NCBI GenBank assembly: GCA_016874975.1 | Contig: VGSQ01000001.1 | Span: forward strand, 3,474 to 67,473 | Direction of reading: 5' to 3' | DNA length: 64,000 bases | Source: Deltaproteobacteria bacterium | GTDB lineage: Bacteria; Desulfobacterota; Desulfobaccia; Desulfobaccales; 0-14-0-80-60-11 | In this document: piece by piece, positions 1-64,000 of the stretch | Numbering within the stretch: the stretch's first letter is position 1 | Layout of the letters: each line of letters starts with the position of its first letter | Notes under the pieces: generated by a model | What the model was told of the DNA's origin: nothing | What the model saw: the letters and a program-made list of their open reading frames with translations, nothing else | Databases searched by the model: none | Translations under genes and position numbers: made by a program

Positions 1-694
1 GGAGCTCGCCCAGGGCGAAGGCCTCCACCCGGCCGTCCACCAGGACGACGCCGCCGGTGAGGGCCAGGTCCTCAACATGCCGCAGGGCCAGGCGCACCGC
101 GGCCCATTCGCCCATGAGGCTCAAATCTTCCTCGCAGCGTTTGAGACGGCACCAGGACTCGGTGAGGGCCAGGCAGGCGGGCAGGTGCGCTGCGCCCATC
201 GGGACATAGCTGAACGCATGGGCCTGCCGGAAGCTGTTCAGGTGGTTGCGTTTGGCGTGATATTTGTTGCCGGCCAGATGGATGAGGTCCGCGGTCAGGT
301 AGACATAGTCGAAATGGTCCCGCACCGGCTCCACGGTGAGACCCGCCTGTCCCGACAGTTCGGCGGCCAGGCGGGCGTCGGCCCGTTCCAGGCGCGGTGC
401 GGGCTCGCCCTTTTCTTCCCTTAACCAGGTCAGCAGACGGCGGGCCGCGTCCGCCCGGGGTCCCGGCCCCACGGGCGGGTAGCCCCAGGCGCCGGACGGG
501 CCGGCCCCCGCCACCAGGAGGCAATCCCCGTCCAGGCACCAGACAAAATGATAATGGTCCTTCCAGATGAAGAGGTTGGTGAAGGTGAGTTCGGAGGTAT
601 CCGGCTGATAGTCCCACAGTAGAGGCTGGATGACCTGCCGGTCCTCCAGGGCCAGGGGCTTAAAGTCCGGGAACCGGGGCAGGCCGCGGCTCAT
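1..694 (-). CDS. DUF2156 (phosphatidylglycerol lysyltransferase C-terminal-like) domain protein, partial (3' end beyond window)
   Basis: Own translation of minus strand from ATG 692-694 (ATGA overlap with trpA stop): MSRGLPRFPDFKPLALEDRQVIQPLLWDYQPDTSELTFTNLFIWKDHYHF...DYVYLTADLIHLAGNKYHAKRNHLNSF. The frame stays open to base 1. It is absent from the ORF track because the window edge truncates it. Track ORFs 72-617(-) and 77-424(+) are other frames with Gly/Arg/Pro-rich junk. Confidence 0.7.
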   Translation of the reverse strand, partial: MSRGLPRFPDFKPLALEDRQVIQPLLWDYQPDTSELTFTNLFIWKDHYHFVWCLDGDCLLVAGAGPSGAWGYPPVGPGPRADAARRLLTWLREEKGEPAPRLERADARLAAELSGQAGLTVEPVRDHFDYVYLTADLIHLAGNKYHAKRNHLNSFRQAHAFSYVPMGAAHLPACLALTESWCRLKRCEEDLSLMGEWAAVRLALRHVEDLALTGGVVLVDGRVEAFALGEL

Positions 695-1527
695 GCCTTG
701 GGCCTTAAGGGAGCCTTCAGGGCCGCCACAAAATCGCCCACCTCTCTGACGAGCTCCTCCCCCGCCGACCGGGCGATGCGCTGGACAATGGCGCTGCCCA
801 CCACCACGCCGTCCACGTAGGGGGCCAGTTGGGCCACCTGCTCGGGCTCGCTGATGCCGAAGCCCACGGCCACGGGGCAGGTGACCAGGGAGCGCAGGTC
901 GCGCAGCTCCTGGAGCAACTCCGGGGGCAGCTCCCGCCGGGCGCCGGTGATGCCCGTCACCGAGACGTAATAGAGGAAGCCCCGGGTAAGGCGCCCCAGC
1001 ATCTTGAGACGGGCCGGACCGCTGGTGGGCGCGGCCAGAAACACGGGCGCCAGACCCGCGGCCTGGGCTTCCCGGCGCCAGTCCGCGGCCTCTTCGGGGG
1101 GCAGGTCCGGGATGATGAAGCCGTCCACCCCTTGCGCCGCCGCGTCCCGGGCCGCGGCGGGCAGCCCGTACTTAAGGATGGGGTTGTAATAGCCCATGAG
1201 GATGAGGGGGATGTCGGTTTCGGTGCGAATCTTGCCGGCCAGCTCCAGCACCTCCGGGAAGTGAGTCCCGCCGGCGATGGCCCGGTTGCTGGCCGCCTGG
1301 ATGGTGGGGCCGTCGGCCAGGGGGTCCGAAAAGGGAATCCCCAGCTCCAGCAGGTCCGCGCCCCGGGCGGCCATGGCCAGGGCCAGCCGCCGGGTGGTCT
1401 CGCGGTCGGGGTCGCCGGCCGTGATGAAGGGGATGAGGGCCCGCTCCCCCCGCTGCCGCAACCGGCGAAAGACTGTGTCAATACGCGTCAAGGTGTGCCT
1501 CCTTGAGGTTGTGGGAGAGGGGGCCAA
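691..1527 (-). CDS. trpA: tryptophan synthase alpha chain
   Basis: 278-aa ORF with 'ALIPFITAGDPD', 'ELGIPFSDPLADGPTIQ' and 'VAVGFGIS' motifs; lies downstream of trpB. Confidence 0.96.
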   Translation of the reverse strand: MAPSPTTSRRHTLTRIDTVFRRLRQRGERALIPFITAGDPDRETTRRLALAMAARGADLLELGIPFSDPLADGPTIQAASNRAIAGGTHFPEVLELAGKIRTETDIPLILMGYYNPILKYGLPAAARDAAAQGVDGFIIPDLPPEEAADWRREAQAAGLAPVFLAAPTSGPARLKMLGRLTRGFLYYVSVTGITGARRELPPELLQELRDLRSLVTCPVAVGFGISEPEQVAQLAPYVDGVVVGSAIVQRIARSAGEELVREVGDFVAALKAPLRPKA

Positions 1528-1540
1528 GGGTCACAGACCC

Positions 1541-1670
1541 TTGCCCCCTCCCCCACACCCCCTCCCCCAATCCCTTAAGGGGTTAAGGTTTGGGGAGGCG
1601 GGGCGCCTGCCCTGCCTTCCCTGCCCCCTCATAAAGGGGGTTGGGAGGGGGGTGTGGGGGGAGGGCGGGG
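1541..1670. repeat. G-run/C-run palindromic intergenic element, copy A
   Basis: CCCCCTCCCCCACACCCCCTCCCCC (1544-1568) and GGGAGGGGGGTGTGGGGGGAGGG (1643-1665) are near-perfect reverse complements about 74 nt apart. The C-rich core recurs at 4686-4709 and 54517-54539. Confidence 0.8.
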
Positions 1671-1705
1671 GAGCCACTGCTCCCCCGGCCCTCTCCTCCA
1701 CAAAT

Positions 1706-2890
<1,185 letters not shown>

Positions 2891-3100
2891 GGGACCTCCT
2901 GGGGATGAATTTGATGGAGGACCGGGGGAGAACCTGCTCCCCCGCTCTCTTCCCCCTTCCCGGCCCGCTGTACTGGTTGCAGATGGGAGGGGAGGTAAGA
3001 ATGTAGGGTTTGGGTTCAGGCTTTCCAGCCTGAGCCATTTTAAAACGCGTCCTGGAAGCCTGCGGTGATCCCGCCGGATGACCGGCTCCCGGCTCCAGGC

Positions 3101-3235
3101 CTATTTCACTTTTTGGGTCACCACATCGCCGAAGAGTTCCTCGGCAAAGACCTGGCTGTCCAGCATACCCCGAAGGCCCCTCAGGTCTTTCTCCGCCAAC
3201 GAAAGCATTGTGCGGGCGTGGTCAAGCTCGTTCAT
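3101..3235 (-). pseudogene. HEPN-domain toxin remnant (44 codons, ends at in-frame TAG)
   Basis: Own translation: MNELDHARTMLSLAEKDLRGLRGMLDSQVFAEELFGDVVTQKVK*. The start overlaps the MNT stop by 14 nt, as in MNT-HEPN pairs. It is too short for a HEPN domain (usually >100 aa) and has no RX4-6H motif before the stop. Below the ORF-track length cutoff. Confidence 0.4.
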
Positions 3236-3557
3236 AGACCACCTTTCCTTCCCGCAAGGCCCGGGCGATGACGTGGTTGATGGTGTCGCGCCACTGGTCC
3301 ACTTCTTCGGGGGTGACCATCAGGATATCCTGAGACACGGGAAAATGGGCCAACAGCCGCCAGAGCCTGGCCATCTGCTTCCTCCGGGAGGCCTGGGGCG
3401 TGAAAGGGTGGTCCTGGACTATGAGGAAATCCAGGTCCGAGGCGGGACCGGCCTCACCTTTGGCGTAAGAGCCGAAGAGGATGACCCGTTGGGGGTCCAC
3501 CGCCGCCACCATGATGGCGGTCATTTCCTGGACCAGATCCTCAATGGTTGGGTCCAT
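3222..3557 (-). CDS. minimal nucleotidyltransferase (MNT-type antitoxin-like)
   Basis: 111 aa; 'ILFGSYAKGEAGPASDLDFLIV' matches the GS...DxD nucleotidyltransferase motif. Confidence 0.85.
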   Translation of the reverse strand: MDPTIEDLVQEMTAIMVAAVDPQRVILFGSYAKGEAGPASDLDFLIVQDHPFTPQASRRKQMARLWRLLAHFPVSQDILMVTPEEVDQWRDTINHVIARALREGKVVYERA

Positions 3558-3582
3558 AACGATTCCAGTCGACTCAACCTGT

Positions 3583-4209
3583 CTAAATATCTTTCAATTC
3601 TCTACACGCCTGGAAAAACCTTCTGAGTTTTTCATGGTCCTTTTTCCCCGGCGCGGCCTCCACCCCGCTGGCCACGTCCACGGCTGCGGGCCGGACGGTC
3701 TCGATAGCCCGGGCCACGTTGTTAGGAGTGAGGCCGCCGGCCAGGATGATGGGTCCATAGTCTCGCGCCTGGCGGGCCAGGTCCCAGTCAAAGGTTTCGC
3801 CGGTGCCGCCCGGGGTGTCGGCTTTGTACGAGTCCAGGAGCACGGCCTGGACCGCGTCCCGGTAATCGGGCAAGGTGAGCAGAGTTTTCGGGCCCCGGAT
3901 GCGCAGGCCTTTGATGACCCGGCGTTCCAAGGCGCGGCAATAGTCCGGGGATTCGGCGCCGTGGAGTTGCAGCCAGTCCAGGCCGGCAATAGCCGCAACT
4001 TCCCGCACCGCGCCCGGGTCCTCGTCCACGAACACTCCCACGGTGAGCACCAGGGGCGGCAGCTGGCGGATGATGTTCCTGGCCTCGGTGGGCTTTATGT
4101 ACCGGCGGCTTTTGGGATAAAAGATGAACCCCAGGGCATGGGCCCCCAGCTCCGCGGCCAGCAGGGCGTCGTTAAGGTTGGTGATGCCGCAGATTTTGAC
4201 CCGGACCAT
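3583..4209 (-). CDS. trpF: phosphoribosylanthranilate isomerase
   Basis: 208 aa; 'MVRVKICGITN', 'ALGFIFYPKSRRYI', 'LAGGLTPNNV'. Confidence 0.95.
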   Translation of the reverse strand: MVRVKICGITNLNDALLAAELGAHALGFIFYPKSRRYIKPTEARNIIRQLPPLVLTVGVFVDEDPGAVREVAAIAGLDWLQLHGAESPDYCRALERRVIKGLRIRGPKTLLTLPDYRDAVQAVLLDSYKADTPGGTGETFDWDLARQARDYGPIILAGGLTPNNVARAIETVRPAAVDVASGVEAAPGKKDHEKLRRFFQACRELKDI

Positions 4210-4226
4210 GGGGGCACCTGAATGGG

Positions 4227-4250
4227 GGTTTTAGGTTTTAGGTTTTAGGT
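4227..4250. repeat. heptamer tandem array (GGTTTTA)x3
   Basis: ggtttta ggtttta ggtttta ggt, read directly. Inverted relative to the array at 4885-4915. Confidence 0.9.
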
Positions 4251-4390
4251 CAGAACTGTCCGGCGCGATTTTTCCTCACAAGACATCTCTTATAAGGATA
4301 TTGCCTTCCAGCCTTGATGTTTCAGCCCTGAGAGAAAAGGAGGCGAATATCAAAAAGGCCTCCGGACATGGAAGAGCCTGCATTTCAGGC

Positions 4391-4725
4391 TCCCTCCCCC
4401 TTGATGGGCATTGGCGCTAACTTAAGAAAAAACCAGTTTACATCATAACATACCGATTTTACTTAAAATCCCCCTAAATCACCCTTTTCCAAAGGGGGAC
4501 TTCGGGTCACCGACTGCTCATTCCCCCCTTTGGCAAAGGGGGGGTAAGGGGGGATTTATCTTGACTGTTCAACAGGTTACCCTTGGGATGCCCACTGCTT
4601 GCTTAAGTTAGCGCCAATGCCCTTGATGGGGGAGGGCTGGGGTGGGGGTGGCGATATTGGTAATGACGAGGACATGCCTCATTCGCCCCCCTCCCCCCAA
4701 CCCCCTCCCACCGTGGGGAGGGGGC
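4391..4725. repeat. G-run/C-run hairpin element, copy B (interrupted by insertion 4409-4619)
   Basis: With 4409-4619 (plus one duplicated CCCTTGATGGG) removed, it reads tccctcccccttgatgggggagggctggggtgggggtg...cccccctccccccaaccccctcccaccgtggggaggggg. Both flanks are nearly identical to copy C at 54442-54555. Terminal 9-bp hairpins: CCCTCCCCC/GGGGGAGGG and CCCCCTCCC/GGGAGGGGG. Confidence 0.85.
4409..4619. mobile_element. MITE-like non-autonomous insertion (211 bp)
   Basis: Perfect 18-bp terminal inverted repeats CATTGGCGCTAACTTAAG (4409-4426) / CTTAAGTTAGCGCCAATG (4602-4619). Flanking direct duplication CCCTTGATGGG (4398-4408 and 4620-4630). Copy C at 54448-54458 is the empty site. No ORF inside. 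Confidence 0.75.
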
Positions 4726-4884
4726 TTAAACACCGCGTTGATGCAAGATCCTTACCGGACAGCACTGGACCCGGACAGGAATTATGGTCCGCAGTGCACC
4801 TCCTGCAACTGGTCCGAGGCATGAACTTCGGAACGAGAAAAACGGGGGCCACACCGGTTTTCAGGAGGTTTGCGGAGCAATTAT

Positions 4885-4915
4885 CCCAGAACCCAGAACC
4901 CAGAACCCAGAACCC
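4885..4915. repeat. heptamer tandem array (CCCAGAA)x4
   Basis: cccagaa x4 followed by ccc, read directly. A related degenerate tract lies at 38020-38061. Confidence 0.9.
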
Positions 4916-5070
4916 TGGCACCTGACACTATACCAGAGGCGGGCTTTGCGTGGTATACTGTTTATGCCGGCGGGGTGGATTAGACCAGGGAGGACCCCGC
5001 CTGATTGTCAGCTCCCGCCGGTTGATGCCCCTTTTTTGCAGATTTTTTTTGACTGAACGGAGAAGAACAT

Positions 5071-5538
5071 ATGCAGATCACTTCCGGCGCCTTCGCCGAC
5101 GGGGGCACCATCCCCCAGGCCCACGCCATGCCCGGAGCCGGAGGCGCCAATGTCTCCGTGCCCCTGAGCTGGACCGCCCCGCCGCCGGGGACCCGGTCCC
5201 TGGCCCTGTCCATGGTGGACCCCCACCCGGTGGCCCGGAACTGGGTCCACTGGCTGGTCATCAACCTGCCGCCGGAGGCCGCCGCCCTGGCCGAGGGGGC
5301 TTCGGGCAAGCAGATGCCCGCCGGCGCCCGGGAGCTGAAGAATTCCTGGGGCAAACCGGGCTACGGCGGACCCCAACCGCCCCCGGGCACGGGCATCCAC
5401 CCATATGTCATCACGGTGTACGCCCTGAACGTGGAGCATCTCGACCTGAAGGGGGACGCGGGCCTGGCGGGCTTCGAGCAGGCCCTGCAGAACAAGATCC
5501 TGGCGTCGGCCACCATTACGGGGTATTACGGCGCCTAA
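5071..5538 (+). CDS. YbhB/YbcL family Raf-kinase-inhibitor-like (PEBP) protein
   Basis: 155 aa; 'DPHPVARNWVHWLVINLP' and 'GPQPPPGTGIHPYVITVYAL' are typical bacterial PEBP motifs. RBS ggagaag lies upstream. Confidence 0.88.
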   Translation: MQITSGAFADGGTIPQAHAMPGAGGANVSVPLSWTAPPPGTRSLALSMVDPHPVARNWVHWLVINLPPEAAALAEGASGKQMPAGARELKNSWGKPGYGGPQPPPGTGIHPYVITVYALNVEHLDLKGDAGLAGFEQALQNKILASATITGYYGA

Positions 5539-5601
5539 GGGGCCCCCTGCCCTTTCCGTCGCGGTCCAGAGGCCGGCCCCTCCGGCCACAGGGAGTCATG
5601 C

Positions 5602-5988
5602 ATGGCGCTCATACGCTCAGTCCGTCCAGGCAAAGCAGCCCTGTGCCTGGCCCTGCTCCTCGTCTTTCCCGGCCTTTTGTTCGGGCAGGTCACCCCTTCC
5701 CCGGGCAAGGCCGTGCTCCTGGAGTTCAGCCGGCCGGGCTGTCCCATCTGCGCCCGTATGGAAAAGGTGCTTCAGGATGTGGCGGCCCGTTATCCGGACC
5801 GCCTGGAAGTGCGCCTGGTGGTCCGTGAGCACCATGAGCACCTCTTCAAAGAATATCGTGTGGTCTTCGTTCCCACCCTCATCGTGCTGGACGCCGCCGG
5901 CAAAGAGCTGTTCCGCCGGGAGACCCCCATCAGCCGCGTCGAATTGTTGCAAAAGCTCAGGGTTCTAGGCCTGATTCCCCGGGAATAG
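5602..5988 (+). CDS. secreted thioredoxin-fold protein (CxxC)
   Basis: 128 aa; N-terminal signal-like hydrophobic segment, 'GCPICARM' CxxC motif, 'VPTLIVLD' thioredoxin-like strand. Confidence 0.7.
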   Translation: MALIRSVRPGKAALCLALLLVFPGLLFGQVTPSPGKAVLLEFSRPGCPICARMEKVLQDVAARYPDRLEVRLVVREHHEHLFKEYRVVFVPTLIVLDAAGKELFRRETPISRVELLQKLRVLGLIPRE

Positions 5989-6063
5989 GCGATGGCTCGC
6001 CCAAGGCGGCAGTGCCAGTGCCGGCGCCGCCGCGGACCCTCTTGGGAGAAATAGGAACAGGTT

Positions 6064-7698
6064 ATGCGGGCATTACTGATAAGTCCTGAATATCCACTAT
6101 CTTTTTGGAGTTTCCGTAAAGCCCTCCGCCTCGGCGGCTATAAAGTGGTCAACCCTCCCCTGGGGCTGCTGACCATCGCCGCCTTGCTGCCGGCAGCCTG
6201 GGAACTGCGTCTGGCCGACCTCAGCGCCAGACCGTTGCAGGAAGATGACTGGCAATGGGCCGACCTGGTCATGATTTCGGCCTTTCACATTCAAAAGGCC
6301 GGCTTCCTGGACCTGGTCAAGGAGGCCAAGTCCCGGGGGAAAACCGTGGTCGCCGGCGGACCCTTCCCCACCCTGTTTCCGGAGCAAGCCCTGGAGGCGG
6401 GGGTGGATTTCGTGGTGCGGGGCGAAGGAGAGAACACCGTCCCCTTGTTCCTGGAGGCTTTGCGGGAAGGAAGGGCGGGGGTGATCGAAATAGAGGAAAG
6501 GCCGGACCTGACCGCCTCGCCCATCCCGCGGTTCGATCTGCTGCGCATGGAGGATTACCGCACCATTACGATCCAGACTTGCCGGGGGTGTCCCTTTAAC
6601 TGTGAGTTCTGTGATGTGGAGCGCCTCTTCGGACGCAAGCCCCGCTATAAAACGCCGCAGCAGGTCGTCGGGGAACTCGACGCCCTCTACCGGCTGGGTC
6701 GGCGGGGGTCCATCTTCATCTGCGACGACAACTTCATCGCCAACCGGCAGCGCGCCCGGGCCATCCTCCAGGAACTCACCCCCTGGTTGCGGGACCGGGG
6801 CCACCCCTTTAGTTTCTTGACCCAGTCGTCCATAAATCTCGGGCAGGATAAGGAATTGATGGACCTCATGGTGAGGGCCCGGTTTGAAAGGGTCTTCGCG
6901 GGGATCGAGTCTCCGGATGAGAAGATATTGGAATCACAACGCAAATATCACAACATCCGACACCCCCTGGTGGAATCCATCCATAATCTCAGACGGAACG
7001 GCATCGAGGTGATCGGCAGTTTCATCCTGGGTTTTGACGGGGAAAGGAAGGGCGCGGGGCGGCGGATCTGCGCCTTCACCGAGGAGAACGCCCTGCCCAT
7101 GGTGATGGTCAACGCCCTCCAGGCCCCGCCGCACACCGCCCTGTGGGATCGGTTGGCCGGGGAAGGGAGGCTGCGGGAAGGGGTGGAGTTTATCGCCGAG
7201 GCGTTCATCTCAGCCTTCAACTTTGAGCCGGACCGCCCGGAGGCGGAGATCCTGGAGGAATATGCCCAGGCCTGGGACTATCTCTACCAACCCTCCCGCT
7301 ATCTGGCCCGGGTTTACCGCTACTATCTGGACATGCCGCCCGTCCTCCCGGAGGTGCGGCAGGCCGCACTGTCTTCTCCGCCTCCGCCGGGCGCTGCCGC
7401 GCCGGAAAGCGCCGGGCGGGGGAAACTCGCAGACCTCAAGGCTCTGGGCAAAATCCTCTGGTGGCTGGGGGTCCGGGGGCCGGCCCGGCGTCAGTTCTGG
7501 ATTCAGCTCCTGGGCCTGTGGCGGCGGAATCCCACCCGACTCCGCATGTATCTCAGGTCCTGCCTCCGGGTGTGGGACCTGTCCGACATGAGACTGCTGG
7601 TCCGGGACAAGGTGGCGGCCCTCCTCCAGGATCAGCAGACCCCACAGCAGCGCCCTGCGCCTGCGGCCTCCTGCCGGACCGAAGGGGCCCCCCTTTGA
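6064..7698 (+). CDS. B12-binding radical SAM protein with C-terminal DUF4070-like extension
   Basis: 544 aa; N-terminal B12-binding-like region, 'CRGCPFNCEFC' CxxxCxxC radical-SAM cluster motif, long C-terminal extension. Confidence 0.88.
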   Translation: MRALLISPEYPLSFWSFRKALRLGGYKVVNPPLGLLTIAALLPAAWELRLADLSARPLQEDDWQWADLVMISAFHIQKAGFLDLVKEAKSRGKTVVAGGPFPTLFPEQALEAGVDFVVRGEGENTVPLFLEALREGRAGVIEIEERPDLTASPIPRFDLLRMEDYRTITIQTCRGCPFNCEFCDVERLFGRKPRYKTPQQVVGELDALYRLGRRGSIFICDDNFIANRQRARAILQELTPWLRDRGHPFSFLTQSSINLGQDKELMDLMVRARFERVFAGIESPDEKILESQRKYHNIRHPLVESIHNLRRNGIEVIGSFILGFDGERKGAGRRICAFTEENALPMVMVNALQAPPHTALWDRLAGEGRLREGVEFIAEAFISAFNFEPDRPEAEILEEYAQAWDYLYQPSRYLARVYRYYLDMPPVLPEVRQAALSSPPPPGAAAPESAGRGKLADLKALGKILWWLGVRGPARRQFWIQLLGLWRRNPTRLRMYLRSCLRVWDLSDMRLLVRDKVAALLQDQQTPQQRPAPAASCRTEGAPL

Positions 7699-7804
7699 AG
7701 GATGTCCCCGGCAGCGTGAGGCGGGAACAGGGAGGCGCGGGGTTTGCGCCCCCGGCCCGCCCGGGTAACCGGGCAAACTCGGAGGAGCAAAGGGAACCAT
7801 CAGC

Positions 7805-9016
7805 GTGGAGTCCATGAACCACCCTCCTCCCCGAAGTTACTTTTTATGGTGCGCCGCCTTTTTCTCCACCCTTCTCCTGGGTCTTTACCTTTTCTATATC
7901 CTGATCATGTGGGGGCCGGCCCTGATGGGCGGCTCGGCTTATCCCGTTGATCCCCGGGGTGAACCGGTGGGAGTGGACTTCGCCAATTTTTACCTGGCTT
8001 CCCGCCTGGCCCTTTCCGGAGAACCGGCGGCCGTCTATGATCGGGCCCGCTTTGATTCGTACCGCACCTCGTTTTTCCCTCTCCAGGACCGCGAGGTTTT
8101 TCCCTGGGTTTACCCCCCGTTGTTCCTCCTGCTGATGCTGCCTCTCGCCCTGCTGCCGTATCTGGCGGCACTGGGGGTTTGGCAGGCGGTTTCCCTGGGG
8201 CTGTTTCTCGGGACGCTGCGGCGCCTGGCCCCCCACCCTTTCACCCTGCTGCTGGCCTTGGGGTTTCCGGCCACCTTTATCAATTTCTTCACGGCCCAGA
8301 ACGGTTTTATCACGGTCTTCCTGATGGGAGGAGGGTTGCTCCTGCTGGGAAGTCGCCCCTTCCTGGGCGGGTTGCTCCTGGGGATGCTCGTCTATAAGCC
8401 GCATCTGGGAGTCCTGGTGCCCGTCGCTCTTCTGGCGGGGCGTGGGTGGCGGGCCCTACTGGGGGCCGGAGCCTCGGCCGCGGCTCTTGCGCTGGCCAGC
8501 CTGGTGGTTCTGGGGGCAGAAACCTGGCAAGCCTACCTGTCCAGTATTCCCTCTTCCGTCAACCTCCTGGACAGCAGTTCCTTGCCCTGGAAGCTCATGC
8601 CTTCAGTGTTCGCGGCCGCCCGGGTCGCGGGCGCCGACCCTGCCCTGGCTCGGCTCCTGCACGGCGCGGTCATGGCGGGGGTGGCCGCGGCGGTAGTCTG
8701 GACCTGGAGCAGGCGCAGCTCTCCTTACCTCCGCCACAGCGCCTTCGTGCTGGCGAGCCTCCTGTTCACCCCCTACCTGTTCTTCTACGATTATGTGTGC
8801 CTGGCGTTACCCCTGGCCTGGCTGGGCTGGGAGGGATGTCAACGCGGATTTGGCCGGGGGGAAAAGGCGCTGCTGGCGATCGCCTGGCTGTCTCCCCTCT
8901 CTATGATGCCCTTCCAGGGGGTGAAACTTCCAGGTCTTATCTGTCCCCTGGTCCTGTCGGCGCTGCTGGTGTTGACGCTCCTAAAGTCGCGCCGGGAAGC
9001 GCCGGACCCGGGATGA
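7805..9016 (+). CDS. polytopic GT-C glycosyltransferase, GT87/DUF2029-like
   Basis: 403 aa, about 10 hydrophobic segments; 'GVDFANFYLASRLALSGEPAAVYD' resembles the DUF2029 N-terminal loop. Start is GTG 7805 or ATG 7814. Confidence 0.65.
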   Translation: MESMNHPPPRSYFLWCAAFFSTLLLGLYLFYILIMWGPALMGGSAYPVDPRGEPVGVDFANFYLASRLALSGEPAAVYDRARFDSYRTSFFPLQDREVFPWVYPPLFLLLMLPLALLPYLAALGVWQAVSLGLFLGTLRRLAPHPFTLLLALGFPATFINFFTAQNGFITVFLMGGGLLLLGSRPFLGGLLLGMLVYKPHLGVLVPVALLAGRGWRALLGAGASAAALALASLVVLGAETWQAYLSSIPSSVNLLDSSSLPWKLMPSVFAAARVAGADPALARLLHGAVMAGVAAAVVWTWSRRSSPYLRHSAFVLASLLFTPYLFFYDYVCLALPLAWLGWEGCQRGFGRGEKALLAIAWLSPLSMMPFQGVKLPGLICPLVLSALLVLTLLKSRREAPDPG

Positions 9017-9154
9017 TTTGCATGGCCCCCAGCCTTATGCAGCAGCTTTCTGCGGGCAGCTTTCCGCTTCCAGATAAAGAAGAGATGGGGCGGGCGCTGA
9101 CCGCCTGCGCCGGCACAGGCTGGAAAGCCTGCGCCGGCGTTTGACTGCCGCCAC

Positions 9155-9425
9155 CCTTTGGCAATGGTGCGCGCTGCGCACCCTGCGGAACTTGGGTCCT
9201 CCATAGGTCATAGGGCGTGCCGTGCACGCCGAGGTCGGCGGCCGCGGCCCGCCCTATGAGCTGTGCCTGCACACCCGGGGGCGGGTGTCCTACATAAACG
9301 TTCAAGACAGTCCCCCAGGGGCCGCCGGCCCACCCGTAACACATGAAAATCCTTGCCGATCATGCCGGCTTTGCGTGAATCTAGTTTCTCGCAAAGGCGC
9401 AAAGGGCGCAAAGAGAAGCTGACTG
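9155..9425. repeat. mosaic of short intergenic repeat modules
   Basis: ggcaatggtgcgcgctgcgcaccctgcgg (compare 25298-25328). 9301-9352 is the reverse complement of 31676-31730 with a few changes. (CGCAAAG)x3-like tract at 9392-9415. Confidence 0.7.
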
Positions 9426-9488
9426 ACTTTTCAAGAACAGGGGCTTGGGAACGAGGGTGGGGTGCGCCCCTAAAGTTTTTCAGGTGTT

Positions 9489-9695
9489 TCAGGCCGCGTT
9501 CATGATCCAGGCCACGGTCTTGTCCTCCAGGGCCTTGAGTCCGAAGCTGATGCACGCGGTCTTGCAGCAGCCGCAGCCGATGCAGAGCCCGGTGTCCACG
9601 TAAATGGCGCCCTCCCGTTCGGAAATGGCCCGCACGGCGCAGACATGCAGGGCGTAGCAGTCCTTGCAGTTGTGGGGACAGATGACATTGAGCAT
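9489..9695 (-). CDS. 4Fe-4S dicluster ferredoxin-like protein
   Basis: 68 aa with 'CIGCGCCKTAC' and a second Cys cluster 'CPHNCKDCYALHVC'. Confidence 0.8.
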   Translation of the reverse strand: MLNVICPHNCKDCYALHVCAVRAISEREGAIYVDTGLCIGCGCCKTACISFGLKALEDKTVAWIMNAA

Positions 9696-9794
9696 GCTTT
9701 TACTCCCTTGGGCGGAAAAATTCTTGCCAACACTTCTGAGATTCCGACAGAAAAGGCCGACGGGCTTCAGCCCGTTTGCCGGGCCGGGAGAAGC

Positions 9795-11360
9795 TCACCC
9801 CAGAATGCGGTCGATTTCCTCTCTGTCCGCGTCCATGACATAGGTGATGCCGGAGACCTCCGCGGCTTCCCGGGTGAGGGCCACCAGGTCGTTGCGGTCG
9901 ATATATTTCAGGGCGAACTTGCGGGCCCCGGCCATGAGCTGCTGCAGGCCCTGGCGCAGCCGGTCGACGTAGGAGTAAAAGCCGATGGCGCCGGCGGGCA
10001 GTTTGGTGAAGTCTTTGCCGAACCGGGCCTTGAGCTGGGAGCCCACCGCGAAGAGGCGTTCGTAGCCCTGGGCCAGGTCGCCGCCGTCCCGCTCCAGCTT
10101 CCGGGCCAGGAGCCGGCCGTGGGTCTTGCCCACCATGGCCGCGGTCATGACCGAGCGCCCCATGCAGACCGCCTTGACGTAAGGGGCGGCCAGGGCGATG
10201 GCCTTGAAGATATGGTCTTCCAGGGACAGGCCCCCGGCCATGGCGATGGGCGGCACATAGGCCCCCTGGGCCCTGAGGCGCTTACACATCTGGTAGGTGA
10301 GGCACTCCAGGTGAACCGTGGGGATGCCCCATTCGTTCATCATGCGCCAGGGGCTCATGCCGGTGCCGCCGCCGGCCCCGTCGATGGTGAGGAGGTCGAT
10401 CCCGGCCTGGGAGGAAAATTTCAGGGCCCGGGCCAGGTCCGCGGGCCGGTAAGCCCCGGTCTTGAGGGTGACGTATTTGGCCCCCACCCGGCGCAGGCGC
10501 TCCACCTCCCGATAAAAACCATCTTCCTCCACCATGCCCAGGCGGGAGTGGCGCTCGAATTCGCTGATGCCTCCCATCCTGAAGGCGTCCTGGGATTCGG
10601 GCAGGCTAGGGTCGGGCAGCACGATGTAATCCCGCTCCTTGAGCTGCAGGGCCCGCTCGATGCTTTTGAGCTTGACCTCGCCGCCGATGTCCTTGGCGCC
10701 CTGGCCCCATTTGAGCTCAAAGATCTCGATGCCCAGTTTTTCGATGACGTATTCGGGCACGCCCAGGCGGGTGTCTTCCACATTGGCCTGGATGATGATG
10801 CCGCCTCTGCCGTCATACCACCGTTTAAAGCTGTTGACCCGGCGCTCCATTTCCGGGGAGCGCACCACCCGGCCGTTTCTGATTTCGGCCTGGGCGTCCA
10901 TGCCGCAGATGTTTTCCCCGGCCACCACGATGACGCCGGAGATGGCCGCACCCACCGCCATCTCCTCCCAGTTGATGCGGGCGATGTCCGTGGAACCCAC
11001 GGCCCCGGTGAAGATGGGGAAGTCCATCTTGACGCCGCCGTCGGCGCCCAGTTCGGTAGAGCAGTCCACCGCGGGGAAGACGGCTTTGTCCGAGTCCGCC
11101 TCCACCCCCACGGCGCCCACGCAGGTGCCCTGGATGTTGAAGTGGGAGAAATCCGCCGGATAATTCTTGTCGGCGCCGGCGGTCACCTTGCCGAAAGGCT
11201 GGGGATAGATCACCTCCCGGCCTTTCAGGGCGGACCGGCCGATTTCGCAGGGTCCTTCGCACCCGTCCAGGCAGGTGACGCAAATGCCCGAGATGGGGGC
11301 GGGCTCCACCCGGGTGGTGGTGAGAGTGGCGGCGCTGCGGTTGGGTTTGCTGAACGACAT
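9795..11360 (-). CDS. glutamate synthase-related FMN protein (GltB domain-2 like)
   Basis: Start moved to ATG 11358-11360 (MSFSKPN...), preceded by GGAGGAGG. N-terminal Cys cluster 'CVTCLDGCEGPCE'; 'GGTGMSPWRMMNEWGIP' and 'IAMAGGL' are typical of the GltS FMN domain. The upstream 91 codons of the track ORF look non-coding. Confidence 0.85.
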   Translation of the reverse strand: MSFSKPNRSAATLTTTRVEPAPISGICVTCLDGCEGPCEIGRSALKGREVIYPQPFGKVTAGADKNYPADFSHFNIQGTCVGAVGVEADSDKAVFPAVDCSTELGADGGVKMDFPIFTGAVGSTDIARINWEEMAVGAAISGVIVVAGENICGMDAQAEIRNGRVVRSPEMERRVNSFKRWYDGRGGIIIQANVEDTRLGVPEYVIEKLGIEIFELKWGQGAKDIGGEVKLKSIERALQLKERDYIVLPDPSLPESQDAFRMGGISEFERHSRLGMVEEDGFYREVERLRRVGAKYVTLKTGAYRPADLARALKFSSQAGIDLLTIDGAGGGTGMSPWRMMNEWGIPTVHLECLTYQMCKRLRAQGAYVPPIAMAGGLSLEDHIFKAIALAAPYVKAVCMGRSVMTAAMVGKTHGRLLARKLERDGGDLAQGYERLFAVGSQLKARFGKDFTKLPAGAIGFYSYVDRLRQGLQQLMAGARKFALKYIDRNDLVALTREAAEVSGITYVMDADREEIDRILG

Positions 11361-11697
11361 CCGACCTCCTCCTTGCTGGGACGCGAGCCTGGGGGGCGAC
11401 AGGGCCGCGACCTCCAGGTGCTGACTCATCCTCACGGTGAGAATGGTAAGTAGAAGTAAATACGCCCGGCGCGGCCTCTTGTCAAGTTTCTTTTCAGGTG
11501 CAGCACCGGATTCAGCAAAATTTTCCTGAGCCGGGCGGGTGCGGCGGGCGCCCGAAAGGCATCCCGGACGGCCGTCGGCGCAGGCTGTCGCCCTGACCTG
11601 GCGCAATCGGGAAAGGCTCCCTCCTGCCCCCACCGCCGCCGGGGAACAGGCAGAGAGAAAGGCAGAGGTCGCCGGACTAGGGATTTCCGCATTGGCA

Positions 11698-11716
11698 AAT
11701 CAGGGAATCCCTGATT
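11698..11716. promoter_or_regulatory. perfect palindrome AATCAGGGA-A-TCCCTGATT (candidate activator site)
   Basis: 9-bp arms read directly, about 210 bp upstream of the sigma-54-like element at 11919. The half-site ATCAGGGAA recurs at 57578 and 63174, and as ATCGGGGAAT at 44111. Confidence 0.4.
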
Positions 11717-11918
11717 GCAGCGACGTTTATTTCGGCGATGCTATTACATAGGTTTTTTAATAATGATTTCCACGGTGCATTTCTTTAACATGAGCAATTA
11801 AGCGTTCCCATTCGGTTTTCCCGATGGAGGCGGATATCGTTCCGAGGGCTGAACACGGGAGGCCGGAGGGCAGGGCAACGAATCGGACAAGCGCTTGAAC
11901 TTTTTATGTTTATGGAAA

Positions 11919-11934
11919 TGGTACGGCCTTTGCA
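11919..11934 (+). promoter_or_regulatory. sigma-54 type -24/-12 promoter upstream of flp (locus 1)
   Basis: TGGTACGGCCTTTGCA versus consensus TGGCACG-N4-TTGCW. GG and GC are at the correct 12-nt offset. Lies in an AT-richer divergent intergenic region, 320 nt before the flp ATG. Confidence 0.6.
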
Positions 11935-12065
11935 AAATCACCCCGAGGAGGGTGATCATCCCGGCAAAACCTGAGGCGCTGCCGTTTCAACCTCTCCTGA
12001 ACTTAACAATGAACATTCAAAATATCTCCAAGGAGATTACAAAAATCTTTAATTCGGACCTCCCC

Positions 12066-12096
12066 TTGACAATGAAGCTTTGCTTTTTATTATAAA
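12066..12096 (+). promoter_or_regulatory. sigma-70-like promoter upstream of flp (locus 1)
   Basis: Perfect -35 TTGACA (12066-12071). The -10 is TATTAT with a 16-nt spacer, or TATAAA with 19 nt. About 165 nt before the flp ATG. Confidence 0.45.
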
Positions 12097-12256
12097 AAGA
12101 ACTACCCGGAAATTGCCGGGCCCGAGTGGGCGTTGAACCAGCATTCCGGGCCGAGGAGGTGAGCAGCGGGCAGCAGGTCGCAAAGCAAGGGCTGAACTTG
12201 AGGGATATATCTGAGCAACCCAAATGGACCACATCAATGTGAGGAGGAAAAACACC

Positions 12257-12448
12257 ATGGAACGGATTAAACGGTTTATCCACGCAGACTCCGGCGTCAC
12301 CGCCATGGAGTACGCCATGATCCTGGGCCTGTTGGCCGCGGCCATTCTGGCTGGCATTGGTCTCTTTTATGGCAACATGGCCACGCTGTTCAACGCCTGG
12401 GCCACGTGGTTCACGAGCCCCAGCACCAAGGCGCCGGTGGGAAGCTGA
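12257..12448 (+). CDS. flp: Flp family type IVb/c pilin
   Basis: Start at ATG 12257 after gaggagga. 'MERIKRFIHADSG/VTAMEYAMILGLLAAAIL' is the Flp G/xxxxEY motif with a hydrophobic helix. 63 aa. Confidence 0.9.
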   Translation: MERIKRFIHADSGVTAMEYAMILGLLAAAILAGIGLFYGNMATLFNAWATWFTSPSTKAPVGS

Positions 12449-12495
12449 CGTCAGCCCCTGAAGCTGCGTCCTGTTAACCGCGAGGACCAACGGCC

Positions 12496-12690
12496 ATGCA
12501 ACGGGCGATAAAGTTTCTGAGGGACGACGCGGCCGCCACCGCCATGGAATATGGGATGATCCTGGGTCTGGTGGGGGCGGCCATCCTGGTGGCCATTAAC
12601 CTCTTTTACACCAATCTGGCCACCATCTTTTTCGCTTGGGCCGGTTGGTTCACCAGCCCCTCCACCACCAATCCGGTGGGAGGAAGTTGA
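12496..12690 (+). CDS. flp: Flp family pilin (second copy)
   Basis: 64 aa; 'DDAAATAMEYGMILGLVGAAIL'. The C-terminal half is nearly the same as the first copy ('WFTSPST'). Confidence 0.88.
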   Translation: MQRAIKFLRDDAAATAMEYGMILGLVGAAILVAINLFYTNLATIFFAWAGWFTSPSTTNPVGGS

Positions 12691-12697
12691 CCGGGGC

Positions 12698-12743
12698 GTC
12701 CCGGGAATTCCCGGGACACCTCCCTTTATCGAGGTGGTTTTTA
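12698..12743 (+). terminator. hairpins after the pilin genes (candidate attenuator/terminator)
   Basis: 20-nt perfect palindrome GTCCCGGGAATTCCCGGGAC (12698-12717), then CACCTC-N8-GAGGTG followed by GTTTTTA. Confidence 0.45.
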
Positions 12744-12950
12744 GGGCGGCTCGCGGCGGATGCGGCCGCCCTGAAAACTCCCGGGGCTTGGCGGCGGTTC
12801 AGCCATGATGGGCCACAAGCCTGCGGGGCCGGCCCGGCCCCTGCAGCAGTGAAGGGGGGCGGGACGCACCCTGAGCGGCTGCATGAATGAGTGGCGAGGC
12901 CGGGCATGTTGCGGTAAAATAAAAAGAAACACTGAAGGAGACGGGGGGCG

Positions 12951-13520
12951 ATGGTGAGCGACTGGTGGCAGCAGGTTTACCCCTGGCTGGCGGCCCGGGG
13001 TCCCCTCCTCGCTCCCCTGTTATTGACGCTCTGGATGGCCTGGGGCGACATCCGCACCCATCGCATCCCCAACTACCTGACCTTCGGCACGGCCCTCACC
13101 GGATTGGGTTACCAACTGTGGGCCGGGGGCTGGGGCGGTTTGTGGGACGGCTTCCTGGGGCTCCTGCTGGGCTTTTTCCTGCTCATCCTGCCCTACGCTT
13201 TGGGGGGCATGGGGGCGGGCGACGTCAAGGCCCTGGCGGGCCTGGGCGCCTGGCTGGGAGTGAAGCAGACCTTCATCCTGTTTATCCTGATGGGAGTGGC
13301 CGGCGGCGTGCTGGCCATCCTGGTGGTCTGTTGGCGGGGGCAGGTGCGCGAGAAGCTGAAGGCCTGGAAGGTGATGGTGATGAATTTCATGCTCATCCAC
13401 GCCGGGGGCGGCAAGCGCACGGCGCCTGCCGCGGCGGAGACTCCCCGGCCCCAGGAGAAAGGCTTCGCCTACGGCGTGGCCCTGGCCCTGGGAATGGTAG
13501 CCCTGTTTGTGCGAGGTTAA
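12951..13520 (+). CDS. cpaA: A24 family prepilin peptidase (CpaA/TadV type)
   Basis: 189 aa polytopic; both aspartate motifs are present: 'WGDIRTHRIPNYL' and 'GGMGAGDVKALAGLG'. Confidence 0.9.
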   Translation: MVSDWWQQVYPWLAARGPLLAPLLLTLWMAWGDIRTHRIPNYLTFGTALTGLGYQLWAGGWGGLWDGFLGLLLGFFLLILPYALGGMGAGDVKALAGLGAWLGVKQTFILFILMGVAGGVLAILVVCWRGQVREKLKAWKVMVMNFMLIHAGGGKRTAPAAAETPRPQEKGFAYGVALALGMVALFVRG

Positions 13521-13526
13521 GAAACC

Positions 13527-13982
13527 ATGAGTGTCCGACGGCGTGTGCGCAGGTTTTCCCGGGGCCAGCGGGGAGTGGCGGCGGTGGAGCTGGCCATCAT
13601 CATCCCCGTGTTCCTGCTGATGCTCTTCGGGGTGCTGGAGTTCGGGCACACCTGGTACATCCAGCACGCCCTGACCAACGCCAGCCGGGAGGGGGCAAGG
13701 TACGGCATTGTTTACAAGAATTTTACGACTCCCCCTTACACCCGCATGCCCCCGCAAGCCTTCACCCCCTCCATCCAGGAGGTCGTCGACGGCTATCTCC
13801 TGCAATTTTTCGCGGCCAAATTCTGGGAAGTGAAAATATTAAAAGGAGGGTCTGCCACTACGGCAGGTAGCGACCTTGAGGTAGAAGTCTCTGCGGACAA
13901 GGCATGGTTCGCGCTGGGGGGGCTGGTGCCCGGCCTGACCACCATCAAACTGAAGGCGACCACCACCATGAAACTGGAGTGA
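13527..13982 (+). CDS. tadE: TadE-like pseudopilin
   Basis: 151 aa; 'GVAAVELAIIIPVFLLMLFGVLEFG' is the TadE N-terminal motif. Confidence 0.85.
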   Translation: MSVRRRVRRFSRGQRGVAAVELAIIIPVFLLMLFGVLEFGHTWYIQHALTNASREGARYGIVYKNFTTPPYTRMPPQAFTPSIQEVVDGYLLQFFAAKFWEVKILKGGSATTAGSDLEVEVSADKAWFALGGLVPGLTTIKLKATTTMKLE

Positions 13983-13992
13983 GGACAAAAGT

Positions 13993-14817
13993 ATGAAGCT
14001 TCCCGCGGGCGTAAAGTATTTGATTCTGGCAGGGGTGGTGGGCCTGGTGGCCACCGTCCTGATTCACCGCTACATCACCACCAAGACGGTGACCATCGTC
14101 AGACCCACGGACCAGGTGGTGGTGGCCACGGTGGAGATTGAGCCCGGCACGGCCCTGAGCGGCCGCATGGTTTCCGTGGCCACCTGGCCCAAGGAGATCA
14201 TCCCGGCCAACGCCATCCGCAGCCTGGAGCAGCTTGAGGGCCGGGTGGTGCAGACTTACATCAGCAAGGGCGAGCCGGTGCTCACCACCAAGCTGGCCCC
14301 GGTGGGCACCGCCGCCGGGCTGGGCGGCTTGCTGAAGCCGGGCCTGCTGGCGCTGACCATTCGCACCGACGAAGTCTCCGGGGTGGCGGGCTTCATCCAC
14401 CCGGGCGACCTGGTGGACGTGCTGGCGGAACTGCCCTCGCCCTCCGGCGGCGGGGAGCACTTCTCCAAGGTGATCCTGCAGGGTCTCAGGGTCCTGAGCA
14501 AAGGGCAGATCACTGACCAGACCGGCGAGAAGAAGCCCCAGGTGGTGACCACGGTGACCCTGGAGGTCACCCCGGAGCAGGCCGAAATCCTCAACCTGGC
14601 CAGCTTCCAGGGCAAGATCCGCCTGGCCCTGCGGAACCAGTTGCATAAGGAAACGTACGTCACGGCGGGCGTGGTGACCTCCCAGCTCATCACCAAGTCG
14701 CCTCCGCCCGTGGCCGCCGCGGAGGAGACCCCCAAGCCGCAGCCGGAGGTGAAGCGCAAGGCGGAGCGGGAAGTGGAAGTGATCAAAGGGATGAAGCGGA
14801 GCTCCTCCAACCTGTAA
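13993..14817 (+). CDS. cpaB: Flp pilus assembly protein CpaB/RcpC
   Basis: 274 aa; N-terminal TM segment and SAF-like region. About 80% identical by eye to 54626-55447. Confidence 0.88.
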   Translation: MKLPAGVKYLILAGVVGLVATVLIHRYITTKTVTIVRPTDQVVVATVEIEPGTALSGRMVSVATWPKEIIPANAIRSLEQLEGRVVQTYISKGEPVLTTKLAPVGTAAGLGGLLKPGLLALTIRTDEVSGVAGFIHPGDLVDVLAELPSPSGGGEHFSKVILQGLRVLSKGQITDQTGEKKPQVVTTVTLEVTPEQAEILNLASFQGKIRLALRNQLHKETYVTAGVVTSQLITKSPPPVAAAEETPKPQPEVKRKAEREVEVIKGMKRSSSNL

Positions 14818-14952
14818 GCATGAAGCTTCAAGCCATCCGTCAGGCGCTTACCAGGGAGGGATGGGGCGGAGGGCCGGCAGGGAGGCTCGGTGGCGCCGGC
14901 CCTGAAGTTGCCGCCCCAGTATGCCGATCAAGGAGAGAGGGCAAGGCGCTGG

Positions 14953-16161
14953 ATGAAACCTGAAATACTCACCATTGCCATCCTGTTCGGGGCAGGCGCG
15001 CAGAAGCCCGAGGTGCTGGAATTGGTGCAGGGCCTGCCCCACACCAAGCTCCTTTTCAGCGCCCTGGACGCGGAAAGTTTTCTCGCCCGGATCGGAGACC
15101 GCCCCCCGAAGGTGGCCCTGCTGGACCTGGACAACGCCACCACGGTGCCAACCTGGCTGGACAGCCTGGTGAAACGCCTGCCGCGCTGCGCCATCCTGGT
15201 CACCTGCCATAACCTGGACCCGCTGTTCATCATCAAGATCATGCAGCGCAAGGTGCGGGACTACCTGACGTCGCCGCTCCAACGGGAGGAGTTGCTGGCG
15301 GCCCTGGACCGGGTGCGCACCGACCCCCACCGCGAGAGCGGCGAGGGCGCCTCGCACTGCCAGACCGTGGTGGTGGCGGGGGCCAAAGGGGGCGTGGGCA
15401 CCACCTGCATCGCCACCAATCTGGCGGTGGCCATGGCGGAGCGCCAGCCGGGACGGGTGGTGCTGGTGGACCTGGCCCGGCCCTTCCCCAATGTCGGGCA
15501 ATTTCTGGACCTGAAGTCGCCCCACAGCATCATGGACCTGGTGGACAAGGTGGACCGGCTGGACTCCGTGTTTCTGGGCAAGATTCTGCAAAACCACCCC
15601 CGCAACCTGACGGTGTTGCTGGGGTACGGGGGGTTGAGCCTCAACGCCCATCCGCTCTTGGAGCCCGACATCCTGGACAAGATTTTTCACAGTCTGAAAG
15701 CCTCCTTTGATTGGATCGTGGTGGACCTGGGGCACTGGCTGGACTCCCTCTACCTCAAGGTGGTGGAGGAGGCGGATCAGATTTTGCTGGTCACGGAGTT
15801 GTCCGTCCCCGATTTACAGAACCTGAAGAAGATTCACGGCTATTTTCAGCACTGGCAGATTGACCCCGCCAAGATCCGCCTGGTGGTCAACCGCTACAGC
15901 AAGAGCTTCACCCTGGGATTGCGCGACCTGGAGGGGGTGTTTCAAAAGCCGGCGGACTTTGCGCTTCCCAGCGATTACGCCAACCTTATCGAAGCCATCA
16001 ACCAGGGGGCGCCTCTGGCCGAGGTGGCCCCCCGGTCCAAGCTCTGGCGGGAGCTGCAGGGGGTGGCCGAGTCCGTTATCCGGTCCCGCCAGGTCGGTCC
16101 GGCAGCGGCGGCCCCGCCTCGGAAAAGCTGGTGGCGCCGTCTCTTTTCTTCCAAGGAGTAA
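14953..16161 (+). CDS. cpaE: CpaE/TadZ-like pilus localisation ATPase (receiver-like + ParA/MinD fold)
   Basis: 'VVVAGAKGGVGTTCIATNLAVA' deviant Walker A after a receiver-like N-domain. ATG 14953 preferred over GTG 14890. Confidence 0.85.
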   Translation: MKPEILTIAILFGAGAQKPEVLELVQGLPHTKLLFSALDAESFLARIGDRPPKVALLDLDNATTVPTWLDSLVKRLPRCAILVTCHNLDPLFIIKIMQRKVRDYLTSPLQREELLAALDRVRTDPHRESGEGASHCQTVVVAGAKGGVGTTCIATNLAVAMAERQPGRVVLVDLARPFPNVGQFLDLKSPHSIMDLVDKVDRLDSVFLGKILQNHPRNLTVLLGYGGLSLNAHPLLEPDILDKIFHSLKASFDWIVVDLGHWLDSLYLKVVEEADQILLVTELSVPDLQNLKKIHGYFQHWQIDPAKIRLVVNRYSKSFTLGLRDLEGVFQKPADFALPSDYANLIEAINQGAPLAEVAPRSKLWRELQGVAESVIRSRQVGPAAAAPPRKSWWRRLFSSKE

Positions 16162-16167
16162 TGCATC

Positions 16168-17574
16168 ATGGCTTGGTTGTACGATCCCAGGAAAGGACCG
16201 GGGGGGTCCCAGGAAGGCAACGGCCCCGGCGAGGCTTCCGGCGAAGCCAAAAGCGGTCCCCAGGAAAGTCGCAGCACCCGCCTCCACGAAATCAAGACCC
16301 GCCTGCACCGCAACCTGGTGGAGCGTCTGGACATCGACCAGTTGCAGCAGATGGATGAGGCGGTGGTGGCCAGTGAGATCCACCGGGCCGTGGCCATTCT
16401 GTTGGCGGACGACCCCTTCCCCCTGACTTTGGAGGAGCGGGCCAAGATCGCCCAGGAACTGGAATTCGAGATCCTGGGATTGGGGCCCCTGGAGCCCCTG
16501 ATGCGGGACCCCACCATCTCCGACATCATGGTCAACCGCCACAATGAGGTCTATATCGAACGCCACGGGCGCATGGAGCTGACGCCCATTAAGTTCCGGG
16601 ACAACACCCACCTGATGCGCATCATCAACAAGATCGTCAGCAACGTGGGCCGGCGCATCGACGAGTCCTCGCCCATGGTGGACGCCCGGCTGCCCGACGG
16701 CTCCCGGGTGAACGCCATCATTCCGCCCCTGGCCCTGGACGGCCCCCTGCTGTCCATCCGGCGGTTCATGGTGATGCGGCCCACCATGGACGAGATTCTC
16801 AAGCGCCAGACCCTCACCCCGGAGATGGCCGAAGTGATGGAGGCCATCGTCAAGTCCAAGCTGAATATCCTCATCTCCGGCGGCACGGGCACGGGCAAGA
16901 CCACGCTGCTCAATATTCTGTCCGTTTACATCGGCGCCGAAGAGCGCATCGTCACGGTGGAGGACGCGGCGGAACTGCAGCTCCAGAAGCGCAACGTCTG
17001 CCGCCTGGAGACCCGGCCGCCCAACATCGAAGGCAAAGGCGAGATCAGCCAGCGAGAACTGGTGCGCAACTCCCTGCGCATGCGCCCCGACCGCATCATC
17101 GTGGGCGAGGTGCGGGGCGTGGAGGTCATGGACATGTTCCAGGCCATGAACACGGGTCATGAGGGCTCCATGAGCACCATCCACGCCAACAGTCCCCGGG
17201 ACGCCCTGCTGCGCCTGGAAACCATGGTCAATCTGGCGGGCTACCAGATCCCCCAGAAGGCCCTGCGCAACCTCATCAGTTCGTCCCTGGACGTCATCAT
17301 CCACCTGGCCCGGCACACCGACGGCGTGCGCCGCATCGTCTCGTTCTCGGAGATCACCGGCATGCAGGAGGACATCATCAGCCTGCAGGACATCTTCGTG
17401 TTCGACCGGCGGGGAATAGACGAGGAGGGCCATATCCTGGGGCAGTACATGTCCACCGGGGTGCGGCCCCGCTTCGCGGACCGTTGCCGGGTTTTCGGCC
17501 ACCCCGTCCCGGACGAATATTTCCTTCCGGCCCGGCTGGCCCGGTCCGGGTGGCTGGGCGGGGCCTCCGTCTGA
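16168..17574 (+). CDS. cpaF: CpaF/TadA secretion ATPase
   Basis: 468 aa; '[12 protein letters not shown]' Walker A, '[11 protein letters not shown]', '[12 protein letters not shown]', '[12 protein letters not shown]'. Confidence 0.97.
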
Positions 17575-17593
17575 GCTGCTGAGGAGTCATATC

Positions 17594-18589
17594 TTGGGAC
17601 CCTTTGCTACACGCGATCTCTGGTACGCCCTGGGCCTCTCGGGCATCCTGGTGGGGGTCATCCTGCTGGTGATGGCCTTGTATTACCTGTTGGTAGACCC
17701 GGTCAAACGGCGCCAGAAGATCATGGAACGGCTGGAGGCGGCCAGCGAAGAACACCTGAAAAAGGTGCAGGTGTTGAAGGCCGGGCTGGAGTCCCAGGGA
17801 AACCGGGCCATGGCCTTCATGAAGCGCTTTCTGGGGACCGGACGGCTCAGCCGGGTGCAAAGGATGCTCCTACAGGCGGACATTTTCTGGCTGCCCAGCT
17901 CCTTCCTGCTCCTGGTGGGGGGGCTGGGGGCGGCCGGATTTTTCGGCGGCTTTGTGCTCCTGGGCAGCCTCCTGTGGGGCCTCGCGCTCATGGTGGGGCT
18001 GGCCTCCCTGCCCTTCCTTTACGTGCGACGGAGGAAGAAGGTCAAGACCCTGCTCTTCGAGGAACAGATGCCCGACGCCATGGAGCTCATGGTGCGATCG
18101 CTCCGGGCCGGCCACACCATGCCTGCGGCCATCGAACTGCTGAGCAAGGAGATGAACCACCCCATGGGCTCCGAGATGCGGGTCACATATGAAGAACAGC
18201 GCTTCGGCATCAGCATTCCCGAATCGCTGCTGCACCTGCTGGAACGGGTGGAGTCGGACGACCTGCGCTATTTCGTCACCGCGGTGGTCATTCAGCACGA
18301 AGCCGGCGGCAATATCGTGGAAATCATCGAAAAGATCGGCATGGTGATCCGCAGCCGCCTCAACTTCAAGGCCAAAATCCGGGCCTTCACCGCCGAAGGT
18401 CGGCTCTCCGCCCTGGTGCTCATCATTCTGCCGGTGGCGCTGTTCTTCCTGCTCCTGGTCATTAAGAACGAGTACGAAGGGGTGCTGCTGCGCGATGAGT
18501 TGGGCCGCCGCTTCCTTATCGTGGGCGTCTTTATGCTCCTGGCCGGCGCATACGTCATGCGGCGCATCATCCGGTCGGTGGAGCTTTAG
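17594..18589 (+). CDS. tadB: TadB (type II secretion F-domain membrane protein)
   Basis: 331 aa polytopic; 'LPDAMELMVRSLRAGHTMPAAIE' GspF-like segment. TTG start as given by the track. Confidence 0.88.
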   Translation: MGPFATRDLWYALGLSGILVGVILLVMALYYLLVDPVKRRQKIMERLEAASEEHLKKVQVLKAGLESQGNRAMAFMKRFLGTGRLSRVQRMLLQADIFWLPSSFLLLVGGLGAAGFFGGFVLLGSLLWGLALMVGLASLPFLYVRRRKKVKTLLFEEQMPDAMELMVRSLRAGHTMPAAIELLSKEMNHPMGSEMRVTYEEQRFGISIPESLLHLLERVESDDLRYFVTAVVIQHEAGGNIVEIIEKIGMVIRSRLNFKAKIRAFTAEGRLSALVLIILPVALFFLLLVIKNEYEGVLLRDELGRRFLIVGVFMLLAGAYVMRRIIRSVEL

Positions 18590-18609
18590 GGGATGCAGGA
18601 GAACCCGTC

Positions 18610-19545
18610 ATGCTGTGGCTGATTCTCATCACCTCCTTTCTGGCCGTCTTCCTGTTGATCTACGCCCTGGAGTTGGTCTGGGACCGGCGGCGCCGCATCC
18701 GGGATCAGTTGACCAACCCCGATCCCTGGCAGAGCTCAGCCCTGCTGAAGCCCGACCCTGAGCGCTCCGCGGTCAAGGAAATGGCCCTGAAGTGGCTCTC
18801 GGCCTCGGGCTACTGGACCCTCAAGGACCCCAAGAATCTCTCCCGGATGCGGGAGACCCTGATCCAGGCCGGGTTCCGCCATCCCCAGGCGCCCTTCATT
18901 TACATGAGCCTGCGGGCCCTCACCGCCCTGTGGTTGCCGGTGCCCTATCTGCTGCTGCTGGTCATCAAAGGCGGCGTCACGCCCCTGACCCTGCTGCCGG
19001 CTGTGGGCCTCTCCCTGGTGGGCTTCCTTTTGCCCACGCTGGTCCTCCGTTTTTACAAAGAGGGCCGGCAAAACCGCCTGGACCGGGCCCTGCCGGACAT
19101 CCTGGACCTGCTGGTCATCTGCATGGAGGCGGGGCTGTCCCTCAACGCCTCCCTGAACCGGGTGGCCGAGGAGATCAAGCTGGTTTACCGGGATTTCTAC
19201 GTGGAGTTGCAGATCACCAGCGCCGAACTGCGGGCCGGCCTCCCCTGGGACGAGGCCCTGGACAACCTGGGCCGGCGCACCGGCGTGCAGAGCATCAAGT
19301 CGCTGGTGGCCCTGATGATCCAGTCGGAGAAGCTGGGGGCCAGCATCGGCCAGGCCCTGCGCAACCACGGCGAGTTCACCCGCACCCAGCGGGCCCTCCG
19401 GGCCGAAGAGCGGGCGGCCAAACTGGCGGTGAAGATCGTCTTCCCCCTGGTCTTCTTCATCCTGCCCGTCATGTTCATCATCACCGTGGGGCCGGCCATC
19501 ATTCATATTATCAGGACCATGTTCCCGGCTATCCTGGGAAAATAG
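18610..19545 (+). CDS. tadC: TadC (type II secretion F-domain membrane protein)
   Basis: 311 aa; 'LPDILDLLVICMEAGLSLNASL' GspF-like segment, TMs at both ends. Confidence 0.88.
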   Translation: MLWLILITSFLAVFLLIYALELVWDRRRRIRDQLTNPDPWQSSALLKPDPERSAVKEMALKWLSASGYWTLKDPKNLSRMRETLIQAGFRHPQAPFIYMSLRALTALWLPVPYLLLLVIKGGVTPLTLLPAVGLSLVGFLLPTLVLRFYKEGRQNRLDRALPDILDLLVICMEAGLSLNASLNRVAEEIKLVYRDFYVELQITSAELRAGLPWDEALDNLGRRTGVQSIKSLVALMIQSEKLGASIGQALRNHGEFTRTQRALRAEERAAKLAVKIVFPLVFFILPVMFIITVGPAIIHIIRTMFPAILGK

Positions 19546-19700
19546 GATGTTCCCCCCTCGCTCCGCCGTCGCGGCCGAGGGGTCGGTTGCATTACCGCTT
19601 TCTGATGATTATTTTAAACTGAAAATCTCCAACCCCTGTGCCCCCGTCACAGGAAACAGGCCCGCATTTCGGGAAGCCATCAAGCAAATGGAGAAGTGAG

Positions 19701-20894
19701 ATGAACACCCGATGCAAAAAATTTCTGACGAACAGGTCCGGGATGACCGGCGTTCTCACCGCTATCTGCCTCTTCGTCTTCGTGGGCCTGCTGGCCCTCG
19801 TCATTGACCTGGGGCATCTGCAAGGGGTGAAAAGCGAATTGCAGAACGCCGCCGATTCGGCGGCCCTCGCCGGCGCCCGGCGCCTGCTGGGCAGCGATGA
19901 GTACCCCTGGGTTGCTCCCCTGGGCGGCAACTATGGCGTTTACACCGCCGCCACCCCGGACTGCCTTGACGCCGTGAATCAGGCCCGGCAGGCCTCCAGC
20001 TCCAACCGCTCCGACGGTCAACCACTCCCCAACACGGTGGAGGTGAGCAATGTGGTGCTGGGCTGGTGGGACTTTGACAACAATCGCTTCGAAGCCAGGC
20101 CTTCCTGCACCTGGGCCGACGTGAACGCGGTGCAGGTGACGGTGCGCCGCACCGAAGACAGCGGCAGCCCCGTGTTCCTGACCCTGGCCCGTCTTTTCGG
20201 CAGTGAGACCGCGGGGGTGGTGGCCATTGCCACCGCGGCCCTGATGCCCCAGGGGTATGTGACGGAACTGCCGGCCGGGCCCTTCAACAACATCGCCATC
20301 CAGAAGCGGGTTCTGGACAGCCTGGCGGCGGGGCAACCAGGCAACCTCAATCCCGCCGACCCGACCAACAGCTTCTGGTGCTCCCAGGACGGGCAGCCCT
20401 ATGCCTTCACCAACAACCTCAGGAAATGGCTGAAAGACGGCTCTCCCCCCATCGAGGCGACGGGTCGGCTCAACCTGGAGCAGGGGGTCAGGCACGTCAA
20501 CGACAAGTTGGTGCTGGAGGACATGAAGACATTCTTGAGTCAGCGCTCACGCTCCTGGGAGGTGGACGGCCAGTTGTATAACGGCTGGCTGCTGGTGATC
20601 CCGGTGATAAACTATGGCAGTTCCGCCCAGGCGCCGGTCAATCCCACGGGCATGCCCATAAATCCCCTGGCCCTGGTCCGCTGGCTCTTTGAGGTGCGGG
20701 AGGCCCATGCCTGCTATGCCTGGCGCGTCCCCATCGTTAAACTGCAGCCCATCATTATCACCCAGGTGGTGCCCACCGGCAAAAACAAGCGCATCGAATT
20801 CAAGGTGGCCCCCTGGTCGGTGGTCGTGGTGGGCGGCAGCTCCGGTGGCGGTCCCTCCACGGTGTACGCCACCCGGCCCAAACTGGTGCGGTGA
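19701..20894 (+). CDS. tadG: TadG-like pilus-associated protein (TadE/G N-terminal anchor)
   Basis: Start at ATG 19701 after ggagaag. 'GMTGVLTAICLFVFVGLLALVIDLGHLQGVKSELQNAADSAALAGA'. No obvious vWA MIDAS motif. Confidence 0.75.
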   Translation: MNTRCKKFLTNRSGMTGVLTAICLFVFVGLLALVIDLGHLQGVKSELQNAADSAALAGARRLLGSDEYPWVAPLGGNYGVYTAATPDCLDAVNQARQASSSNRSDGQPLPNTVEVSNVVLGWWDFDNNRFEARPSCTWADVNAVQVTVRRTEDSGSPVFLTLARLFGSETAGVVAIATAALMPQGYVTELPAGPFNNIAIQKRVLDSLAAGQPGNLNPADPTNSFWCSQDGQPYAFTNNLRKWLKDGSPPIEATGRLNLEQGVRHVNDKLVLEDMKTFLSQRSRSWEVDGQLYNGWLLVIPVINYGSSAQAPVNPTGMPINPLALVRWLFEVREAHACYAWRVPIVKLQPIIITQVVPTGKNKRIEFKVAPWSVVVVGGSSGGGPSTVYATRPKLVR

Positions 20895-21104
20895 GGCCTG
20901 TTCCGGCCACGCGGTCCCCAATCAGGCTCCGGACGCCTCAACGCCGGCAGGGCTGTTGAAAATCGGGCGAAACGCCGGTCGTCATTCTGACCGCAAAGGG
21001 GATCCTTGCGGCTATCCCGGCCCTGTGACCGGGGCGGCGCGCAGAATGACAACCTCATGTGTACCGACGGGTTTTGCAACCGCCCGTTGAGGAGAAACCT
21101 GAAT

Positions 21105-22148
21105 ATGAAGCGTTTTCTCGCTATCATCAAGGACAGACGTGGGATGATCGGCGTGCTCACGGCCGTCAGTCTCTTCATGTTCGTGGGCCTGCTGGCCATC
21201 GTCATCGACCTGGGGCATCTGCACGCGGTGCGGAACGAATTGCAAAGGGCCGCGGAGGCCGGGGCCCTGGCCGGCACCCGGGCGCTGTTCCCCCTGGAGG
21301 GCTACCCCTCCGTGGTGCCCGCCGTGGACCCGCCCTTCTGTGACCTGGGCACCGCCAAAGCCCGGGAAACGGCAGGGGCCAACCTGTCCGACGGCGCCTC
21401 GGTCACCGTGCCGATCAGCGATGTGGTGCGGGGCTGGTGGGACTGGACCGCCAACACCTTCACCCCCAAACCGGCCTCCTGCTCCCTGGCGGAGACCAAC
21501 GCCATCCAGGTGACGGCCCGGCGCACGGAGGCGAGCGGCGGCCCGGTCTTTCTCACCCTGGCCCGGCTCTTCGGGCTGGAGTCGGCGGGCGTGGTGGCCT
21601 CGGCCACCGCGGCGGTGGGCTACGTCAGCGGCCTGCCCCCGGGGCCGTTCAACAATATCGCCATCCAGGCCGGGTGGCTCGGGACCCTCACCGTCGGGGG
21701 CACCTTCAGCTTCAGCCCCGACCACTCGGACAACAGCTCCTGGGCCGGCCCCGACAGCCTCCCCAACATCAACGCCGCCCTTTTGAAGAACTGGATCAAT
21801 AATAACAGCTCCCCCGAGATGCCTCTTACCGGCGGCGTCAACCTGATCAACGGCTGGGCCACCTCGGTGCTCATGGCCCTGCAGTCCCAGTTGGGGCCGA
21901 ACTCCAAGACCTATCCGGGCTACGGTACAGGCTGGCTGGTGGTCCTCCCAGTAGTGAATGTTATCAAGATGAACCAGTCTGCGCCCATCGTCGCTCTGCA
22001 GCCGGTGATCATCACCAATGTGGTGCCCACCGGCGGCAACAAGCGCATCGAATTTATCTTGTACGGGGGCCCGGTGAGCGTCATCGGCGGCACTCCCGGC
22101 GGCCCCGTCTCCCTGGTCTGGGCCACCCGCCCCAAGCTGGTGCAATGA
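21105..22148 (+). CDS. tadG: TadG-like pilus-associated protein (second copy)
   Basis: Start at ATG 21105 after gaggag. 'GMIGVLTAVSLFMFVGLLAIVIDLGHLHAVRNELQRAAEAGALAG'. Paralog of 19701-20894. Confidence 0.75.
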   Translation: MKRFLAIIKDRRGMIGVLTAVSLFMFVGLLAIVIDLGHLHAVRNELQRAAEAGALAGTRALFPLEGYPSVVPAVDPPFCDLGTAKARETAGANLSDGASVTVPISDVVRGWWDWTANTFTPKPASCSLAETNAIQVTARRTEASGGPVFLTLARLFGLESAGVVASATAAVGYVSGLPPGPFNNIAIQAGWLGTLTVGGTFSFSPDHSDNSSWAGPDSLPNINAALLKNWINNNSSPEMPLTGGVNLINGWATSVLMALQSQLGPNSKTYPGYGTGWLVVLPVVNVIKMNQSAPIVALQPVIITNVVPTGGNKRIEFILYGGPVSVIGGTPGGPVSLVWATRPKLVQ

Positions 22149-22164
22149 ACGATTAAACTTCATG

Positions 22165-22188
22165 GGCAGGGGGTGTCCCCCCTGCCCT
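22165..22188 (+). terminator. GC hairpin 16 nt after tadG stop (no U-tract)
   Basis: GGGCAGGGGG-tgt-CCCCCCTGCCC. Confidence 0.4.
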
Positions 22189-22599
22189 GCTCTCTAACCC
22201 GGCGCCGTTTTCTCTAACCCGCGTTCCCAGGCTCTGCTTGGGAACGCCCTTGCCCCCGAAGCTCCGGCTTCGGACCACGGTCCACCGGCAAAGATCCGCA
22301 GGATGCGTCTTACGCCCCATTGCCGGGGGCCGTCGGCGGGCAGAGCCCGCCCTGCCGCGCCGACCTGCTCCAATGGTCAGAGGCACGGTTCTTGCTGAAT
22401 CAGTTTGACGGCAGCACGAATAATTCCGGCCCCTGCCCGGCTTTTCAAGCGCCGGCAGGGCCGCCCCTCAGGCCGGTAAAGCCTTGCCCGTTTCTGTTCT
22501 GATTTTTGTTGAGACAAAATTAAAACCGGAAACCGACCTTGCCGGATGACACCTGAAGTACAAGTAATTATGTAAATTATCCATGAGGCTCTTGCAAAA

Positions 22600-22750
22600 C
22601 TTCCGGTGCAGCGTCATAGTTTCCCAAATATCATGGTGCGCGGTGCGCACCCTACAGATTCTTCCGGTGCAGCGTCATGGTTTCCCAAATATCATGGTGC
22701 GCGGTGCGCACCCTACAGCCCCCAAGTAGGGTGCGCACCGCGCACCATGA
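22600..22750. repeat. 61-bp-period tandem duplication ending in a perfect 25-bp stem-loop
   Basis: 58-nt units at 22600-22657 and 22661-22718 differ at one base. TCATGGTGCGCGGTGCGCACCCTAC (22692-22716) is perfectly complementary to GTAGGGTGCGCACCGCGCACCATGA (22726-22750), with a 9-nt loop. Confidence 0.9.
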
Positions 22751-23058
22751 AAGAGATCGGCATCTTGCCGAGCGTTTTCAAAACCGCCGCCCTTTCCCAG
22801 GACAAAGGGAGAATTTTGCAAGAGCCTGATCGGATGAACAATTTTTTCTTGAAAAATAATTTGGTTTCTCTTATCCTAAGAATAAGGGGGGGATTTCTTG
22901 GGGATGAAAAATCTCACCGTTCCGTTTTTTCTCTAGCGGTATCCTCCGGAATTCCATCTAATTTGTTAGCTCCGAGGGCGCTTCCTCCGGAAGCCGATCC
23001 AGGCGGAGCGGGGCTGGGGTTCAGTTTCGCCGGGGCTGGCCAGCTTGACAGGGTGGGC

Positions 23059-23814
23059 ATGGAATTCGTTTATCCCTGCGCCGGGGCCGGGCTGTCCGTG
23101 GTATTGCCGGCCTACAACGAAGAGGAGAACCTGGAGGCGGCGGTGGCCCACTGCCTGGACCGGCTGCCCCGGGTGACGGAGCTGCCCTTCGAGGTGGTGG
23201 TGGTGAACGACGGCAGCCGGGACCGCACCGGGGAGTTGCTGGACCGTCTGGCCGCGGCGCACCCCCAGGTGCGGAGGGTGCATCACGCCTGCAACCAGGG
23301 CTACGGGCAGGCGGTGCTCACCGGCATCCGGAACACCCGCTATGACCTGATTTTTTTCACCGACGCGGATCTGCAGTTTGATCTGGGAGAAATAGGACTT
23401 TTGTTCCCGCATCTGCAGGACCATGACCTGGTGGTAGGGTATCGGCTGAACCGGCAGGACCCGCCCCACCGCCTGTTGTTCGCCTACGGCTGGAACAAGC
23501 TGATGCGGCTGCTCTTCGGGCTCAGGATCAGGGATGTGGATTGCGCCTTCAAACTTTTCCGGCGCCGGGTCATGGAGAACCTGACCATCATTTCCCGGGG
23601 AGCCATGACCAGCGCCGAAATCATGGTGCGCACCCGTGCGGCGGGCGTGACGTTCGCCCAGGTGGGCGTGCACCATTACCCCCGGCGGCGCGGCACGCCC
23701 ACGGGCGGGCAGTTGTGGGTGATTGCCCGGGCCTTCCGGGAGTTGGCCCGCTTCTTTTGGATCTGGTATCTGGCCGGACCCCGGATCCCGGTCCGTGAGT
23801 CAGGCAGGATCTGA
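23059..23814 (+). CDS. GT2 glycosyltransferase, polyprenyl-phosphate sugar synthase-like (DPM1/GtrB/ArnC type)
   Basis: Start moved to ATG 23059. 'LSVVLPAYNEEENL', 'VVVVNDGSRDRT', 'FTDADLQFD' (DxD). The upstream part of track ORF 22606-23814 reads through repeats. Confidence 0.85.
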   Translation: MEFVYPCAGAGLSVVLPAYNEEENLEAAVAHCLDRLPRVTELPFEVVVVNDGSRDRTGELLDRLAAAHPQVRRVHHACNQGYGQAVLTGIRNTRYDLIFFTDADLQFDLGEIGLLFPHLQDHDLVVGYRLNRQDPPHRLLFAYGWNKLMRLLFGLRIRDVDCAFKLFRRRVMENLTIISRGAMTSAEIMVRTRAAGVTFAQVGVHHYPRRRGTPTGGQLWVIARAFRELARFFWIWYLAGPRIPVRESGRI

Positions 23815-23852
23815 CAGGAAGTCAACCATCCCCGTCACCAAGGGACGAGACC

Positions 23853-24995
23853 ATGCACATCAAAAGCGATTGCCGCTTTTTTCTGGGCGACCGGCCCTGC
23901 AAGTATCACAAGCTCTTTGAGATGGAGTGTGAAGCCTGCCAGTTCTACCAGTCGGCCCCGGAACGGGTGCTCATCGTTAAGCTGGGCGCGGCCGGCGACG
24001 TGGTGCGCACCACTCCCCTGCTCGCCCCTTTGCGGGAGCGGCACCCCCGGGCCCTGATCTATTGGCTCACCGACTACCCGGAACTGGTGCCGCAGAGTGT
24101 GGACCGCATCCTGAAATTCAGCTACCGGAACCAGTTGGTGCTGCAGGCCACCCCCTGGCGGGCCATCTATAACCTGGACAAGGACGCGGAGGCCTGCGCC
24201 CTGGTGAATCTCTTGTATACCCCGGAGCAGTACGGCTTCAAGCTGGACAACGGGGTGTGCGTCCCCATCAATGAAATGGCCCACGACAAGTGGCTCACCG
24301 GCCTGTCCGACCCCTTGAACAAGGCCAACACCCTGAGCTATCTGGAAGAGATCTTTCTGATTTCAGGATTTCAGTACCGGGGCGAGCCCTACCTCTTGGA
24401 CGAGCCGTCGGCGCCGACTTTCTTGCATTTCTCCCGGGGCGCCGGGGTGGTGGGGCTGAACACCGGCTGCGGGACCCGCTGGCTGACCCGCAAATGGCCC
24501 GAGTCGCACTGGCTGCAATTGATCCAATACCTGCAGCACGCCGGTCTGCAGGTCCTCATCCTGGGGGGCCCCGACGAACACTCTTTTAATCTGGAGTTGG
24601 CCCGCAAAAGCGGCGCCCTTTACCCGGGCTATTACCCCCTGAAGGAATTCGTGGGTCTGGTGGCCGCCTGCGACCTGGTGGTCACCGGCGTCACCCTGGC
24701 CCTCCACCTGGCGTTGGGCCTGCAGAAGCGGGTGGTGTTGATGAACAACATCTTCAATCGCCACGAATTCGAGCTCTTCGGCCTGGGGGAGATTTTGGAG
24801 CCCGAACTGTCCTGCCTGGGGTGTTTCAAGAGCACCTGTTCCCTCAACTGCATGGCCCTGATCACGCCGGACCAGGTGTTCGCCTCCGTATTGCACCAGT
24901 TGGACAGGGAATCCTCCAGCTCGGAGGTGGGGGGGCATTTTCGGGAATCGGCCCGCTCTCCGCTGTGGGCCAACGGCCGCAACCTCATCCAATAA
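23853..24995 (+). CDS. GT9 family glycosyltransferase (heptosyltransferase-like) with Cys-rich N-terminus
   Basis: 380 aa; 'RVLIVKLGAAGDVVRTTPLLAPLRERHP' is typical GT9. The N-terminal 30 aa carry 5 Cys. Confidence 0.8.
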   Translation: MHIKSDCRFFLGDRPCKYHKLFEMECEACQFYQSAPERVLIVKLGAAGDVVRTTPLLAPLRERHPRALIYWLTDYPELVPQSVDRILKFSYRNQLVLQATPWRAIYNLDKDAEACALVNLLYTPEQYGFKLDNGVCVPINEMAHDKWLTGLSDPLNKANTLSYLEEIFLISGFQYRGEPYLLDEPSAPTFLHFSRGAGVVGLNTGCGTRWLTRKWPESHWLQLIQYLQHAGLQVLILGGPDEHSFNLELARKSGALYPGYYPLKEFVGLVAACDLVVTGVTLALHLALGLQKRVVLMNNIFNRHEFELFGLGEILEPELSCLGCFKSTCSLNCMALITPDQVFASVLHQLDRESSSSEVGGHFRESARSPLWANGRNLIQ

Positions 24996-25236
24996 ACGGG
25001 GAAACTCAGGCGCGGGGCCGGGAAGGCCTCCCCGGAGAGGCGGCCCACGGCGCAGCGGCGCCGGGTATTATATTGGCAACGCCGATGCAGACGCAGGGGT
25101 GGGTCCGGCCCACCCCAAGTTTTTTGGGGGCGCCCGAGAGACCTCCGGAAAGGGGGAAGGTCGCCGCAGGCTTCCGCCGGCGTTCTTTTGCCCGGCCTGA
25201 AAAGTTGGCGACGGGGGAGGGGGCCGGGGGACGCAA

Positions 25237-25372
25237 TCGCCCTCGTTCCCAAGCTCCTGCCCCGGCGCCGCAGGGCGGGCTCTGCCCGCCGCCGGCCCCC
25301 GGCAATGGTGCGTGAGACGCACCCTACGGAACTGATAATAACATAGGGGCGGTTCGCGAACCGCCCCTACGT
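25237..25372. repeat. mosaic intergenic repeat modules
   Basis: 25258-25328 is the reverse complement of 22295-22365 with few changes. Hairpins GGTGCGTGAGACGCACC and AGGGGCGGTTCGCGAACCGCCCCT. Confidence 0.75.
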
Positions 25373-25412
25373 GAACTTTTCAAGATAGACAGGTGCAGAA
25401 CGCTTTTGCCCC

Positions 25413-25943
25413 ATGGCCACCCCCCTGCTCCATTCCTTTTGCGGCTGGTGTCTTTACCGGGGTTTGCGAGGGCCCCTGAAGCTGGGAGGATCTTCCTCCG
25501 GCAAGTTGGCCGCCTGCCTGGTCCTGGCCAACCTGCCGGATCTGGACCTTCTGCCGCGGCTAATTTTCGGCGTCCTGAGCCCCCACGGTCTCTACACCCA
25601 CAATCTGCCGGCGGCGGCCGGGGTGGGCCTGGCGGTGGGGTTCCGGCAAGGCCGACAGTGGGGGCTCATGGCCTTCATCCTCGTCATGAGCCATCTGGTC
25701 ATCGACTTTTTCACCGGCCTGCGGCTGGGGCTGGCCCCCAGTTGGGGCCTCGCCTGGCTCTATCCCCTGGAGGGGGGCCGCTGGTCGGCGCCGGCGACCC
25801 TGTTCCTGGGAACCAGGCACGGCAGTTGGGAGGTCCTGTTCTCCCGGGCCAATCTGTGGGCGCCGCTGTACGAGGGGTGCCTCATGGCGGCGCTGCTGGC
25901 TCTGGCCTGGTTCCGGCGACGCCCCCCGGGCCTGCTCCGGTAG
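25413..25943 (+). CDS. membrane-bound metal-dependent hydrolase-like protein (YdjM/DUF457-like)
   Basis: 176 aa, 4-5 hydrophobic segments; 'ANLPDLDLL' and 'MSHLVIDFFTG' resemble DUF457. Confidence 0.55.
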   Translation: MATPLLHSFCGWCLYRGLRGPLKLGGSSSGKLAACLVLANLPDLDLLPRLIFGVLSPHGLYTHNLPAAAGVGLAVGFRQGRQWGLMAFILVMSHLVIDFFTGLRLGLAPSWGLAWLYPLEGGRWSAPATLFLGTRHGSWEVLFSRANLWAPLYEGCLMAALLALAWFRRRPPGLLR

Positions 25944-26108
25944 GGCCGACGGCCATGCGCGACCGCTGTGGGTGGGTGTGGTCCGGAAAAAGAAATCCTG
26001 GGCAAATCCGGGGAAACGCGCCTTGAAGCCCGGCGCGTTCCGGGTATAATAGGGAAACGGCGGCCGGCCGGGGAGCGTCCGGGCCGGTCCTGCCTGCCAG
26101 GGAAAACC

Positions 26109-26747
26109 ATGCTGCCCGTCTCCGCCTATACGGCCCCCCGGGGCTTCACCGTCTGGCTCACCGGCCTCTCCGGCGCGGGTAAATCCACGCTGGCCGCCAC
26201 CCTGCGGGAGCACCTGATCCAGGGGGGCCTCCCCAACCTCACCATTTTCGACGGCGATGAGGCCCGGGCCCTGCTCTGGCGGGACCTGGGCTTTACCCGG
26301 GAGGACCGGGAGGCCAATATCCGACGCCTGGGGGACCTGTGCACCCTGCTCACCGGCCAGGGTCTGGTCACCATCGTGGCCGCCATCTCTCCGTACCGCC
26401 GCTGCCGCCAGGACCTGCGCCGGCGCCTGCAGGCCTTCGTGGAGGTCTACGTGGCCTGCCCCCTGGAGGTCTGCGAACGGCGGGATGTGAAGGGACTTTA
26501 CGCCCGGGCCCGGGCCGGTGAGATCAAGCTCTTCACCGGCCTGGACGACCCCTACGAACCGCCGGAGGCCCCTGAAGTCACGGTCTGCACCGACCGGGAG
26601 ACGGTGGAGGAGGGGGTGGCGAAAATCATCGCCGCCCTGCTGGATCGGGGCTTGCTTCGGATCGCGCCGGCGGCCGACATGGACCAGGGGTCCGGGTCCG
26701 CCCTGCCGACGCAGGTGGCGGGACGCCTGGCGGGGCCGTGCGCGTAA
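26109..26747 (+). CDS. cysC: adenylyl-sulfate (APS) kinase
   Basis: Start ATG 26109. 'GFTVWLTGLSGAGKSTLA' P-loop, 'FDGDEAR', 'LGFTREDREANIRR'. Confidence 0.92.
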   Translation: MLPVSAYTAPRGFTVWLTGLSGAGKSTLAATLREHLIQGGLPNLTIFDGDEARALLWRDLGFTREDREANIRRLGDLCTLLTGQGLVTIVAAISPYRRCRQDLRRRLQAFVEVYVACPLEVCERRDVKGLYARARAGEIKLFTGLDDPYEPPEAPEVTVCTDRETVEEGVAKIIAALLDRGLLRIAPAADMDQGSGSALPTQVAGRLAGPCA

Positions 26748-26795
26748 AAGCCGCAGAGGGAGCGCGGCAAACTGTTGTCTAGGAAAGGAGACTGC

Positions 26796-27620
26796 ATGGA
26801 TCCGTCTGAACAGGAACGGCTCTGGGGCCTGACCATCCAGGAAAAGGTGGAGGCGGCCAAAGGCGTCCTTCATGAAGCCCTGGAACGCTTCGGCGTGGAC
26901 GGCATGGCCGTGGCCATCACCGGCGGCAAGGACAGCACCACCGGCCTCTGGCTGATGCGGCAGGTCTGCCGGGAGCGCGGCTGCCGCCTGCCCGTCTGCA
27001 TGTTCATCGACGAAGGGGACGTCTTTCCGGAGATTGAGGAATTCGTGGGCCACCTCCGCGCCCTCTGGTCCCTGGATATCGCCTTTCTGCGCAACGACGA
27101 CGTCATGGCCCAGGTCAGGGGTCTGGAGGAGCCGGTGCCGGTGGCTGCGCTGAACGCCGCCAACCGCCAGGCCCTGGAGGAGATGGGTTTTCTGGAGCCC
27201 GAATTTCCCTTCCTGCCCGACTCCACCGTCTGCAATCACCTGATGAAGACCCTGCCCATGCGGGAGTTCATCGTCAACCGGGGCTTGCAGGCCCTGGCCA
27301 CCGCCATCCGCTGGGACGAAATCGAGGCCCGGGAGGCCGAGGCCTTTTTCAGCGAACGGACCAATCCGCCCCATGTGCGGGTGCATCCCCTGCTGCACTT
27401 CCGGGAGCGGGACATCTGGATCGTTATCTTCATGTACGACATTCCTTTCAACCGGCTCTATAAACTGGGCTACCGCTCCCTGGGGGCCCGCTGCGCCACC
27501 CGCCGGGCCTCCGACATCCCCGCCTGGATGCAGGACCTGGACAACACCCCGGAGCGGGTGGGCCGGGGCCGGGAGAAGGAGGCGGTGATGGACCAGCTCC
27601 GCTCCCTGGGGTACATGTGA
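26796..27620 (+). CDS. PAPS reductase / CysD-like PP-loop ATP pyrophosphatase family protein
   Basis: ATG 26796 after aaaggag. 'AVAITGGKDSTT' PP-loop and 'LGYRSLGARCATR' near the C-terminus. Confidence 0.75.
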   Translation: MDPSEQERLWGLTIQEKVEAAKGVLHEALERFGVDGMAVAITGGKDSTTGLWLMRQVCRERGCRLPVCMFIDEGDVFPEIEEFVGHLRALWSLDIAFLRNDDVMAQVRGLEEPVPVAALNAANRQALEEMGFLEPEFPFLPDSTVCNHLMKTLPMREFIVNRGLQALATAIRWDEIEAREAEAFFSERTNPPHVRVHPLLHFRERDIWIVIFMYDIPFNRLYKLGYRSLGARCATRRASDIPAWMQDLDNTPERVGRGREKEAVMDQLRSLGYM

Positions 27621-27635
27621 GGCGGAGCGAGGAGG

Positions 27636-28946
27636 ATGAACATGCAGACTGAGGCGACCCGGGCCGCCGTCGCCCCCGGGCGCAGGGTGGTGATCATGGG
27701 GCTGGACGGCGTGCCCTACAGTCTCCTGCACGAATATATGGAGCAGGGGGAGATGCCCCGGCTCCGGGAGATGACCGCCGCCGGCCGGCTCCGGCCCATG
27801 GACAGCACCCTCCCCGAAGTGTCGTCGGTGGCCTGGACCTCGTTCATGACCGGCAAAAACCCGGCGGCCCACGGCATCTTCGGGTTCATGGAGCTGGACC
27901 CCCGCACCTACGACTTCCGCTTCCCCAATTTCCAGTCGCTCAAGGCCCCCCCCCTGTGGGAGGAGCTGGGAGTGGCCGCGGTGGTCTGCAACATCCCCCA
28001 GACCTACCCCGCCCGGCCGCTGAACGGCGTCATGGTGAGCGGCTTCGTGGCCCTGGACCTGCACAAGGCGGTCTATCCCGAACGGGTCTTCCGGTATCTG
28101 CAGGACATCGACTACCAGTTGGACGTGAAGAGCCAATTGGCCGCCACCGACCCGCCGGCCTTCTTCGACAACCTCTTTCAGGTCTTCGACAAGCGGGCCG
28201 AGGCCCTGCTGCATCTGTACGACCACGAACCCTGGCAGCTCTTTATCGGCGCGATCACCGAGACCGACCGTCTGCACCATTTTTTCTTCGCCGACGTCCG
28301 GGGAGGTCCCCACCACGATATCTTTCTGGAATTTTACCGCAAACTGGACGGCCTGCTCTGGGAGGTGTACACCCGGGCCCAGCGGGACGGGGCCCTGTTC
28401 CTCACCTGTTCGGACCACGGCTTTGCGCCCATCAAAACCGAGGTCTACGTCAACGAGTATCTCAAGGAGCAGGGTCTGCTGGCCCTGGACGGCCAGGAAG
28501 GTCTCAAGAGCCTGGCCCCCGCCACTCGCGCCTTCTGTCTGGAGCCGGCCCGGGTCTATCTGCACCGGCGGGGGAAATTCGCCCGGGGTGCGGTGGAGCC
28601 CGAGGCCCAGGAAGAGGTGCTGCAGCAGGCGGAGGGCCTGTTTCGGGACCTCACCTGGAACGGCCAGCCCGTGGCGGCCCGGATTTTCCGCAAGGCGGAG
28701 ATCTTCGCCGGCCCGTATCTGGACGCCGCCCCGGACCTCTACGTGCTGGCGCAGCCGGGCTTCGACCTGAAGGCCCCCCTGAACCGGGGCGCCGTCTTCG
28801 GACGGTCCCACTTCACCGGGGCCCACACCTACGCCGATGCCCATGTCTTTATCTCCCGGGACCACCTCCTGGACCCCCAGGCTCCCTTTTCCATTGAACA
28901 GGTGCCCCATCTGGTGCGGGCCTACCTCCTGGGGGAGGCGGACTGA
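27636..28946 (+). CDS. alkaline phosphatase superfamily protein (nucleotide pyrophosphatase/phosphodiesterase-like)
   Basis: 436 aa; 'VVIMGLDGVPYSLL' and 'TLPEVSSVAWTSFMTGKNPAAHGIFGF' (metal/nucleophile region of the AP superfamily). Confidence 0.75.
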   Translation: MNMQTEATRAAVAPGRRVVIMGLDGVPYSLLHEYMEQGEMPRLREMTAAGRLRPMDSTLPEVSSVAWTSFMTGKNPAAHGIFGFMELDPRTYDFRFPNFQSLKAPPLWEELGVAAVVCNIPQTYPARPLNGVMVSGFVALDLHKAVYPERVFRYLQDIDYQLDVKSQLAATDPPAFFDNLFQVFDKRAEALLHLYDHEPWQLFIGAITETDRLHHFFFADVRGGPHHDIFLEFYRKLDGLLWEVYTRAQRDGALFLTCSDHGFAPIKTEVYVNEYLKEQGLLALDGQEGLKSLAPATRAFCLEPARVYLHRRGKFARGAVEPEAQEEVLQQAEGLFRDLTWNGQPVAARIFRKAEIFAGPYLDAAPDLYVLAQPGFDLKAPLNRGAVFGRSHFTGAHTYADAHVFISRDHLLDPQAPFSIEQVPHLVRAYLLGEAD

Positions 28947-29009
28947 GGCGAAGGGGCCCCAGCAAACTTTTTTAACAAATTAACCAACAGGCGTCTCACG
29001 AGGTAGGCT

Positions 29010-30137
29010 ATGGACGACGGCGGCCGGGACCGGAGTACGGGACTATCCCCCTGGCAATGGGTCGGGCTGGCGGTGCTGGGACTCATCCTGCTGGGGGTGT
29101 CGGCCTATACGGTTTTCCACCTGCTGCACTCCGCTCCCCGGGAGGCCCGCCGGGCCGGCCTGCCCCTGCCCGTGAAGCTGGAGCGGGTTCAGGTCCGGGA
29201 ACTGGTGGAGATGGTGGGCGCCACCACCGTCACCGCCCCCTTTCAGGAAGTGAATCTCAGACCCGAAGTGCCGGGGGTGGTCAAGGAGGTGCTGGTCAAG
29301 CTGGGGGACCAGGTCGCCCCCGACACCCTGGTGATTCGCCTGGATGACCGGAAGTATCTGGCCGAGCTGCGCCAGGCCCAGGCCGCGGTGCGGGCCGCGG
29401 TGGAGCAGGTGGGCGTGGCCCGGAAAAATTACGACCGCTACCGCACCCTGCACCAAAAGCAGCTCATTCCCCTGGCCGAACTGGAGAGATACCGGCTGGC
29501 CCTGGCCCAGGCGCAATCCGTCCAGGCCTCGGCGCAGCGGGACGCGGTGGTGGCCCGGAAAAATCTGGAGGCCACCCGCATCCCCGCCCGGGTCCACGGA
29601 GTGGTGTCCCAGACGCCCATCCATCCGGGGGAATTTGTGGACCCCAACACGCGGCTGATGAGCCTGGGGCAGATCACCCCCATCTTCGCCCTGGCCAAAG
29701 TGCCGGAAGAGAAGATCAAGGTCGTGTCTCTGCACCAGGAGGCCCAGGTGACCTTTGACGCCTTTCCGGGGCAGCGCTTTGCCGGGCGGGTATTCAAGAT
29801 CGATCCCAGGACCGATCCGGAGACCCGGGTGTTCGGCGCCTATGTGGAGTTGGCCAACGCCGACCAGGCCTTGAAGCTGGGACTCACCGGCTACACCCGC
29901 CTGGAGCACCGGGTGCAGGCCCTGGCGGTGCCCTCCATCGCCGTCATCGAACTGTTCACCAAACCCATGGTGTTCGTGGTGCAGGACCGGACCGCCGTCT
30001 CCCGGCCCCTGGTGGTGGGCGGCGCCGCCGGGGGCTACACCTGGATCAAGGAAGGGCTCATGGAGGGCGAAGAGGTGGTGGTGGGCGGCCACCGCTTTCT
30101 CAGGGAAGGGGACCGGGTGAAAGTGGGGAGGGAATGA
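29010..30137 (+). CDS. efflux-type periplasmic adaptor (MFP/HlyD family)
   Basis: 375 aa; N-terminal TM, lipoyl-like 'GVVKEVLVKLGDQV', coiled coil 'YLAELRQAQAAVRAAVEQ', beta-barrel region. Confidence 0.85.
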   Translation: MDDGGRDRSTGLSPWQWVGLAVLGLILLGVSAYTVFHLLHSAPREARRAGLPLPVKLERVQVRELVEMVGATTVTAPFQEVNLRPEVPGVVKEVLVKLGDQVAPDTLVIRLDDRKYLAELRQAQAAVRAAVEQVGVARKNYDRYRTLHQKQLIPLAELERYRLALAQAQSVQASAQRDAVVARKNLEATRIPARVHGVVSQTPIHPGEFVDPNTRLMSLGQITPIFALAKVPEEKIKVVSLHQEAQVTFDAFPGQRFAGRVFKIDPRTDPETRVFGAYVELANADQALKLGLTGYTRLEHRVQALAVPSIAVIELFTKPMVFVVQDRTAVSRPLVVGGAAGGYTWIKEGLMEGEEVVVGGHRFLREGDRVKVGRE

Positions 30138-31537
30138 CCGTGAGAGCCGCCGTAGTCCTGGCGCTGCTGGCCGGGGTCCTGTCGCTGGGGGGGGGTGCGC
30201 CCGACCCTGCGTCCGCCCAGCCGTCCAGGCCCCCTCAGGCCCTTCGGGAACTGACCCGGCAGGAGTGCATCACCCTGGGGCTCAAGCACAGCAGCGGCGT
30301 CAAGACGGCCCTGAGCCGGGAGGCCGTGGCCCAGGAGTCCCTCAGGCACGAAAAGAGCAAATATTTCCCCCGTCTGAGCTTCCGGTACTACACCGGCTGG
30401 ACCGACTCCAGCCTTTTTTCCACCGAAGGGACGCCGGTTATCCTCCAGCCCCGCCGCCGGGGCTTTGAAGAGCAGGTCGCTCCCACCTATTTCAATTATT
30501 TTGAGACCCGTCTGGAATTATCCCTGCTGCGGGACGGCTTTTTGGGGTGGGGTTCCCACAAGATCGCCCGGGCCGGCTATTCCCTGGAACAGGCGCAATT
30601 CCAGGTGGGGGCCGCCAAACGGGACCTGGCCTTCCAGATCGAAGCCTTCTTTCTGGCCGCGCAAAAAGCCCAACTGGAAAAGGAGCTGTACCAGGAATAC
30701 GTCGCCCAGAACCGGGGCCTCCTGAATCTGGTCCAGGAGAAGTTCGCCCACCATCTGGCCGCCAAGAAGGACGTGCTCCTGGCCGACGCCACCCTGGGGC
30801 AATCCCAGGCCGACCTGGCGGCCGCGGAGCATGAGTATCAGCGGGCCCTCAAACAGCTCTGCCTGGTCATCGGCCTGCCCCTGGACAGCCGGGTGCGGCT
30901 GTCCAGGGCGCCCCAGCCGTTGCCGTCGCTCCCCCCCTTCAGCGAGGTGACGGAAAGAATCCCCACCCAAAATCTGGATCTCAAGGCCAGGCAGCAGGAC
31001 ATCAACATCGCCCGGGAAAGTCTGGCCTTGAGCAAAAAAAATCTCTGGCCCACGGTGGACCTCCTCTTCCGCTATTACGGCTCCGACGTCCAACATCAGT
31101 CCTTCAAAGACTTTTACGCCGGCTATCTGTTCCTGCGCCTTCCTCTCTTCGAGTATCCTCTCTATGCCGACATCCGGGTCAAAAGGGAAAACGTCTCCCT
31201 GGCCGCCAACAGCTACCAGAGCGCCGTGGATACAGCGCTCAGGGCGGCCGTGGACCAATATAAAGAGCTCCAGGACATCGGCCCCCAACTGGCGGCCCTG
31301 CAAAAGCGCATCGCCTACCTGGAAGAGAACTGCCGGGACGCCCGGGAGCGGTACCGGCTCGACCTGATCTCCTTCCTGGAACTGCACCAGGCCCTGCTCA
31401 TGCTGCACCAGGCCAAGAAGGACCAGGGGGTCCTTTATTTCAAGTACCAGGGGGGCTACCGCAAACTGCTGGACCTCATGGGCGCCGAACCTCCTCCGGA
31501 CCAGCCGGAGCGCCCGGGACCGACGGCGGGGAGATAA
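30134..31537 (+). CDS. TolC family outer-membrane channel protein
   Basis: 467 aa; signal peptide and two internally repeated coiled-coil halves. ATGA overlap with the adaptor gene. Confidence 0.82.
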   Translation: MTVRAAVVLALLAGVLSLGGGAPDPASAQPSRPPQALRELTRQECITLGLKHSSGVKTALSREAVAQESLRHEKSKYFPRLSFRYYTGWTDSSLFSTEGTPVILQPRRRGFEEQVAPTYFNYFETRLELSLLRDGFLGWGSHKIARAGYSLEQAQFQVGAAKRDLAFQIEAFFLAAQKAQLEKELYQEYVAQNRGLLNLVQEKFAHHLAAKKDVLLADATLGQSQADLAAAEHEYQRALKQLCLVIGLPLDSRVRLSRAPQPLPSLPPFSEVTERIPTQNLDLKARQQDINIARESLALSKKNLWPTVDLLFRYYGSDVQHQSFKDFYAGYLFLRLPLFEYPLYADIRVKRENVSLAANSYQSAVDTALRAAVDQYKELQDIGPQLAALQKRIAYLEENCRDARERYRLDLISFLELHQALLMLHQAKKDQGVLYFKYQGGYRKLLDLMGAEPPPDQPERPGPTAGR

Positions 31538-31559
31538 TAGATCCTGTTCCGCAAGGTTC

Positions 31560-32030
31560 ATGTGGAATGTGCTTCCTGTCTATGAAAAGTCCTTGGTGGC
31601 GCCGGCATCTTGCCGGTGCAGCGCACAGGCTGGAAGCCCGTGCCACCAAAGACAAAGACGGCCGAGACGCCCGCCCCACCGGATTTTTCATATGTTACGG
31701 GTGGGCCAAAGGCCCATGAGGGACTGCTCTGAAAATGTCTCTCGTAGGGCGCGTCTTACGCGCCAAAGACGGTGCGTGAGGCGCACCCTACATTTTCATG
31801 GTTTTGAATGTTCCACCGGTACATGAATGGCTCGTTCCCAAGCTCCTGCTTGGGAACGCACTTGCCCCCGAAGCTCCTGCTTCGGACCAAGGGGGAGACC
31901 ATACCCTGGATGATGCAGGCAATCCCAACCTTGGCGAAGCTATCCGGGTTCGGTTTTCTGTAGGGTGCGCCCTGCGGCCCGCTTCCTTTGCCCGGCGGCG
32001 GGCGGAGACGCCCGCGCTGCCGACCTCTTC
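31560..32030. repeat. mosaic intergenic repeat modules
   Basis: cgttcccaagctcctgcttgggaacgcacttgcccccgaagctcctgcttcggacca (31841-31897) matches 22214-22269. GGTGCGTGAGGCGCACCCTAC and GTAGGGCGCGTCTTACGCGCC hairpins. 31676-31730 matches 9301-9352 inverted. Confidence 0.8.
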
Positions 32031-32128
32031 ATGATGTACGGGTGAACCTGGGGCTCATGGGCAACCCCTCCGGAAAGCTCAGGGCCCGGCCGAAGCACCC
32101 GGAACATGGACACAAGCCCCCGGCGCCC

Positions 32129-33589
32129 ATGACCCAGGAATTCCGCAAAGTTCCGCAAAACGTGCTCTTCACCGGTTTCGGCCAGGTGTTGGGCAACGTG
32201 GTGGCCCTGGTGGGCACCATCCTGGTGGCCCGCTACCTGGGGGTGGAGGGCTTCGGGCGGTTCAGCTTCTATTTCGGCATCGCCATCGTCTTCTGGTTCA
32301 TCGGCGAAGCCGGGCTGATGAACATCTTCGTGCGGGAGCTGAGCCGGCTCCTCCAGGACCCGCCACAGTACATTCCCTGCCTGCAGCATTTCTGGGGTCT
32401 GCTCTCCCTGATCTCCTTGGCGGCCCTGGTAGCGGCCGGGCTGGCCCTGTGGCTCCTCCCCCTGGAGGGGGACACCCGGACCGTGCTGGGGCTTCTGGCC
32501 CTCTCCATCGCCCTGGTTTTCCAGGCCCTCGTCATGGGCTCGGTCATCCGGGCTCACGAGGAGATGGCCTTTTACTCCCTGGGCTTCTTCCTGCAAAACC
32601 TGGCGGCCCTGGGGGGCATCGTCTGGGCCACCCGCGCCGACGCCGGCCTGGTGGGCATCTTCGCCGCTTATGCCGCCAGCTTCCTGCTGCTTTGGGGGTA
32701 TTTTCTGGTGGTGGTGGGGTGGCGCTACGGCCTGCATCGGCCCGCCTTTGATGGAAAGGCCTGGGTTTTTTTCCTCAAGGAGTCCATCCCCCTGGGTTTG
32801 GGGAACATCTTCCGGCGCACCGCCAACTATGTGGACATCTTCATTCTCCGGGGTTTGAGCACCCTCACGGAAATCGGCCTGTTCTCCCCTGCCTATCGTT
32901 TCGTGGTGGCCCTTTCCTCTCTGGCCATGGTGGTGTGTTCCCCCTTTCTGCCGGTTTTCGCGCGTCTTGCCCAACGGGATGAGGGGCAGATGGCCGTGGG
33001 CCTGGAGAAGGGCCTCCTCTTCCTGCTGGTGGCTTCCATTCCCCTCACCATTGCCTTCTGCGTCTATGGAGACCACATCATCACCGGCTTTTTCGGGGCG
33101 AATTTTTCTCAGGCCGGCTTCGGCCTCAAACTGCTGGGGTTAAGTCTCCTGGCCACCTTCCCCGCCACTCTGTTCCTGCACCTGTTCACCGCCGTGGGGG
33201 CCCAGCACTATTGGACTTACTGCACCGCCCTGTGCCTGGGGCTGCACCTGCTCCTGGGCCTGGTCTTCGCCCCCGCCTGGGGCCATCTGGCGGCGGTGGC
33301 GGCCACCCTGGCGGCGGAGGTCGGGCTCTTTGCCCTGGGCTGGCATCTGTTGGGCCGTCTGGGATTCAGGTTTTCTTTGCCCAGACTGGCCTTCAGGCCA
33401 CTGTTGGCCGGCGCCGTGAGCGGCGGCCTCCTTTTCTGCTGGCCCGGCCAGACCTTGATGGAGATCATCCCCCGTAGCCTGGGAAGCTTCACCCTCTATG
33501 TTCTGTTGTTGTGGACCCTGGGGGTCTTTACCTTCACCGGAATCCTGGACCTGTTCAAGGACCGACGGCCGGCGGAGGAAAAAGGCTGA
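32129..33589 (+). CDS. polysaccharide flippase (MOP/Wzx family)
   Basis: Start ATG 32129 (MTQEFRKVPQNVLFTGFGQVLGNVVALVGTILVARYLG...). More than 12 hydrophobic segments. Confidence 0.8.
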   Translation: MTQEFRKVPQNVLFTGFGQVLGNVVALVGTILVARYLGVEGFGRFSFYFGIAIVFWFIGEAGLMNIFVRELSRLLQDPPQYIPCLQHFWGLLSLISLAALVAAGLALWLLPLEGDTRTVLGLLALSIALVFQALVMGSVIRAHEEMAFYSLGFFLQNLAALGGIVWATRADAGLVGIFAAYAASFLLLWGYFLVVVGWRYGLHRPAFDGKAWVFFLKESIPLGLGNIFRRTANYVDIFILRGLSTLTEIGLFSPAYRFVVALSSLAMVVCSPFLPVFARLAQRDEGQMAVGLEKGLLFLLVASIPLTIAFCVYGDHIITGFFGANFSQAGFGLKLLGLSLLATFPATLFLHLFTAVGAQHYWTYCTALCLGLHLLLGLVFAPAWGHLAAVAATLAAEVGLFALGWHLLGRLGFRFSLPRLAFRPLLAGAVSGGLLFCWPGQTLMEIIPRSLGSFTLYVLLLWTLGVFTFTGILDLFKDRRPAEEKG

Positions 33590-33595
33590 GGGAAG

Positions 33596-34942
33596 GTGTC
33601 TGTGAACCACGATACCAGAGAGATTGTTGTCGGAGAGCCCGGGCGGGCAAGCCCCCTGTGGCCGGCCTGGGTTGCGGCCCTGCTGCTGGCCGGGGCGGCT
33701 GTGCTGCCCTGGCTGCGCCTGCCCCTGGAAGGTCCCCTGCACGGCCTGCGGCTGGGGCTGCAAGGGCCCTGGTTCGAGTCGGGTCCGCCCCCTCTCACCC
33801 TTTTCTCCTATGGCGGGCTGAGCCTTTTGCTGGCGGCGCTGGCGCTGCTGGCTCTGCTCCTGCCCGGGCGCCGCCGGGCCGCCCCGTGGGTGGGGCTGGG
33901 CATCGCCGCCTGGGGGCTGGCGCTCCTCTTCCTGGTGCGCCTGGCGGCCCGCCTGGACGACTGGACCGCCCTGGAGGACCAGCTCCAACAGCTCACGGAA
34001 GCGGTGGGCTTTGCCCGGCGATTCTGTGAGGCCCACTTTTCCGGGGCGGGCCTGCCCCCTTACGCTCCTCTCAGGCTGCAGCTCCAGCCCTTTCTGGAAC
34101 GGGCGGCGGGAAGCTTCATGTTCCTCTCCTGGGGGGCCATCCCCGTGGCGCTGGCCGGGGGATTTTCTCTTTTCCTGGGCTTTTCCCTGACGCCTCTCGC
34201 CTCCCGGTGGCGGTGGTGGGTGGTCGTGCTCCTGAGCCTCACCATTATGGCGGGGGCCGCCGGCCTGGGGGCGGTGCTGGGCGACCGGCAGCTGGCGTCG
34301 GCCGCAGCCCATCTCTCCCGGGGCCAGGCCGAAGCCGCCCGGAGACTCCTGGAAGAAACGGGCCGGGACCGTCCCCAGCTCTTCGCCTACGCCCCTTTCG
34401 TCTATCTTCTGGGGGAGGCGCATCACCGCCTGAACCTGGAGAGCCCCGCCCGCCGCTTCTATCTGGGGGCCAGGCTCTACCCCGAGCGGGGCGGGGCCTC
34501 CCCTCCCCTGGACCTGAACCGTCTGCGGGACGAATGGACCCGGGCGGCCCTGGGGGCGGACCCCCGTCAGGCCGGCATGGTGCGGCGCCTCCTGGCCTGG
34601 GCCCATATCCAGGAAGGATTCCGGGGCCTGAAACACAGCCCCGCCGCCGCGCTGCCATACCTGGAACAGGCCCTCTCCCTGTCCCCGCAGCAGCAGCAGG
34701 TCCGGCTCTACCTGGCCAAAGCCCGCCTGGACCTGCGGGAGCCCACCCGGGCCCTGGCTGATCTGGAGGAATTCGGGAAGAATTGCCGGTTCCGCTTCCT
34801 GAACGGTCTGGCCCTGGCCCTGCGCGGCGACGCCCACTTCCAGATGGGGCGCGTTCCAGAAGCCCGGGACTCTTACGAACTCTCCCTCAGGACTTACCAC
34901 CACGCCAATTACCGGGCCCTGAAAGGGCTGGTGGGACATTGA
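33596..34942 (+). CDS. membrane protein with C-terminal TPR-like repeats
   Basis: 448 aa; several TM segments in the first 230 aa, then helical repeats ('YLEQALSLSPQQQQVRLYLAKARLDL'). GTG start 7 nt after the flippase stop. Confidence 0.6.
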   Translation: MSVNHDTREIVVGEPGRASPLWPAWVAALLLAGAAVLPWLRLPLEGPLHGLRLGLQGPWFESGPPPLTLFSYGGLSLLLAALALLALLLPGRRRAAPWVGLGIAAWGLALLFLVRLAARLDDWTALEDQLQQLTEAVGFARRFCEAHFSGAGLPPYAPLRLQLQPFLERAAGSFMFLSWGAIPVALAGGFSLFLGFSLTPLASRWRWWVVVLLSLTIMAGAAGLGAVLGDRQLASAAAHLSRGQAEAARRLLEETGRDRPQLFAYAPFVYLLGEAHHRLNLESPARRFYLGARLYPERGGASPPLDLNRLRDEWTRAALGADPRQAGMVRRLLAWAHIQEGFRGLKHSPAAALPYLEQALSLSPQQQQVRLYLAKARLDLREPTRALADLEEFGKNCRFRFLNGLALALRGDAHFQMGRVPEARDSYELSLRTYHHANYRALKGLVGH

Positions 34943-34945
34943 GCC

Positions 34946-36358
34946 ATGGCCGGCCTGACTCCCAACCGCACCGCCGTCGCCGCCTGCCTGGTCCTCCTGA
35001 CGGGCCTGGCCTGGGGCGCCGTGCTTTGGCGGACGTATGTCATGCCCCTGGCGCCCGCCCAGAGGCTGGATTTCAGGGAGAGCGAGGTGCTCACGGCCCG
35101 GGAATTTTCCCCCAGAATCTTTTTCCGCAAGACCCTGCATCTTCCCGTCCGGGTGCGCTCCGCCTGGGCCGCGGTGGCCGCCGGGGAGAATTTCGTCTTT
35201 CTGGTGAACGGCCAAGAGGTGGGGAAGATGGGTTATCCGGTGGCGGCGGTCCAGGAGGTATATGACCTGACGCCCTTCCTCAAACCGGGCAAAAACGTTC
35301 TGGCCCTGGAGGTGGCCCGGGCCACCTATCCCGAGCCGGCCTGGGTGCGGTTCACTGGCGGCTACGTCACCTGGGAGGGAGCGGCCCACACCCTCAAGAG
35401 CGACCGGACCTGGAGGGCCGCGCCCCGGCTGGAAAACCTCCTGCGCAGCGGCCCCCCGCTGGCCTGGCACGCCCCGGCCTACGACGACCGGCGCTGGCCC
35501 CAGGCGGCGCCCTATGCCGGCAAGGACCCGACCCGCCTGCCGACGGCGCCTTCCATCTGGCCCGCCCTGCTCACCCTGCCCCCGCAGGGGCCCTGGCTCT
35601 GGGACGCCGACCCGGCGGCAACGGTGGTGAGGCTGGGCCGCACCATCGACTCCCCCTTCCCCGGACCGCGGCGGGTCTGGCTCCGGCTCAGCGCTCTGTG
35701 CCCTTACCGGCTGACGGTAAACGGCGAGACCGTGGCCTTGCGGGCCCAGACTTCCCGGTCCCTGGACCTCTATGACCTGAAGCCGGTGTGGCGCCGGGGG
35801 GAAAACCGGGTGGTGGTGGAAGTCGTCCGGCCGCCGGTCTGGCGGGGGGGGCTGGTCGAGCTCTTTCTGGAGGACGGCCGCGGCGTAACCTTCCTTGACG
35901 GCCGGGAAGGCTGGGCTCTGCTCCACGCCGAAGGAGAGGGGGAGGCTCTCCTCCGGCCGGCGGTGCTGGCCCCCTACCCTTCCTACCCCGGCGCTCCTCT
36001 GCCCCAACAAGTCCGGGCCCTGGTCCTGCCCTGGTGGCACGCCTGGTGGGCCGCTCTGAGCCTCATCCTGGCCGCCGGCGGCGCCGCGTTCCTGGCCCTG
36101 GGGCACTGGCGCCTCTGGGAGGCCGTCTGGCGGCGGTCCCGGTCGGACCCGGACTTGAGGTCTCGCCTGGCCTTCTGGCACCTCCCGGCCCTGCTCTTTC
36201 TGGCCGGCGTCTATCTGCTTTCCTTTGATCTGCGCTTTCACCCCGACCTGGCCTACCAGGGCTGGGTCGGCCTCACGGCCCTCAGCCTGCTGATGGCGGG
36301 TCAATTTCTGGGAGGCCTGTTTCATCGTCCGGGAGGAAGAGCCGATGCCGAGGTCTAA
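34946..36358 (+). CDS. membrane protein with two galactose-binding-domain-like (GH2N/rhamnosidase-N-like) modules
   Basis: 470 aa; N- and C-terminal TMs. Internal repeat 'AGENFVFLVNGQEVG...VYDLTPFLKPGKNVLALEV' / 'CPYRLTVNGETVAL...LYDLKPVWRRGENRVVVEV'. Confidence 0.5.
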   Translation: MAGLTPNRTAVAACLVLLTGLAWGAVLWRTYVMPLAPAQRLDFRESEVLTAREFSPRIFFRKTLHLPVRVRSAWAAVAAGENFVFLVNGQEVGKMGYPVAAVQEVYDLTPFLKPGKNVLALEVARATYPEPAWVRFTGGYVTWEGAAHTLKSDRTWRAAPRLENLLRSGPPLAWHAPAYDDRRWPQAAPYAGKDPTRLPTAPSIWPALLTLPPQGPWLWDADPAATVVRLGRTIDSPFPGPRRVWLRLSALCPYRLTVNGETVALRAQTSRSLDLYDLKPVWRRGENRVVVEVVRPPVWRGGLVELFLEDGRGVTFLDGREGWALLHAEGEGEALLRPAVLAPYPSYPGAPLPQQVRALVLPWWHAWWAALSLILAAGGAAFLALGHWRLWEAVWRRSRSDPDLRSRLAFWHLPALLFLAGVYLLSFDLRFHPDLAYQGWVGLTALSLLMAGQFLGGLFHRPGGRADAEV

Positions 36359-37910
36359 CTTCCCCTGGTCCGGGCTGGGGCTGGCGGTGGTGCTCCTGGT
36401 GGCTTTGTGCCTTCGTCTGCCGGGTCTGAACGCCGAATCCCTCAGTTCCGACGAACTGTTCATCGTGGACCACGCCCTGGGGGTGCTTAAATCCGGCTAT
36501 CCCCACCGGAGTTTGAGCGGCTTCGAATATCGCCTGTTCACCTATGAGCTGGTGCCATATCCCCTGGCGGTGGTGCTGGGGTTTTTCGGGCTCCAGGAAG
36601 GGTCCCTGCGGCTGGTGAGCCTCCTATGGGGATTGGCCGCCACCGCCCTCCTTTACCTGGCGGGTCGGCGGCTCTGGGACGGGCTCACCGGCTTCGTGGC
36701 GGCCCTCATCTATGCCTGCTCCCCCTGGGCGGTGTGCTGGTCCCAGAACCTCTTCCACCCCGCCCAGGACCAGTTCATGGCCTTTCTGACCATGTACCTT
36801 TTCTACCGGGGCGCCATCCAGTCGCCGGACCTGAACCGCCCCTACCTCGTGGCGGCCGGAGCGGCCTTTCCCCTCACCTATCTGTCCTGGGAGGGCACGG
36901 GCTTCCTGCTGCCTGCCTTTCTCCTCAGTCTGTTCGTCTTTCGCCGGCAAAACTGGAACTGGATGAAATCCGGGGTTCTCTGGGGCATCGCCCTCACCGC
37001 CCTGGTGGTGGTTTTCCTGGAGATGTGCTGGCGGCTGACCGCCATCCCCTCTTATCTGCTGGTGGGGGAAGAATTGAACTACTCCACCACCCCCATGTCC
37101 GCCTTTCTCCTGCCGGACCACGATTTCTGGTTCTTCTGGCGCCAGTTCCTCTGGGGGGAGAACCGGGCCCTGCTGAGCGCCGCGGCCCTGGCGGGGCTGC
37201 CTCTGGCCTGGCGGGACCGGGCCCTGGCCTACTTTCTGGTGCTCACCGGCACCGTGCTGTTCCTGCTCACCTTTTTCATGGAGCATCTCATCAGCCACTA
37301 TTTTTATTTCCTCTTCCCCGGCCTTATCCTGGCGGCCGCCCGGACTCTGCTCACCTATCTCCGGTGGGCCGGCGAACTGGCCGCCCTGCGGGCCCCCTGG
37401 CTCAGAGTCGGGCTCGCCGGAGCGGTGCTGGCCCTTTTCCTGGCCGGGGCCAACAGCCTGGGCCTGAACCTGCAGCGTCTCCCCTACCCGTCGGAGGACG
37501 AGCCTTTCCACGAGCGCCGCAATTATGCCTGGATCGATTTCCGGGGCGCCGATCGCTTTCTGCTCCAGAATCATCCGCCCGGGGAAATCCTCAGCACCAA
37601 CGCCCTGCACCTGCACCTCTTCCACCGGGTCGTGAGCCCGCTGGCCACCCAGGAGCGCCCGATGGTCACGGAGTTTATCGACTTCCGCTCCCAGCCCGCG
37701 GTCTTCCGGGAAAAGTATACCGGCGCCCGGGTGCTGAAGAGTCGCCGGGAGCTGGAAGAAGCCTTCTGCCGCCATCCACGGCTCTACCTCACCCTGAACG
37801 CCTACCGGCGTCTGGCCGACGCGGACCCTCTGTTCTGGTCCTGGCTCCAGAGTCGCTGCACCAACCTCTTTTTCTCCTACGACACCGCCGTCATGCTGTG
37901 GCACCGTTAA
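36345..37910 (+). CDS. GT39/PMT_2 (ArnT-like) GT-C glycosyltransferase
   Basis: 521 aa polytopic; first-loop acidic motif 'SLSSDELFIVDHALGVLKSGYP'. Overlaps the upstream gene by 14 nt. Confidence 0.8.
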   Translation: MPRSNFPWSGLGLAVVLLVALCLRLPGLNAESLSSDELFIVDHALGVLKSGYPHRSLSGFEYRLFTYELVPYPLAVVLGFFGLQEGSLRLVSLLWGLAATALLYLAGRRLWDGLTGFVAALIYACSPWAVCWSQNLFHPAQDQFMAFLTMYLFYRGAIQSPDLNRPYLVAAGAAFPLTYLSWEGTGFLLPAFLLSLFVFRRQNWNWMKSGVLWGIALTALVVVFLEMCWRLTAIPSYLLVGEELNYSTTPMSAFLLPDHDFWFFWRQFLWGENRALLSAAALAGLPLAWRDRALAYFLVLTGTVLFLLTFFMEHLISHYFYFLFPGLILAAARTLLTYLRWAGELAALRAPWLRVGLAGAVLALFLAGANSLGLNLQRLPYPSEDEPFHERRNYAWIDFRGADRFLLQNHPPGEILSTNALHLHLFHRVVSPLATQERPMVTEFIDFRSQPAVFREKYTGARVLKSRRELEEAFCRHPRLYLTLNAYRRLADADPLFWSWLQSRCTNLFFSYDTAVMLWHR

Positions 37911-38019
37911 CCCGCAGGCGGACACGGAGGCCCGCGCATCCCAGCTTTTCCCGAGGCGCAAAAAAAATCACCGGCGGGACGCCGGCGCCACCAGGGTCTT
38001 TGCTGTTCTTGGCGTCCAT

Positions 38020-38061
38020 CCAAAACCCGGAACCCAATACCAAAAACCTGACACCCGGCAC
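38020..38061. repeat. degenerate heptamer tract (CCNNNAC)x6
   Basis: ccaaaac ccggaac ccaatac caaaaac ctgacac ccggcac; related to 4885-4930. Confidence 0.7.
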
Positions 38062-38269
38062 CTCTCCGATTTTTTCCGGGTCGGTTCAGGTCCGGCGCCG
38101 GAGGAGTTAACGAAGTCGGCGCCGCTGCGTCTTATCAGGAGAATTATGTGTGAAACCTGTCCCGCCTGCGCTGGCGAAATCCCGGCGTCGGTGGCAGATT
38201 GTTGACAACCTGGGTTCGGCAAAACCGGGAGCCCGGCAGGGCCTCCGGGCAAGCTTCAAGGAGGATGTA

Positions 38270-39301
38270 ATGTACTACCCTAAAAGAATCCTGGCCTCGG
38301 CTTTGGCCGTCATCATGCTGGCGCTGGTCGCCGCACCGGAGGCCCCGGCCCAGCCCCGCCGCTGCCGGGGCGGCATCTTCAGCCTTTACGGCAACAGCCA
38401 GGTGCCGGCCGAAGCCCCGGAGCTGGCCAGCCCCGACGTGGCCGGCATCAGCGTGCGGCTACACTGGAAGGTCATGGAGCCCCGACCCGGAGCTTACGAC
38501 TGGAGCCTCATCGACCTGGCCCTGGACCTGGCCCGCCGCCATCGCAAAAAGGTGATGATCCGGGTCACCGCCGGCATGTACTCGCCGGACTGGGTCTACC
38601 AGCGGGGGGCGCAGATGGTCACCCCCACCGCGGCCCTGAGGGAGAAGGTGATGCGGCGGCGGCCGGCACTGAGGGCGCAACTGGACCAAGTCAAGGCCCC
38701 GGTGCCCTGGGATACCGTTTACCTGCAACACTGGCTCGCTTTTGTCCGGGCGATGGGAGCCCGCTATCAGAACCATCCCCTTATCTACAGCGTGCAGATG
38801 ACGGGCGGCGGCCTCACCGGCGAAATGGTCCTCCGGCCGGAGTTGGAGTGGCACCGCTACGGCTACAGCGACGCCGGGCTGATCGCCGCCTGGAAGCAGA
38901 TCATCGACACCTACCAGCAGGCCTTTCCCCGCCACCCCACCAACCTGGACATCATGGAGCCCATCCGGGGCATTAGCAAGGTGCTGGACCCCGTCGTGGC
39001 CTATTGTCTGGAGCGCTATCCGGGGAAGGTGTATCTGCAGCAGAACGGGCTGTCCGCCTCAGGGCTGGAGCCGCGCCTGCAAAACATCATCCGCCGGGCC
39101 GCCGCCCGGACCATCGTCGGCTACCAGATGCTGGGGGGACGGGACTGGCAGGACCACAAGGTGGGGGACCGGGGCCGGGCCTTCGACATCGCCCTGGCCG
39201 ACGGGGTCAGCTATGTGGAGGTGTACCGCAGCGACCTGATGGACCCCACCCTGCGGGCCGCGGTGCATAGGCTGGCCGTGGGCCTGGGCTGCGCGCCGTG
39301 A
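38270..39301 (+). CDS. secreted TIM-barrel glycoside hydrolase-like protein (GH42/cellulase-like N-terminus)
   Basis: ATG 38270 after aaggagga. Signal peptide 'ALAVIMLALVAAPEAPAQ'. 'HWKVMEPRPGAYDWSLIDLALDLARRHRKKVMIRVTAGMYSPDWVY'. Confidence 0.55.
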   Translation: MYYPKRILASALAVIMLALVAAPEAPAQPRRCRGGIFSLYGNSQVPAEAPELASPDVAGISVRLHWKVMEPRPGAYDWSLIDLALDLARRHRKKVMIRVTAGMYSPDWVYQRGAQMVTPTAALREKVMRRRPALRAQLDQVKAPVPWDTVYLQHWLAFVRAMGARYQNHPLIYSVQMTGGGLTGEMVLRPELEWHRYGYSDAGLIAAWKQIIDTYQQAFPRHPTNLDIMEPIRGISKVLDPVVAYCLERYPGKVYLQQNGLSASGLEPRLQNIIRRAAARTIVGYQMLGGRDWQDHKVGDRGRAFDIALADGVSYVEVYRSDLMDPTLRAAVHRLAVGLGCAP

Positions 39302-39410
39302 GCCCGGGAGGCGAGCAGAGGAGCGATTTCAGCCACAGCTCCGGGCTTGGCGTGCAAGTGCGTCACCAAGCGGGAGAGGGGGAACGAGGAAGGGATGAAA
39401 ACCCAGCCTC

Positions 39411-39435
39411 AGGGGCGGGCTTCAAACCCGCCCCT
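39411..39435. terminator. hairpin between convergent genes (candidate bidirectional terminator)
   Basis: AGGGGCGGG-cttcaaa-CCCGCCCCT, followed by gcagaacggggttttt. Confidence 0.5.
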
Positions 39436-39471
39436 GCAGAACGGGGTTTTTCACGGCAATGGAAAAGGGCA

Positions 39472-40431
39472 TCACCCCAAACCCGCCGCGGCCAGGGAGG
39501 CGGCAAACCCCCGGGAGATGCGGCAGGTGATCAGGAAGCTGCGGGCGATCTCCCGGATGGCGGCCGAGGCCCGACCCTTTTTCATGTAAATGGGAAAGGG
39601 CGTCATCTGGTTCACCGCGGTCTCCACCCCCGGGTCAAAAGCCAGGGCTCCCAACACCTGGGGCTGGACATTGAGAAAATCGCCGCACACCGTCTGGATG
39701 ATGTCGATGGCTTTCAGGTCCTGGGATTTCTTCACCATGTTGATCAACAGGAAGGCCTGGTAGTCATCCAGGGCCTGTTGGAGCCGGGGCCATTTCTCCG
39801 GGAGCGCCTGGGCCACCCGGTTTTCCAGGTCCCGGATGGACTGCATGCCGCTCTCCGCCCCCTTGTCGCCCACCTGATAGATCAGCCAGAGCAGGTCCTC
39901 ATCTTTGGCGAACACCCGGCAGAGCCGCCGGTACAGAGAGCTCTTGATGAACCCGTAGGCGTTCTGCAGAGAGGTCACCTGATTGGTGAAGACCACGATT
40001 TTCCCCGGCGAGGCGTTGAACATGTCCAGGGTGTTGAAGGAGGTGCCGGCCCCCAGGTCCAGGAGGATGAAGTCGGCGTCCAGGTTTTCAATCTGCTGCA
40101 TGAGGCGCATTTTCTGGGCATAGGTGGGGTTGGCCGAACCCAGGATGTCGTCCGCGCCGCAGATCAGCCCGATGCCCTCCACCTGGGTCTCGACGATGAT
40201 GTCCTCCAGCCGGGAGACCCGCCGCAGCAGAAAATCCTCCAGGGTCGTGGGGGGAAAGCGCACCCCCATCAAGGTGTGGAGGTTGGCGCCGCCCAGGTCG
40301 CCGTCGATGAGGATGACCTTCTTCCCCAATTCGGCCAGGCAGATGCCCAGACCCAGGGTGACGATGCTCTTACCCACGCCGCCCTTGCCGCCGCCGATGC
40401 TCCAGAGTTTGATACGGGATTTTGCGGTCAC
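39472..40431 (-). CDS. MinD/ParA family ATPase
   Basis: 319 aa; GTG start after aaagggag. 'SIGGGKGGVGKSIVTLGLG' deviant Walker A, 'ILIDGDLGGANLH', 'FILLDLGAG'. Confidence 0.88.
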   Translation of the reverse strand: MTAKSRIKLWSIGGGKGGVGKSIVTLGLGICLAELGKKVILIDGDLGGANLHTLMGVRFPPTTLEDFLLRRVSRLEDIIVETQVEGIGLICGADDILGSANPTYAQKMRLMQQIENLDADFILLDLGAGTSFNTLDMFNASPGKIVVFTNQVTSLQNAYGFIKSSLYRRLCRVFAKDEDLLWLIYQVGDKGAESGMQSIRDLENRVAQALPEKWPRLQQALDDYQAFLLINMVKKSQDLKAIDIIQTVCGDFLNVQPQVLGALAFDPGVETAVNQMTPFPIYMKKGRASAAIREIARSFLITCRISRGFAASLAAAGLG

Positions 40432-40460
40432 GACGCTCCCTTTCAGAGACTGCGCTGTTA

Positions 40461-41090
40461 TCAGGGCAACTCGAACCTCTTGGGAAACCTCCCGGTGAAA
40501 ACCCTGATGAGTCCCACAAAGCCGGCGCCCACCATGACCAGGAGCCCCCAGGAACGATAAACGGCCAGGGGGGGCAGCACCTGGCAGGCCAGGCCGCCGG
40601 CCGCCATCCCCGCCGCCAGATAGGTCAGACCGCGGCCGGTGAGAAAAGGCAGGACCCGGCTCTCAGCCGCTTTCAGTTCATCCCACCGCTGCCACAGTGC
40701 CCGCATGTCTCTGGGGGTATGGGCGATGCGGTCCTCCAGGGCCCGGCGCAGCTCCGGCGACAGCTTGGGAAACTCCATCCCCAGCCACAGCAACCGCTGT
40801 CCATTGGTGGACTGCTTGGCCCAACTCACGACGCCGCGGACCTCCAGGTATTCCGGACCCTCCTCCTGGGCTTGGCCGGGCAGCCGCAGGATCGCCTCCT
40901 GTCCCTTGAGGTCCCCCACCTGCAGACTGCTGATGGGTTGGGTGGATTGCACGGTGAGAATGTCGGCCGCCAGATTCCGGATGGTCACCGGCGCCACCGG
41001 CGGCACGCCCATCGGTGGTTGCTTGATCTCCAGGGTGATATCGGCGAGGTCCAGCCCTTCCCCTCCCGGCCCGCTCGACAAGTTGTGCAT
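40461..41090 (-). CDS. PilZ-like beta-barrel protein with C-terminal TM segments (c-di-GMP motifs degenerate)
   Basis: 209 aa; strong RBS ggagaggaggagaag. 'VRGVVSWAKQ...LLWLGMEFPKLSPELRRALEDRI' resembles the PilZ C-terminal strands. No clear RxxxR/DxSxxG. Two hydrophobic helices at the C-terminus. Confidence 0.45.
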   Translation of the reverse strand: MHNLSSGPGGEGLDLADITLEIKQPPMGVPPVAPVTIRNLAADILTVQSTQPISSLQVGDLKGQEAILRLPGQAQEEGPEYLEVRGVVSWAKQSTNGQRLLWLGMEFPKLSPELRRALEDRIAHTPRDMRALWQRWDELKAAESRVLPFLTGRGLTYLAAGMAAGGLACQVLPPLAVYRSWGLLVMVGAGFVGLIRVFTGRFPKRFELP

Positions 41091-41323
41091 CTTCTCCTCC
41101 TCTCCACCATGTCCATTGCCGGCGCTGTTTCCGATGCCCGGACGCCGTATCGCAGACGGTGGTCCGGCCCCGGAACACCCACCTCATGCCGGGTTGCAGT
41201 CGAAGGGCTATTTTTTGCAGCCGCAGTTCCAGGTAATGGGGTTGTTCCAGGAGCAGGGCGATGATTCCGCGCCTCTCCTGCCTGGCGGTCACGGCTTCTC
41301 CCTTCCTCGGTTGCGGCCCGGGC

Positions 41324-42931
41324 TCAGACCTCCGGCGCCTGCTCCTTTCCCAAAAATTCCCGGGCCAGCTTGCCCGCCTTCTCCAATTTTTCCTTAAAAG
41401 AGAGGCCGCTGTTTTCCGGGTTGAGGTCAATGTAATTCTTCAGGCAGAACTGCAACATCTGCACGGCCCGGGAGTCCCGGCCCAAGTCGGGGTTCCTGGC
41501 CAGATAGTCTCGGATCACCTGGCCGCTGCTTAACGGGGCCGGGGGTTCGGGTTCTTGGGGCCTGATGGCGTAATTCCCCTCGGGCGTGAGCCAGGGCGGC
41601 GGCTTTTCGAAGCCGAGGACCGACTCTTCCCCTGCCTTTTTGCCGTTCGACTGCTGCCGCAGGCGCTGCTCGCAGTCCGCCAGCCGGCTCTCCAGTTCCG
41701 CCGCCCGGGAGGAGAGCTTGCCGATCTCAAAGAGCATGGCCTCATAACGGCTGCGTTCCAGGATGACGCGGTCTTCCATCACCTTAAGGACCTCCCCCAC
41801 GGCCTGTTGCATCATGTCGGCAAAGCCAACCTGGGGGACGGCGCCGGGGAATTCCCGCCGTCCCCTTTCCCGGCCCAGGTGTTGGGCCACGGACATGATG
41901 TCCGACAGCCCCAGGTTCATACTCGCCGGTTTCCCCCAGGGGCTCGGGGGCCCGTCGTCCAGGAGCGCGCCGAAACGCTTCCCTTCCGCCGCCTCCCGGG
42001 GCTCCGGTCGCCAAGGCGGGCCCCGGTCTGAATGGGAGTCAGAGGCCCCGGCCGCCAAAGTTTGCAGGTATTCCCAGCGCTCCGGGCGCTGTTTGGCGTC
42101 GCCGTGGGGCGCATGCCAGAGCAGCCCCCGGAGCACCTGGGGATGGGTGAGACCCGCCCCCCAGGCCGCCCGCAACAGGCGCTGGTAATACTCCGTGGGC
42201 GTGGGCGACGGCGCCAGCAGGGCCTGGAGCACGCCCTCATAAGAGGAAACGAAGCGAAAGAGCTCCTCCCAGGACGGCACGTCGGGGGGCGTTCCGTCCT
42301 CCCCCGGCCGGGCCGGCAGGTTGCGTCTTTGCAGAAACTCCCAAAGGGTCGAGCCGGGAAACCCGGGCAGCTGCTCCCAGGGAGGGGTGAGCCACTCCCA
42401 GCGCTCCTGGGTGTCGGGCTCCTGCGATGGCGGCAGCAGCACCGTCCCCCCTTCCCCGAAAACCGTCAACGGCAGGCCGGTCAGCTCCCGGGTGGCCGAT
42501 GGTTGGCGCTGGGGCGGCAGCAGAAAGAAATGCCGCTCCCGCCGGGTCGGCCCCCGGGCTACACAGGCGGACCGCCATTCCCCCAGACTGTTCAGGTGGG
42601 AGCCGCCCTCCTCTCCCCGCACCTCCAGGACAAAAAGTCGGGAGGCGGCGCCGGTGTGCACCGCCAGACCCACCCGGGCCTCGCCCTGCAGCAGGTCCTG
42701 CAGACGCCGCCGCCAGACTTCGGCAGGCTGGCAAAAATCAACCCCCAGGTCGGACTGAGACCCCCCGTTGACCGCAGCCAGGCGCCAGCCCAAAGACAGG
42801 TAGCGGGCGGCGTCCTCCACCAGGTCGTCGGCAAGCTCCAGGCTCTGCTTCAGCCCGAAAATGCGGGCGATCTCGTCCTCCCCCACCCGGACGGTGAAGT
42901 TGTCGGGGGCGACCTTGGGTTCCGAAGCCAT
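41324..42931 (-). CDS. AEP/PrimPol N-terminal-domain-like protein with coiled-coil C-terminus (acidic catalytic pair not conserved)
   Basis: 'YLSLGWRL', 'VGLAVHTGAASRLFVLEVR' (position of the ...VLDVD strand), 'RERHFFLLP', 'GEGGTVLLPPS' and 'ERWEWLTPPW' follow the motif order of bifunctional primase/polymerase N-domains as I remember them. ATG 42931 (alternative GTG 42946). Confidence 0.5.
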   Translation of the reverse strand: MASEPKVAPDNFTVRVGEDEIARIFGLKQSLELADDLVEDAARYLSLGWRLAAVNGGSQSDLGVDFCQPAEVWRRRLQDLLQGEARVGLAVHTGAASRLFVLEVRGEEGGSHLNSLGEWRSACVARGPTRRERHFFLLPPQRQPSATRELTGLPLTVFGEGGTVLLPPSQEPDTQERWEWLTPPWEQLPGFPGSTLWEFLQRRNLPARPGEDGTPPDVPSWEELFRFVSSYEGVLQALLAPSPTPTEYYQRLLRAAWGAGLTHPQVLRGLLWHAPHGDAKQRPERWEYLQTLAAGASDSHSDRGPPWRPEPREAAEGKRFGALLDDGPPSPWGKPASMNLGLSDIMSVAQHLGRERGRREFPGAVPQVGFADMMQQAVGEVLKVMEDRVILERSRYEAMLFEIGKLSSRAAELESRLADCEQRLRQQSNGKKAGEESVLGFEKPPPWLTPEGNYAIRPQEPEPPAPLSSGQVIRDYLARNPDLGRDSRAVQMLQFCLKNYIDLNPENSGLSFKEKLEKAGKLAREFLGKEQAPEV

Positions 42932-42962
42932 CCGCGCACCTTTCACTGCAAACGCTGCTGCT

Positions 42963-43985
42963 TCACTGCACCAGCTTGGGAAGGCCGGCTCTGAGGCCCG
43001 AAGACGGCCCGCCGGTCTGGGTCCCCGGCCCCACGTAAGCCCCCAGGGCCCAGCCCGAAATCGTCTTGTGCGGCGGCCCCTTGACCTCGGTGACCTGGAA
43101 GGCGCAGAAGCCCAAAACCTGCCGCTGCTGGTTGTAGTTGGTGTCGCCGGGAACCACCGGCAGGATGATGAGCCAGTTGCCGTTGTGGACGTTTTCGAAC
43201 TGCTTCTTCATCTCTTTGACCACCGAGGTGTCCACCCCGTTGGTCATTTCGATGAAGTCGCCCACCTTGACCTCGGGGGAAGGGGTGGAGCCGTCCACCA
43301 GTCCCCTGAGATAGCTGGCTGAAGCAGCTTGGTGGAAAAAGGTGTGCCAGCCGCCGGTGTCCGAGGTGTTGGGGTTGAAGGTGACGAACATCTTTTCCCC
43401 CGGGTCGGGCACGTACTTGTCGCCCAGGGCGATGGGAAAGCCCGCCCCGAAGGGGAGCTGCCGGGCCCAGCCCATCAGGGCCACGGCCCGGGCGGTGATT
43501 TCCTGGGTCTCCTTGCCCAGGAGGCGGGCGAACATCAGGGGCACGGGACCGTTCACGCCCGCAGTCCTGCGGGTGGTCACCCGCACGGCGTTGATGCTGT
43601 TGGAGCAGGGGGCCGGGGTGAACCCCCATTTGCCCGTGCTGGGATCGGGCTCCCAAATCCCCACTTCGGCGTCGGCCGTGGGAATGGTGAGCGTCTTGCC
43701 CCCTGCCTGGTTCAGTTGCACCGCCTCCCGGGCGACCTGCTGAGCCAGGTCGCAATGGGTGGTGCCGGGAACCGGCGTCTTGCCGTTGTAGATGAAGAGG
43801 CCCTGGGCCCCGGCGTTGGCCCCGGCGTCGGCCGCGTTCTGGAGCTCAGCCCTAACCACGTAAACATGTCCCACGTCGATCATCAGGCCGATGGCAATGA
43901 GCAGGGTGACCAGACAGAAGGCCAGAAACGGCGCCACCGCACCTTTTTCATCCCGCCCGGCGGCGAGCATAACTCGAGTCTTCAC
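42963..43985 (-). CDS. tadG: TadG-like pilus-associated protein (third copy)
   Basis: GTG 43985 with GGGAGG 8 nt upstream gives 'VKTRVMLAAGRDEKGAVAPFLAFCLVTLLIAIGLMIDVGHVYVVRAELQNAADAGANAGA', colinear with the other two TadG-like N-termini. The track start ATG 44033 lies inside the putative promoter. Confidence 0.72.
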   Translation of the reverse strand: MKTRVMLAAGRDEKGAVAPFLAFCLVTLLIAIGLMIDVGHVYVVRAELQNAADAGANAGAQGLFIYNGKTPVPGTTHCDLAQQVAREAVQLNQAGGKTLTIPTADAEVGIWEPDPSTGKWGFTPAPCSNSINAVRVTTRRTAGVNGPVPLMFARLLGKETQEITARAVALMGWARQLPFGAGFPIALGDKYVPDPGEKMFVTFNPNTSDTGGWHTFFHQAASASYLRGLVDGSTPSPEVKVGDFIEMTNGVDTSVVKEMKKQFENVHNGNWLIILPVVPGDTNYNQQRQVLGFCAFQVTEVKGPPHKTISGWALGAYVGPGTQTGGPSSGLRAGLPKLVQ

Positions 43986-44028
43986 GGCAAACACCTCCCA
44001 GGAGAAACATTTATCCGGAATGAAGATA

Positions 44029-44044
44029 TTCAAGAAACATGCCA
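44029..44044 (-). promoter_or_regulatory. sigma-54-like -24/-12 element with variant -12 (TTGA)
   Basis: Minus strand reads TGGCATGTTTCTTGAA, 15/16 identical in pattern to 57311-57296. It sits about 45 nt upstream of the GTG start of the third tadG. Confidence 0.4.
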
Positions 44045-44378
44045 GCTTGGTAATTTAATAATCTAATAATATTAATATGTTATAAATCTATTCCGGGGTA
44101 GTCGGGAAGGATCGGGGAATTTCTTAAAAGACAATAAGACAATTTCTTTTCAGATGAGAATTCCTGGCCGATTCTTTTTTTCCAATAAGCCCTTTCCATT
44201 GTCCGATGACCTCAACCTGTTGCCTCCTCGTTGCCAAGCTCCAGGTTGGCCGGAGCCTCATCCCCATGCAGATGAGGGCGGCGGTCATAAAATCATTTTC
44301 CGGGGGGTGGCCCCGTTTCGGGCAAGAGCGTTGCCGCGCGCGGGCAAGCAGGGGGGAGTCAGGTGGCGGCGTTCCGGG

Positions 44379-45337
44379 TCATTCCCGGGAAGGCGCCTCT
44401 TTCATCTTTTCCAGGGCCCGGTTCAGATTGCTTTTGGCCTCTTCATAAAAGGTGGGACGGATTTCCAGGGCTTTCTGGAAGCACTTGGCCGCTTCCTCAT
44501 AGCGGCCTTCCTGGTAATAGTGGACGCCGACATTGTTGTACGCCTGCGCTTCGTCGCCCGCTTTGAGGAAGGCCTGGAAGGCCTCGTCATAGCGCTTCAG
44601 GCCCGCCAGAGCCATGCCCAGATAATGCCGGCTTTTGGGGTGCTGGGGGTCGATGGCCAGGCCCTTGTTGAGCCAGGAGACGGCCTTGTGGTAATCCTTG
44701 AGTTGAACGTAGGCTTCGCCCAGGGAGGCCATGGCGGCGTAATTTTTAGGGGCCAGGCGCACGCTTCCAGTTCGGCGATGGCCTCCCGGGGTTTCCCCGC
44801 CGCCAGGTAGGCGGTGCCGAGAAAATAGCGGGTCTGGGGGCGCCGGCTATCCTGCCCCAGGACCTGACGGAAGGTGTCGATGGCCTGGGGATACTGATTG
44901 GTCTGCAGGTGCACCAGCCCCAGGGCTTCGTAGGCCTCCAGCATGTCGGGCCGGGCCTGGATGACCCGTTGCAGTTCCAGGCGCGCCTGTTCGTAATGCC
45001 CGCCCAGCAGGTAAATCACCCCCACTTTGTAGCGGATGTCCACCCGCTCGGGCTGGAGTCGCAGCACCTGAAGATAGTTGACCAGGGAACTTTCGTAGTC
45101 GCGGCTTTGCAGGAGGAGATCACCCAGGGCTTCCCGCCGCTCCGGAGGCATCTCCTGGACGGGTCCGGTCTGTGGCTTGGGGTCTTGGGGAGTGTAAAGG
45201 TCCGACAGTCTGCCCGCCTCTCGGGGACTGAGGCCCCGGACCTTGGGCTCCGGCCTGATCCAGCCGCAGTGGCACAGGGAAAGAGTCAGGAGCGCCAGCC
45301 CCGCAATTGCAATCAGGATGCGCCCAGCCCGCCCCAT
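44379..45337 (-). pseudogene. tadD: TadD-like TPR lipoprotein, interrupted by a 1-nt frameshift near 44763-44766
   Basis: ORF 44597-45337 (lipobox 'LTLSLCHC', TPRs) turns to junk after '...KPREAIAELEA'. ORF 44379-44762 continues in another frame with '(V)RLAPKNYAAMASLGEAYVQLKDYHKAV...'. Joining the two restores a continuous TPR protein. Confidence 0.7.
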
Positions 45338-45633
45338 AGCGCTCCCTCCTTTTTAAGCTTTCGGCCACAAAAAAAATGCCGCCGTGCAGTTTCCCCCCTG
45401 TCGGGGGCGAGATCCCCTGGGGAAAGACATAAGCCTGAGATCTTGGAGACGCCAGGTAAAAATGCGCGTCGTTCTTCCCGATGCCCAATTATACCAGGGA
45501 AATTGAAAAAATCAGGTGGAAAGAGAAAGGGGTGGAGAGTTTGAAGGGAGGGAGGGGAAACGAGGTTCCCCCGGCCCTCCCCTCAGAAAGCGCCGTATCG
45601 TGATGTTCCGGTGAGCCTGAGGCTCAGGAACGG

Positions 45634-47814
45634 CTAGTCCGCCAGGGCGGCCAGGAGATGCCAGCGCGGCTTGAGGTCCTGGCCCAGGATGATCCTGATG
45701 TCCGTGTCGTCCGGGAGGTTGTCCCGCGCCCTTAACTCGGCGTGGGGGAAGAAGCGCTGGAGCAGCGCCTGGGCCACCTTGTCGGCGCCGGGACGGTGGG
45801 CGATCAACGTCTGTTGATGGCCGAAGTCGATGTGGTTGGCGATGGCCACCACATTGAAGCCCTCTTTGGACAGCAGGGTCCGGCTTTTCCGGGCCACCTC
45901 GGGGATGCCGTTGCCGTTGCGCAGTTCAATCCTGGTGGACAGGAGTTCTTCCGCAGTCAGGCGGATGTTCGGGATGAAAGCGGGGCGTTCCGGTTTGGGC
46001 GGGAGGGCCGCGGCCGCCACTGCCACCCGGGCCTTGTCAAAGGGCGCCCCAGCCTCAGCCGGAGCCGCAACGGCAGGCGGAGCCGCCGGACGGCGGGCGC
46101 CGGCCCACAGGGTCTCGGGTTTGCGGTGGCTGCGCCCCAGAATCACCTGGAGGTCCACCCCTTCCGCCAGGTCGCCGGTCATCTCCACCGCAGCCGGGAG
46201 ACCGAAGTTGTCGGCCAGCTTCCGGGCGGCGTCCTCGGCGGCCGGCCGGTAGAGAATCACGGTCCGGCGGAGATTGAATTTCCACCAGTTGCCCACCTGC
46301 ACCACCTGGTAGCCCTGTCCTTCCAGCCATGTTGCCGTCTTCCGGGCCAGGCGCCGGACGCCGTTGCCGTTCAGGATTTCGATGCGGGCTGCCATCCCGG
46401 AGGCTGGCGGGGGGGCGACGGTCGGCAGCGCCTTGGCCGCCGCGACCGGAGGCGGAGAGGCGGGCGCCTGAGCCGCCTTCACTGCGGCGGGACGGGAGGG
46501 GCCGCGGCTGACCTTCGCCAGGGTTATTGCCGCACCACCCCCCGCAAAGGTTGGCCTGGCCTTGGCCACCGGCCGAACTCCGGCTTCAGGCGGCCGGGCG
46601 GGTCCGGTCTGGGCCGTTGCGGTGGGGCGGGGCTTGGCCGGGGCCGGCGCACTCGCCTGGGGGGCCGACGGGGCCGGGCTAAAGACGACTCGTTCCATCT
46701 TCTCTACCAGGGCCGCAGAGGGTGGCGCCGGGATGGCGGGAGGCGCGGCCCTCGGGACGGCCGGCGGGGGAGCCGGAGCCTTGGCGACCAGCGCCACCGA
46801 AGCCTTGCCCGGTTCCCCGGCAGCAGAAGCCGCCACCCGAGGCTGAGCGGCAGGCGCAGCCGGAACCTTGGCTGGCAGCGGAGCCGCACCCTTGACTGTT
46901 TCGCGGGCCACCGGCGCCGCGGGTGCGGCAGGCGAGGCCGCGGGCCGGGCGATTATCGAAGCCGAAGCCTTGCCCAATTCCCAGGCATTAGGAGCCGGGG
47001 CCGGAGGCGGGGCCGCGCCCGCCCGAGACGGGGCCCCAAGGGCCGCCTGTTCCAGTAGGGGCGATCCCGACTTCACCGGGGTCTGGGCGGGCCCTGCCGG
47101 GGCCGAAGCGACGGGCGGGCTCGCGGCCGGGGGCTTGGCCGCAACCGGGGGCTGTTGGCCGGAGACCCGGCCCGGCCTGCCCTGCTCCTGAGCCAGGGCC
47201 GCCAGCACCTGGTTCAGCTTTTCCTGGGCCTTGACGCCCCCTTCCTTTTCCCCCCAGAGAGTGAGCGCCTCTTCCTGCCGGCCCTGCCGGGCCAGAAGCA
47301 GTCCCAGGTTGTTGCGGGCCGTCTCATTGCCGGGCTGGCGGGCCACGGTTTCCCGGAAGCACTGCTCCGCTTCCCGGTGCTTGCCCGCCAGATAATAGGA
47401 GTAACAGAGATTGTTGCTCAGGGGCTGGTTGTCGGGGTCAATCTGCAATCCGGCCCGGTAGAGCTCCTGGGCCCGGGCGAATTCCCCCAGTTCATCGTAG
47501 CAGCGGGCCAGGGCGTCCAGCACCTTGAGGTTGCCGGGGTCCCGCAGGTGCGCCATTTCCAGCTCAATGGCCGCCATCTCCGGACGGCCCATCAGCTGGA
47601 AATAATGGGCGTTTTTGAGCAAACGGCCCACGTCGCCGGAAACCGGTCGCACCATGGCGCCGAACTGGTGGCGCAGGCTCTGCTGGCTGTTGCAGCCACT
47701 GCCCCAAACAAAGAGCACTCCCGCCAGGATGACCAGACCCAGAAATGGAGAAATCCGGCGCCGGCGGTGCGGGCGCCGGATGGCGGCGCCACCCTTGCTT
47801 CTATGACCGTACAT
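45634..47814 (-). CDS. lipoprotein: TPR repeats + ~270-aa Ala/Pro-rich linker + two LytR_C domains
   Basis: 726 aa; 'VLFVWGSGC' lipobox and N-terminal TPRs. 'IEILNGNGVRRLARKTATWLEGQGYQVV' and 'IELRNGNGIPEVARKSRTLLSKEGFNVV' are LytR_C-type modules. Confidence 0.75.
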   Translation of the reverse strand: MYGHRSKGGAAIRRPHRRRRISPFLGLVILAGVLFVWGSGCNSQQSLRHQFGAMVRPVSGDVGRLLKNAHYFQLMGRPEMAAIELEMAHLRDPGNLKVLDALARCYDELGEFARAQELYRAGLQIDPDNQPLSNNLCYSYYLAGKHREAEQCFRETVARQPGNETARNNLGLLLARQGRQEEALTLWGEKEGGVKAQEKLNQVLAALAQEQGRPGRVSGQQPPVAAKPPAASPPVASAPAGPAQTPVKSGSPLLEQAALGAPSRAGAAPPPAPAPNAWELGKASASIIARPAASPAAPAAPVARETVKGAAPLPAKVPAAPAAQPRVAASAAGEPGKASVALVAKAPAPPPAVPRAAPPAIPAPPSAALVEKMERVVFSPAPSAPQASAPAPAKPRPTATAQTGPARPPEAGVRPVAKARPTFAGGGAAITLAKVSRGPSRPAAVKAAQAPASPPPVAAAKALPTVAPPPASGMAARIEILNGNGVRRLARKTATWLEGQGYQVVQVGNWWKFNLRRTVILYRPAAEDAARKLADNFGLPAAVEMTGDLAEGVDLQVILGRSHRKPETLWAGARRPAAPPAVAAPAEAGAPFDKARVAVAAAALPPKPERPAFIPNIRLTAEELLSTRIELRNGNGIPEVARKSRTLLSKEGFNVVAIANHIDFGHQQTLIAHRPGADKVAQALLQRFFPHAELRARDNLPDDTDIRIILGQDLKPRWHLLAALAD

Positions 47815-47840
47815 GGCTCCCCCCCTACGTCATAGAATGC

Positions 47841-48770
47841 TCACTTCGTTAACAGCGTTTTATATATCTGAATGGCGGCCGGCCCCAAGATCACGATAAA
47901 CAGCGATGGAAAGATACAGACCAGGGTGGGAAAAATGATCTTGATGGGCAGCTTGGCGGCCAGTTCCTCAGCCCGTTGGGCCCGCTGCACCCGGACGAAG
48001 TCGGCGTGGGTGCGCAAGGCCTGGGAAATGCTGGCGCCCATGCGTTCCGATTGGACCATCAGGGCCACCAGTGATTTGATGCTGTTCACTCCGGTGCGCT
48101 CCGCCAGATTATTGAGGGCCCGTTCCCGGGAGACGCCGGTGCGCAACTCAGCGTTGGTGATCTGCAACTCCTCGTGCAGTTCCTGGGACACCGGCTTGAT
48201 CTCTTCGGACACCTTGTTCATGGTGGCCTGCAGGGACAATCCGGCTTCGATGGAGATGATCATCAGGTCCAAGACATCGGGCAGGGCGCGGTCCATGCGG
48301 TCCTGACGCCGGCGGGTGGAAAATTTGAGGAGATATGTGGGCAGATAATAGCCGATGCCGGCCAGCAGCAGGGCGACGCTGAGATTGGCGGAGACCTTGA
48401 TTCCCTTGAAAAAGCCGTAAAAAAGATAAGGCAGCGGCAAAATAATCGCGGTCAGGGCCCGGAGGCCGAAAAAGACCACCGGGGCGCCGGGATGCCGGAA
48501 GCCGCCGTGGATCAGTTGAGTGCGGAGGGGGGCCAGGCTCACCGGGTCCCTGATGGTCCACTTGCCCAGGTAGGAGAGGTATTGGAGCGCCTGATTCTTC
48601 AGGGTGCGCGTCGGGTCCTCCCGCTTGAGCACGGAGACCTTGGGGGCCTGGGGTTTTCGGAAGCGGTCCTGAATGGCCTGGCGGTGGCCGAAAAACACCA
48701 TGACCCCGTAAACGAGAAGACAGATGGCCAGGAACGAGGCCAACAGGACCAGAGATTCAGACCCCACCAT
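47841..48770 (-). CDS. tadC: TadC
   Basis: 309 aa; 'LPDVLDLMIISIEAGLSLQATM'. Paralog of 18610-19545. Confidence 0.88.
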   Translation of the reverse strand: MVGSESLVLLASFLAICLLVYGVMVFFGHRQAIQDRFRKPQAPKVSVLKREDPTRTLKNQALQYLSYLGKWTIRDPVSLAPLRTQLIHGGFRHPGAPVVFFGLRALTAIILPLPYLFYGFFKGIKVSANLSVALLLAGIGYYLPTYLLKFSTRRRQDRMDRALPDVLDLMIISIEAGLSLQATMNKVSEEIKPVSQELHEELQITNAELRTGVSRERALNNLAERTGVNSIKSLVALMVQSERMGASISQALRTHADFVRVQRAQRAEELAAKLPIKIIFPTLVCIFPSLFIVILGPAAIQIYKTLLTK

Positions 48771-48779
48771 TTCTCCTCC

Positions 48780-49769
48780 TCAGACCTTGATTTTGATCAG
48801 ACGCTGCATCCACAGGTAGCCGGTAAGGATGCCCAGACCTCCTGCGGCCAGCATCTTGGCGCCGACAGGTTCCTCAAAAAAAGGCTGCACATATTTGGGA
48901 TTGAGGTAGAGCAGGACGACAAAGAGGCCCACCGGCAAGAGGCTGAGGATGAGGGCCGAGAACCGCCCCTCCGCGGTGATGGCTTTGATCTTGCCCTTGA
49001 GCTTGAGCCGCTCCCGGATCAGGTAGCCGATGTTTTCCATGACTTCGGCCAGGTTGCCGCCGGTTTCCGCCTGCAGGGTGACGGCGGTGATGAAATACTG
49101 CAGGTCCTGGCTGTCCACCCGCTCTCCCATGCGTTGGAGGGCGTTTTGCAGGCTCAACCCCAGGCGCTGCTCCTCATAGACCACCTTCATTTCCGTGCCC
49201 AGGGGGGCGGCGATCTCCCGGCTCCCCAGGTCGATGGCCGAAGGCAGGGTGTGGCCGGCCCGCAGTGACCGGGCCAACAGCTCCATGCCCTCAGGCATCT
49301 GCGTTTCGAACTTTTTGGTCTTCTGGTTTCTTTTCAGGTTGAGGTAGAAGACCGGAGCCCATCCCAGGGCCGCGGCCAGGACCAACCCCACCAGCAGCTT
49401 GTCCCGCAGCAGCCCCGCCATGAGCCCCACGGAGGCCAGGATGCCGCAGACGCTCAGGAAGGTGGCCGGGGTCCAGAAGATATCCGCTTGCAGCAGCTTC
49501 CGCCGCAGGTTTTCGATCTTACCCCACCCCACCAGGCGTTCCACAAAGAGCAGCACCACACTCTTGTCGGCCTGGACCACAGCCTTGAGGATCTGCACCC
49601 GCTGCACCCGGGCCCGATGGCCCAGGAGACGCCGGTTCAGGTCCCGCTTCCAGAGGAGGGGCCGCAACACCAGGTGGAAGAGCCCCGAGGCCAAAAGAAA
49701 AATGCCCACAAAGACGGCGACCAATGCCAGGGCGTATTCGCTGTTGGTGTTGAGTTTGAGAAAACCCAT
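48780..49769 (-). CDS. tadB: TadB
   Basis: Start moved to ATG 49769 (MGFLKLNTNSEYALALV...), 13 nt after the cpaF stop and colinear with the TadB1 N-terminus. 'MPEGMELLARSLRAGHTLPSAID'. Confidence 0.86.
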   Translation of the reverse strand: MGFLKLNTNSEYALALVAVFVGIFLLASGLFHLVLRPLLWKRDLNRRLLGHRARVQRVQILKAVVQADKSVVLLFVERLVGWGKIENLRRKLLQADIFWTPATFLSVCGILASVGLMAGLLRDKLLVGLVLAAALGWAPVFYLNLKRNQKTKKFETQMPEGMELLARSLRAGHTLPSAIDLGSREIAAPLGTEMKVVYEEQRLGLSLQNALQRMGERVDSQDLQYFITAVTLQAETGGNLAEVMENIGYLIRERLKLKGKIKAITAEGRFSALILSLLPVGLFVVLLYLNPKYVQPFFEEPVGAKMLAAGGLGILTGYLWMQRLIKIKV

Positions 49770-49782
49770 GCCTGTGCCTCGC

Positions 49783-51189
49783 TCAATTGTGGGCGAATTT
49801 GAAACCATAGGCCCGGCTGGGGCCTTCGAAAACCTCGTCCCGGATGGGCACCCCGAAGAGCTTGCAGCGGTCGGCGAAGCGGGGCCTCACCCCCGTCGCC
49901 ATGAACCGGCCCAGCACCTTTTCCTGTTGGTCCACTTCGTGGCGCTCGAACACAAAGATGTCCTGGAGGCTGATGACCCCGCTCTCCATCCCGGTTATTT
50001 CGGAGAAGGAAACCAAGCGGCGGACGCCGTCGGTGTGACGGGCCAACTGGATAATGACGTCCAGAGAGGAGCTGATCATCTGGCGCATGGCCTTTTCGCT
50101 GACGCTGATGCCGGAGAGCTGGATCATGGTCTCCAGGCGCAACAAAGCCTCCCGGGCATTGTTGGCGTGCACGGTGGTCATGGAGCCTTCATGCCCGGTA
50201 TTCATGGCCTGGAACATGTCGATAACTTCGGCCCCCCGCACCTCGCCCACAATGATACGGTCCGGGCGCATGCGCAGGGTGTTGCGCACCAACTCCCGCT
50301 GGGAGACTTCACCTTTGCCTTCGATGTTGGCCGGCCGGGTCTCCAGGCGGCAGACATGCTCCTGCTGGAGCTGCAGCTCGGCGGAGTCCTCAATGGTGAC
50401 GATGCGCTCATTGTTGGGAATGAAACCGGAGAGGATGTTCAGCAGGGTGGTCTTGCCCGCGCCGGTGCCGCCGGAGATGAGCACGTTGAGCTTGGCCACG
50501 GCGATGGCTTGCAGCACTTCGCCGATCTCCGGCGTCAGGGAACCCTTCTGGATGAGGTCCTCCAGACTGGGCCGCTGCACCGAAAAGCGCCGGATGGACA
50601 GCATGGGGCCGTCCAGGGCCAGGGGCGGGATGATGGCGTTGACCCGGGAGCCGTCCGGCAGCCGGGCGTCCACCATGGGGTTGGACTCGTCGATGCGGCG
50701 CCCCACGTTGGCCACGATCTTGCCGATAATTTTGAGGAGGTGATTGTTGTCCTGAAAGCGGATGTGGATGCGCTCCAGCTTGCCGCCGCGCTCCAAGTAG
50801 ACCTGGTCCCAGCGGTTGACCAGGATGTCGGAGATGCTGTGGTCCTTGAGAAGCGGCTCCAGGGGGCCCAGGCCCAGGATTTCGAATTCCAGTTCCTGAG
50901 CCAGCCGCGCCTTTTCCTGGGTGTTGAGGGGTTCCGTCTCCTCTTCCATGAGCTGGGTCAGGGCCTCCCGGATTTCCCGGGCCACCAGGCTCTCTTCCAG
51001 AGACTCCAGCTTTCCCAGGTCCAACTGTTCCAGGAGTTGCTGATGCACCCGGGTCTTGACCGCGTTGAGCCGGGCCTCCCGGCCTGCGTCCACCCGCACC
51101 GGGGCTAGGACGGCGTAAGAGGGCTCCGGTTCTTTTTCTTTGGGTTTGGCATCTGGCGCCATCTTCTTGTTGTAGCGGAGGAAGGCCAT
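49783..51189 (-). CDS. cpaF: CpaF/TadA secretion ATPase
   Basis: 468 aa; '[12 protein letters not shown]', '[11 protein letters not shown]', '[12 protein letters not shown]'. Confidence 0.97.
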
Positions 51190-52395
51190 TTATTTCCCCT
51201 TCCCCAGCCCCAGGAATTGACGCCAGGAGCGGCCGGCCGCCTTGCCTTCCTCCACCTCACCCAGGATTTCCCGGCTTAACAGCCGGCTCATCTCCTGGAT
51301 GCCGGTCCACAGCTTGGAGCGGGGCGCCACCCGTCCCAGGGGCACACCCCGGTTGATGGCTTCAATGAGAGGCTCATAGTCGCTGGGAAGCAGATGAAAC
51401 ACCTTGGCCCTGACCAGCTTTTCCAGGTTGCTCACCCGCACGCTGTTGCCTTTGTAGTGGCGGTTCACCACCAGGTGAATCTTGTTGGCGATCTCCGGCC
51501 ACTCCCGCAGGGTGGGCCACAGGTTGCCCAGGTTGCGCAGGTCCGGCACGGTGAGCTCGGTAAGCAGCAGCGTGGCGTCGGCCTCCCGCAGGACGTGGAG
51601 AAAGAGTTCATCCAGCCAGTGGCTCAGGTCCACCACAATCCAGGGGTAGAGGCCGCGCAGCAAGGAAAAAATCTTGTCCAGCGCGGTCAGGTCCAGGCTG
51701 TCCTGAAGGTGAAAGTCGGTGATGCCGTGGAGCACGGCCAGATTGTCGTCCCCCTTCTGCACGATCTTGCGCATGAAGTCCCGGTCCAGTTCGGACAGGT
51801 TCTTCACCAGATCGTGGATGGAATAGGGGGACTCCCGGTCCAAAAAGTTGCAGATGTCGGGAAAAGGGCGGCCCAGGTCCATCAGCACCACGGTCTCCCC
51901 GTGGAGTTCGGCCAGGGCCGCGCCCAGGTTGAGGGCCAGGCTGGTGACCCCGGCGCCTCCCTTGTGGGCCGTCACCACCACCAATTTGCCCCGGGTGACC
52001 AACACCGGCTGCAAACGGCGGCGGGTGGTGCGCACCCGTTCCAGGGCGGCTTCCAGCTCCTCCCGGGCCAGGGGCAGGGGCAGGAATTCCCGCACCCCCG
52101 CCTGCATGGCCTTGATGATGAAGTCGGGCTCCCGGGTCCCGGAGCACACCAACACCGCGGTCTGGGGAAGTTTCTGGGTCAGCTCCGTAAGCCAGGGAGG
52201 CAGAATCTGCTCCCCATCCAGGTAGACCAGGACGGAATCCGGCGCTGAGACCGGTTCGCCGGCCAGCAATTGCTCGGGATGGGCGGCTTCGGTCACCACC
52301 TCCACCTGGGGCAGGTCTTTGAGAAAGGCCGGCAGCAGCGGCTGCTCCTGGCCTGTCCCGTAAAGCACCGAAACCTTAAGCGACTCGGTCGTCAT
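51190..52395 (-). CDS. cpaE: CpaE/TadZ-like ATPase
   Basis: 401 aa; receiver-like N-domain and 'VVVTAHKGGAGVTSLALNLGAA'. Confidence 0.85.
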   Translation of the reverse strand: MTTESLKVSVLYGTGQEQPLLPAFLKDLPQVEVVTEAAHPEQLLAGEPVSAPDSVLVYLDGEQILPPWLTELTQKLPQTAVLVCSGTREPDFIIKAMQAGVREFLPLPLAREELEAALERVRTTRRRLQPVLVTRGKLVVVTAHKGGAGVTSLALNLGAALAELHGETVVLMDLGRPFPDICNFLDRESPYSIHDLVKNLSELDRDFMRKIVQKGDDNLAVLHGITDFHLQDSLDLTALDKIFSLLRGLYPWIVVDLSHWLDELFLHVLREADATLLLTELTVPDLRNLGNLWPTLREWPEIANKIHLVVNRHYKGNSVRVSNLEKLVRAKVFHLLPSDYEPLIEAINRGVPLGRVAPRSKLWTGIQEMSRLLSREILGEVEEGKAAGRSWRQFLGLGKGK

Positions 52396-52437
52396 GCGTC
52401 CAGATACCCCCTTCCCTCGTCTCTGCCGACCGACCGG

Positions 52438-52734
52438 TTATTGGTCGGTGGTGAGTTTGAGGGTGGTGCCTCTCCTCTCCTGGGGCGAAAAACTCTTGTC
52501 GTAAGCATCCATCGTATTGGTGGCCGCTCTGGGAGGCTGGCCCGTGCTGACCTCCACCTGCAAGGCGGCCCGGGGGTTGACGATCTGGCGGGCCTTGTTG
52601 TTAGTCACCGAAAACCCATAGTCATTCTCCAGGGCCGAGGGAGGATTGGCGCAGCCCATTACCAGGCTCAGAATCAATCCCGCCGCCATCAGACCGGAGA
52701 TGGCCGCCCTGCTCCTGCGCATAATCCGTTTCAT
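52438..52734 (-). CDS. small lipoprotein (position of RcpB/CpaD-type accessory protein)
   Basis: 98 aa; 'GLILSLVMGC' lipobox. No recognisable domain. Confidence 0.55.
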   Translation of the reverse strand: MKRIMRRSRAAISGLMAAGLILSLVMGCANPPSALENDYGFSVTNNKARQIVNPRAALQVEVSTGQPPRAATNTMDAYDKSFSPQERRGTTLKLTTDQ

Positions 52735-52749
52735 GCCGCACCTCCCCTC

Positions 52750-54231
52750 TCATTCCACCGGCCGGTGTCCGAACGCCGGCGGTAGTTGGACTTCAGGCCG
52801 TGGTCTGGCCGATCCGGGCTGCCCTCTCCCCTGGTCCAGCCCCAACAGATAAAACTCCACGTTGTCGGGCTCGACATACTTGTCGGTGGGGAGGCGGACC
52901 GCGGAGGCGGCAACGGGTTTCACCAGGTAGGGCGTCACCAGCACCACCAGTTCGGTTTCCGATTTCTGGAATTGGCTGGAACGGAACAACGTCCCCAGCA
53001 CGGGAAGGTTCCCCAGCACCGGAAATTTGTTGATAACGGTGCGGTGCTGGTCGCTGAGCAGGCCGGCGATGGCGAAAGTCTGGCCGTCCTGCATCTCCAC
53101 GTGGGTGGACAAGCGGCGCACCGACAGGCCCGGCACCACGAAGCCCTGGGTGACCAGGGTCTGGCCCTGGGTGAAGTCCAGTTGTGACACTTCCGGGGCC
53201 ACCCGCAGGGCGATCTTGCCGCCGTCCAGGACGGTGGGCGTCACCACCAGGCCTACGCCGAACTTTTTGTATTCAATGGTGACGGTCTGAAACTGCTGCG
53301 GCACCGGGATGGGGAACTCGCCGCCGGCCAGGAAAGAGGCCTCCTGGCCGCTGGTGGTCACCAGGTTGGGCTCCGCCAGGATGCGCCCCAGGCCGTTCTG
53401 CTTGAGGATGTCGAAAAACATGGTCCACAGCCAGGTCCCCGTCCTGAAGCCGGCCAGGGCGTTGATGTTGGGACCGATGCTCTGGGTCAGGGTGGTGCCG
53501 GTGAAGGACCGCACGAATTCGGTGACGCTGGTCAGGCTGGCCAACTGGCTGACGCCGAAGCTCTGACCGGTGCGGTCGATGGCGATGAAGTTGATGCCGA
53601 TGCGGTTCAACACGCTGCGGTTGATCTCCGCCAGCCGCACCTCCACCATCACCTGCTGCACCCCCCCGATGTTGAGCAGATTGATGACCTTATCCTTTTT
53701 ATTGCCCACGAAAGGCAGCGCCAGAGCCACCGCGGTCTGCTGGGCGATGGGCCCCGACACCTCGCCGCTCAGCACCACCGAGTCGTCCGCGGCCTGGACC
53801 GCGATCTTCTCCTTGGGCAGCACCTGGGCCAGCTTCTCCTTCAGCATGGTGACGTCGGCTTCCACCGTCACCCGGGCCGAGGTGAAGCGGGTCTTGCCCC
53901 ACAGGCTCAGATTGGTGACGCCCGGGGCGATGCCGTTGATGTAGATTTCCCGTTCTGACGTAAGAATGATGTCGGCCACCTCGGGGTTGGCCACCGAGAC
54001 CCGGGTCAGGGCGAAGGGGGTGCGCAGCACCTTGGACTGCCCCACCCGGAGGCTGAGGGTTTGTTGGATCTCCTGGTCCCGGATTCGGCCCAGGGGACCG
54101 GCCGCCCAGGTCGGCGTCACCAGGGCCGCCAACAGCAGGGCCAGCCCCAGGCCCGCCAGCCGGCGACGCCAGGCCGAGGGTATGGAAGGTAGGTCCCTCC
54201 CTTGTACCATTTTTCTCCTTATCACCATCAT
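52750..54231 (-). CDS. cpaC: CpaC/RcpA secretin
   Basis: 'FPVLGNLPVLGTLFRSSQFQKSETELVVLVTPYLV' secretin C-domain signature; N-terminal signal peptide and BON-like region. ATG 54231 has the best GGAGG spacing (the track uses TTG 54237). Confidence 0.93.
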   Translation of the reverse strand: MMVIRRKMVQGRDLPSIPSAWRRRLAGLGLALLLAALVTPTWAAGPLGRIRDQEIQQTLSLRVGQSKVLRTPFALTRVSVANPEVADIILTSEREIYINGIAPGVTNLSLWGKTRFTSARVTVEADVTMLKEKLAQVLPKEKIAVQAADDSVVLSGEVSGPIAQQTAVALALPFVGNKKDKVINLLNIGGVQQVMVEVRLAEINRSVLNRIGINFIAIDRTGQSFGVSQLASLTSVTEFVRSFTGTTLTQSIGPNINALAGFRTGTWLWTMFFDILKQNGLGRILAEPNLVTTSGQEASFLAGGEFPIPVPQQFQTVTIEYKKFGVGLVVTPTVLDGGKIALRVAPEVSQLDFTQGQTLVTQGFVVPGLSVRRLSTHVEMQDGQTFAIAGLLSDQHRTVINKFPVLGNLPVLGTLFRSSQFQKSETELVVLVTPYLVKPVAASAVRLPTDKYVEPDNVEFYLLGLDQGRGQPGSARPRPEVQLPPAFGHRPVE

Positions 54232-54441
54232 ATCCAATTCCTCCCCAGTTCCCCTTTAACACCCTTCTGGGGAAGATGTCAATGAAATTCTTTTATCTAC
54301 GATTAAAGAAACTTTCATAATTTTTTCTTGGCACAACAATAGAGCCCTGTACAGACATGGGTGCTTTAGAAAGATGATCGGGGCGCCTCTTGAAAATTCC
54401 TTGTCATTGTTAACTCGTGTTCATCCGGAAAGTCGTTTTGT

Positions 54442-54555
54442 TCCCTCCCCCTTGATGGGGGAGGGTTAGGGTGGGGGTGAAATAAGTTAGCAATACAGAC
54501 CAGTTGCCCTATTGATCCCCCTCCCCCCAACCCCCTCCCACCAAGGGAGGGGGAG
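54442..54555. repeat. G-run/C-run hairpin element, copy C (uninterrupted)
   Basis: tccctcccccttgatgggggagggttagggtgggggtg-N37-ccccctccccccaaccccctcccaccaagggaggggg. Lies between cpaB and cpaC of locus 2. Confidence 0.85.
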
Positions 54556-54625
54556 TTTCCGGATGAGGACTAACTCAACGTGGCGATGTGCAAAACCGCC
54601 GGTCTGTTCTCCAGTAATTCCTTTG

Positions 54626-55447
54626 CTAAATCTCCGCTTCCTGGCGCTTGAGGCCCTTGATCAGTTCCACGGCGCGGCGCTCCTTGGCAGTGGCCGCCGG
54701 TTTGGCGGGCGCCTCCTCCTTGACCGCGGCGGCCGCGGCCCGACCCCGAAAAAGATGCGAAGTCATAACACCGGCCGTGACATAAAGCTCCGGAGACAAC
54801 TGGTTGCGCAACGCCAAGCGGATCTTCCCCTGGAAGCTGGCCAGGTTCAGAACCTCGGCCTGCTCGGGGGTGACCTCCAACGTCACCGTGGTCACCACCT
54901 GGGGTTTCTTTTCCCCCAACTGGTCGGTGGTCTGTCCCTTGCTCAGCACCCGCAGGCTTTGCAGAATGATCTTGGAGAAATGCTCCCCGCCGCCGCTGGG
55001 CGAGGGCAGCTCCGCCAGCACGTCCACCAGGTCGCCCGGATGAAGGAACCCGGCCACTCCGGAGACCTCGTCGATGCGCACCGTCAGGGCCAGCAGGCCT
55101 GGCTTGAGGAGGCCCCCCAGACCCGCGGCGGTGCCCTCCGGGGCCAGCTTCGTGCTGAGCAGCGGCTCACCCTTGCTCACGTGGGTCTGCACCACCCGCC
55201 CCTCCAACCGGTCCAGGCTGCGGATGGCGTTGGCGGGTATCAGCTCCCGGGGCCAGGTGGCCAGGGAGATCAGGCGGCCGGTGACCGCCGTGCCCGGTTC
55301 CATCTCCGCGGTGGCCACCACTACCTGATCCGAGGGCTTGACCACGGAAACGGTCTTGGTGGTGATGTAACGGTGGATCAGGGCGGTGGCCACCAGGCCC
55401 ACCACCCCCGCCAACACCAGATAGGACGCGCCTTTGGGCAGTTTCAT
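54626..55447 (-). CDS. cpaB: CpaB/RcpC
   Basis: 273 aa; paralog of 13993-14817. Confidence 0.88.
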   Translation of the reverse strand: MKLPKGASYLVLAGVVGLVATALIHRYITTKTVSVVKPSDQVVVATAEMEPGTAVTGRLISLATWPRELIPANAIRSLDRLEGRVVQTHVSKGEPLLSTKLAPEGTAAGLGGLLKPGLLALTVRIDEVSGVAGFLHPGDLVDVLAELPSPSGGGEHFSKIILQSLRVLSKGQTTDQLGEKKPQVVTTVTLEVTPEQAEVLNLASFQGKIRLALRNQLSPELYVTAGVMTSHLFRGRAAAAAVKEEAPAKPAATAKERRAVELIKGLKRQEAEI

Positions 55448-55450
55448 GGC

Positions 55451-55909
55451 TCACTCGCTCTTCATGGTGGTGCTTGACGAAAATGTCATGTTCTTCAAGG
55501 TGGGGATGAAATTCCCCAGAAGGTCCCAGGGATTGGTGCAATCGACCTTCACCGTGAGATCGTCCCCCGGATTGGCCCGGGTGTAGCCCAGCCCCGAGGG
55601 CGTGGGCACCGTCCAGGAGCCGCCGGGCAACAGACCGGTGATATAATTGTTCACCACGTCCTGGATGCGGTTGGGGGCAGTCAGATTGGACGGCGGAATC
55701 CGGTTGCCGCTGGTGTCGTAGCGGTAGATGACGCCGTAGCGGGCCCCTTCCCGGGTGGCGTTGGTGATGACGTATTTGGCGTACCAGGCCAGGCCGAACT
55801 GCAAAATCCCCAAAATAATGAGCATCAGGACGGTGAGGAGGATGGCGAATTCCACCATCGCCACCCCCTCGGACCGCTTAAGGAACCGGCAGCATGATCG
55901 CCTTGCCAT
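55451..55909 (-). CDS. tadE: TadE-like pseudopilin
   Basis: 152 aa; 'GVAMVEFAILLTVLMLIILGILQFG'. Confidence 0.85.
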   Translation of the reverse strand: MARRSCCRFLKRSEGVAMVEFAILLTVLMLIILGILQFGLAWYAKYVITNATREGARYGVIYRYDTSGNRIPPSNLTAPNRIQDVVNNYITGLLPGGSWTVPTPSGLGYTRANPGDDLTVKVDCTNPWDLLGNFIPTLKNMTFSSSTTMKSE

Positions 55910-55912
55910 GGG

Positions 55913-56467
55913 TTACATCTCCTTCAGAAAGACGCTGACCACCCCCAGCATGAGAACCACCCCGTAAGGGATGGCCATCATGGTGATGCGGGCCTGATTG
56001 GGACTCACCGCGGCCTCCAGGGGACGGCGGCACACCCGGTTGAAGAGAGCGGCGCCGCAGCAGCGCATCCGCCAGACCAGCTCTCCCCGGGACCAGATCG
56101 CATAAAGGGCCAACAGGCCGGCCATGCACCCCATATAGGAGAAGAGCAGAAAGACGCGCCCCGGACCCAGCCAGGCGCCCAGAGAGGCCAAAGCCTTCAG
56201 ATAGCCCTCGTCGATGCCGCCCAACCGGTAAGGAATGAGCAGCATCCCCACGGCCACCGTCAACCCCAGGATGCCGTCCACCAGGCCGGGCCAGCCCAGA
56301 AACCAGCACTGGTGGGCCAGGCCGGCCAGGGTGGCGCCCAGGATCAGGATAAGGGGAACGGCCCGACGCCGTTCATCACCCCAGGCGATCCACAGCACCA
56401 ACAACAGAGGCCACAGCAGGTGTCCCTGCACACTGACCCAGGAAAAAGCAGCTTGTACGCCGGACAT
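55913..56467 (-). CDS. cpaA: CpaA/TadV-like prepilin peptidase homolog lacking the second catalytic Asp motif
   Basis: 184 aa polytopic; 'WGDERRRAVPLIL' keeps the first Asp. 'GGIDEGYLKALASLG' replaces 'GGMGAGDVKALAGLG' of the locus 1 paralog. Confidence 0.75.
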   Translation of the reverse strand: MSGVQAAFSWVSVQGHLLWPLLLVLWIAWGDERRRAVPLILILGATLAGLAHQCWFLGWPGLVDGILGLTVAVGMLLIPYRLGGIDEGYLKALASLGAWLGPGRVFLLFSYMGCMAGLLALYAIWSRGELVWRMRCCGAALFNRVCRRPLEAAVSPNQARITMMAIPYGVVLMLGVVSVFLKEM

Positions 56468-56559
56468 GAGACCTTCCTTTCGCGCCTGAGAGGGGCGCCT
56501 CTCCGGAAACGCCGCCTCCGCTGCATGTCGCCGAGAATGAACGCAGCACGGAGCGTCCG

Positions 56560-56667
56560 TTACACCAGACGCCCGAGAGCCGCCACCGCCATCACACTGA
56601 ACACCAGAGACAACACGCCGGTGGTGACGGCCCAGATCATGCCTTTCACTTCTTCACAGGCATTCAT
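56560..56667 (-). CDS. hypothetical 35-aa hydrophobic peptide
   Basis: Own translation MNACEEVKGMIWAVTTGVLSLVFSVMAVAALGRLV* with RBS ggaggga 6 nt upstream. Below the track cutoff; no counterpart in locus 1. Confidence 0.35.
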   Translation of the reverse strand: MNACEEVKGMIWAVTTGVLSLVFSVMAVAALGRLV

Positions 56668-56720
56668 GTCGCTCCCTCCAGAAACATGAGTCGCATGGAA
56701 AAGTAACAAGCTATTTTCCG

Positions 56721-56885
56721 TCATTTGGCAAGGTTGCCTGCCACTTCATTATACTTTGACATCAGACTCGACCCTAAGGCGCCAACCGCCAAAATGCAAG
56801 CAAGGGCGATGAAGGTTACCAGTAAGCCGTATTCCACCATGCTGGCTCCTTCACAGTCTTCCCAAAATTCTTGCATCCGCTTCAT
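56721..56885 (-). CDS. flp: Flp family pilin
   Basis: ATG 56885 after ggaggg. 'MKRMQEFWEDCEG/ASMVEYGLLVTFIALACILAV'. 54 aa. Confidence 0.88.
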   Translation of the reverse strand: MKRMQEFWEDCEGASMVEYGLLVTFIALACILAVGALGSSLMSKYNEVAGNLAK

Positions 56886-56925
56886 GCCTTGGCCCTCCAC
56901 CACTCTATTTCGTCATTTGGAAATG

Positions 56926-56956
56926 CCGGGTCCGGCGGGGGGGCCGCTGGACCCGG
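56926..56956 (-). other. stem-loop between the two flp genes of locus 2
   Basis: CCGGGTCC-N15-GGACCCGG, an 8-bp GC stem with no clear U-tract. Confidence 0.35.
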
Positions 56957-56982
56957 ATATCTTTGGTTAAGATTTCTTGTTA

Positions 56983-57147
56983 TTATTTAGCCTTACCCAG
57001 CTCGGCAGAGGTGTTTGTGAACGTGGTACTCAAGTTGGTGCCGACCGCGGTAACGGCAACGATACAGACCACAGCGATGAGGGCCACCAGCAGACCGTAT
57101 TCCACCATGCTGGCGCCGGATTCATCCTTCAAAAACCTTTTCAGCAT
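56983..57147 (-). CDS. flp: Flp family pilin
   Basis: Own translation (below track cutoff): MLKRFLKDESG/ASMVEYGLLVALIAVVCIVAVTAVGTNLSTTFTNTSAELGKAK*, with RBS aaggaggg. Confidence 0.88.
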   Translation of the reverse strand: MLKRFLKDESGASMVEYGLLVALIAVVCIVAVTAVGTNLSTTFTNTSAELGKAK

Positions 57148-57295
57148 TTTAATTCCCTCCTTTGATGTTTTGGCTCACCTGCACGGTGGCCGATGGTCCG
57201 AAACTTCCTGTTCCTGGCCGATTTGTTGGTCCCCTGCTTCCCCTGGCGGTCCTCCCTGTAAAAAAATTTTAGTAAGCTTTTGTCGCTCAGGAGTA

Positions 57296-57311
57296 ATCAA
57301 GAAATATGCCA
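57296..57311 (-). promoter_or_regulatory. sigma-54-like -24/-12 element with variant -12 (TTGA) upstream of flp, locus 2
   Basis: Minus strand reads TGGCATATTTCTTGAT, about 150 nt upstream of the flp ATG. GG is at the correct offset but the -12 is GA rather than GC. Confidence 0.35.
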
Positions 57312-57707
57312 ACTCCGGCAAGTTCCTCCAAAAATTGCCAATCAGGTCATAATCATATTAAAAATCAATAAGTTATGCAGATAGACGGCTGGCCCCCGGA
57401 GGCGCTTTCGAGACTCGCAAGCCGGAGCCCCGAATTTACTCACGATTTCCGCCGTCAGAGGGAAAAAAGAGCGGGAAATTTCCCCGGAGACGACCGCGGC
57501 GGCTGAGGCAGGCGGTCCTCGCAAGGGGGTTTTTTTTGAGCTGAGCCGCGCTAACTCAGGATTTCAGGTAGGAAATTATCAGGGAATTAAACGATATTGT
57601 TTATAAAGATATGAGTATGAACAATATTATTTACAAATATTTCATACAATTTTGCAGATATCTCGTAAAAAGAGAGTTGTTCTCAAGGAAAAAGAATGCG
57701 CTATCGC

Positions 57708-59144
57708 TTATTGAGAAAAAAGTCTGCCCAAACGGGTGATTTTATGCTTTTTCAAGAGGGCGTAAAGTCGGGGTTGAGACAAGGCGGAGACCCGGCAGGC
57801 ATCCTTGATGTTGAAGTCCACCAGGGTCATGAGTTCCTGAAGGTATTGGCGCTCGGCCTGGGTGACGGCCTGCTCCCGGAAATCCCGCAGTTTGGGCAGG
57901 ACCGGGGTCAGGGTCGGGGCCGCAGTGGGGTGGCGCTCACCCAGGTACTTTACCGGCTCTTCCCGCAGGACCGCGGTGCGGGCCAATTTGATGCGGATGT
58001 GGCTGGGCAGGTGCGTGGGAAAGAGGGTGGGTTCGTGGCGGGCCGCGGCCAGGGCCCGGTCCAGGGTGTTGATGAGCTCCCGGACGTTGCCGGGCCAGTC
58101 GTAAACCAGCAGACAGTCGAAGAATTCGGGCGCGAAGCTCTTGGGGGTGATGCCGTAAGAGTCGCACAGGCGGCCCAGGTGGTGCAGGGCCAGGTCTTTG
58201 ATATCCTCGGGACGGGAGCGCAACGGCGGCAGGTTGATGGTGATGGCGCGCAGCCGGAACAGCAGGTCGGTGCGGAAGGAGCCCTGCCCCACGGCCTGCT
58301 CCAGGTCCCGGTTGGTGGCGGCCACCAGCCGGAAGTTGCTCTCCACTTCATGGCGGTTGCCCAGGGGCCGGAAGCGCCGTTCCTGGAGCACCCGGAGAAA
58401 GGCCTTCTGCATGATGAGGGGCAGCTCCCCCACTTCGTCCAGGAACAGGGCGCCGCCGTCGGCCTGTTTGATGAGGCCCACCTGGGGCCGGTCGGCGCCG
58501 GTGAAGGCCCCCCGTTCGTAACCGAACAGGGCGCTTTCCACCAGGGACTCGGGCAGCGCGGCGCAGTCCACCACCACGAAGGGTTTGGCGGCCCGGGCGC
58601 TGTTGGCGTGGATGGCCCGGGCAAACAGTTCCTTGCCGGTGCCCGTTTCGCCGACGATGAGCACGTTGGCGTCGCTTTCCGCGGCCTGGGCCACCAGGTC
58701 GTAGCACACCCGCATCTGGGCGCTCTGGCCCACGATGCCTTCCAACTTGAGCGCCTGTTGGGGTTTGCGGTCTTTCTTTTCTTCCCGGTACTGCATGGCC
58801 CGGCTCAGGGCCAGGGCCATCTGCTTGATGGAGGATTGCTTTTCGATATAGTCCCAGGCGCCGTTGACGATGGCCAACTCCGCGCCGTCGGGGTCGCCGG
58901 CGCCGGTGATGATGATGACCTCCGGCTGGCCGGCGGCCTCCCGGATCCGGGGCAGGGCTTCCAGACCGCTGCCGTCGGGCATGCGCACGTCCAGGAAGAC
59001 CACGTCACAGGGGCTGGCGGCGGCGGCCTCCAATCCCTGGGCCAGGGTCAGGGCGAAGCGCACCTCGTGGCCCAGATCCTTGACCATATCGGACAACATT
59101 TCACAGAACATTTCGTCGTCGTCAATGATCAACACGGTGCCCAT
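57708..59144 (-). CDS. sigma-54-dependent response regulator (NtrC family)
   Basis: 478 aa; receiver 'LIIDDDEMF...DVVFLDVRMPDGSG', AAA+ 'VLIVGETGTGKELFARAIH', 'GAFTGA' loop, C-terminal Fis-type HTH 'ACRVSALSQPRLYALLKKHKI'. Confidence 0.96.
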   Translation of the reverse strand: MGTVLIIDDDEMFCEMLSDMVKDLGHEVRFALTLAQGLEAAAASPCDVVFLDVRMPDGSGLEALPRIREAAGQPEVIIITGAGDPDGAELAIVNGAWDYIEKQSSIKQMALALSRAMQYREEKKDRKPQQALKLEGIVGQSAQMRVCYDLVAQAAESDANVLIVGETGTGKELFARAIHANSARAAKPFVVVDCAALPESLVESALFGYERGAFTGADRPQVGLIKQADGGALFLDEVGELPLIMQKAFLRVLQERRFRPLGNRHEVESNFRLVAATNRDLEQAVGQGSFRTDLLFRLRAITINLPPLRSRPEDIKDLALHHLGRLCDSYGITPKSFAPEFFDCLLVYDWPGNVRELINTLDRALAAARHEPTLFPTHLPSHIRIKLARTAVLREEPVKYLGERHPTAAPTLTPVLPKLRDFREQAVTQAERQYLQELMTLVDFNIKDACRVSALSQPRLYALLKKHKITRLGRLFSQ

Positions 59145-59230
59145 GAGCTTGTCTCTTCCTTGATCTTGATGGTGAACCGGGGTTCTCCCGGCCGGATGTC
59201 ACTCCCTGTGAGACCGGTCGCCACCGCCCT

Positions 59231-62965
<3,735 letters not shown>

Positions 62966-63029
62966 CGGGTGGTGTTTCCCTCAGCTTAGGGCATTCGTTA
63001 TCCCCATTCACTTTACCATAACTTCAATT

Positions 63030-63045
63030 AGCAAGACAAATGCCA
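63030..63045 (-). promoter_or_regulatory. sigma-54 -24/-12 promoter upstream of the kinase/regulator operon
   Basis: Minus strand reads TGGCATTTGTCTTGCT (consensus TGGCACG-N4-TTGCW), about 65 nt upstream of the kinase ATG at 62965, in an AT-rich divergent region. Confidence 0.6.
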
Positions 63046-63275
63046 AAAAACAAGAAAAAAATTTTTTCTCGGAAAAGTAAGTTTTTTCTTGCTCAATTTT
63101 CTTTCCCGAATAAGAAAAAATCTTGCGGAAGGATGTCTGCCGGGTCATGCCAGGCCGAAGCCTGTCCGCCGGCATCAGGGAAACTCTTACATAGTAAGGA
63201 TCTCCGCAAACCTCTTTGCTCCCTGCCCCGGGGAATCCCCTTGACTCAGCCTGGCTGAGACGATAGCCTGAAGGC

Positions 63276-64000
63276 ATGCCGGACTACCTGGTGGCCATCC
63301 CCACGTATTGGACCCACCCGGCAGGCCGGGGCGAGGAGGCGGTAATCTATGGGCACCCCACTCCTCTGGACGGCCGGGGCACCTTGAGGCGCACCCTCCT
63401 GAGCCTGGCCCCGTTGATGGCTCCGGGAACCAGCGTGGCGGTGGTGGTTGCCGCGGCCCATCCGTCTCTGGCAGAGGCCGTGGAGGCGCGGGTGCGGCAG
63501 GTTTTGGCCGACCCCCCCCTCCCCTACCCCGTCCTTCTGTGCGGCCATTCGCACCTCCGCTCCCTGGCGGCCTTCCTGGAGGCGCACGGCCGCGGCGGGC
63601 ACGTCCCCCTGCTCTCGCTGGAGGGCTACGGGGCGGTGCGGAACGTCACCCTGATAACGGCCACCCTCTGCCAGGCGGCAGCCCTGGTCTCCCTGGACGA
63701 TGACGAAGTGGTCGATGACCCAGATTTTTTCGTCAAAATCGCCGCAGACCTGGAGGCTTTGGTCGCCTCACACCCCGTCTTCGGCTTGGCCGGCATCTAC
63801 CAGGACGGGGCCGGGGAGGTCCTCCTGCCCGAACCCCAGGCCCCCTGTGCGCGGTTTTGGCCCAAATTCCGCTGGATGAACGAGGCCTTGCGGCGCCTGA
63901 TCCTCACGGGCCCCAACCTCCAGCCCACCCCGCTGGCCTTTGGGGGGAACATGATTCTGCCTGCGGCGCTGTTCCGACAGATTCCCTTCGACCCGGCCCT
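63276..64000 (+). CDS. hypothetical protein, possibly GT-A-fold glycosyltransferase-like, partial (3' end beyond window)
   Basis: Own translation from ATG 63276: MPDYLVAIPTYWTHPAGRGEEAVIYGHPTPLDGRGTLRRTLLSLAP...LVSLDDDEVVDDPDFF...LAFGGNMILPAALF. Open to the window end; not in the track because it is truncated. Confidence 0.5.
   Translation, partial: MPDYLVAIPTYWTHPAGRGEEAVIYGHPTPLDGRGTLRRTLLSLAPLMAPGTSVAVVVAAAHPSLAEAVEARVRQVLADPPLPYPVLLCGHSHLRSLAAFLEAHGRGGHVPLLSLEGYGAVRNVTLITATLCQAAALVSLDDDEVVDDPDFFVKIAADLEALVASHPVFGLAGIYQDGAGEVLLPEPQAPCARFWPKFRWMNEALRRLILTGPNLQPTPLAFGGNMILPAALFRQIPFDPA

Follow-up and report, generated by a model that had tools for sequence, protein, structure and literature searches.

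Two convergent Tad/Flp loci in a Desulfobaccales-like bacterium

The window, a 64-kb stretch of DNA that was the portion of the genome examined, comes from an uncultured Desulfobaccales-like bacterium. Based on ORFs and Pfam matches, it holds two convergent Tad/Flp loci, locus 1 (12257-22148, plus strand) and locus 2 (57147-42963, minus strand; Table 1). Locus 1 reads flp, flp, cpaA, tadE, cpaB, cpaE, cpaF, tadB, tadC and two tadG-like genes. Locus 2 reads flp, flp, cpaA, tadE, cpaB, the secretin gene cpaC and a small lipoprotein gene, followed by cpaE, cpaF, tadB, tadC, a TPR-LytR_C gene, a TPR gene and tadG. Coordinates and core order agree with an earlier, sequence-only reading of the window; the shared order it described had gaps, however, which concealed the secretin, the lipoprotein and both TPR genes, found in locus 2 only and without counterpart in locus 1. 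CpaF, TadB and TadC of locus 2 were named through BLASTP to their locus-1 partners and are also backed by precomputed Pfam matches on the identical contig L003. Below, W denotes the window organism, S, Y, Z and A denote other genomes, and the suffix 1 or 2 gives the locus type. The trees took in three other MAGs with both locus types, the S1/S2 and Y1/Y2 pairs being joined solely by MAG binning.

Table 1 Features of the window, with strand and basis of assignment.
Feature	Coordinates	Strand	Basis or remark
flp1 pilin genes, two	12257-12448, 12496-12690	+	Pfam Flp_Fap
cpaA1 prepilin peptidase	12951-13520	+	Peptidase_A24, 65.5 bits
tadE1 pseudopilin	13527-13982	+	Pfam TadE
cpaB1 (RcpC homolog)	13993-14817	+	Pfam SAF + RcpC
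Homogenised core of cpaB1	14083-14622 (codons ~31-210)	+	Informative sites, max-chi2, core tree
cpaE1	14953-16161	+	Pfam (ParA-like)
cpaF1	16168-17574	+	Pfam (T2SSE)
tadB1	17594-18589	+	Pfam (T2SSF)
tadC1	18610-19545	+	Pfam (T2SSF)
TadG-like genes, two in tandem	19638-20894, 21006-22148	+	Pfam Tad + Tad_C
Intervening region, 20.8 kb	22149-42962		Pfam; glycan and efflux island, no secretin
Its first genes: GT2, GT9, YdjM, APS kinase, PAPS-reductase-like, phosphodiesterase, HlyD, OEP			Pfam
Its next genes: Wzx-like, TPR, GH-like, PMT_2, GH42-like			Pfam
Its terminal genes: ParA-like, hypothetical, Prim-Pol		-	Pfam
tadG2 (TadG-like)	42963-44033	-	BLASTP, 29-32% to locus-1 TadG-like proteins
TadD-like TPR gene, frameshifted	44403-45337	-	tblastn, two frames, 64% and 77% identity
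TPR + 2x LytR_C protein, part of outer-membrane module	45634-47814	-	Pfam
tadC2	47841-48770	-	BLASTP pair; Pfam on L003
tadB2	48780-49808	-	BLASTP pair; Pfam on L003
cpaF2	49783-51189	-	BLASTP pair; Pfam on L003
cpaE2	51190-52395	-	BLASTP pair; Pfam (ParA-like)
98-aa lipoprotein	52438-52734	-	Adjoins cpaC
Secretin cpaC	52750-54237	-	Pfam Secretin + T2SS-T3SS_pil_N
cpaB2	54626-55447	-	Pfam SAF + RcpC; homogenised core about 54818-55357
tadE2	55451-55909	-	Pfam; tree (W2,S2,Y2,Z2) 83%
cpaA2, degenerate prepilin peptidase	55913-56467	-	Peptidase_A24, 21.8 bits, under 26.5 cutoff
flp2 pilin genes, two	56983-57147, 56721-56885	-	Pfam Flp_Fap, 62 and 41 bits
Sigma-54 response regulator	57708-59144	-	Pfam
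GAF/PAS histidine kinase	59231-62965	-	Pfam

All four pilins match Flp_Fap (PF04964), flp1a at 30.5 bits and hence slightly under the 32.2-bit cutoff, and carry processing sites of the G/XXXXEY kind (G/VTAMEY, A/ATAMEY and, twice, G/ASMVEY). The type-2 pilins are short and canonical; those of type 1 have a long C-terminal tail ("F.AW..WF + Ser/Thr/Pro") common to the type-1 pilins of other genomes. ATPase, platform and TadZ/CpaE are present in both loci (T2SSE, T2SSF and ParA-like matches for locus 1), as are the SAF and RcpC domains of CpaB. CpaB1, which matches PDB 9GZR (RcpC dodecamer) over aa 69-222, consists of a TM helix, SAF (D1), RcpC (D2), a Pro/Ala linker and a C-terminal hairpin with the motif EVIKGMKR. 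The two tandem TadG-like proteins of locus 1 are 50% identical to one another.

The peptidase has both catalytic Asp motifs (D...IPN and GxGD) in locus 1 but not in locus 2. In the alignment, GD...IPN and GAGDVK are intact in CpaA1, whereas in CpaA2 GMGAGDVK has become GIDEGYLK, with loss of GxGD, and IPN has become VPL. CpaA2 is alone in this, its orthologs S2, Y2 and Z2 being intact. A PDB search with CpaA1 gave no usable peptidase template. The TadD-like TPR gene of locus 2 is frameshifted near 44759-44768 in two independent assemblies (the window and L003), and its S ortholog is intact at 329 aa.

By Pfam, cpaC is the sole secretin gene within the window, and neither secretin nor TPR genes were found in locus 1 or in its orthologs, the secretin being absent from all four (L001, L002, L013 and L014). 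These same contigs hold orthologs of the type-1 inner-membrane motor and platform, cpaE1-cpaF1-tadB1-tadC1 (14953-19545); a genome-contig search with CpaB matched L001 and L002 only. Orthologs of the type-2 motor and platform (47841-52395) lie in L009 at 68-85% identity. Type 1 is the conserved Desulfobaccales set with its own motor (CpaE/F, TadB/C) and CpaB and with no secretin, TPR or pilotin genes. Type 2 has the canonical full order and the only outer-membrane module seen (CpaC, small lipoprotein, TPR-LytR_C). Taking an outer-membrane secretin (RcpA/CpaC) in the locus as required in diderms, locus 2 is a member of the Tad/Flp type IVc family and locus 1 an incomplete member.

In parts and order, locus 2 resembles the canonical Tad loci (A. 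actinomycetemcomitans tad, C. crescentus cpa and P. aeruginosa flp-rcp-tad), with flp, peptidase, CpaB/RcpC, secretin, lipoprotein, TadZ/CpaE, TadA/CpaF, TadB, TadC, TPR and TadE/G-like components. Unlike them, it has a peptidase without GxGD, a frameshifted TPR gene and LytR_C domains on a TPR protein, and locus 1 differs from them in having no secretin or pilotin. In Bradyrhizobium diazoefficiens (clusters 1-4), a complete Tad cluster likewise coexists with a conserved partial one that "may not function independently" (PMC12918737). Here, by contrast, it is the partial cluster that is widely conserved, and the complete one decays to an orphan secretin module in relatives.

Surroundings of the loci and orientation of the island

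The region between the loci had been read as a ~20-kb envelope-glycan island. This describes most of it, since glycan, sulfation and efflux genes prevail, but not its end, a ParA-hypothetical-PrimPol trio. Scans of the window for tRNA genes and Rfam families gave no matches, and so no integration landmarks for mobility of the island. In W, S, Y and Z alike, the sigma-54 response regulator and the GAF/PAS histidine kinase are found upstream of the type-2 locus. The total count in a sigma-54 promoter scan was no higher than chance, and the site upstream of the histidine kinase gene was the sole one conserved across organisms; that one regulator is common to both loci is a guess.

At the DNA level the loci contain diverged inverted repeats of 695 nt at 81% identity (cpaB) and 713 nt at 77% (cpaF). 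The suggestion that recombination could invert the intervening 20 kb was not borne out. The repeats are just 77-82% identical, all 21 independent contigs with cpaB1 or cpaB2, from at least 5 samples, have the parental junctions, and no inversion isomers of the island occur among these assembled contigs. Contig breaks downstream of cpaB2 were considered as an invertible or variable junction and rejected, since a multi-copy palindromic repeat lies at those breaks.

Uneven divergence of ancient paralogs

The loci are homologous, and their divergence is very uneven rather than uniform. The CpaB pair is 76% identical overall and 84.7% over aa 1-215, where about 80% had been estimated by eye, and both copies contain the identical run HPGDLVDVLAELPSPSGGGEHFSK. 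The CpaF pair is 62-67% identical overall and 72% over aa 91-440. Identities are 51% for TadC, 42% for TadB, 42% for CpaE and 40% for CpaA. The pilins, TadE and TadG-like proteins are more diverged, as had been noticed, with 24-34% for Flp, 40% for TadE (47% in the N-terminal and 36% in the C-terminal half) and 29-33% for the TadG-like pairs.

NJ bootstrap trees of CpaE, CpaF, TadB and TadC each recovered (W1,S1) and (W2,S2) at 100% and placed the type-2 copies outside every type-1 copy; together with TadE, these proteins sort by locus type with 83-100% support. In four-taxon counts, 58-84 amino-acid sites in cpaE, cpaF, tadB and tadC were locus-split vs 1-2 genome-split (84 vs 1 for cpaF). 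CpaF is 62-65% identical to every copy of the other type, in any genome, and 83-85% to its orthologs. Because this paralog distance is constant across genomes and the copies group with their orthologs, CpaF, CpaE, TadB and TadC behave as ordinary old paralogs, and the CpaF similarity is ordinary ATPase conservation. As judged from the trees, the two loci are ancient paralogs that were inherited together, with a split older than all sampled Desulfobaccales lineages, and not a recent duplication. The expectation of unrelated Tad clades, as after independent acquisitions, holds by half: the loci form distinct, long-separated clades, but ones inherited together.

The sequence-only reading had proposed a duplication, or conversion still under way, by which the motor (CpaF with CpaB) stays near-identical while fibre parts diversify around an invertible island. 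The inverted arrangement of the loci fits this model, as does the unevenness of their divergence, CpaB and CpaF being the pairs of highest identity. Given that CpaF is no closer to its paralog than to other-type copies elsewhere, that the duplication predates all sampled lineages, that no identical run is longer than 29 nt and that 0 of 21 contigs have rearranged junctions, we regard it as very improbable.

Gene conversion confined to the cpaB core

A search for conversion tracts, which the same reading had called for, found one in the core of cpaB, whereas cpaE, cpaF, tadB and tadC follow locus type. In the CpaB core tree, (W1,W2), (S1,S2) and (Y1,A1,Y2,Z2) each have 100% support, and Y2/Z2 are nested in the Y1/A1 clade. 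TadE, encoded next to cpaB, sorts by locus, with (W2,S2,Y2,Z2) at 83%, and so do the downstream genes. Four-taxon counts for cpaB gave 18 genome-split vs 4 locus-split amino-acid sites. Along the gene, informative sites are 7 locus and 0 genome in codons 1-30, 34 genome and 5 locus in codons 31-210, and 8 genome and 14 locus in codons 211-274 (8 genome and 21 locus outside the core as a whole). This mosaic is significant (max-chi2, 0/5000 permutations), with approximate breakpoints at codons 25-36 and 212-228, and the core corresponds to the D1-D2 ring domains. The core is 84-87% identical within a genome and 74-76% identical in all four between-genome pairs, and the N-terminus (K5, S8) and linker of cpaB2 retain type-2 signatures.

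Four-fold synonymous differences between the cpaB copies are 0.31, the same as between genomes; the core is 82% identical in DNA, with a longest exact match of 29 nt. The comparison of dN/dS and synonymous codons found synonymous sites saturated in every comparison, even between orthologs, at a GC3 of about 0.9. The counts of 10 genome, 6 locus and 7 cross sites in cpaB, and of 11 locus vs 15 genome sites in cpaF, thus come from saturated positions, at which the classic test cannot separate DNA exchange from parallel change at the protein level.

Parallel change in CpaB1 and CpaB2 without DNA exchange, with both proteins co-evolving alongside one partner particular to the lineage (either the secretin or, in mixed rings, one another), would account for four-fold differences that are equal within and between genomes and for the lack of excess genome-split synonymous signal. 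That signal is uninformative, however, since true orthologs (cpaF) give none either. The 18 shared changes would require about 36 parallel substitutions, and many are conservative (L/V, K/R, L/M, D/E, L/I). The signal also forms a single contiguous block with sharp ends, and the four between-genome core distances are equal, as complete homogenisation predicts. We therefore consider parallel change improbable. The patterns indicate old, repeated interlocus gene conversion of the cpaB core, and only there, which probably took place independently and long ago in at least three lineages. The conversion is not ongoing or recent, given saturated synonymous sites and identical runs of at most 29 nt. 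Hence, of the proposed "duplication or ongoing gene conversion", conversion did occur, but it was old and limited to the core of cpaB.

Bacterial paralogs are known to undergo interlocus gene conversion, for example tufA/tufB and rRNA operons. As in those cases, within-genome paralogs group against orthologs over a bounded tract; unlike them, the tract here lies in one structural gene of two otherwise diverged multi-gene machines and is old rather than continuously converted. Our literature search turned up no account of concerted evolution affecting a single gene between Tad clusters.

A secretin that may be shared through CpaB

Outside W and S, all four sampled secretin homologs belong to orphan cpaC-lipoprotein-TPR/LytR_C modules, which sit at other chromosomal sites and all include the TPR-LytR_C protein. 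Conserved neighbours of such modules are uvrC-mscL or GAPDH-DUF5714. The secretin closest to that of the window, in L023, is an orphan with the same PrimPol-hypothetical-ParA trio as neighbours, which suggests that the locus-2 secretin stands in the orphan's place. A metagenome scan with the secretin, for a second one in the same samples, returned two short contigs from other organisms, carrying secretin fragments of 65% identity. P0047 and P0064, candidates for continuations of the Y2 secretin, gave no match.

In P. aeruginosa, the RcpC ring and C-terminal beta-hairpin dock on the secretin (PMC12307814). The plan of CpaB (TM, D1, D2, linker, C-terminal hairpin) is the same here, and the C-terminal vEvIKGmkR motif is kept in all CpaB copies compared. 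The difference, known here from sequence, is that two CpaB paralogs may serve one secretin. The homogenised tract does not include the hairpin, for which contact with the secretin has been published, and homogenisation is therefore linked to secretin sharing indirectly.

On balance, we consider it probable that two ancient Tad sets have undergone conversion of the cpaB core and that their two inner-membrane machines share one secretin via interchangeable CpaB. The sharing itself is a step that we infer, as the data suggest it. CpaB would couple both machines to a single secretin module, docking on the secretin by its dodecameric ring and C-terminal hairpin. Within each genome, non-reciprocal recombination has probably overwritten the D1-D2 core between loci. 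Converted copies, interchangeable or co-assembling, would be tolerated or favoured because both machines use the same secretin through CpaB, while hybrids of other parts would not. The dependence appears to be reciprocal in this organism, where locus 2 would rely on the intact peptidase of locus 1, its own having lost GxGD and its TPR gene being frameshifted. Other lineages have gone further, reducing type 2 to an orphan secretin module, and these modules are indirect support for a trans-encoded, shared secretin.

Alternatively, the systems could be independent, with an orphan secretin elsewhere serving locus 1, a self-contained locus 2, and cpaB homogenised neutrally as a self-reinforcing conversion hotspot. 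Relatives do hold orphan modules at other chromosomal sites, cpaB is the best-conserved DNA between the loci (81% over 695 nt), and the view of the genome spans 64 kb. Yet cpaF, nearly as similar in DNA (77% over 713 nt), shows no conversion (84 locus-split vs 1 genome-split sites), a contrast predicted not by a purely mechanistic, similarity-driven account but by a selective one, itself unproven. The degenerate cpaA2 argues that locus 2 is not self-contained, and the orphan state of the nearest secretin, with its PrimPol-hypothetical-ParA flank, also counts against independence, which we consider unlikely.

The shared secretin can be extended, tentatively, to a Tad supersystem of two motors and one portal. 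Two fibres and motors would alternate at, or jointly use, one secretin through CpaB rings that conversion keeps interchangeable and that possibly co-assemble; reciprocal gene decay, with the peptidase lost from locus 2 and locus 1 having no secretin, would lead to mutual dependence, and the orphan secretin module would be the end-state in other Desulfobaccales.

Implications for Tad systems

The present value of these results is moderate, given an uncultured organism and a central functional step that we infer. CpaB/RcpC is ill-suited to phylogenetic typing of Tad systems, since its relationships follow the genome instead of the locus. In diderm MAGs, a Tad locus without a secretin can be a conserved, functional core set rather than debris, and orphan Tad secretins would be explained by a shared exit. 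If the model is true, CpaB/RcpC would be a modular adaptor joining inner-membrane Tad machines to the secretin, and evolution would have marked the part that needs compatibility when two machines share an exit.

Two Tad/Flp loci of unequal gene content

ORF listing, pairwise BLASTP and Pfam searches bore out two facing Tad/Flp loci in the window, with the common gene order and the uneven likeness between counterparts that had been described from the sequence by eye. What that description overlooked was an asymmetry: only locus 2 has secretin and lipoprotein genes and the pair of TPR genes, and Pfam revealed no further secretin among the other genes of the 64-kb window. Below, loci of the locus-1 kind are called type 1 and those of the locus-2 kind type 2. 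Protein identity between locus 1 and locus 2 was ~76% for CpaB (84.7% over aa 1–215), 62–67% for CpaF (72% in the core), 51% for TadC, 42% for TadB and CpaE, 40% for CpaA and TadE, 29–33% for TadG and 24–34% for Flp. The intervening 20.8 kb carries Pfam matches for glycosyltransferases (GT2, GT9, PMT_2), glycoside-hydrolase-like proteins, APS kinase, a PAPS-reductase-like protein, a phosphodiesterase, HlyD and OEP, and a Wzx-like flippase, and ends beside tadG2 with ParA-like, hypothetical and Prim-Pol genes.

Features of the window and of related contigs (L-numbers). Tad/Flp genes are from ORF listing, BLASTP and Pfam; positions are window positions unless a contig is named.
Group	Feature	Position	Strand
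Locus 1	flp, flp	12257-12448, 12496-12690	+
Locus 1	cpaA	12951-13520	+
Locus 1	tadE	13527-13982	+
Locus 1	cpaB	13993-14817	+
Locus 1	cpaE	14953-16161	+
Locus 1	cpaF	16168-17574	+
Locus 1	tadB	17594-18589	+
Locus 1	tadC	18610-19545	+
Locus 1	two TadG-like genes	19638-20894, 21006-22148	+
Locus 2	flp, flp	56983-57147, 56721-56885	-
Locus 2	cpaA	55913-56467	-
Locus 2	tadE	55451-55909	-
Locus 2	cpaB	54626-55447	-
Locus 2	cpaC (secretin)	52750-54237	-
Locus 2	lipoprotein, 98 aa	52438-52734	-
Locus 2	cpaE	51190-52395	-
Locus 2	cpaF	49783-51189	-
Locus 2	tadB	48780-49808	-
Locus 2	tadC	47841-48770	-
Locus 2	TPR + LytR_C protein	45634-47814	-
Locus 2	second TPR gene (TadD-like)	44403-45337	-
Locus 2	tadG	42963-44033	-
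Prim-Pol, hypothetical, ParA-like trio	window	39472-42946	-
Prim-Pol, hypothetical, ParA-like trio	L009	19920-21413	
Prim-Pol, hypothetical, ParA-like trio	L023	826-3998	
Type-1 Flp pilins and flanking GT87/sugar-nucleotide genes	window	7805-9016	
Type-1 Flp pilins and flanking GT87/sugar-nucleotide genes	L013	4433-8244	
Type-1 Flp pilins and flanking GT87/sugar-nucleotide genes	L014	4374-4829	
Sigma-54-like site	upstream of histidine-kinase gene, window	63030-63045	-
Sigma-54-like site	L027	628-643	
Sigma-54-like site	L028	2417-2432	
Sigma-54-like site	upstream of flp2a	57296-57311	-
Sigma-54-like site	annotated tadG2 start	44029-44044	-
Sigma-54-like site	upstream of flp1a	11919-11934	+
Palindromic element	cpaB2-cpaC spacer	54421-54566	
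Palindromic element	related copy, window	4620-4712	
Palindromic element	related copy, L001	7101-7217	
Island repeat family	three intergenic spacers	22234-22750, 25263-25333, 31771-31892	

The type-1 Flp pilins (window 12257-12690, and in several genomes) resemble one another in their long C-terminal 'F.AW..WF' motif and the tail rich in Ser, Thr and Pro after it. GT87 (GT-C) glycosyltransferase and sugar-nucleotide genes flank type-1 loci; together with the tail, they hint that these pilins are glycosylated.

Three organisms have a conserved sigma-54 -24/-12-like site at ~65 nt upstream of the histidine-kinase gene. The region upstream of flp2a and the annotated tadG2 start each carry a near-identical 16-mer, and another such site is found 325 nt upstream of flp1a; sigma-54-like sites in the window were in total no more numerous than expected by chance.

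The two locus types separated long ago

Loci of relatives were compared with those of the window genome (W; suffix 1 or 2 gives the locus type). The sister MAG GCA_964522695.1 (S) has a type-1 locus (S1, L001) and a type-2 locus (S2, L009), MAG GCA_030018495.1 (Y) has a type-1 locus (Y1, L002) and the beginning of a type-2 locus (Y2, L027), and L028 holds the beginning of another type-2 locus (Z2). Further type-1 loci are A1 (L013) and B1 (L014); the CpaB of A1 matches a UniRef entry that bears the name of Desulfobacca acetoxidans. In S2 a 458-aa TadG-like gene (L009 7354-8730) lies between tadE and cpaB and not at the locus end, so type-2 gene order is not fixed.

The sequence-only reading had proposed a duplication, or ongoing gene conversion, with a motor kept near-identical. 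DNA identity between the loci is at most 82% in cpaB (661 nt) and 77% in cpaF (713 nt), the longest exact match is 29 nt (14401-14429 with 55011-55039), and NG86 dS is 0.65–1.2 across all locus pairs. Neighbor-joining bootstrap trees of CpaE, CpaF, TadB and TadC each recovered (W1,S1) and (W2,S2) at 100%, and type 2 fell outside all type-1 sequences in both the identity matrices and the trees. By these comparisons the duplication is not recent, and the type-1/type-2 split is older than all sampled lineages. The near-identity of CpaF did not hold either: CpaF1 shares 83% identity with its S ortholog and 62–65% with each type-2 CpaF, so the likeness of the paralogs reflects the usual conservation of this ATPase. 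Both gene sets are under purifying selection, with ortholog dN/dS values of at most ~0.3.

The core of cpaB groups by genome

For cpaB, paralogs within a genome (W1-W2 75.5%, S1-S2 78.4% protein identity) are more alike than orthologs (W1-S1 74.4%, W2-S2 66.7%). Informative amino-acid sites in the four-taxon comparison numbered 18 for the genome split, 4 for the locus split and 3 for the cross split, while cpaE, cpaF, tadB and tadC gave 58–84 locus versus 1–2 genome sites; cpaF thus lacks the signal, yet is nearly as alike as cpaB at the DNA level. Nucleotide-informative sites divide cpaB into codons 1–30 (7 locus, 0 genome), 31–210 (34 genome, 5 locus, 8 cross) and 211–274 (8 genome, 14 locus). 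In a maximum-chi-square breakpoint test, genome sites made up 38/46 inside the tract vs 4/22 outside, a value reached by none of 5000 permutations.

The core comprises the Pfam SAF (aa 40–101) and RcpC (aa 111–214) domains, and the RcpC dodecamer solved from P. aeruginosa (9GZR) aligns with CpaB aa 69–222. Core identity is 84.4% (W) and 87.2% (S) within genomes and 74–76% in all four W–S pairs, whatever the locus type, exactly as predicted by complete homogenisation after the lineages split. In a tree of nine core sequences, (W1,W2), (S1,S2) and (Y1,A1,Y2,Z2) each received 100%; the gene ends gave (Y2,Z2) at 98% and (W1,S1) at 63%, and TadE, encoded directly upstream, gave a type-2 clade (W2,S2,Y2,Z2) at 83%. 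Gene conversion between bacterial paralogs is a known process, and we read this pattern as interlocus conversion that affected the ring-forming D1-D2 core repeatedly, in at least three lineages. Four-fold synonymous differences in the core are 0.31 within and 0.32–0.38 between genomes, so the conversion is not recent.

Parallel protein evolution of CpaB1 and CpaB2 is a less favored explanation. In every gene compared, orthologs included, strictly synonymous informative sites are without phylogenetic signal, and the same-codon excess is alike in all pairs; such sites therefore speak neither for nor against DNA exchange. Against parallel evolution stand the contiguity of the genome-split sites, the number of changes common to CpaB1 and CpaB2, the conservative kind of these changes, and the equal between-genome distances of the core.

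Contig ends, repeats and the proposed inversion

Inversion of the intervening island had also been suggested. As inverted repeats, the loci are by their sequence too diverged for efficient homologous recombination. Contigs with sequence identical to the window come from at least five JGI metagenomes and from several Logan assemblies, and JGI samples 3300020074, 3300020083, 3300020084, 3300020109 and 3300020603 contain this organism; all ten cpaB1 contigs and all 11 cpaB2 contigs have the parental junction, and inversion found no support. Several contigs stop just downstream of cpaB2, inside a ~146-bp palindromic MITE/REP-like element in the cpaB2-cpaC spacer, and L005 changes to toxin-antitoxin genes (PIN/PhdYeFM) exactly at its edge. 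Because the ends coincide with this repeat, inversion was rejected as their cause in favor of an assembly-repeat effect. Its sequence includes the terminal inverted repeats TCATCCGGAAAGTC / GAGTTTCCGGATGA and, internally, C5TC3 / G3AG5 hairpins; the element has related copies elsewhere in the window and in the S genome.

A repeat family occupies three intergenic spacers of the island, in copies of 47–71 nt with 90–94% identity, and includes a 58-nt tandem pair (98% identical) and a 25-nt perfect inverted repeat, TCATGGTGCGCGGTGCGCACCCTAC.

Decay in locus 2 and apparent supply of parts between loci

CpaA2 scores under the Pfam cutoff and has GIDEGYLK and VPL in place of the GMGAGDVK and IPN of CpaA1, S2, Y2 and Z2. 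Prepilin peptidases have two catalytic residues, one of which is the GxGD aspartate; since this aspartate is replaced, CpaA2 is probably inactive, and the prepilins of locus 2 (G|ASMVEY) would have to rely on CpaA1. Compared with its intact 329-aa ortholog in S, the TadD-like TPR gene of locus 2 carries a frameshift near 44759-44768; an independent assembly has the identical sequence. None of the three type-1 loci of A, B and Y contains a peptidase gene, so parts seem generally to be supplied across loci in this group.

A secretin possibly common to both systems

The type-1 loci examined in relatives (L001, L002, L013, L014) lack a secretin in 4/4 cases. Secretin homologs are labeled as Desulfobaccales MAGs, and all four sampled beyond W and S (L011, L012, L023, L024; 70–75% identity) lie in orphan modules made up of cpaC, a small lipoprotein gene and TPR-LytR_C; no further tad genes occur within 10 kb. 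The closest module, L023, is accompanied by homologs of the Prim-Pol, hypothetical and ParA-like trio that flanks locus 2, and in S a Prim-Pol gene directly follows the TPR genes of the type-2 locus. Found near the secretin module in three genomes, the trio could have been left behind by a mobile or plasmid-like element, or else be a stable neighbor. The type-2 contigs of two other MAGs (L027, L028) end in the first ~100–200 nt of the secretin gene, possibly because the assemblies fragmented where the sequence is conserved between co-occurring strains, or because a similar second copy of the secretin exists.

RcpC forms an inner-membrane-anchored dodecameric periplasmic ring, and its binding to the secretin RcpA needs RcpC oligomerisation together with the beta-hairpin at its C-terminus (PMC12307814). 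All CpaB copies examined, including those of secretin-less loci, retain the C-terminal motif (V/I)E(V/I/L)IKG(M/L)(K/Q)R, and the hairpin lies outside the converted tract. Several complete and partial Tad clusters per genome are already known, and in this respect W resembles Bradyrhizobium (PMC12918737). Literature searches turned up no account either of concerted evolution confined to cpaB/rcpC or of a secretin used by two Tad motors.

In the simplest history, an ancestor would have had a complete canonical type-2 locus and a secretin-less type-1 set using the type-2 outer-membrane module; most lineages would then have lost the type-2 pilins and motor and retained the secretin module, with both sets still present in W, S, Y and Z. 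The W genome may, however, encode another secretin outside the window. We infer that two motors on one secretin are probably the reason for the homogenisation of cpaB: a common secretin, possibly with mixed CpaB rings, would account for the persistence of converted cpaB copies alongside motors that remain distinct.

Follow-up and report, generated by a model that had tools for sequence, protein, structure and literature searches.

How does a Tad pilus leave a diderm cell when its own locus encodes no pore in the outer membrane? Annotation of Tad pili mostly proceeds one locus at a time, and the secretin is counted as part of the diderm core by detection tools and reviews alike, a view that the present case contradicts for one lineage. 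The stretch of DNA analysed here, 64,000 nucleotides of a Deltaproteobacteria bacterium contig (hereafter the window), holds two Tad loci, and the first of them, locus 1, runs directly from cpaB to cpaE. We argue that locus 1 is an intact inner-membrane and filament Tad locus whose pore is supplied in trans, most likely by the CpaC2 secretin of locus 2, a reading to which we give a probability of about 0.58.

Locus 1 spans 12.2–22.1 kb of the forward strand; all eleven of its genes are uninterrupted, and it is complete except for its outer-membrane parts. Two Flp prepilin genes come first, flp1a (12224–12448; Pfam Flp_Fap E = 5e-7; processing site G/VTAMEY; the JGI version, at 63 aa, has an internal start) and flp1b (12496–12690; Flp_Fap E = 7e-8; A/ATAMEY), with a near-consensus σ70-like promoter upstream of flp1a (12066–12093, 11 of 12 matches) and a terminator-like hairpin 3′ of flp1b (12717–12736). 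The prepilin peptidase gene cpaA1 (12951–13520; Peptidase_A24 E = 7e-18, 65.5 bits) encodes both catalytic aspartates of a TadV/CpaA-type A24 peptidase, with the GxGD motif (GGMGAGDVKA) and, by alignment, the GD...RIPN motif intact. It is followed by the pseudopilin gene tadE1 (13527–13982; TadE E = 1e-17) and by cpaB1 (13993–14817), whose 274-aa product is an RcpC-type periplasmic alignment protein that contains a SAF domain and an RcpC domain (the latter at E = 2e-28). Beyond a spacer (14818–14952) lies cpaE1 (14953–16161), encoding a 402-aa TadZ-type ParA/MinD ATPase with AAA_31, CbiA and BcsQ matches; its longest open reading frame begins at a GTG at 14890, and the ATG at 14953 is backed by the JGI gene calls and by an end-to-end alignment with CpaE2 (42% identity over the full length). 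The locus continues with cpaF1 (16168–17574; TadA-type secretion ATPase, T2SSE E = 6e-66), the platform genes tadB1 (17594–18589) and tadC1 (18610–19545), both with T2SSF matches, and the genes for two TadG-like proteins, one with Tad and Tad_C domains that is present in all loci of the type described below (19638–20894) and a second at 21006–22148. Flp prepilins, CpaA, CpaE, CpaF, TadB, TadC and CpaB together place locus 1 in the Tad/Flp (type IVc) family; the diderm form of the family also has an RcpA/CpaC secretin and a TadD pilotin in the locus, and since these are missing, locus 1 is by gene content an incomplete diderm Tad locus.

The sequence-only reading had reported that just 135 nt separate the end of cpaB1 from cpaE1 and that no translated frame of locus 1 has a secretin C-domain signature, and both statements hold against the gene coordinates and against dedicated searches. 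With CpaC2 as the query, tblastn returned only CpaC2 itself from the 64-kb window. The six-frame stop-to-stop segments of the window, searched without filters with a profile of 120 CpaC homologues, gave a sole match at 52753–54255 (E = 1.5e-261; next best E > 1), and neither this profile nor tblastn at E values up to 10 found a secretin remnant in the spacer or the rest of locus 1. Every ORF-sized stretch from 12.2 to 25 kb belongs to another family, and the non-coding gaps in this interval are all 460 nt or shorter. Because the searches match CpaC2 only and all ORF-sized stretches are assigned elsewhere, the absence of a secretin from locus 1 is a real property of the sequence. Genes for TadD or a TPR lipoprotein are likewise absent from locus 1, which differs from canonical Tad/Flp loci in lacking rcpA/cpaC, tadD and any gene like rcpB/cpaD. 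The spacer shows no significant folding relative to shuffled sequences (z = −0.8) and no conserved element, the spacers from nine loci of this type failing to align (34% mean column identity); the window as a whole has no Rfam match.

The only secretin gene in the window, cpaC2 (52750–54237; Secretin 1e-44, T2SS-T3SS_pil_N 4e-18, weak BON), belongs to locus 2 on the opposite strand, in an outer-membrane module some 31–40 kb from locus 1. Here the interval between cpaB2 (54626–55447) and cpaE2 (51190–52395) contains cpaC2 (495 aa) and a gene for a 98-aa lipoprotein that has a signal peptide and the lipobox sequence LVMGC (52438–52734), so that domains and lipobox bear out the earlier description of this junction. 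Also as first described, tadD and the gene for a TPR-LytR_C lipoprotein are exclusive to locus 2: the former encodes a TadD-like TPR protein (44597–45337) that is a candidate pilotin, with homologues in L006 and L018–L020, and the latter (45634–47814) is the third member of the module. cpaC2 encodes the candidate common outer-membrane pore for both loci. The Flp genes of locus 2 lie at 56983–57147 and 56721–56903; two further ORFs considered for this role (56560–56724 and 57342–57524) were rejected for want of Flp features.

The sequence-only reading implied that a Tad locus of this kind is rare, which does not agree with related Desulfobaccales MAGs, where the secretin is missing at 18 of 22 readable cpaB–cpaE junctions, or with the published precedents considered below. 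Secretin-less Tad loci are the rule in Desulfobaccales, and the label "incomplete" therefore misjudges them. Locus 1 falls within a deep and conserved clade with the gene order tadE-cpaB-cpaE-cpaF-tadB-tadC-tadG, which we call type 1. In neighbour-joining (not maximum-likelihood) trees of 26 sequences, this clade appears for both CpaF and CpaE and includes L005, L007, L009, L010, L012, L013 and L014, all with the same gene order; two Desulfobacca-like loci left out of the trees (L030, L031) have the type-1 order too. MAGs in the type-1 clade are labelled Deltaproteobacteria or Desulfobacterales, and the rest of the set is labelled Desulfobaccales or Desulfobacca. Orthologue dN/dS values of roughly 0.2–0.3, together with the conserved gene order, indicate that type-1 loci are being maintained and that locus 1 is no copy in decay. 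The idea that a recent duplication of tandem type, with a deletion, produced locus 1 from locus 2 was rejected because the two loci sit in deep, separate clades; identity between their CpaE, CpaF, TadB, TadC, TadE and CpaA proteins is only 40–67%. Type-1 Flps are aromatic-rich, with Ser/Thr/Pro tails, and are encoded near GT87, GT2 and GT9 genes, whereas type-2 Flps are plain. An all-against-all comparison of the flanks of type-1 loci recovered no further conserved neighbour and no extra outer-membrane gene.

The outer-membrane genes, for their part, form a separable module consisting of CpaC, the lipoprotein of about 95–98 aa, the TPR-LytR_C lipoprotein and sometimes TadD, found either embedded in a type-2 Tad locus or standing alone. 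Homologues of the 98-aa lipoprotein accompany cpaC in both settings (L006, L015, L024 and L032–L034). L018–L020 retain tadD and have lost cpaC, and L020 preserves a deletion scar in which CpaC residues 30–92 run directly into the 98-aa protein's tail. Close CpaC homologues (66–71% identity), in all three cases sampled (L032–L034), occur in orphan cassettes of cpaC, the ~95-aa protein gene and the TPR-LytR_C gene, with unrelated and chiefly housekeeping or metabolic flanks and no other Tad gene within 10 kb.

These cassettes also speak for a different arrangement, in which locus 1 has its own stand-alone cassette outside the window and CpaC2 serves locus 2 only. One of the orphan cassettes clusters with a protein labelled Desulfobacca, and the type-1 loci L030 and L031 are labelled Desulfobacca acetoxidans; in CAYZOP, where L009 and L018 share a contig and are both secretin-less, any secretin must lie away from both; and S. 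meliloti offers a precedent in its Locus 3. We nevertheless regard a private cassette as less likely than a pore from locus 2. The 64 kb contain no second secretin, and in all three type-1 genomes with a readable type-2 cpaB–cpaE junction, namely the window, CAZFWX (L005/L006) and JAFDHU (L007/L008), the co-resident type-2 locus bears one. The homogenised periplasmic domains of CpaB, described below, are moreover easier to explain by a common partner.

Evidence for provision of the pore in trans comes from the architecture of CpaB1. Its profile match to RcpC (9gzr, E = 1.5e-12) is also its top Foldseek match (E = 6e-13), and its AlphaFold model comprises a transmembrane helix, D1 (SAF), D2 (RcpC), a disordered Pro/Ala-rich linker and a C-terminal β-hairpin (VEVIKGMKR), the hairpin being predicted at moderate confidence only (pLDDT about 50–60). 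CpaB1 thus has the domain order and terminal hairpin of RcpC as seen in the RcpC–RcpA alignment complex of P. aeruginosa, where function requires this hairpin, which contacts RcpA at its N-domain (PMC12307814). The motif VEVIKG[ML]xR is retained by CpaBs from secretin-bearing and secretin-less loci alike. We therefore propose that a CpaB1 ring would stand on the locus-1 inner-membrane platform and span the periplasm, that its C-terminal hairpin would engage the N-domain of a trans-encoded CpaC, CpaC2 being the most likely one, and that locus-1 pili would leave the cell through this pore. Docking of CpaB1 onto CpaC2 and expression of both Tad machines are the inferred elements of this proposal.

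The retained hairpin motif weighs against a filament that stays in the periplasm as a pseudopilus or leaves by a channel other than a secretin, for instance the MFP-TolC pair (29010–31537). What speaks for such an exit is the missing secretin in cis, together with a nearby OEP/TolC-family protein and HlyD-family adaptor. The pair sits among genes for an APS kinase, a PAPS-reductase-like protein, a phosphodiesterase and a Wzx-like protein, a context of sulfation and polysaccharide genes, and the other type-1 loci have no such pair next to them. On these two grounds we rejected it as the conduit of locus 1, and the link that had been floated from the sequence alone falls with it. To our knowledge, no Tad system works through TolC, and we consider a periplasmic or non-secretin outcome highly improbable.

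CpaB also stands out in its evolution. CpaB1 and CpaB2 are 75.5% identical, well above the range of the other six locus 1/locus 2 pairs, and reach 84% over the first 225 residues; CpaB alone escapes the deep split between type 1 and type 2. In the CpaB tree, a clade that combines type-1 proteins with co-resident type-2 ones has a bootstrap value of 100, and W1 groups with W2 (93) and L005 with L006 (95). A quartet test on informative amino-acid sites gave the same picture, with 18 CpaB sites grouping proteins by genome and 4 by orthology, against 1 and 82 for CpaF and 2 and 69 for CpaE. Fifteen of the 18 homogenised sites fall within residues 36–225, the predicted periplasmic D1–D2 region together with the beginning of the linker, and the cytoplasmic tail retains locus-specific residues. 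It counts against a common pore that the two proteins differ most in the C-terminal quarter (37–47% identity over residues 226–270), which comprises the linker and the hairpin flanks and where only the short core motif is common to both. Likeness of CpaB is not required for loci to coexist, because the CpaB pairs of CAYZOP (L009/L018) and CAVTZS (L015/L016) are only 56–58% identical and homogenisation is thus not general. Synonymous divergence is high in all pairs (dS 0.58–0.72), that of cpaB1–cpaB2 (0.58–0.66) is not below that of orthologues, and the quartet test has no signal at synonymous positions in cpaB or cpaF. Because these sites are saturated, gene conversion free of functional consequence and selection by a common partner cannot be separated, and either may have produced the homogenisation.

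The sequence-only reading had left three routes for locus 1: borrowing of the locus 2 secretin, a periplasmic or non-exposed structure, and another outer-membrane conduit. Borrowing is favoured because CpaB1 keeps the docking architecture, because CpaB evolves in concert between the loci, and because in this lineage genes for outer-membrane parts often lie away from those for the inner membrane; no observation favours the periplasmic structure, and the TolC route did not survive.

Dependence may run in the other direction as well. CpaA2 (55913–56467) scores 21.8 bits against Peptidase_A24, under the 26.5 cut-off, and the aspartate of its GxGD motif is replaced (GGIDEGYLKA), although all 15 homologues aligned keep it. 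Prepilin peptidases belong to the GxGD aspartyl proteases (PMC4985597, PMC3584216). The substitution suggests that CpaA2 is probably inactive and that locus 1 and locus 2 are mutually dependent, with the locus 2 pilins presumably relying on CpaA1 for processing. TadG-like genes are also missing from locus 2. Such observations would suit a locus 1 that builds no surface pilus at all, being either silent or a donor of parts (CpaA1, TadG-like minor pilins, extra Flps) to a locus 2 that plausibly uses its products. A mere donor, however, would have no need of the intact motor and platform genes cpaE, cpaF, tadB and tadC, and this block is conserved under purifying selection in at least eight genomes, which makes a donor or silent locus very unlikely in our estimate.

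The secretin-in-trans reading can be extended, tentatively and with more doubt than conviction, to the whole of both loci. They would then be one interdependent system, with distinct inner-membrane machines and pilins and one outer-membrane module, in which locus 1 supplies the active CpaA peptidase and TadG-like proteins while locus 2 supplies secretin and pilotin, and this would be a general and previously unrecognised design in Desulfobaccales. As part of this extension, repeated homogenisation of CpaB may keep the two rings compatible with one another or with the common pore.

Should two machines indeed share a pore, the recognition of a secretin by a CpaB ring becomes a testable question, as does how rival machines divide the use of the pore, and one may ask whether concerted evolution of alignment proteins is a general sign of shared secretins. 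There would be modest practical value too, in that CpaB homogenisation and hairpin retention could act as a comparative marker to predict the secretin used by a secretin-less Tad locus.

In kind, the arrangement of locus 1 is already known. Two features of a split Tad system are found here, cpaB adjoining cpaE without cpaC or cpaD in a diderm, and genes for a secretin, a small lipoprotein and a TPR protein located elsewhere in the genome. Against the canonical tad (A. actinomycetemcomitans), cpa (C. crescentus) and rcp-tad (P. aeruginosa) loci, locus 1 matches the inner-membrane and filament components. A close precedent is the flp-2 operon of S. meliloti, cpaA2-cpaB2-cpaE2 without a secretin, proposed to be completed by a Locus 3 that encodes PilQ2, a 98-aa lipoprotein and a TadD-like protein (PMC10934763). 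As described there, flp-2 of S. meliloti and S. fredii is, like locus 1, a second diderm Tad cluster with cpaB adjoining cpaE and neither cpaC nor cpaD, and as here a canonical secretin-bearing cluster is present in the same genome. Locus 3 stands alone, whereas the only outer-membrane module visible in the window sits inside the other, complete Tad locus; the TPR partner here carries a LytR_C domain, unlike that of Locus 3 as reported; and the lineage is Desulfobaccales and not Rhizobiaceae. Concerted evolution of CpaB and a degenerate peptidase in the secretin-bearing locus are features of the present case that are not met in the available portions of the flp-2 account (PMC10934763).

M. xanthus provides a second precedent, its Tad-like Kil machine being built from two gene clusters with a secretin at only one (PMC8460266). 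Both cases have Tad-type genes at two chromosomal sites, one with a secretin. The Kil clusters, however, are complementary halves of one machine, whereas each locus here has a full set of motor, platform and pilin genes, so that two machines would use one pore; the FHA-domain proteins and the link to predation that mark Kil were not seen here. In monoderms (Actinobacteria and Firmicutes) the secretin has disappeared from Tad loci (Denise et al. 2019, PMC6668835), which share with locus 1 a secretin-free gene set. Unlike the hosts of those loci, the present organism is a diderm, given the secretin, TolC/OEP protein and lipoproteins encoded in the window and its relatives among the Desulfobaccales, and unlike monoderm Tad loci, locus 1 has a CpaB that retains the secretin-docking motif.

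Locus 1, a Tad/Flp locus on the plus strand of the window, comprises flp1a (12224-12448), flp1b (12496-12690), cpaA1 (12951-13520), tadE1 (13527-13982), cpaB1 (13993-14817), cpaE1 (14953-16161), cpaF1 (16168-17574), tadB1 (17594-18589), tadC1 (18610-19545) and two TadG-like genes (19638-20894 and 21006-22148). The sequence-only reading held that cpaB is here followed directly by cpaE, and the absence of a secretin from this locus is real. The cpaB1-cpaE1 junction is a 135-nt spacer with no conserved or structured element, and both a JGI gene call and the alignment to CpaE2 back the ATG of cpaE1 at 14953. In locus 2, on the minus strand, the same junction holds cpaC2, encoding a 495-aa secretin (52750-54237, minus), and a 98-aa lipoprotein (52438-52734, minus); a TPR-LytR_C lipoprotein (45634-47814, minus) and a TadD-like TPR protein (44597-45337, minus), both confined to locus 2, follow 3′ of tadC2. 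Neither tblastn with CpaC2 nor a six-frame profile built from 120 CpaC homologues, run with filters off, found a secretin besides CpaC2 in the 64 kb. Because junctions, locus-2 genes and both searches agree, all four factual statements of that reading stand.

Two features of locus 2 deserve mention. The TadD-like ORF ends in ~50 residues that are rich in Pro, Trp and Ser and unlike its homologues, whose matches stop near residue 190-205; a frameshift or a wrongly extended ORF may explain this. An unusually long non-coding stretch (54238-54625, 388 nt), with no Rfam match, lies ahead of cpaC2, and 400-970 nt without called genes precede the orphan cpaC genes of three other contigs (L032-L034); cpaC may have its own promoter or leader.

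Judged from its sequence, locus 1 looks like a maintained, expressible system. A near-consensus sigma-70-type promoter lies upstream of flp1a and a hairpin lies 3′ of flp1b; dN/dS is ~0.2-0.3 for cpaB, cpaE and cpaF between orthologues of the window and of CAZFWX, a genome carrying the related loci L005 and L006. Neighbour-joining trees of CpaF and CpaE place locus 1 in a deep type-1 clade with L005, L007, L009, L010 and L012 (L013 joins in the CpaE tree only, L014 in the CpaF tree only) and locus 2 in a separate type-2 clade. Identity between the two loci is 40% for CpaA and TadE, 42% for CpaE, 43% for TadB, 51% for TadC and 67% for CpaF; these identities of 40-67% and the deep separate clades exclude that locus 1 arose recently as a damaged duplicate of locus 2. 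All type-1 loci, plus the Desulfobacca-like L030/L031, share the gene order tadE-cpaB-cpaE-cpaF-tadB-tadC-tadG, and no type-1 locus contains a secretin or another conserved neighbour fit to be an outer-membrane part.

A CpaB profile retrieved 25 related loci, 22 with a readable cpaB-cpaE junction. The secretin was absent from 18 of these junctions (7 type 1 and 11 type-2-like) and present in four (L006, L008, L015, L024); lacking a secretin is the norm for Tad loci of this lineage. One type-2 junction (L020 10801-11293) bears a deletion scar, an open stretch in which CpaC residues 30-92 (67% identical) run straight into the 98-aa protein's final 31 residues, and tadD is retained in L018-L020; type-2 loci thus lose cpaC through deletion. 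Three close CpaC homologues (66-71% identity) on long contigs were sampled for context, and all three sit in a stand-alone cassette of cpaC, a ~95-aa protein and the TPR-LytR_C lipoprotein (L032 10001-13881; L033 10001-14073; L034 10001-13601), flanked by unrelated genes and with no further Tad gene within 10 kb; those of L032 and L033 lie downstream of an rpsB-tsf-pyrH-frr-uppS block and uvrC. These cassettes, together with cpaC loss in relatives, identify the outer-membrane genes as a separable module. They also lend substance to the main rival explanation, an orphan secretin cassette lying in the genome beyond the window, which we consider rather unlikely; within the window the module is embedded in locus 2.

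The likeliest explanation, with a probability of about 0.58, is that locus 1 relies on a trans-encoded secretin, which is probably CpaC2. Profile comparison (E = 1.5e-12) and fold both match CpaB1 to P. aeruginosa RcpC (9gzr); the AlphaFold model of CpaB1 (mean pLDDT 73) has a TM helix (7-31) followed by D1 and D2, with a disordered linker (~226-259) leading to a beta-hairpin at the C-terminus (260-273). In P. aeruginosa, the RcpC hairpin completes the RcpA N-domain beta-sheet and is needed for function (PMC12307814). Nearly all CpaBs examined retain the motif VEVIKG[ML]xR, with or without a secretin in the locus, and we take match, modelled hairpin and motif as evidence of continued secretin use by locus 1.

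Most informative on the relation between the loci is the concerted evolution of CpaB. Identity of CpaB1 to CpaB2 is 75.5% along the whole protein and 84% across the first 225 residues, a level above that of either copy to its CAZFWX orthologue (77% and 74%); within CAZFWX the pair reaches 83%. Bootstrap support was 93 for the window pair, 95 for L005 with L006, and 100 for a clade of all type-1 CpaBs with those from co-resident secretin-bearing type-2 loci. In a four-sequence test, 18 amino-acid sites grouped CpaB by genome and 4 by orthology, versus 1 and 82 for CpaF and 2 and 69 for CpaE. Fifteen of the 18 homogenised sites fall at residues 36-225, the predicted periplasmic D1-D2 and linker start; orthology signal is kept in the linker and, within the cytoplasmic tail, at residues 5 and 8. 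Synonymous sites are saturated, and either gene conversion or parallel selection may be the cause. The periplasmic CpaB ring is the sole component held alike in both machines, which fits a shared periplasmic/outer-membrane partner, or mixed rings. CpaB pairs are not homogenised in the genomes CAYZOP (L009/L018) and CAVTZS (L015/L016).

A second sign of interdependence is the locus-2 prepilin peptidase, CpaA2 (55913-56467, minus), which falls below the Pfam cut-off. In it, GGIDEGYLKA stands in place of the GG(M/L)GAGDVKA shared by CpaA1 and 14 relatives, with loss of the aspartate of this protease class's GxGD motif (PMC4985597, PMC3584216); its RIPN motif is also gone, and the L006 orthologue is intact. 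CpaA2 is probably a dead enzyme. Since processing sites in the locus-2 Flp and TadE are normal, these pilins would probably depend on CpaA1 or another peptidase.

The earlier suggestion that the MFP-TolC pair at 29010-31537 serves locus 1 did not hold up: the pair lies among sulfation and Wzx-like genes and has no counterpart near type-1 loci. The same-strand run at 25968-33589 (plus) encodes APS kinase, a PAPS-reductase-like protein, a type I phosphodiesterase, an HlyD-family adaptor, a TolC-family protein and a Wzx-like flippase, which suggests export of sulfated polysaccharide or similar, with no relation to the Tad loci.

Type-1 loci show a recurrent, not universal, association with glycosylation genes. 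Locus 1 has a GT87 (GT-C type) gene upstream (7805-9016, plus) and GT2 (22606-23814, plus) and GT9 (23853-24995, plus) directly downstream; the Desulfobacca-like loci have three GT87 genes immediately upstream (L030 4433-8244; L031 4400-8220) and dTDP-sugar genes downstream. F/Y/W make up ~14% of mature Flp1a versus ~5% of Flp2b; other type-1 Flp tails also hold several (L009 8400-8878; L012 521-697; L013 8877-9068), and both type-1 Flps of the window (12224-12690, plus) end in TSPSTxxPVG(G)S with C-terminal Ser. Glycosylation, or specialisation of the filament surface, may underlie the aromatic content and the Ser-ended tails.

The host is an uncultured, Desulfobaccales-related bacterium: its CpaBs carry the NCBI label "MAG: Deltaproteobacteria bacterium", and the MAGs closest to it are labelled Desulfobacterales, Desulfobaccales or Desulfobacca. 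JGI contigs Ga0194110/112/113/126 encode identical locus-1 proteins, and G+C is uniform at ~64% along the window.

Secretin loss has been described by Denise et al. for monoderm Tad systems only (PMC6668835), whereas this organism is diderm. The closest described counterpart of locus 1 is flp-2 of S. meliloti/S. fredii, an operon of cpaA2-cpaB2-cpaE2 without cpaC and cpaD, proposed to be completed by a separate Locus 3 encoding a secretin, a 98-aa lipoprotein and a TadD-like protein (PMC10934763). The M. xanthus Kil machine is likewise a Tad-type machine built from two clusters (PMC8460266). To these known split-Tad cases, our analysis adds lineage-wide modularity, concerted evolution of CpaB and a degenerate peptidase.

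Follow-up and report, generated by a model that had tools for sequence, protein, structure and literature searches.

Does the cpaA2 gene of this window still encode a prepilin peptidase and, if not, which enzyme matures the prepilins encoded beside it? Prepilin peptidases are treated as obligate and uniformly conserved across all type IV filament systems; annotation pipelines take a Tad locus with a cpaA gene as self-sufficient. The window (the whole 64-kb stretch of DNA analysed here) contains two Tad (type IVc pilus) loci, and CpaA1 and CpaA2, encoded 43 kb apart, are the only two A24 homologues in it. In NCBI, CpaA1 is annotated as a "prepilin peptidase" and CpaA2 (MBM4283672.1) as a "hypothetical protein". 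The first locus comprises the following features:

12224-22148, plus strand: locus 1 as a whole, in the order flp, flp, cpaA1, tadE, cpaB, tadZ, cpaF, tadB, tadC, tadG, tadG
12224-12448, plus strand: flp1a, prepilin
12496-12690, plus strand: flp1b, prepilin
12951-13520, plus strand: cpaA1, canonical short A24 prepilin peptidase of 189 aa with D33 and D91
13527-13982, plus strand: tadE1
13993-14817, plus strand: cpaB1
14890-16161, plus strand: tadZ1
16168-17574, plus strand: cpaF1
17594-18589, plus strand: tadB1
18610-19545, plus strand: tadC1
19638-20894, plus strand: tadG-like gene
21006-22148, plus strand: second tadG-like gene

The second locus and the two genes upstream of it, which stand in the same order in a syntenic contig described below (L087), are as follows:

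59231-62965, minus strand: GAF/PAS hybrid histidine kinase, upstream of locus 2
57708-59144, minus strand: sigma-54 response regulator, upstream of locus 2
56983-57147, minus strand: flp2a, prepilin with cleavage site DESG/ASMVEY (Pfam Flp_Fap, 62.4 bits)
56721-56903, minus strand: flp2b, prepilin with cleavage site DCEG/ASMVEY (Flp_Fap, 40.6 bits), with a likely ATG start that gives 54 aa
55913-56467, minus strand: cpaA2, degenerate A24 prepilin-peptidase homologue of 184 aa, assigned from its ORF and a family HMM
55451-55909, minus strand: tadE2, pseudopilin with cleavage site RSEG/VAMVEF (Pfam TadE)
54626-55447, minus strand: cpaB2 (RcpC/CpaB; Pfam RcpC and SAF)
52750-54237, minus strand: cpaC2, secretin (Pfam Secretin, 152 bits)
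42963-52734, minus strand: the rest of locus 2, made up of the next eight features
52438-52734, minus strand: lipoprotein
51190-52395, minus strand: tadZ2
49783-51189, minus strand: cpaF2
48780-49808, minus strand: tadB2
47841-48770, minus strand: tadC2
45634-47814, minus strand: TPR/LytR_C protein
44597-45337, minus strand: TPR protein
42963-44033, minus strand: tadG-like gene

A 35-aa ORF sits between the locus 2 flp genes and cpaA2, the Shine-Dalgarno sequence of tadE2 lies inside the 3' end of cpaA2, and the adjacency of cpaC2 and cpaB2 is confirmed by an independent contig (L083). Locus 2 has every gene, its peptidase being degenerate, while locus 1 lacks a secretin, a lipoprotein, and a TPR protein. 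A preliminary description had locus 1 needing the secretin of locus 2, and locus 1 does lack one of its own: only a 72-bp gap separates cpaB1 from tadZ1, and tblastn detects no second secretin in the 64-kb window, where cpaC2 is the sole copy. With the degenerate peptidase counted as missing, the full Tad set is present in neither locus alone but in the two together. The paralogs are 40% (CpaA and TadE), 42% (TadZ), 43% (TadB), 51% (TadC), 67% (CpaF), and 76% (CpaB) identical between the loci, and the duplication is therefore old. By CpaF, the nearest genomes are Desulfobaccales, Desulfobacca, and "delta proteobacterium" metagenome-assembled genomes (MAGs).

CpaA1 and CpaA2 align by BLASTP with 40% identity (E 1e-26) and free of gaps in both catalytic motifs, which in CpaA2 fall in these regions:

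56348-56383, minus strand: motif 1 region of cpaA2, codons 29-40, WGDERRRAVPLI, D31 kept
56195-56221, minus strand: motif 2 region of cpaA2, codons 83-91, GGIDEGYLK, the Asp of GxGD replaced by Tyr

The cpaA2 ORF reads LWIAWGDERRRAVPLILIL and IPYRLGGIDEGYLKALASLGAWLG in the two motif regions, where the corresponding stretches of CpaA1 are WGDIRTHRIPNY and PYALGGMGAGDVKALAGLGAWLG. D31 of CpaA2 pairs with D33 of CpaA1, and Y89, encoded by a TAT codon at 56201-56203, pairs with D91, placing the acidic residues D86 and E87 of CpaA2 at -3 and -2. Motif 2 is further changed by G86D, A87E, and V90L, and in motif 1 A-V-P-L-I stands in place of the invariant R-I-P-N-Y, with N39L and Y40I each requiring at least two nucleotide changes. 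In all, four of the five residues of GAGDV and three of the four of IPNY, including the invariant N and Y, are altered. The preliminary description had read the GxGD Asp as Tyr with D-E at -3 and -2, and had the first motif keeping the Asp of WGD while losing IPN; the gap-free pairing bears out the former, and the latter is equally correct, with IPNY gone and D31 present.

Profile alignments agree with this pairing. The Pfam Peptidase_A24 profile (PF01478) spans 100 residues, profile positions 5-104, in CpaA1 and CpaA2 alike, and the two are therefore in the same register; hmmalign to a family HMM likewise puts the Tyr of CpaA2 in the second Asp column. The family profile in turn matches its first Asp column with the D motif of FlaK (3S0X) and its second with GIGGGD, an alignment that came from a profile search, a PDB search with the single CpaA1 sequence having returned only marginal matches. 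The check by profile alignment proposed in the preliminary description thus places no Asp of CpaA2 at the catalytic position, whether with Pfam or with the family hmmalign. With PF01478, CpaA1 scores 65.5 bits and CpaA2 21.8 bits (E 2.7e-4), under the gathering cut-off of 26.5, and an NCBIfam search with CpaA2 gives no match; against a custom clade-specific family HMM it scores 169 bits, and its homology to A24 is clear. As for the features that define A24, the first catalytic Asp is present in CpaA2 and the second Asp, that of GxGD, is absent. A24 enzymes need both Asp residues: in PilD, either of the changes D149A and D213A abolishes function (bioRxiv 10.1101/2025.07.10.664072).

The window derives from a metagenome-assembled genome, and we tested whether the peculiarities of CpaA2 could be an artefact of sequencing or assembly, or a mis-called frame. 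The identical 184-aa protein is found on nine independent metagenome contigs, from at least four samples and two assembly sources, which excludes a sequencing or base-calling error; these contigs match the window at 99.97-100% identity without any indel, and cpaA2 has no SNP in them. In addition, CpaA2 is changed at 19 conserved columns rather than at a single one, and its frame aligns with homologues from end to end. We therefore reject the artefact, to which we give practically no credence. A tenth contig, L001, carries a frameshift allele, the only variation of cpaA2 within the population:

56368-56369, minus strand: site of the 2-bp deletion in L001, shifting the cpaA2 frame after codon 32

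L001 is otherwise 99.95% identical to the window over 9.6 kb. It also has a 1-bp deletion that shifts the frame of the neighbouring sigma-54 regulator, and its sequence diverges after cpaB2; the 2-bp deletion is missing from L083-L086. An assembly error could account for the frameshift in L001; if the deletions are real, cpaA2 would be dispensable in at least one strain.

The motifs of CpaA2 are without parallel in the collections searched. Its closest homologues in a database of 5.8 billion proteins all (119/119) have WGD-x5-IPNY and G-x-G-A/G-G-D-V-K, against which CpaA2 alone reads WGDERRRAVPLI and GIDEGYLK, and in a HMMER search of 1.84 billion cluster representatives it forms a separate cluster by itself. 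The second catalytic column is Asp in 147 of 149 diverse 50%-cluster representatives, the other two looking truncated or frameshifted, and all 33 CpaA genes that adjoin CpaF homologues in a set of 80 reference genomes have canonical motifs. At columns conserved to at least 95%, CpaA2 deviates at 19 of 66, nine of these within the catalytic motifs, as compared to two to six of 63-64 in five control sequences; the 47 columns that it retains include most helix Gly, Pro, and Trp residues. The dead motif occurs in no other species among the 5.8 billion proteins and the 1.84 billion cluster representatives, and scans with CpaA2 peptide patterns of genome and metagenome contig collections that do not contain the source contigs recovered no relative. 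By these comparisons CpaA2 fails a defining feature of the A24 family and is known from one species-level lineage.

One way for CpaA2 to have remained an active aspartic protease would be for D86 or E87 to serve as a displaced second acid. The two acids lie at -3 and -2 precisely where the Asp vanished, D31 is kept, and in AlphaFold2 (AF2) models the third residue of the equivalent helix is Y89 in CpaA2 and D91 in CpaA1, with D86 the last loop residue and E87 capping the helix that carries Y89. However, the residue before D86 is Ile rather than the Gly of GxGD, and about 270 relatives invariably have Gly at -3 and Ala/Gly at -2, which leaves acids at these positions with no precedent. The destruction of IPNY in the first motif suggests that the active site as a whole has been released, and both the sub-threshold Pfam score and the accelerated evolution of CpaA2 also count against a working enzyme. 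We consider a shifted acid improbable, and this option of the preliminary description is not sustained. That two acids arose right beside the lost Asp nevertheless weighs against simple decay.

The same models bear on the fold. CpaA2 is modelled with a pLDDT of 88.3 and a pTM of 0.77, and CpaA1 with a pLDDT of 91.2, the two having the same helix pattern and topology, and the top Foldseek match of the CpaA2 model is FlaK 3S0X (probability 0.99, TM 0.51). The polytopic A24 membrane fold is thus predicted to be kept in CpaA2, with the qualification that the AF2 fold is driven largely by canonical sequences in its alignment.

When the catalytic residues were lost can be judged from L087, a contig from NCBI assembly GCA_964522695.1 that is gene-for-gene syntenic with locus 2, the shared order running from the kinase through the TPR genes. 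The A24 gene of L087 has the canonical motifs WGDVRTRSIPNY and GMGAGDVK, and the syntenic ortholog in L088 is canonical as well. Because the syntenic L087 peptidase is canonical, the loss in CpaA2 must be a derived one, restricted to a single species-level lineage. The window and L087 share 70% (kinase), 82% (regulator), 70% (Flp2a), 67% (CpaB), 86% (CpaC), 69% (TadZ), 85% (CpaF), 69% (TadB), and 69% (TadC) identity, whereas CpaA reaches only about 53-54%. Calibrated on 21 locus pairs with canonical peptidases (CpaA identity = 1.04 x the mean of TadZ, CpaF, TadB, and TadC - 0.3; residual SD 3.2), the expected identity of CpaA2 to its L087 counterpart is 75% and the observed value 54% (z = -6.6), and all comparisons with CpaA2 fall 4 to 6.6 SD below the calibration. 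In Tajima relative-rate tests, CpaA2 has 26-35 changes of its own and a canonical ortholog (P0002) has 8-12, with p from 1e-4 to 0.014. By these measures CpaA2 is evolving about two to three times faster than the canonical ortholog. Taken together, the replaced GxGD Asp, the decay of both motifs, and the two- to threefold faster evolution support the first of the two options in the preliminary description, an inactive CpaA2; a catalytically inactive CpaA2 is well supported by these sequence comparisons.

An inactive protein could nevertheless be under selection, as a pseudo-peptidase that acts as a prepilin chaperone or gatekeeper or as a structural part of the inner-membrane platform of locus 2. 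The predicted fold (pLDDT 88) and the 47 of 66 retained conserved columns are in keeping with this, as is the dN/dS (NG86) of about 0.32 between cpaA2 and its L087 ortholog, although dS is near saturation. Substitutions outside the motifs are conservative (mean BLOSUM62 of -0.10 versus -0.74 +/- 0.37 for simulated random changes, p ~0.045), and those within the motifs look random. The neutral chance of acquiring no stop codon is just 0.19 at 30 amino-acid changes and 0.04 at 60, the frame is intact in nine of the ten contigs, and the repeated hits to the codons of N39L and Y40I suggest an active site long free and a remainder constrained. Against selection, the dead state is conserved in no second species, a frameshift allele exists in L001, the signals of selection are weak, and the modelled fold comes largely from canonical sequences; moreover, literature searches for a natural inactive or pseudo prepilin peptidase yielded no such report, and "prepilin peptidase" is paired with "pseudoenzyme" in no paper found. 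We regard a selected pseudo-peptidase as possible, if rather doubtful, and favour a dead gene under relaxed constraint.

A specific form of such a function, which we put forward only tentatively, would make CpaA2 a non-cleaving prepilin receptor that holds Flp2 and TadE2 back or passes them to CpaA1. If so, CpaA2 would couple two Tad machines that would also have come to share one secretin, and no intramembrane GxGD pseudoprotease before it would have been linked to the assembly of pili; complementary degeneration would then tie two paralogous nanomachines together.

The reading that we prefer, with a probability of roughly 0.55, is that CpaA2 is dead and under relaxed constraint and that the locus 2 prepilins are matured in trans, most plausibly by CpaA1. 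CpaA2 descends from a canonical Tad prepilin peptidase which, after the split from the L087 lineage, lost its second Asp (D to Y89) together with residues around both motifs, and with them, presumably, prepilin cleavage. Flp2a, Flp2b, and TadE2 would then be matured by a canonical A24 peptidase in trans, most plausibly CpaA1, and cpaA2 would persist as a tolerated remnant under relaxed constraint, with an accessory non-catalytic role at most. The redundancy of the two Tad loci would be what permitted the loss of cpaA2, and the same process probably cost locus 1 its secretin gene, so that two machines would remain, each partly degenerate and complementary to the other.

Some features of cpaA2 sit less easily with relaxed constraint. 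Its frame is intact in nine of ten contigs, GC3 is normal, and an SD-like GGAAGG stands 4 nt upstream of the start. These features, like the conservative changes outside the motifs and the dN/dS of about 0.32, agree with a selected non-catalytic function as well as with a tolerated remnant.

Locus 2 could also be silent or decaying as a whole, with cpaA2 simply the first gene to show it, which would agree with the additional frameshift in the sigma-54 regulator of L001 and the divergence of that contig after cpaB2. However, the remaining locus 2 genes are intact and have strong Pfam scores, the genes other than cpaA2 share 61-86% identity with their L087 orthologs at dN/dS of 0.11-0.42, and conservation is highest for the secretin (86%) and the ATPase (85%). 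The prepilin sites, too, are canonical, which makes decay of the whole locus quite improbable.

On the dead-gene reading, another enzyme would recognize the locus 2 substrates. The preliminary description gave the locus 2 cleavage sites as G/ASMVEY, which is accurate for Flp2a and Flp2b, with G/VAMVEF in TadE2. The predicted sites in locus 1 are G/VTAMEY (Flp1a), A/ATAMEY (Flp1b), and G/VAAVEL (TadE1), and the prepilin and pseudopilin sites of both loci form one G/xxxxE[YFL] class. Prepilin peptidases are reported to be promiscuous, and in Myxococcus xanthus the major pilin of the Kil system is processed without KilA, PilD being presumed to cover its absence (PMC12075869). Given these sequences, CpaA1 is most plausibly the trans-acting enzyme for the locus 2 prepilins, and a PilD-type peptidase encoded outside the window may be an alternative donor enzyme.

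Related organisms bear on the loss of the secretin. In one of them, a 1.8-kb contig (L089) encodes a TadE that shares 58% identity with TadE1 but 34% with TadE2, and next a CpaB with 77% identity to CpaB1. Behind this pair comes a secretin gene, and the N-terminus of its product matches CpaC2 at 81% identity. The presence of a secretin after a tadE1/cpaB1-like pair suggests that one was lost from locus 1. The MAG L012 has just a 64-aa remnant of a secretin between cpaB and tadZ, and L006 has no secretin, whereas its close relatives L004 and L005 have one. Four loci (L008, L010, L011, and L013) have neither cpaA nor cpaC. These gene contents suggest that loss of secretin and peptidase is recurrent in this clade. 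As Tad loci without peptidase or secretin are common in it, dependence on genes elsewhere is ordinary and the present case less exceptional. In Sinorhizobium meliloti, the secretin missing from the flp-2 cluster sits at a third locus, "Locus 3" (PMC10934763). A reciprocal dependency, in which locus 2 would use the peptidase of locus 1 and locus 1 the secretin of locus 2, is a plausible proposal based on 64 kb of one genome; it would not hold if the remainder of the genome encoded a PilD-type peptidase or an orphan secretin.

CpaA2 is homologous to the short A24 peptidases TadV of Aggregatibacter, CpaA of Caulobacter, and FppA of Pseudomonas aeruginosa, which are about 180-190 aa long. It shares with them the absence of an N-terminal methyltransferase domain, the predicted helix topology, and the place in the operon between flp and tadE, and differs in having Tyr for the second Asp, in the loss of GAGDV and IPNY, and in its accelerated evolution. 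FlaK (3S0X), the only solved GxGD A24 structure recovered and the best structural match of the CpaA2 model, is only 15% identical to it, contains an additional soluble domain, and retains the two Asp residues. Intramembrane pseudoproteases are established in the rhomboid family, where iRhoms and Derlins keep a polytopic fold after loss of catalytic residues. These proteins belong to an unrelated family, are conserved across many species, and have demonstrated client-binding functions, whereas CpaA2 is known from sequence and from one species-level lineage.

Parallels at the level of the locus are S. meliloti flp-2, a Tad locus without a secretin that is complemented from elsewhere, as in locus 1 (PMC10934763), and the M. 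xanthus Kil system, with two clusters and a KilA that is dispensable for the major pilin (PMC12075869). In those systems a part is absent, or an active enzyme has limited substrates; here a full-length dead copy remains, and the losses are complementary between two paralogous loci.

Taken with the secretin missing from locus 1, the secretin remnant in L012, and the loci of the same order that have no peptidase or secretin, cpaA2 suggests that Desulfobaccales-like bacteria with several Tad copies lose parts from them in a complementary way as these systems evolve, and the completeness of a Tad system should then be judged per genome, not per locus. Our reading of the sequence implies that a full-length, in-frame copy of cpaA can be catalytically dead, and standard annotation renders it as "hypothetical". 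If a dead CpaA2 has a non-catalytic role, this raises the question of what prepilin peptidases do besides cleavage. The practical impact is limited, as the organism is uncultured and the dead form comes from one lineage only.

Separately, CpaB1 and CpaB2 are the most similar pair between the loci, with 76% amino-acid identity and 84% nucleotide identity over 617 bp. We considered that gene conversion had homogenised cpaB1 and cpaB2 because their products dock on one shared secretin; however, the CpaB encoded by a different organism (P0278) shares 77% identity with CpaB1 and 72-73% with CpaB2, and pS is 0.30-0.61, and we set the idea aside as ambiguous and do not use it as evidence.

Regulatory signals were also surveyed. 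An Rfam scan of the window gave no match, and counts of sigma-54 promoter matches in the window are not above chance, the positions of the matches alone being suggestive. In L001, two SNPs give TGG...TTG, resembling a -24/-12 element, about 490 nt upstream of flp2a and in the loop of a palindrome.

Secretin and peptidase seem to have been lost recurrently from Tad loci in the clade of the window organism. On the related 1.8-kb contig L089 (1-1804), a secretin gene comes directly after two genes that resemble tadE1 and cpaB1. In the MAG locus L012 the secretin is reduced to a 64-aa remnant between cpaB and tadZ (8467-8658). The corresponding locus 1 interval, between cpaB1 and tadZ1 at window 14818-14889, has no secretin. 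The Tad locus L006 has no secretin, which is present in its close relatives L004 and L005, and several Desulfobaccales loci (L008, L010, L011, and L013) are missing both cpaA and cpaC.

The closest paralog pair by far between the two loci is cpaB1/cpaB2, which are 84% identical in nucleotides over 617 bp (window 14027-14643 vs 54797-55413) and 76% identical in amino acids. The CpaB pair exceeds the ATPase pair (67%), an order that is reversed between species, where CpaB is conserved far less than CpaF. We considered gene conversion or a common secretin partner as the source of this likeness. The reading is ambiguous because CpaB1 shares 77% identity with a CpaB from a different organism.

A near-identical JGI contig, L001 (sample 3300020603), matches window 54417-64000 at 99.95% identity. 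The sole differences are two deletions and two SNPs. The sigma-54 regulator gene is put out of frame by the loss of 1 bp (window 58686), and cpaA2 lacks 2 bp (window 56368-56369). Both SNPs (window 57636 and 57633) fall within the loop of the palindrome GTATGAA-N19-TTCATAC, which lies a short way downstream of the regulator gene. Past two REP-like hairpins (~54430-54560), L001 encodes PIN/PhdYeFM toxin-antitoxin genes in place of the secretin. These deletions, SNPs, and the toxin-antitoxin junction are absent from four other contigs.

Between flp2a and flp2b lies a GC-rich 13-bp hairpin with no clear T tract (window 56926-56956), a putative attenuator that may set the pilin-to-machinery ratio. 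Gene calls on several contigs include a small ORF between flp2b and cpaA2 (window 56560-56667, minus strand). Its 35-aa product, MNACEEVKGMIWAVTTGVLSLVFSVMAVAALGRLV, is predicted to cross the membrane once and has no Pfam family. At the equivalent position, the syntenic sister locus L087 contains a 59-aa ORF whose C-terminal 35 residues are 49% identical to this peptide.

The following sigma-54-type -24/-12 matches, all four correctly oriented, were found:
11919-11934, plus strand, upstream of flp1a
22381-22396, plus strand, upstream of a GT2 glycosyltransferase gene adjoining locus 1
63030-63045, minus strand, upstream of the histidine kinase gene
57296-57311, minus strand, weaker, upstream of flp2a
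Their positions hint that both loci could be under the control of the sigma-54 regulator encoded next to locus 2; the total number of such matches in the window is not above chance expectation.

Downstream of locus 1, glycosyltransferase genes are flanked by short repeats (window 22222-22362, 22600-22718, 25263-25330, and 31833-31889), probably REP- or MITE-like elements. One is a tandem duplication of 58 bp, with copies 98% identical, that includes the palindrome GGTGCGCGGTGCGCACC; the others are an inverted pair of 68 bp (91% identity) and a direct pair of 57 bp (93%). Directly past the tadG-like gene that ends locus 2 is a gene for a 540-aa Prim-Pol domain protein (window 41324-42946, minus strand), which may hint at a mobile-element boundary.
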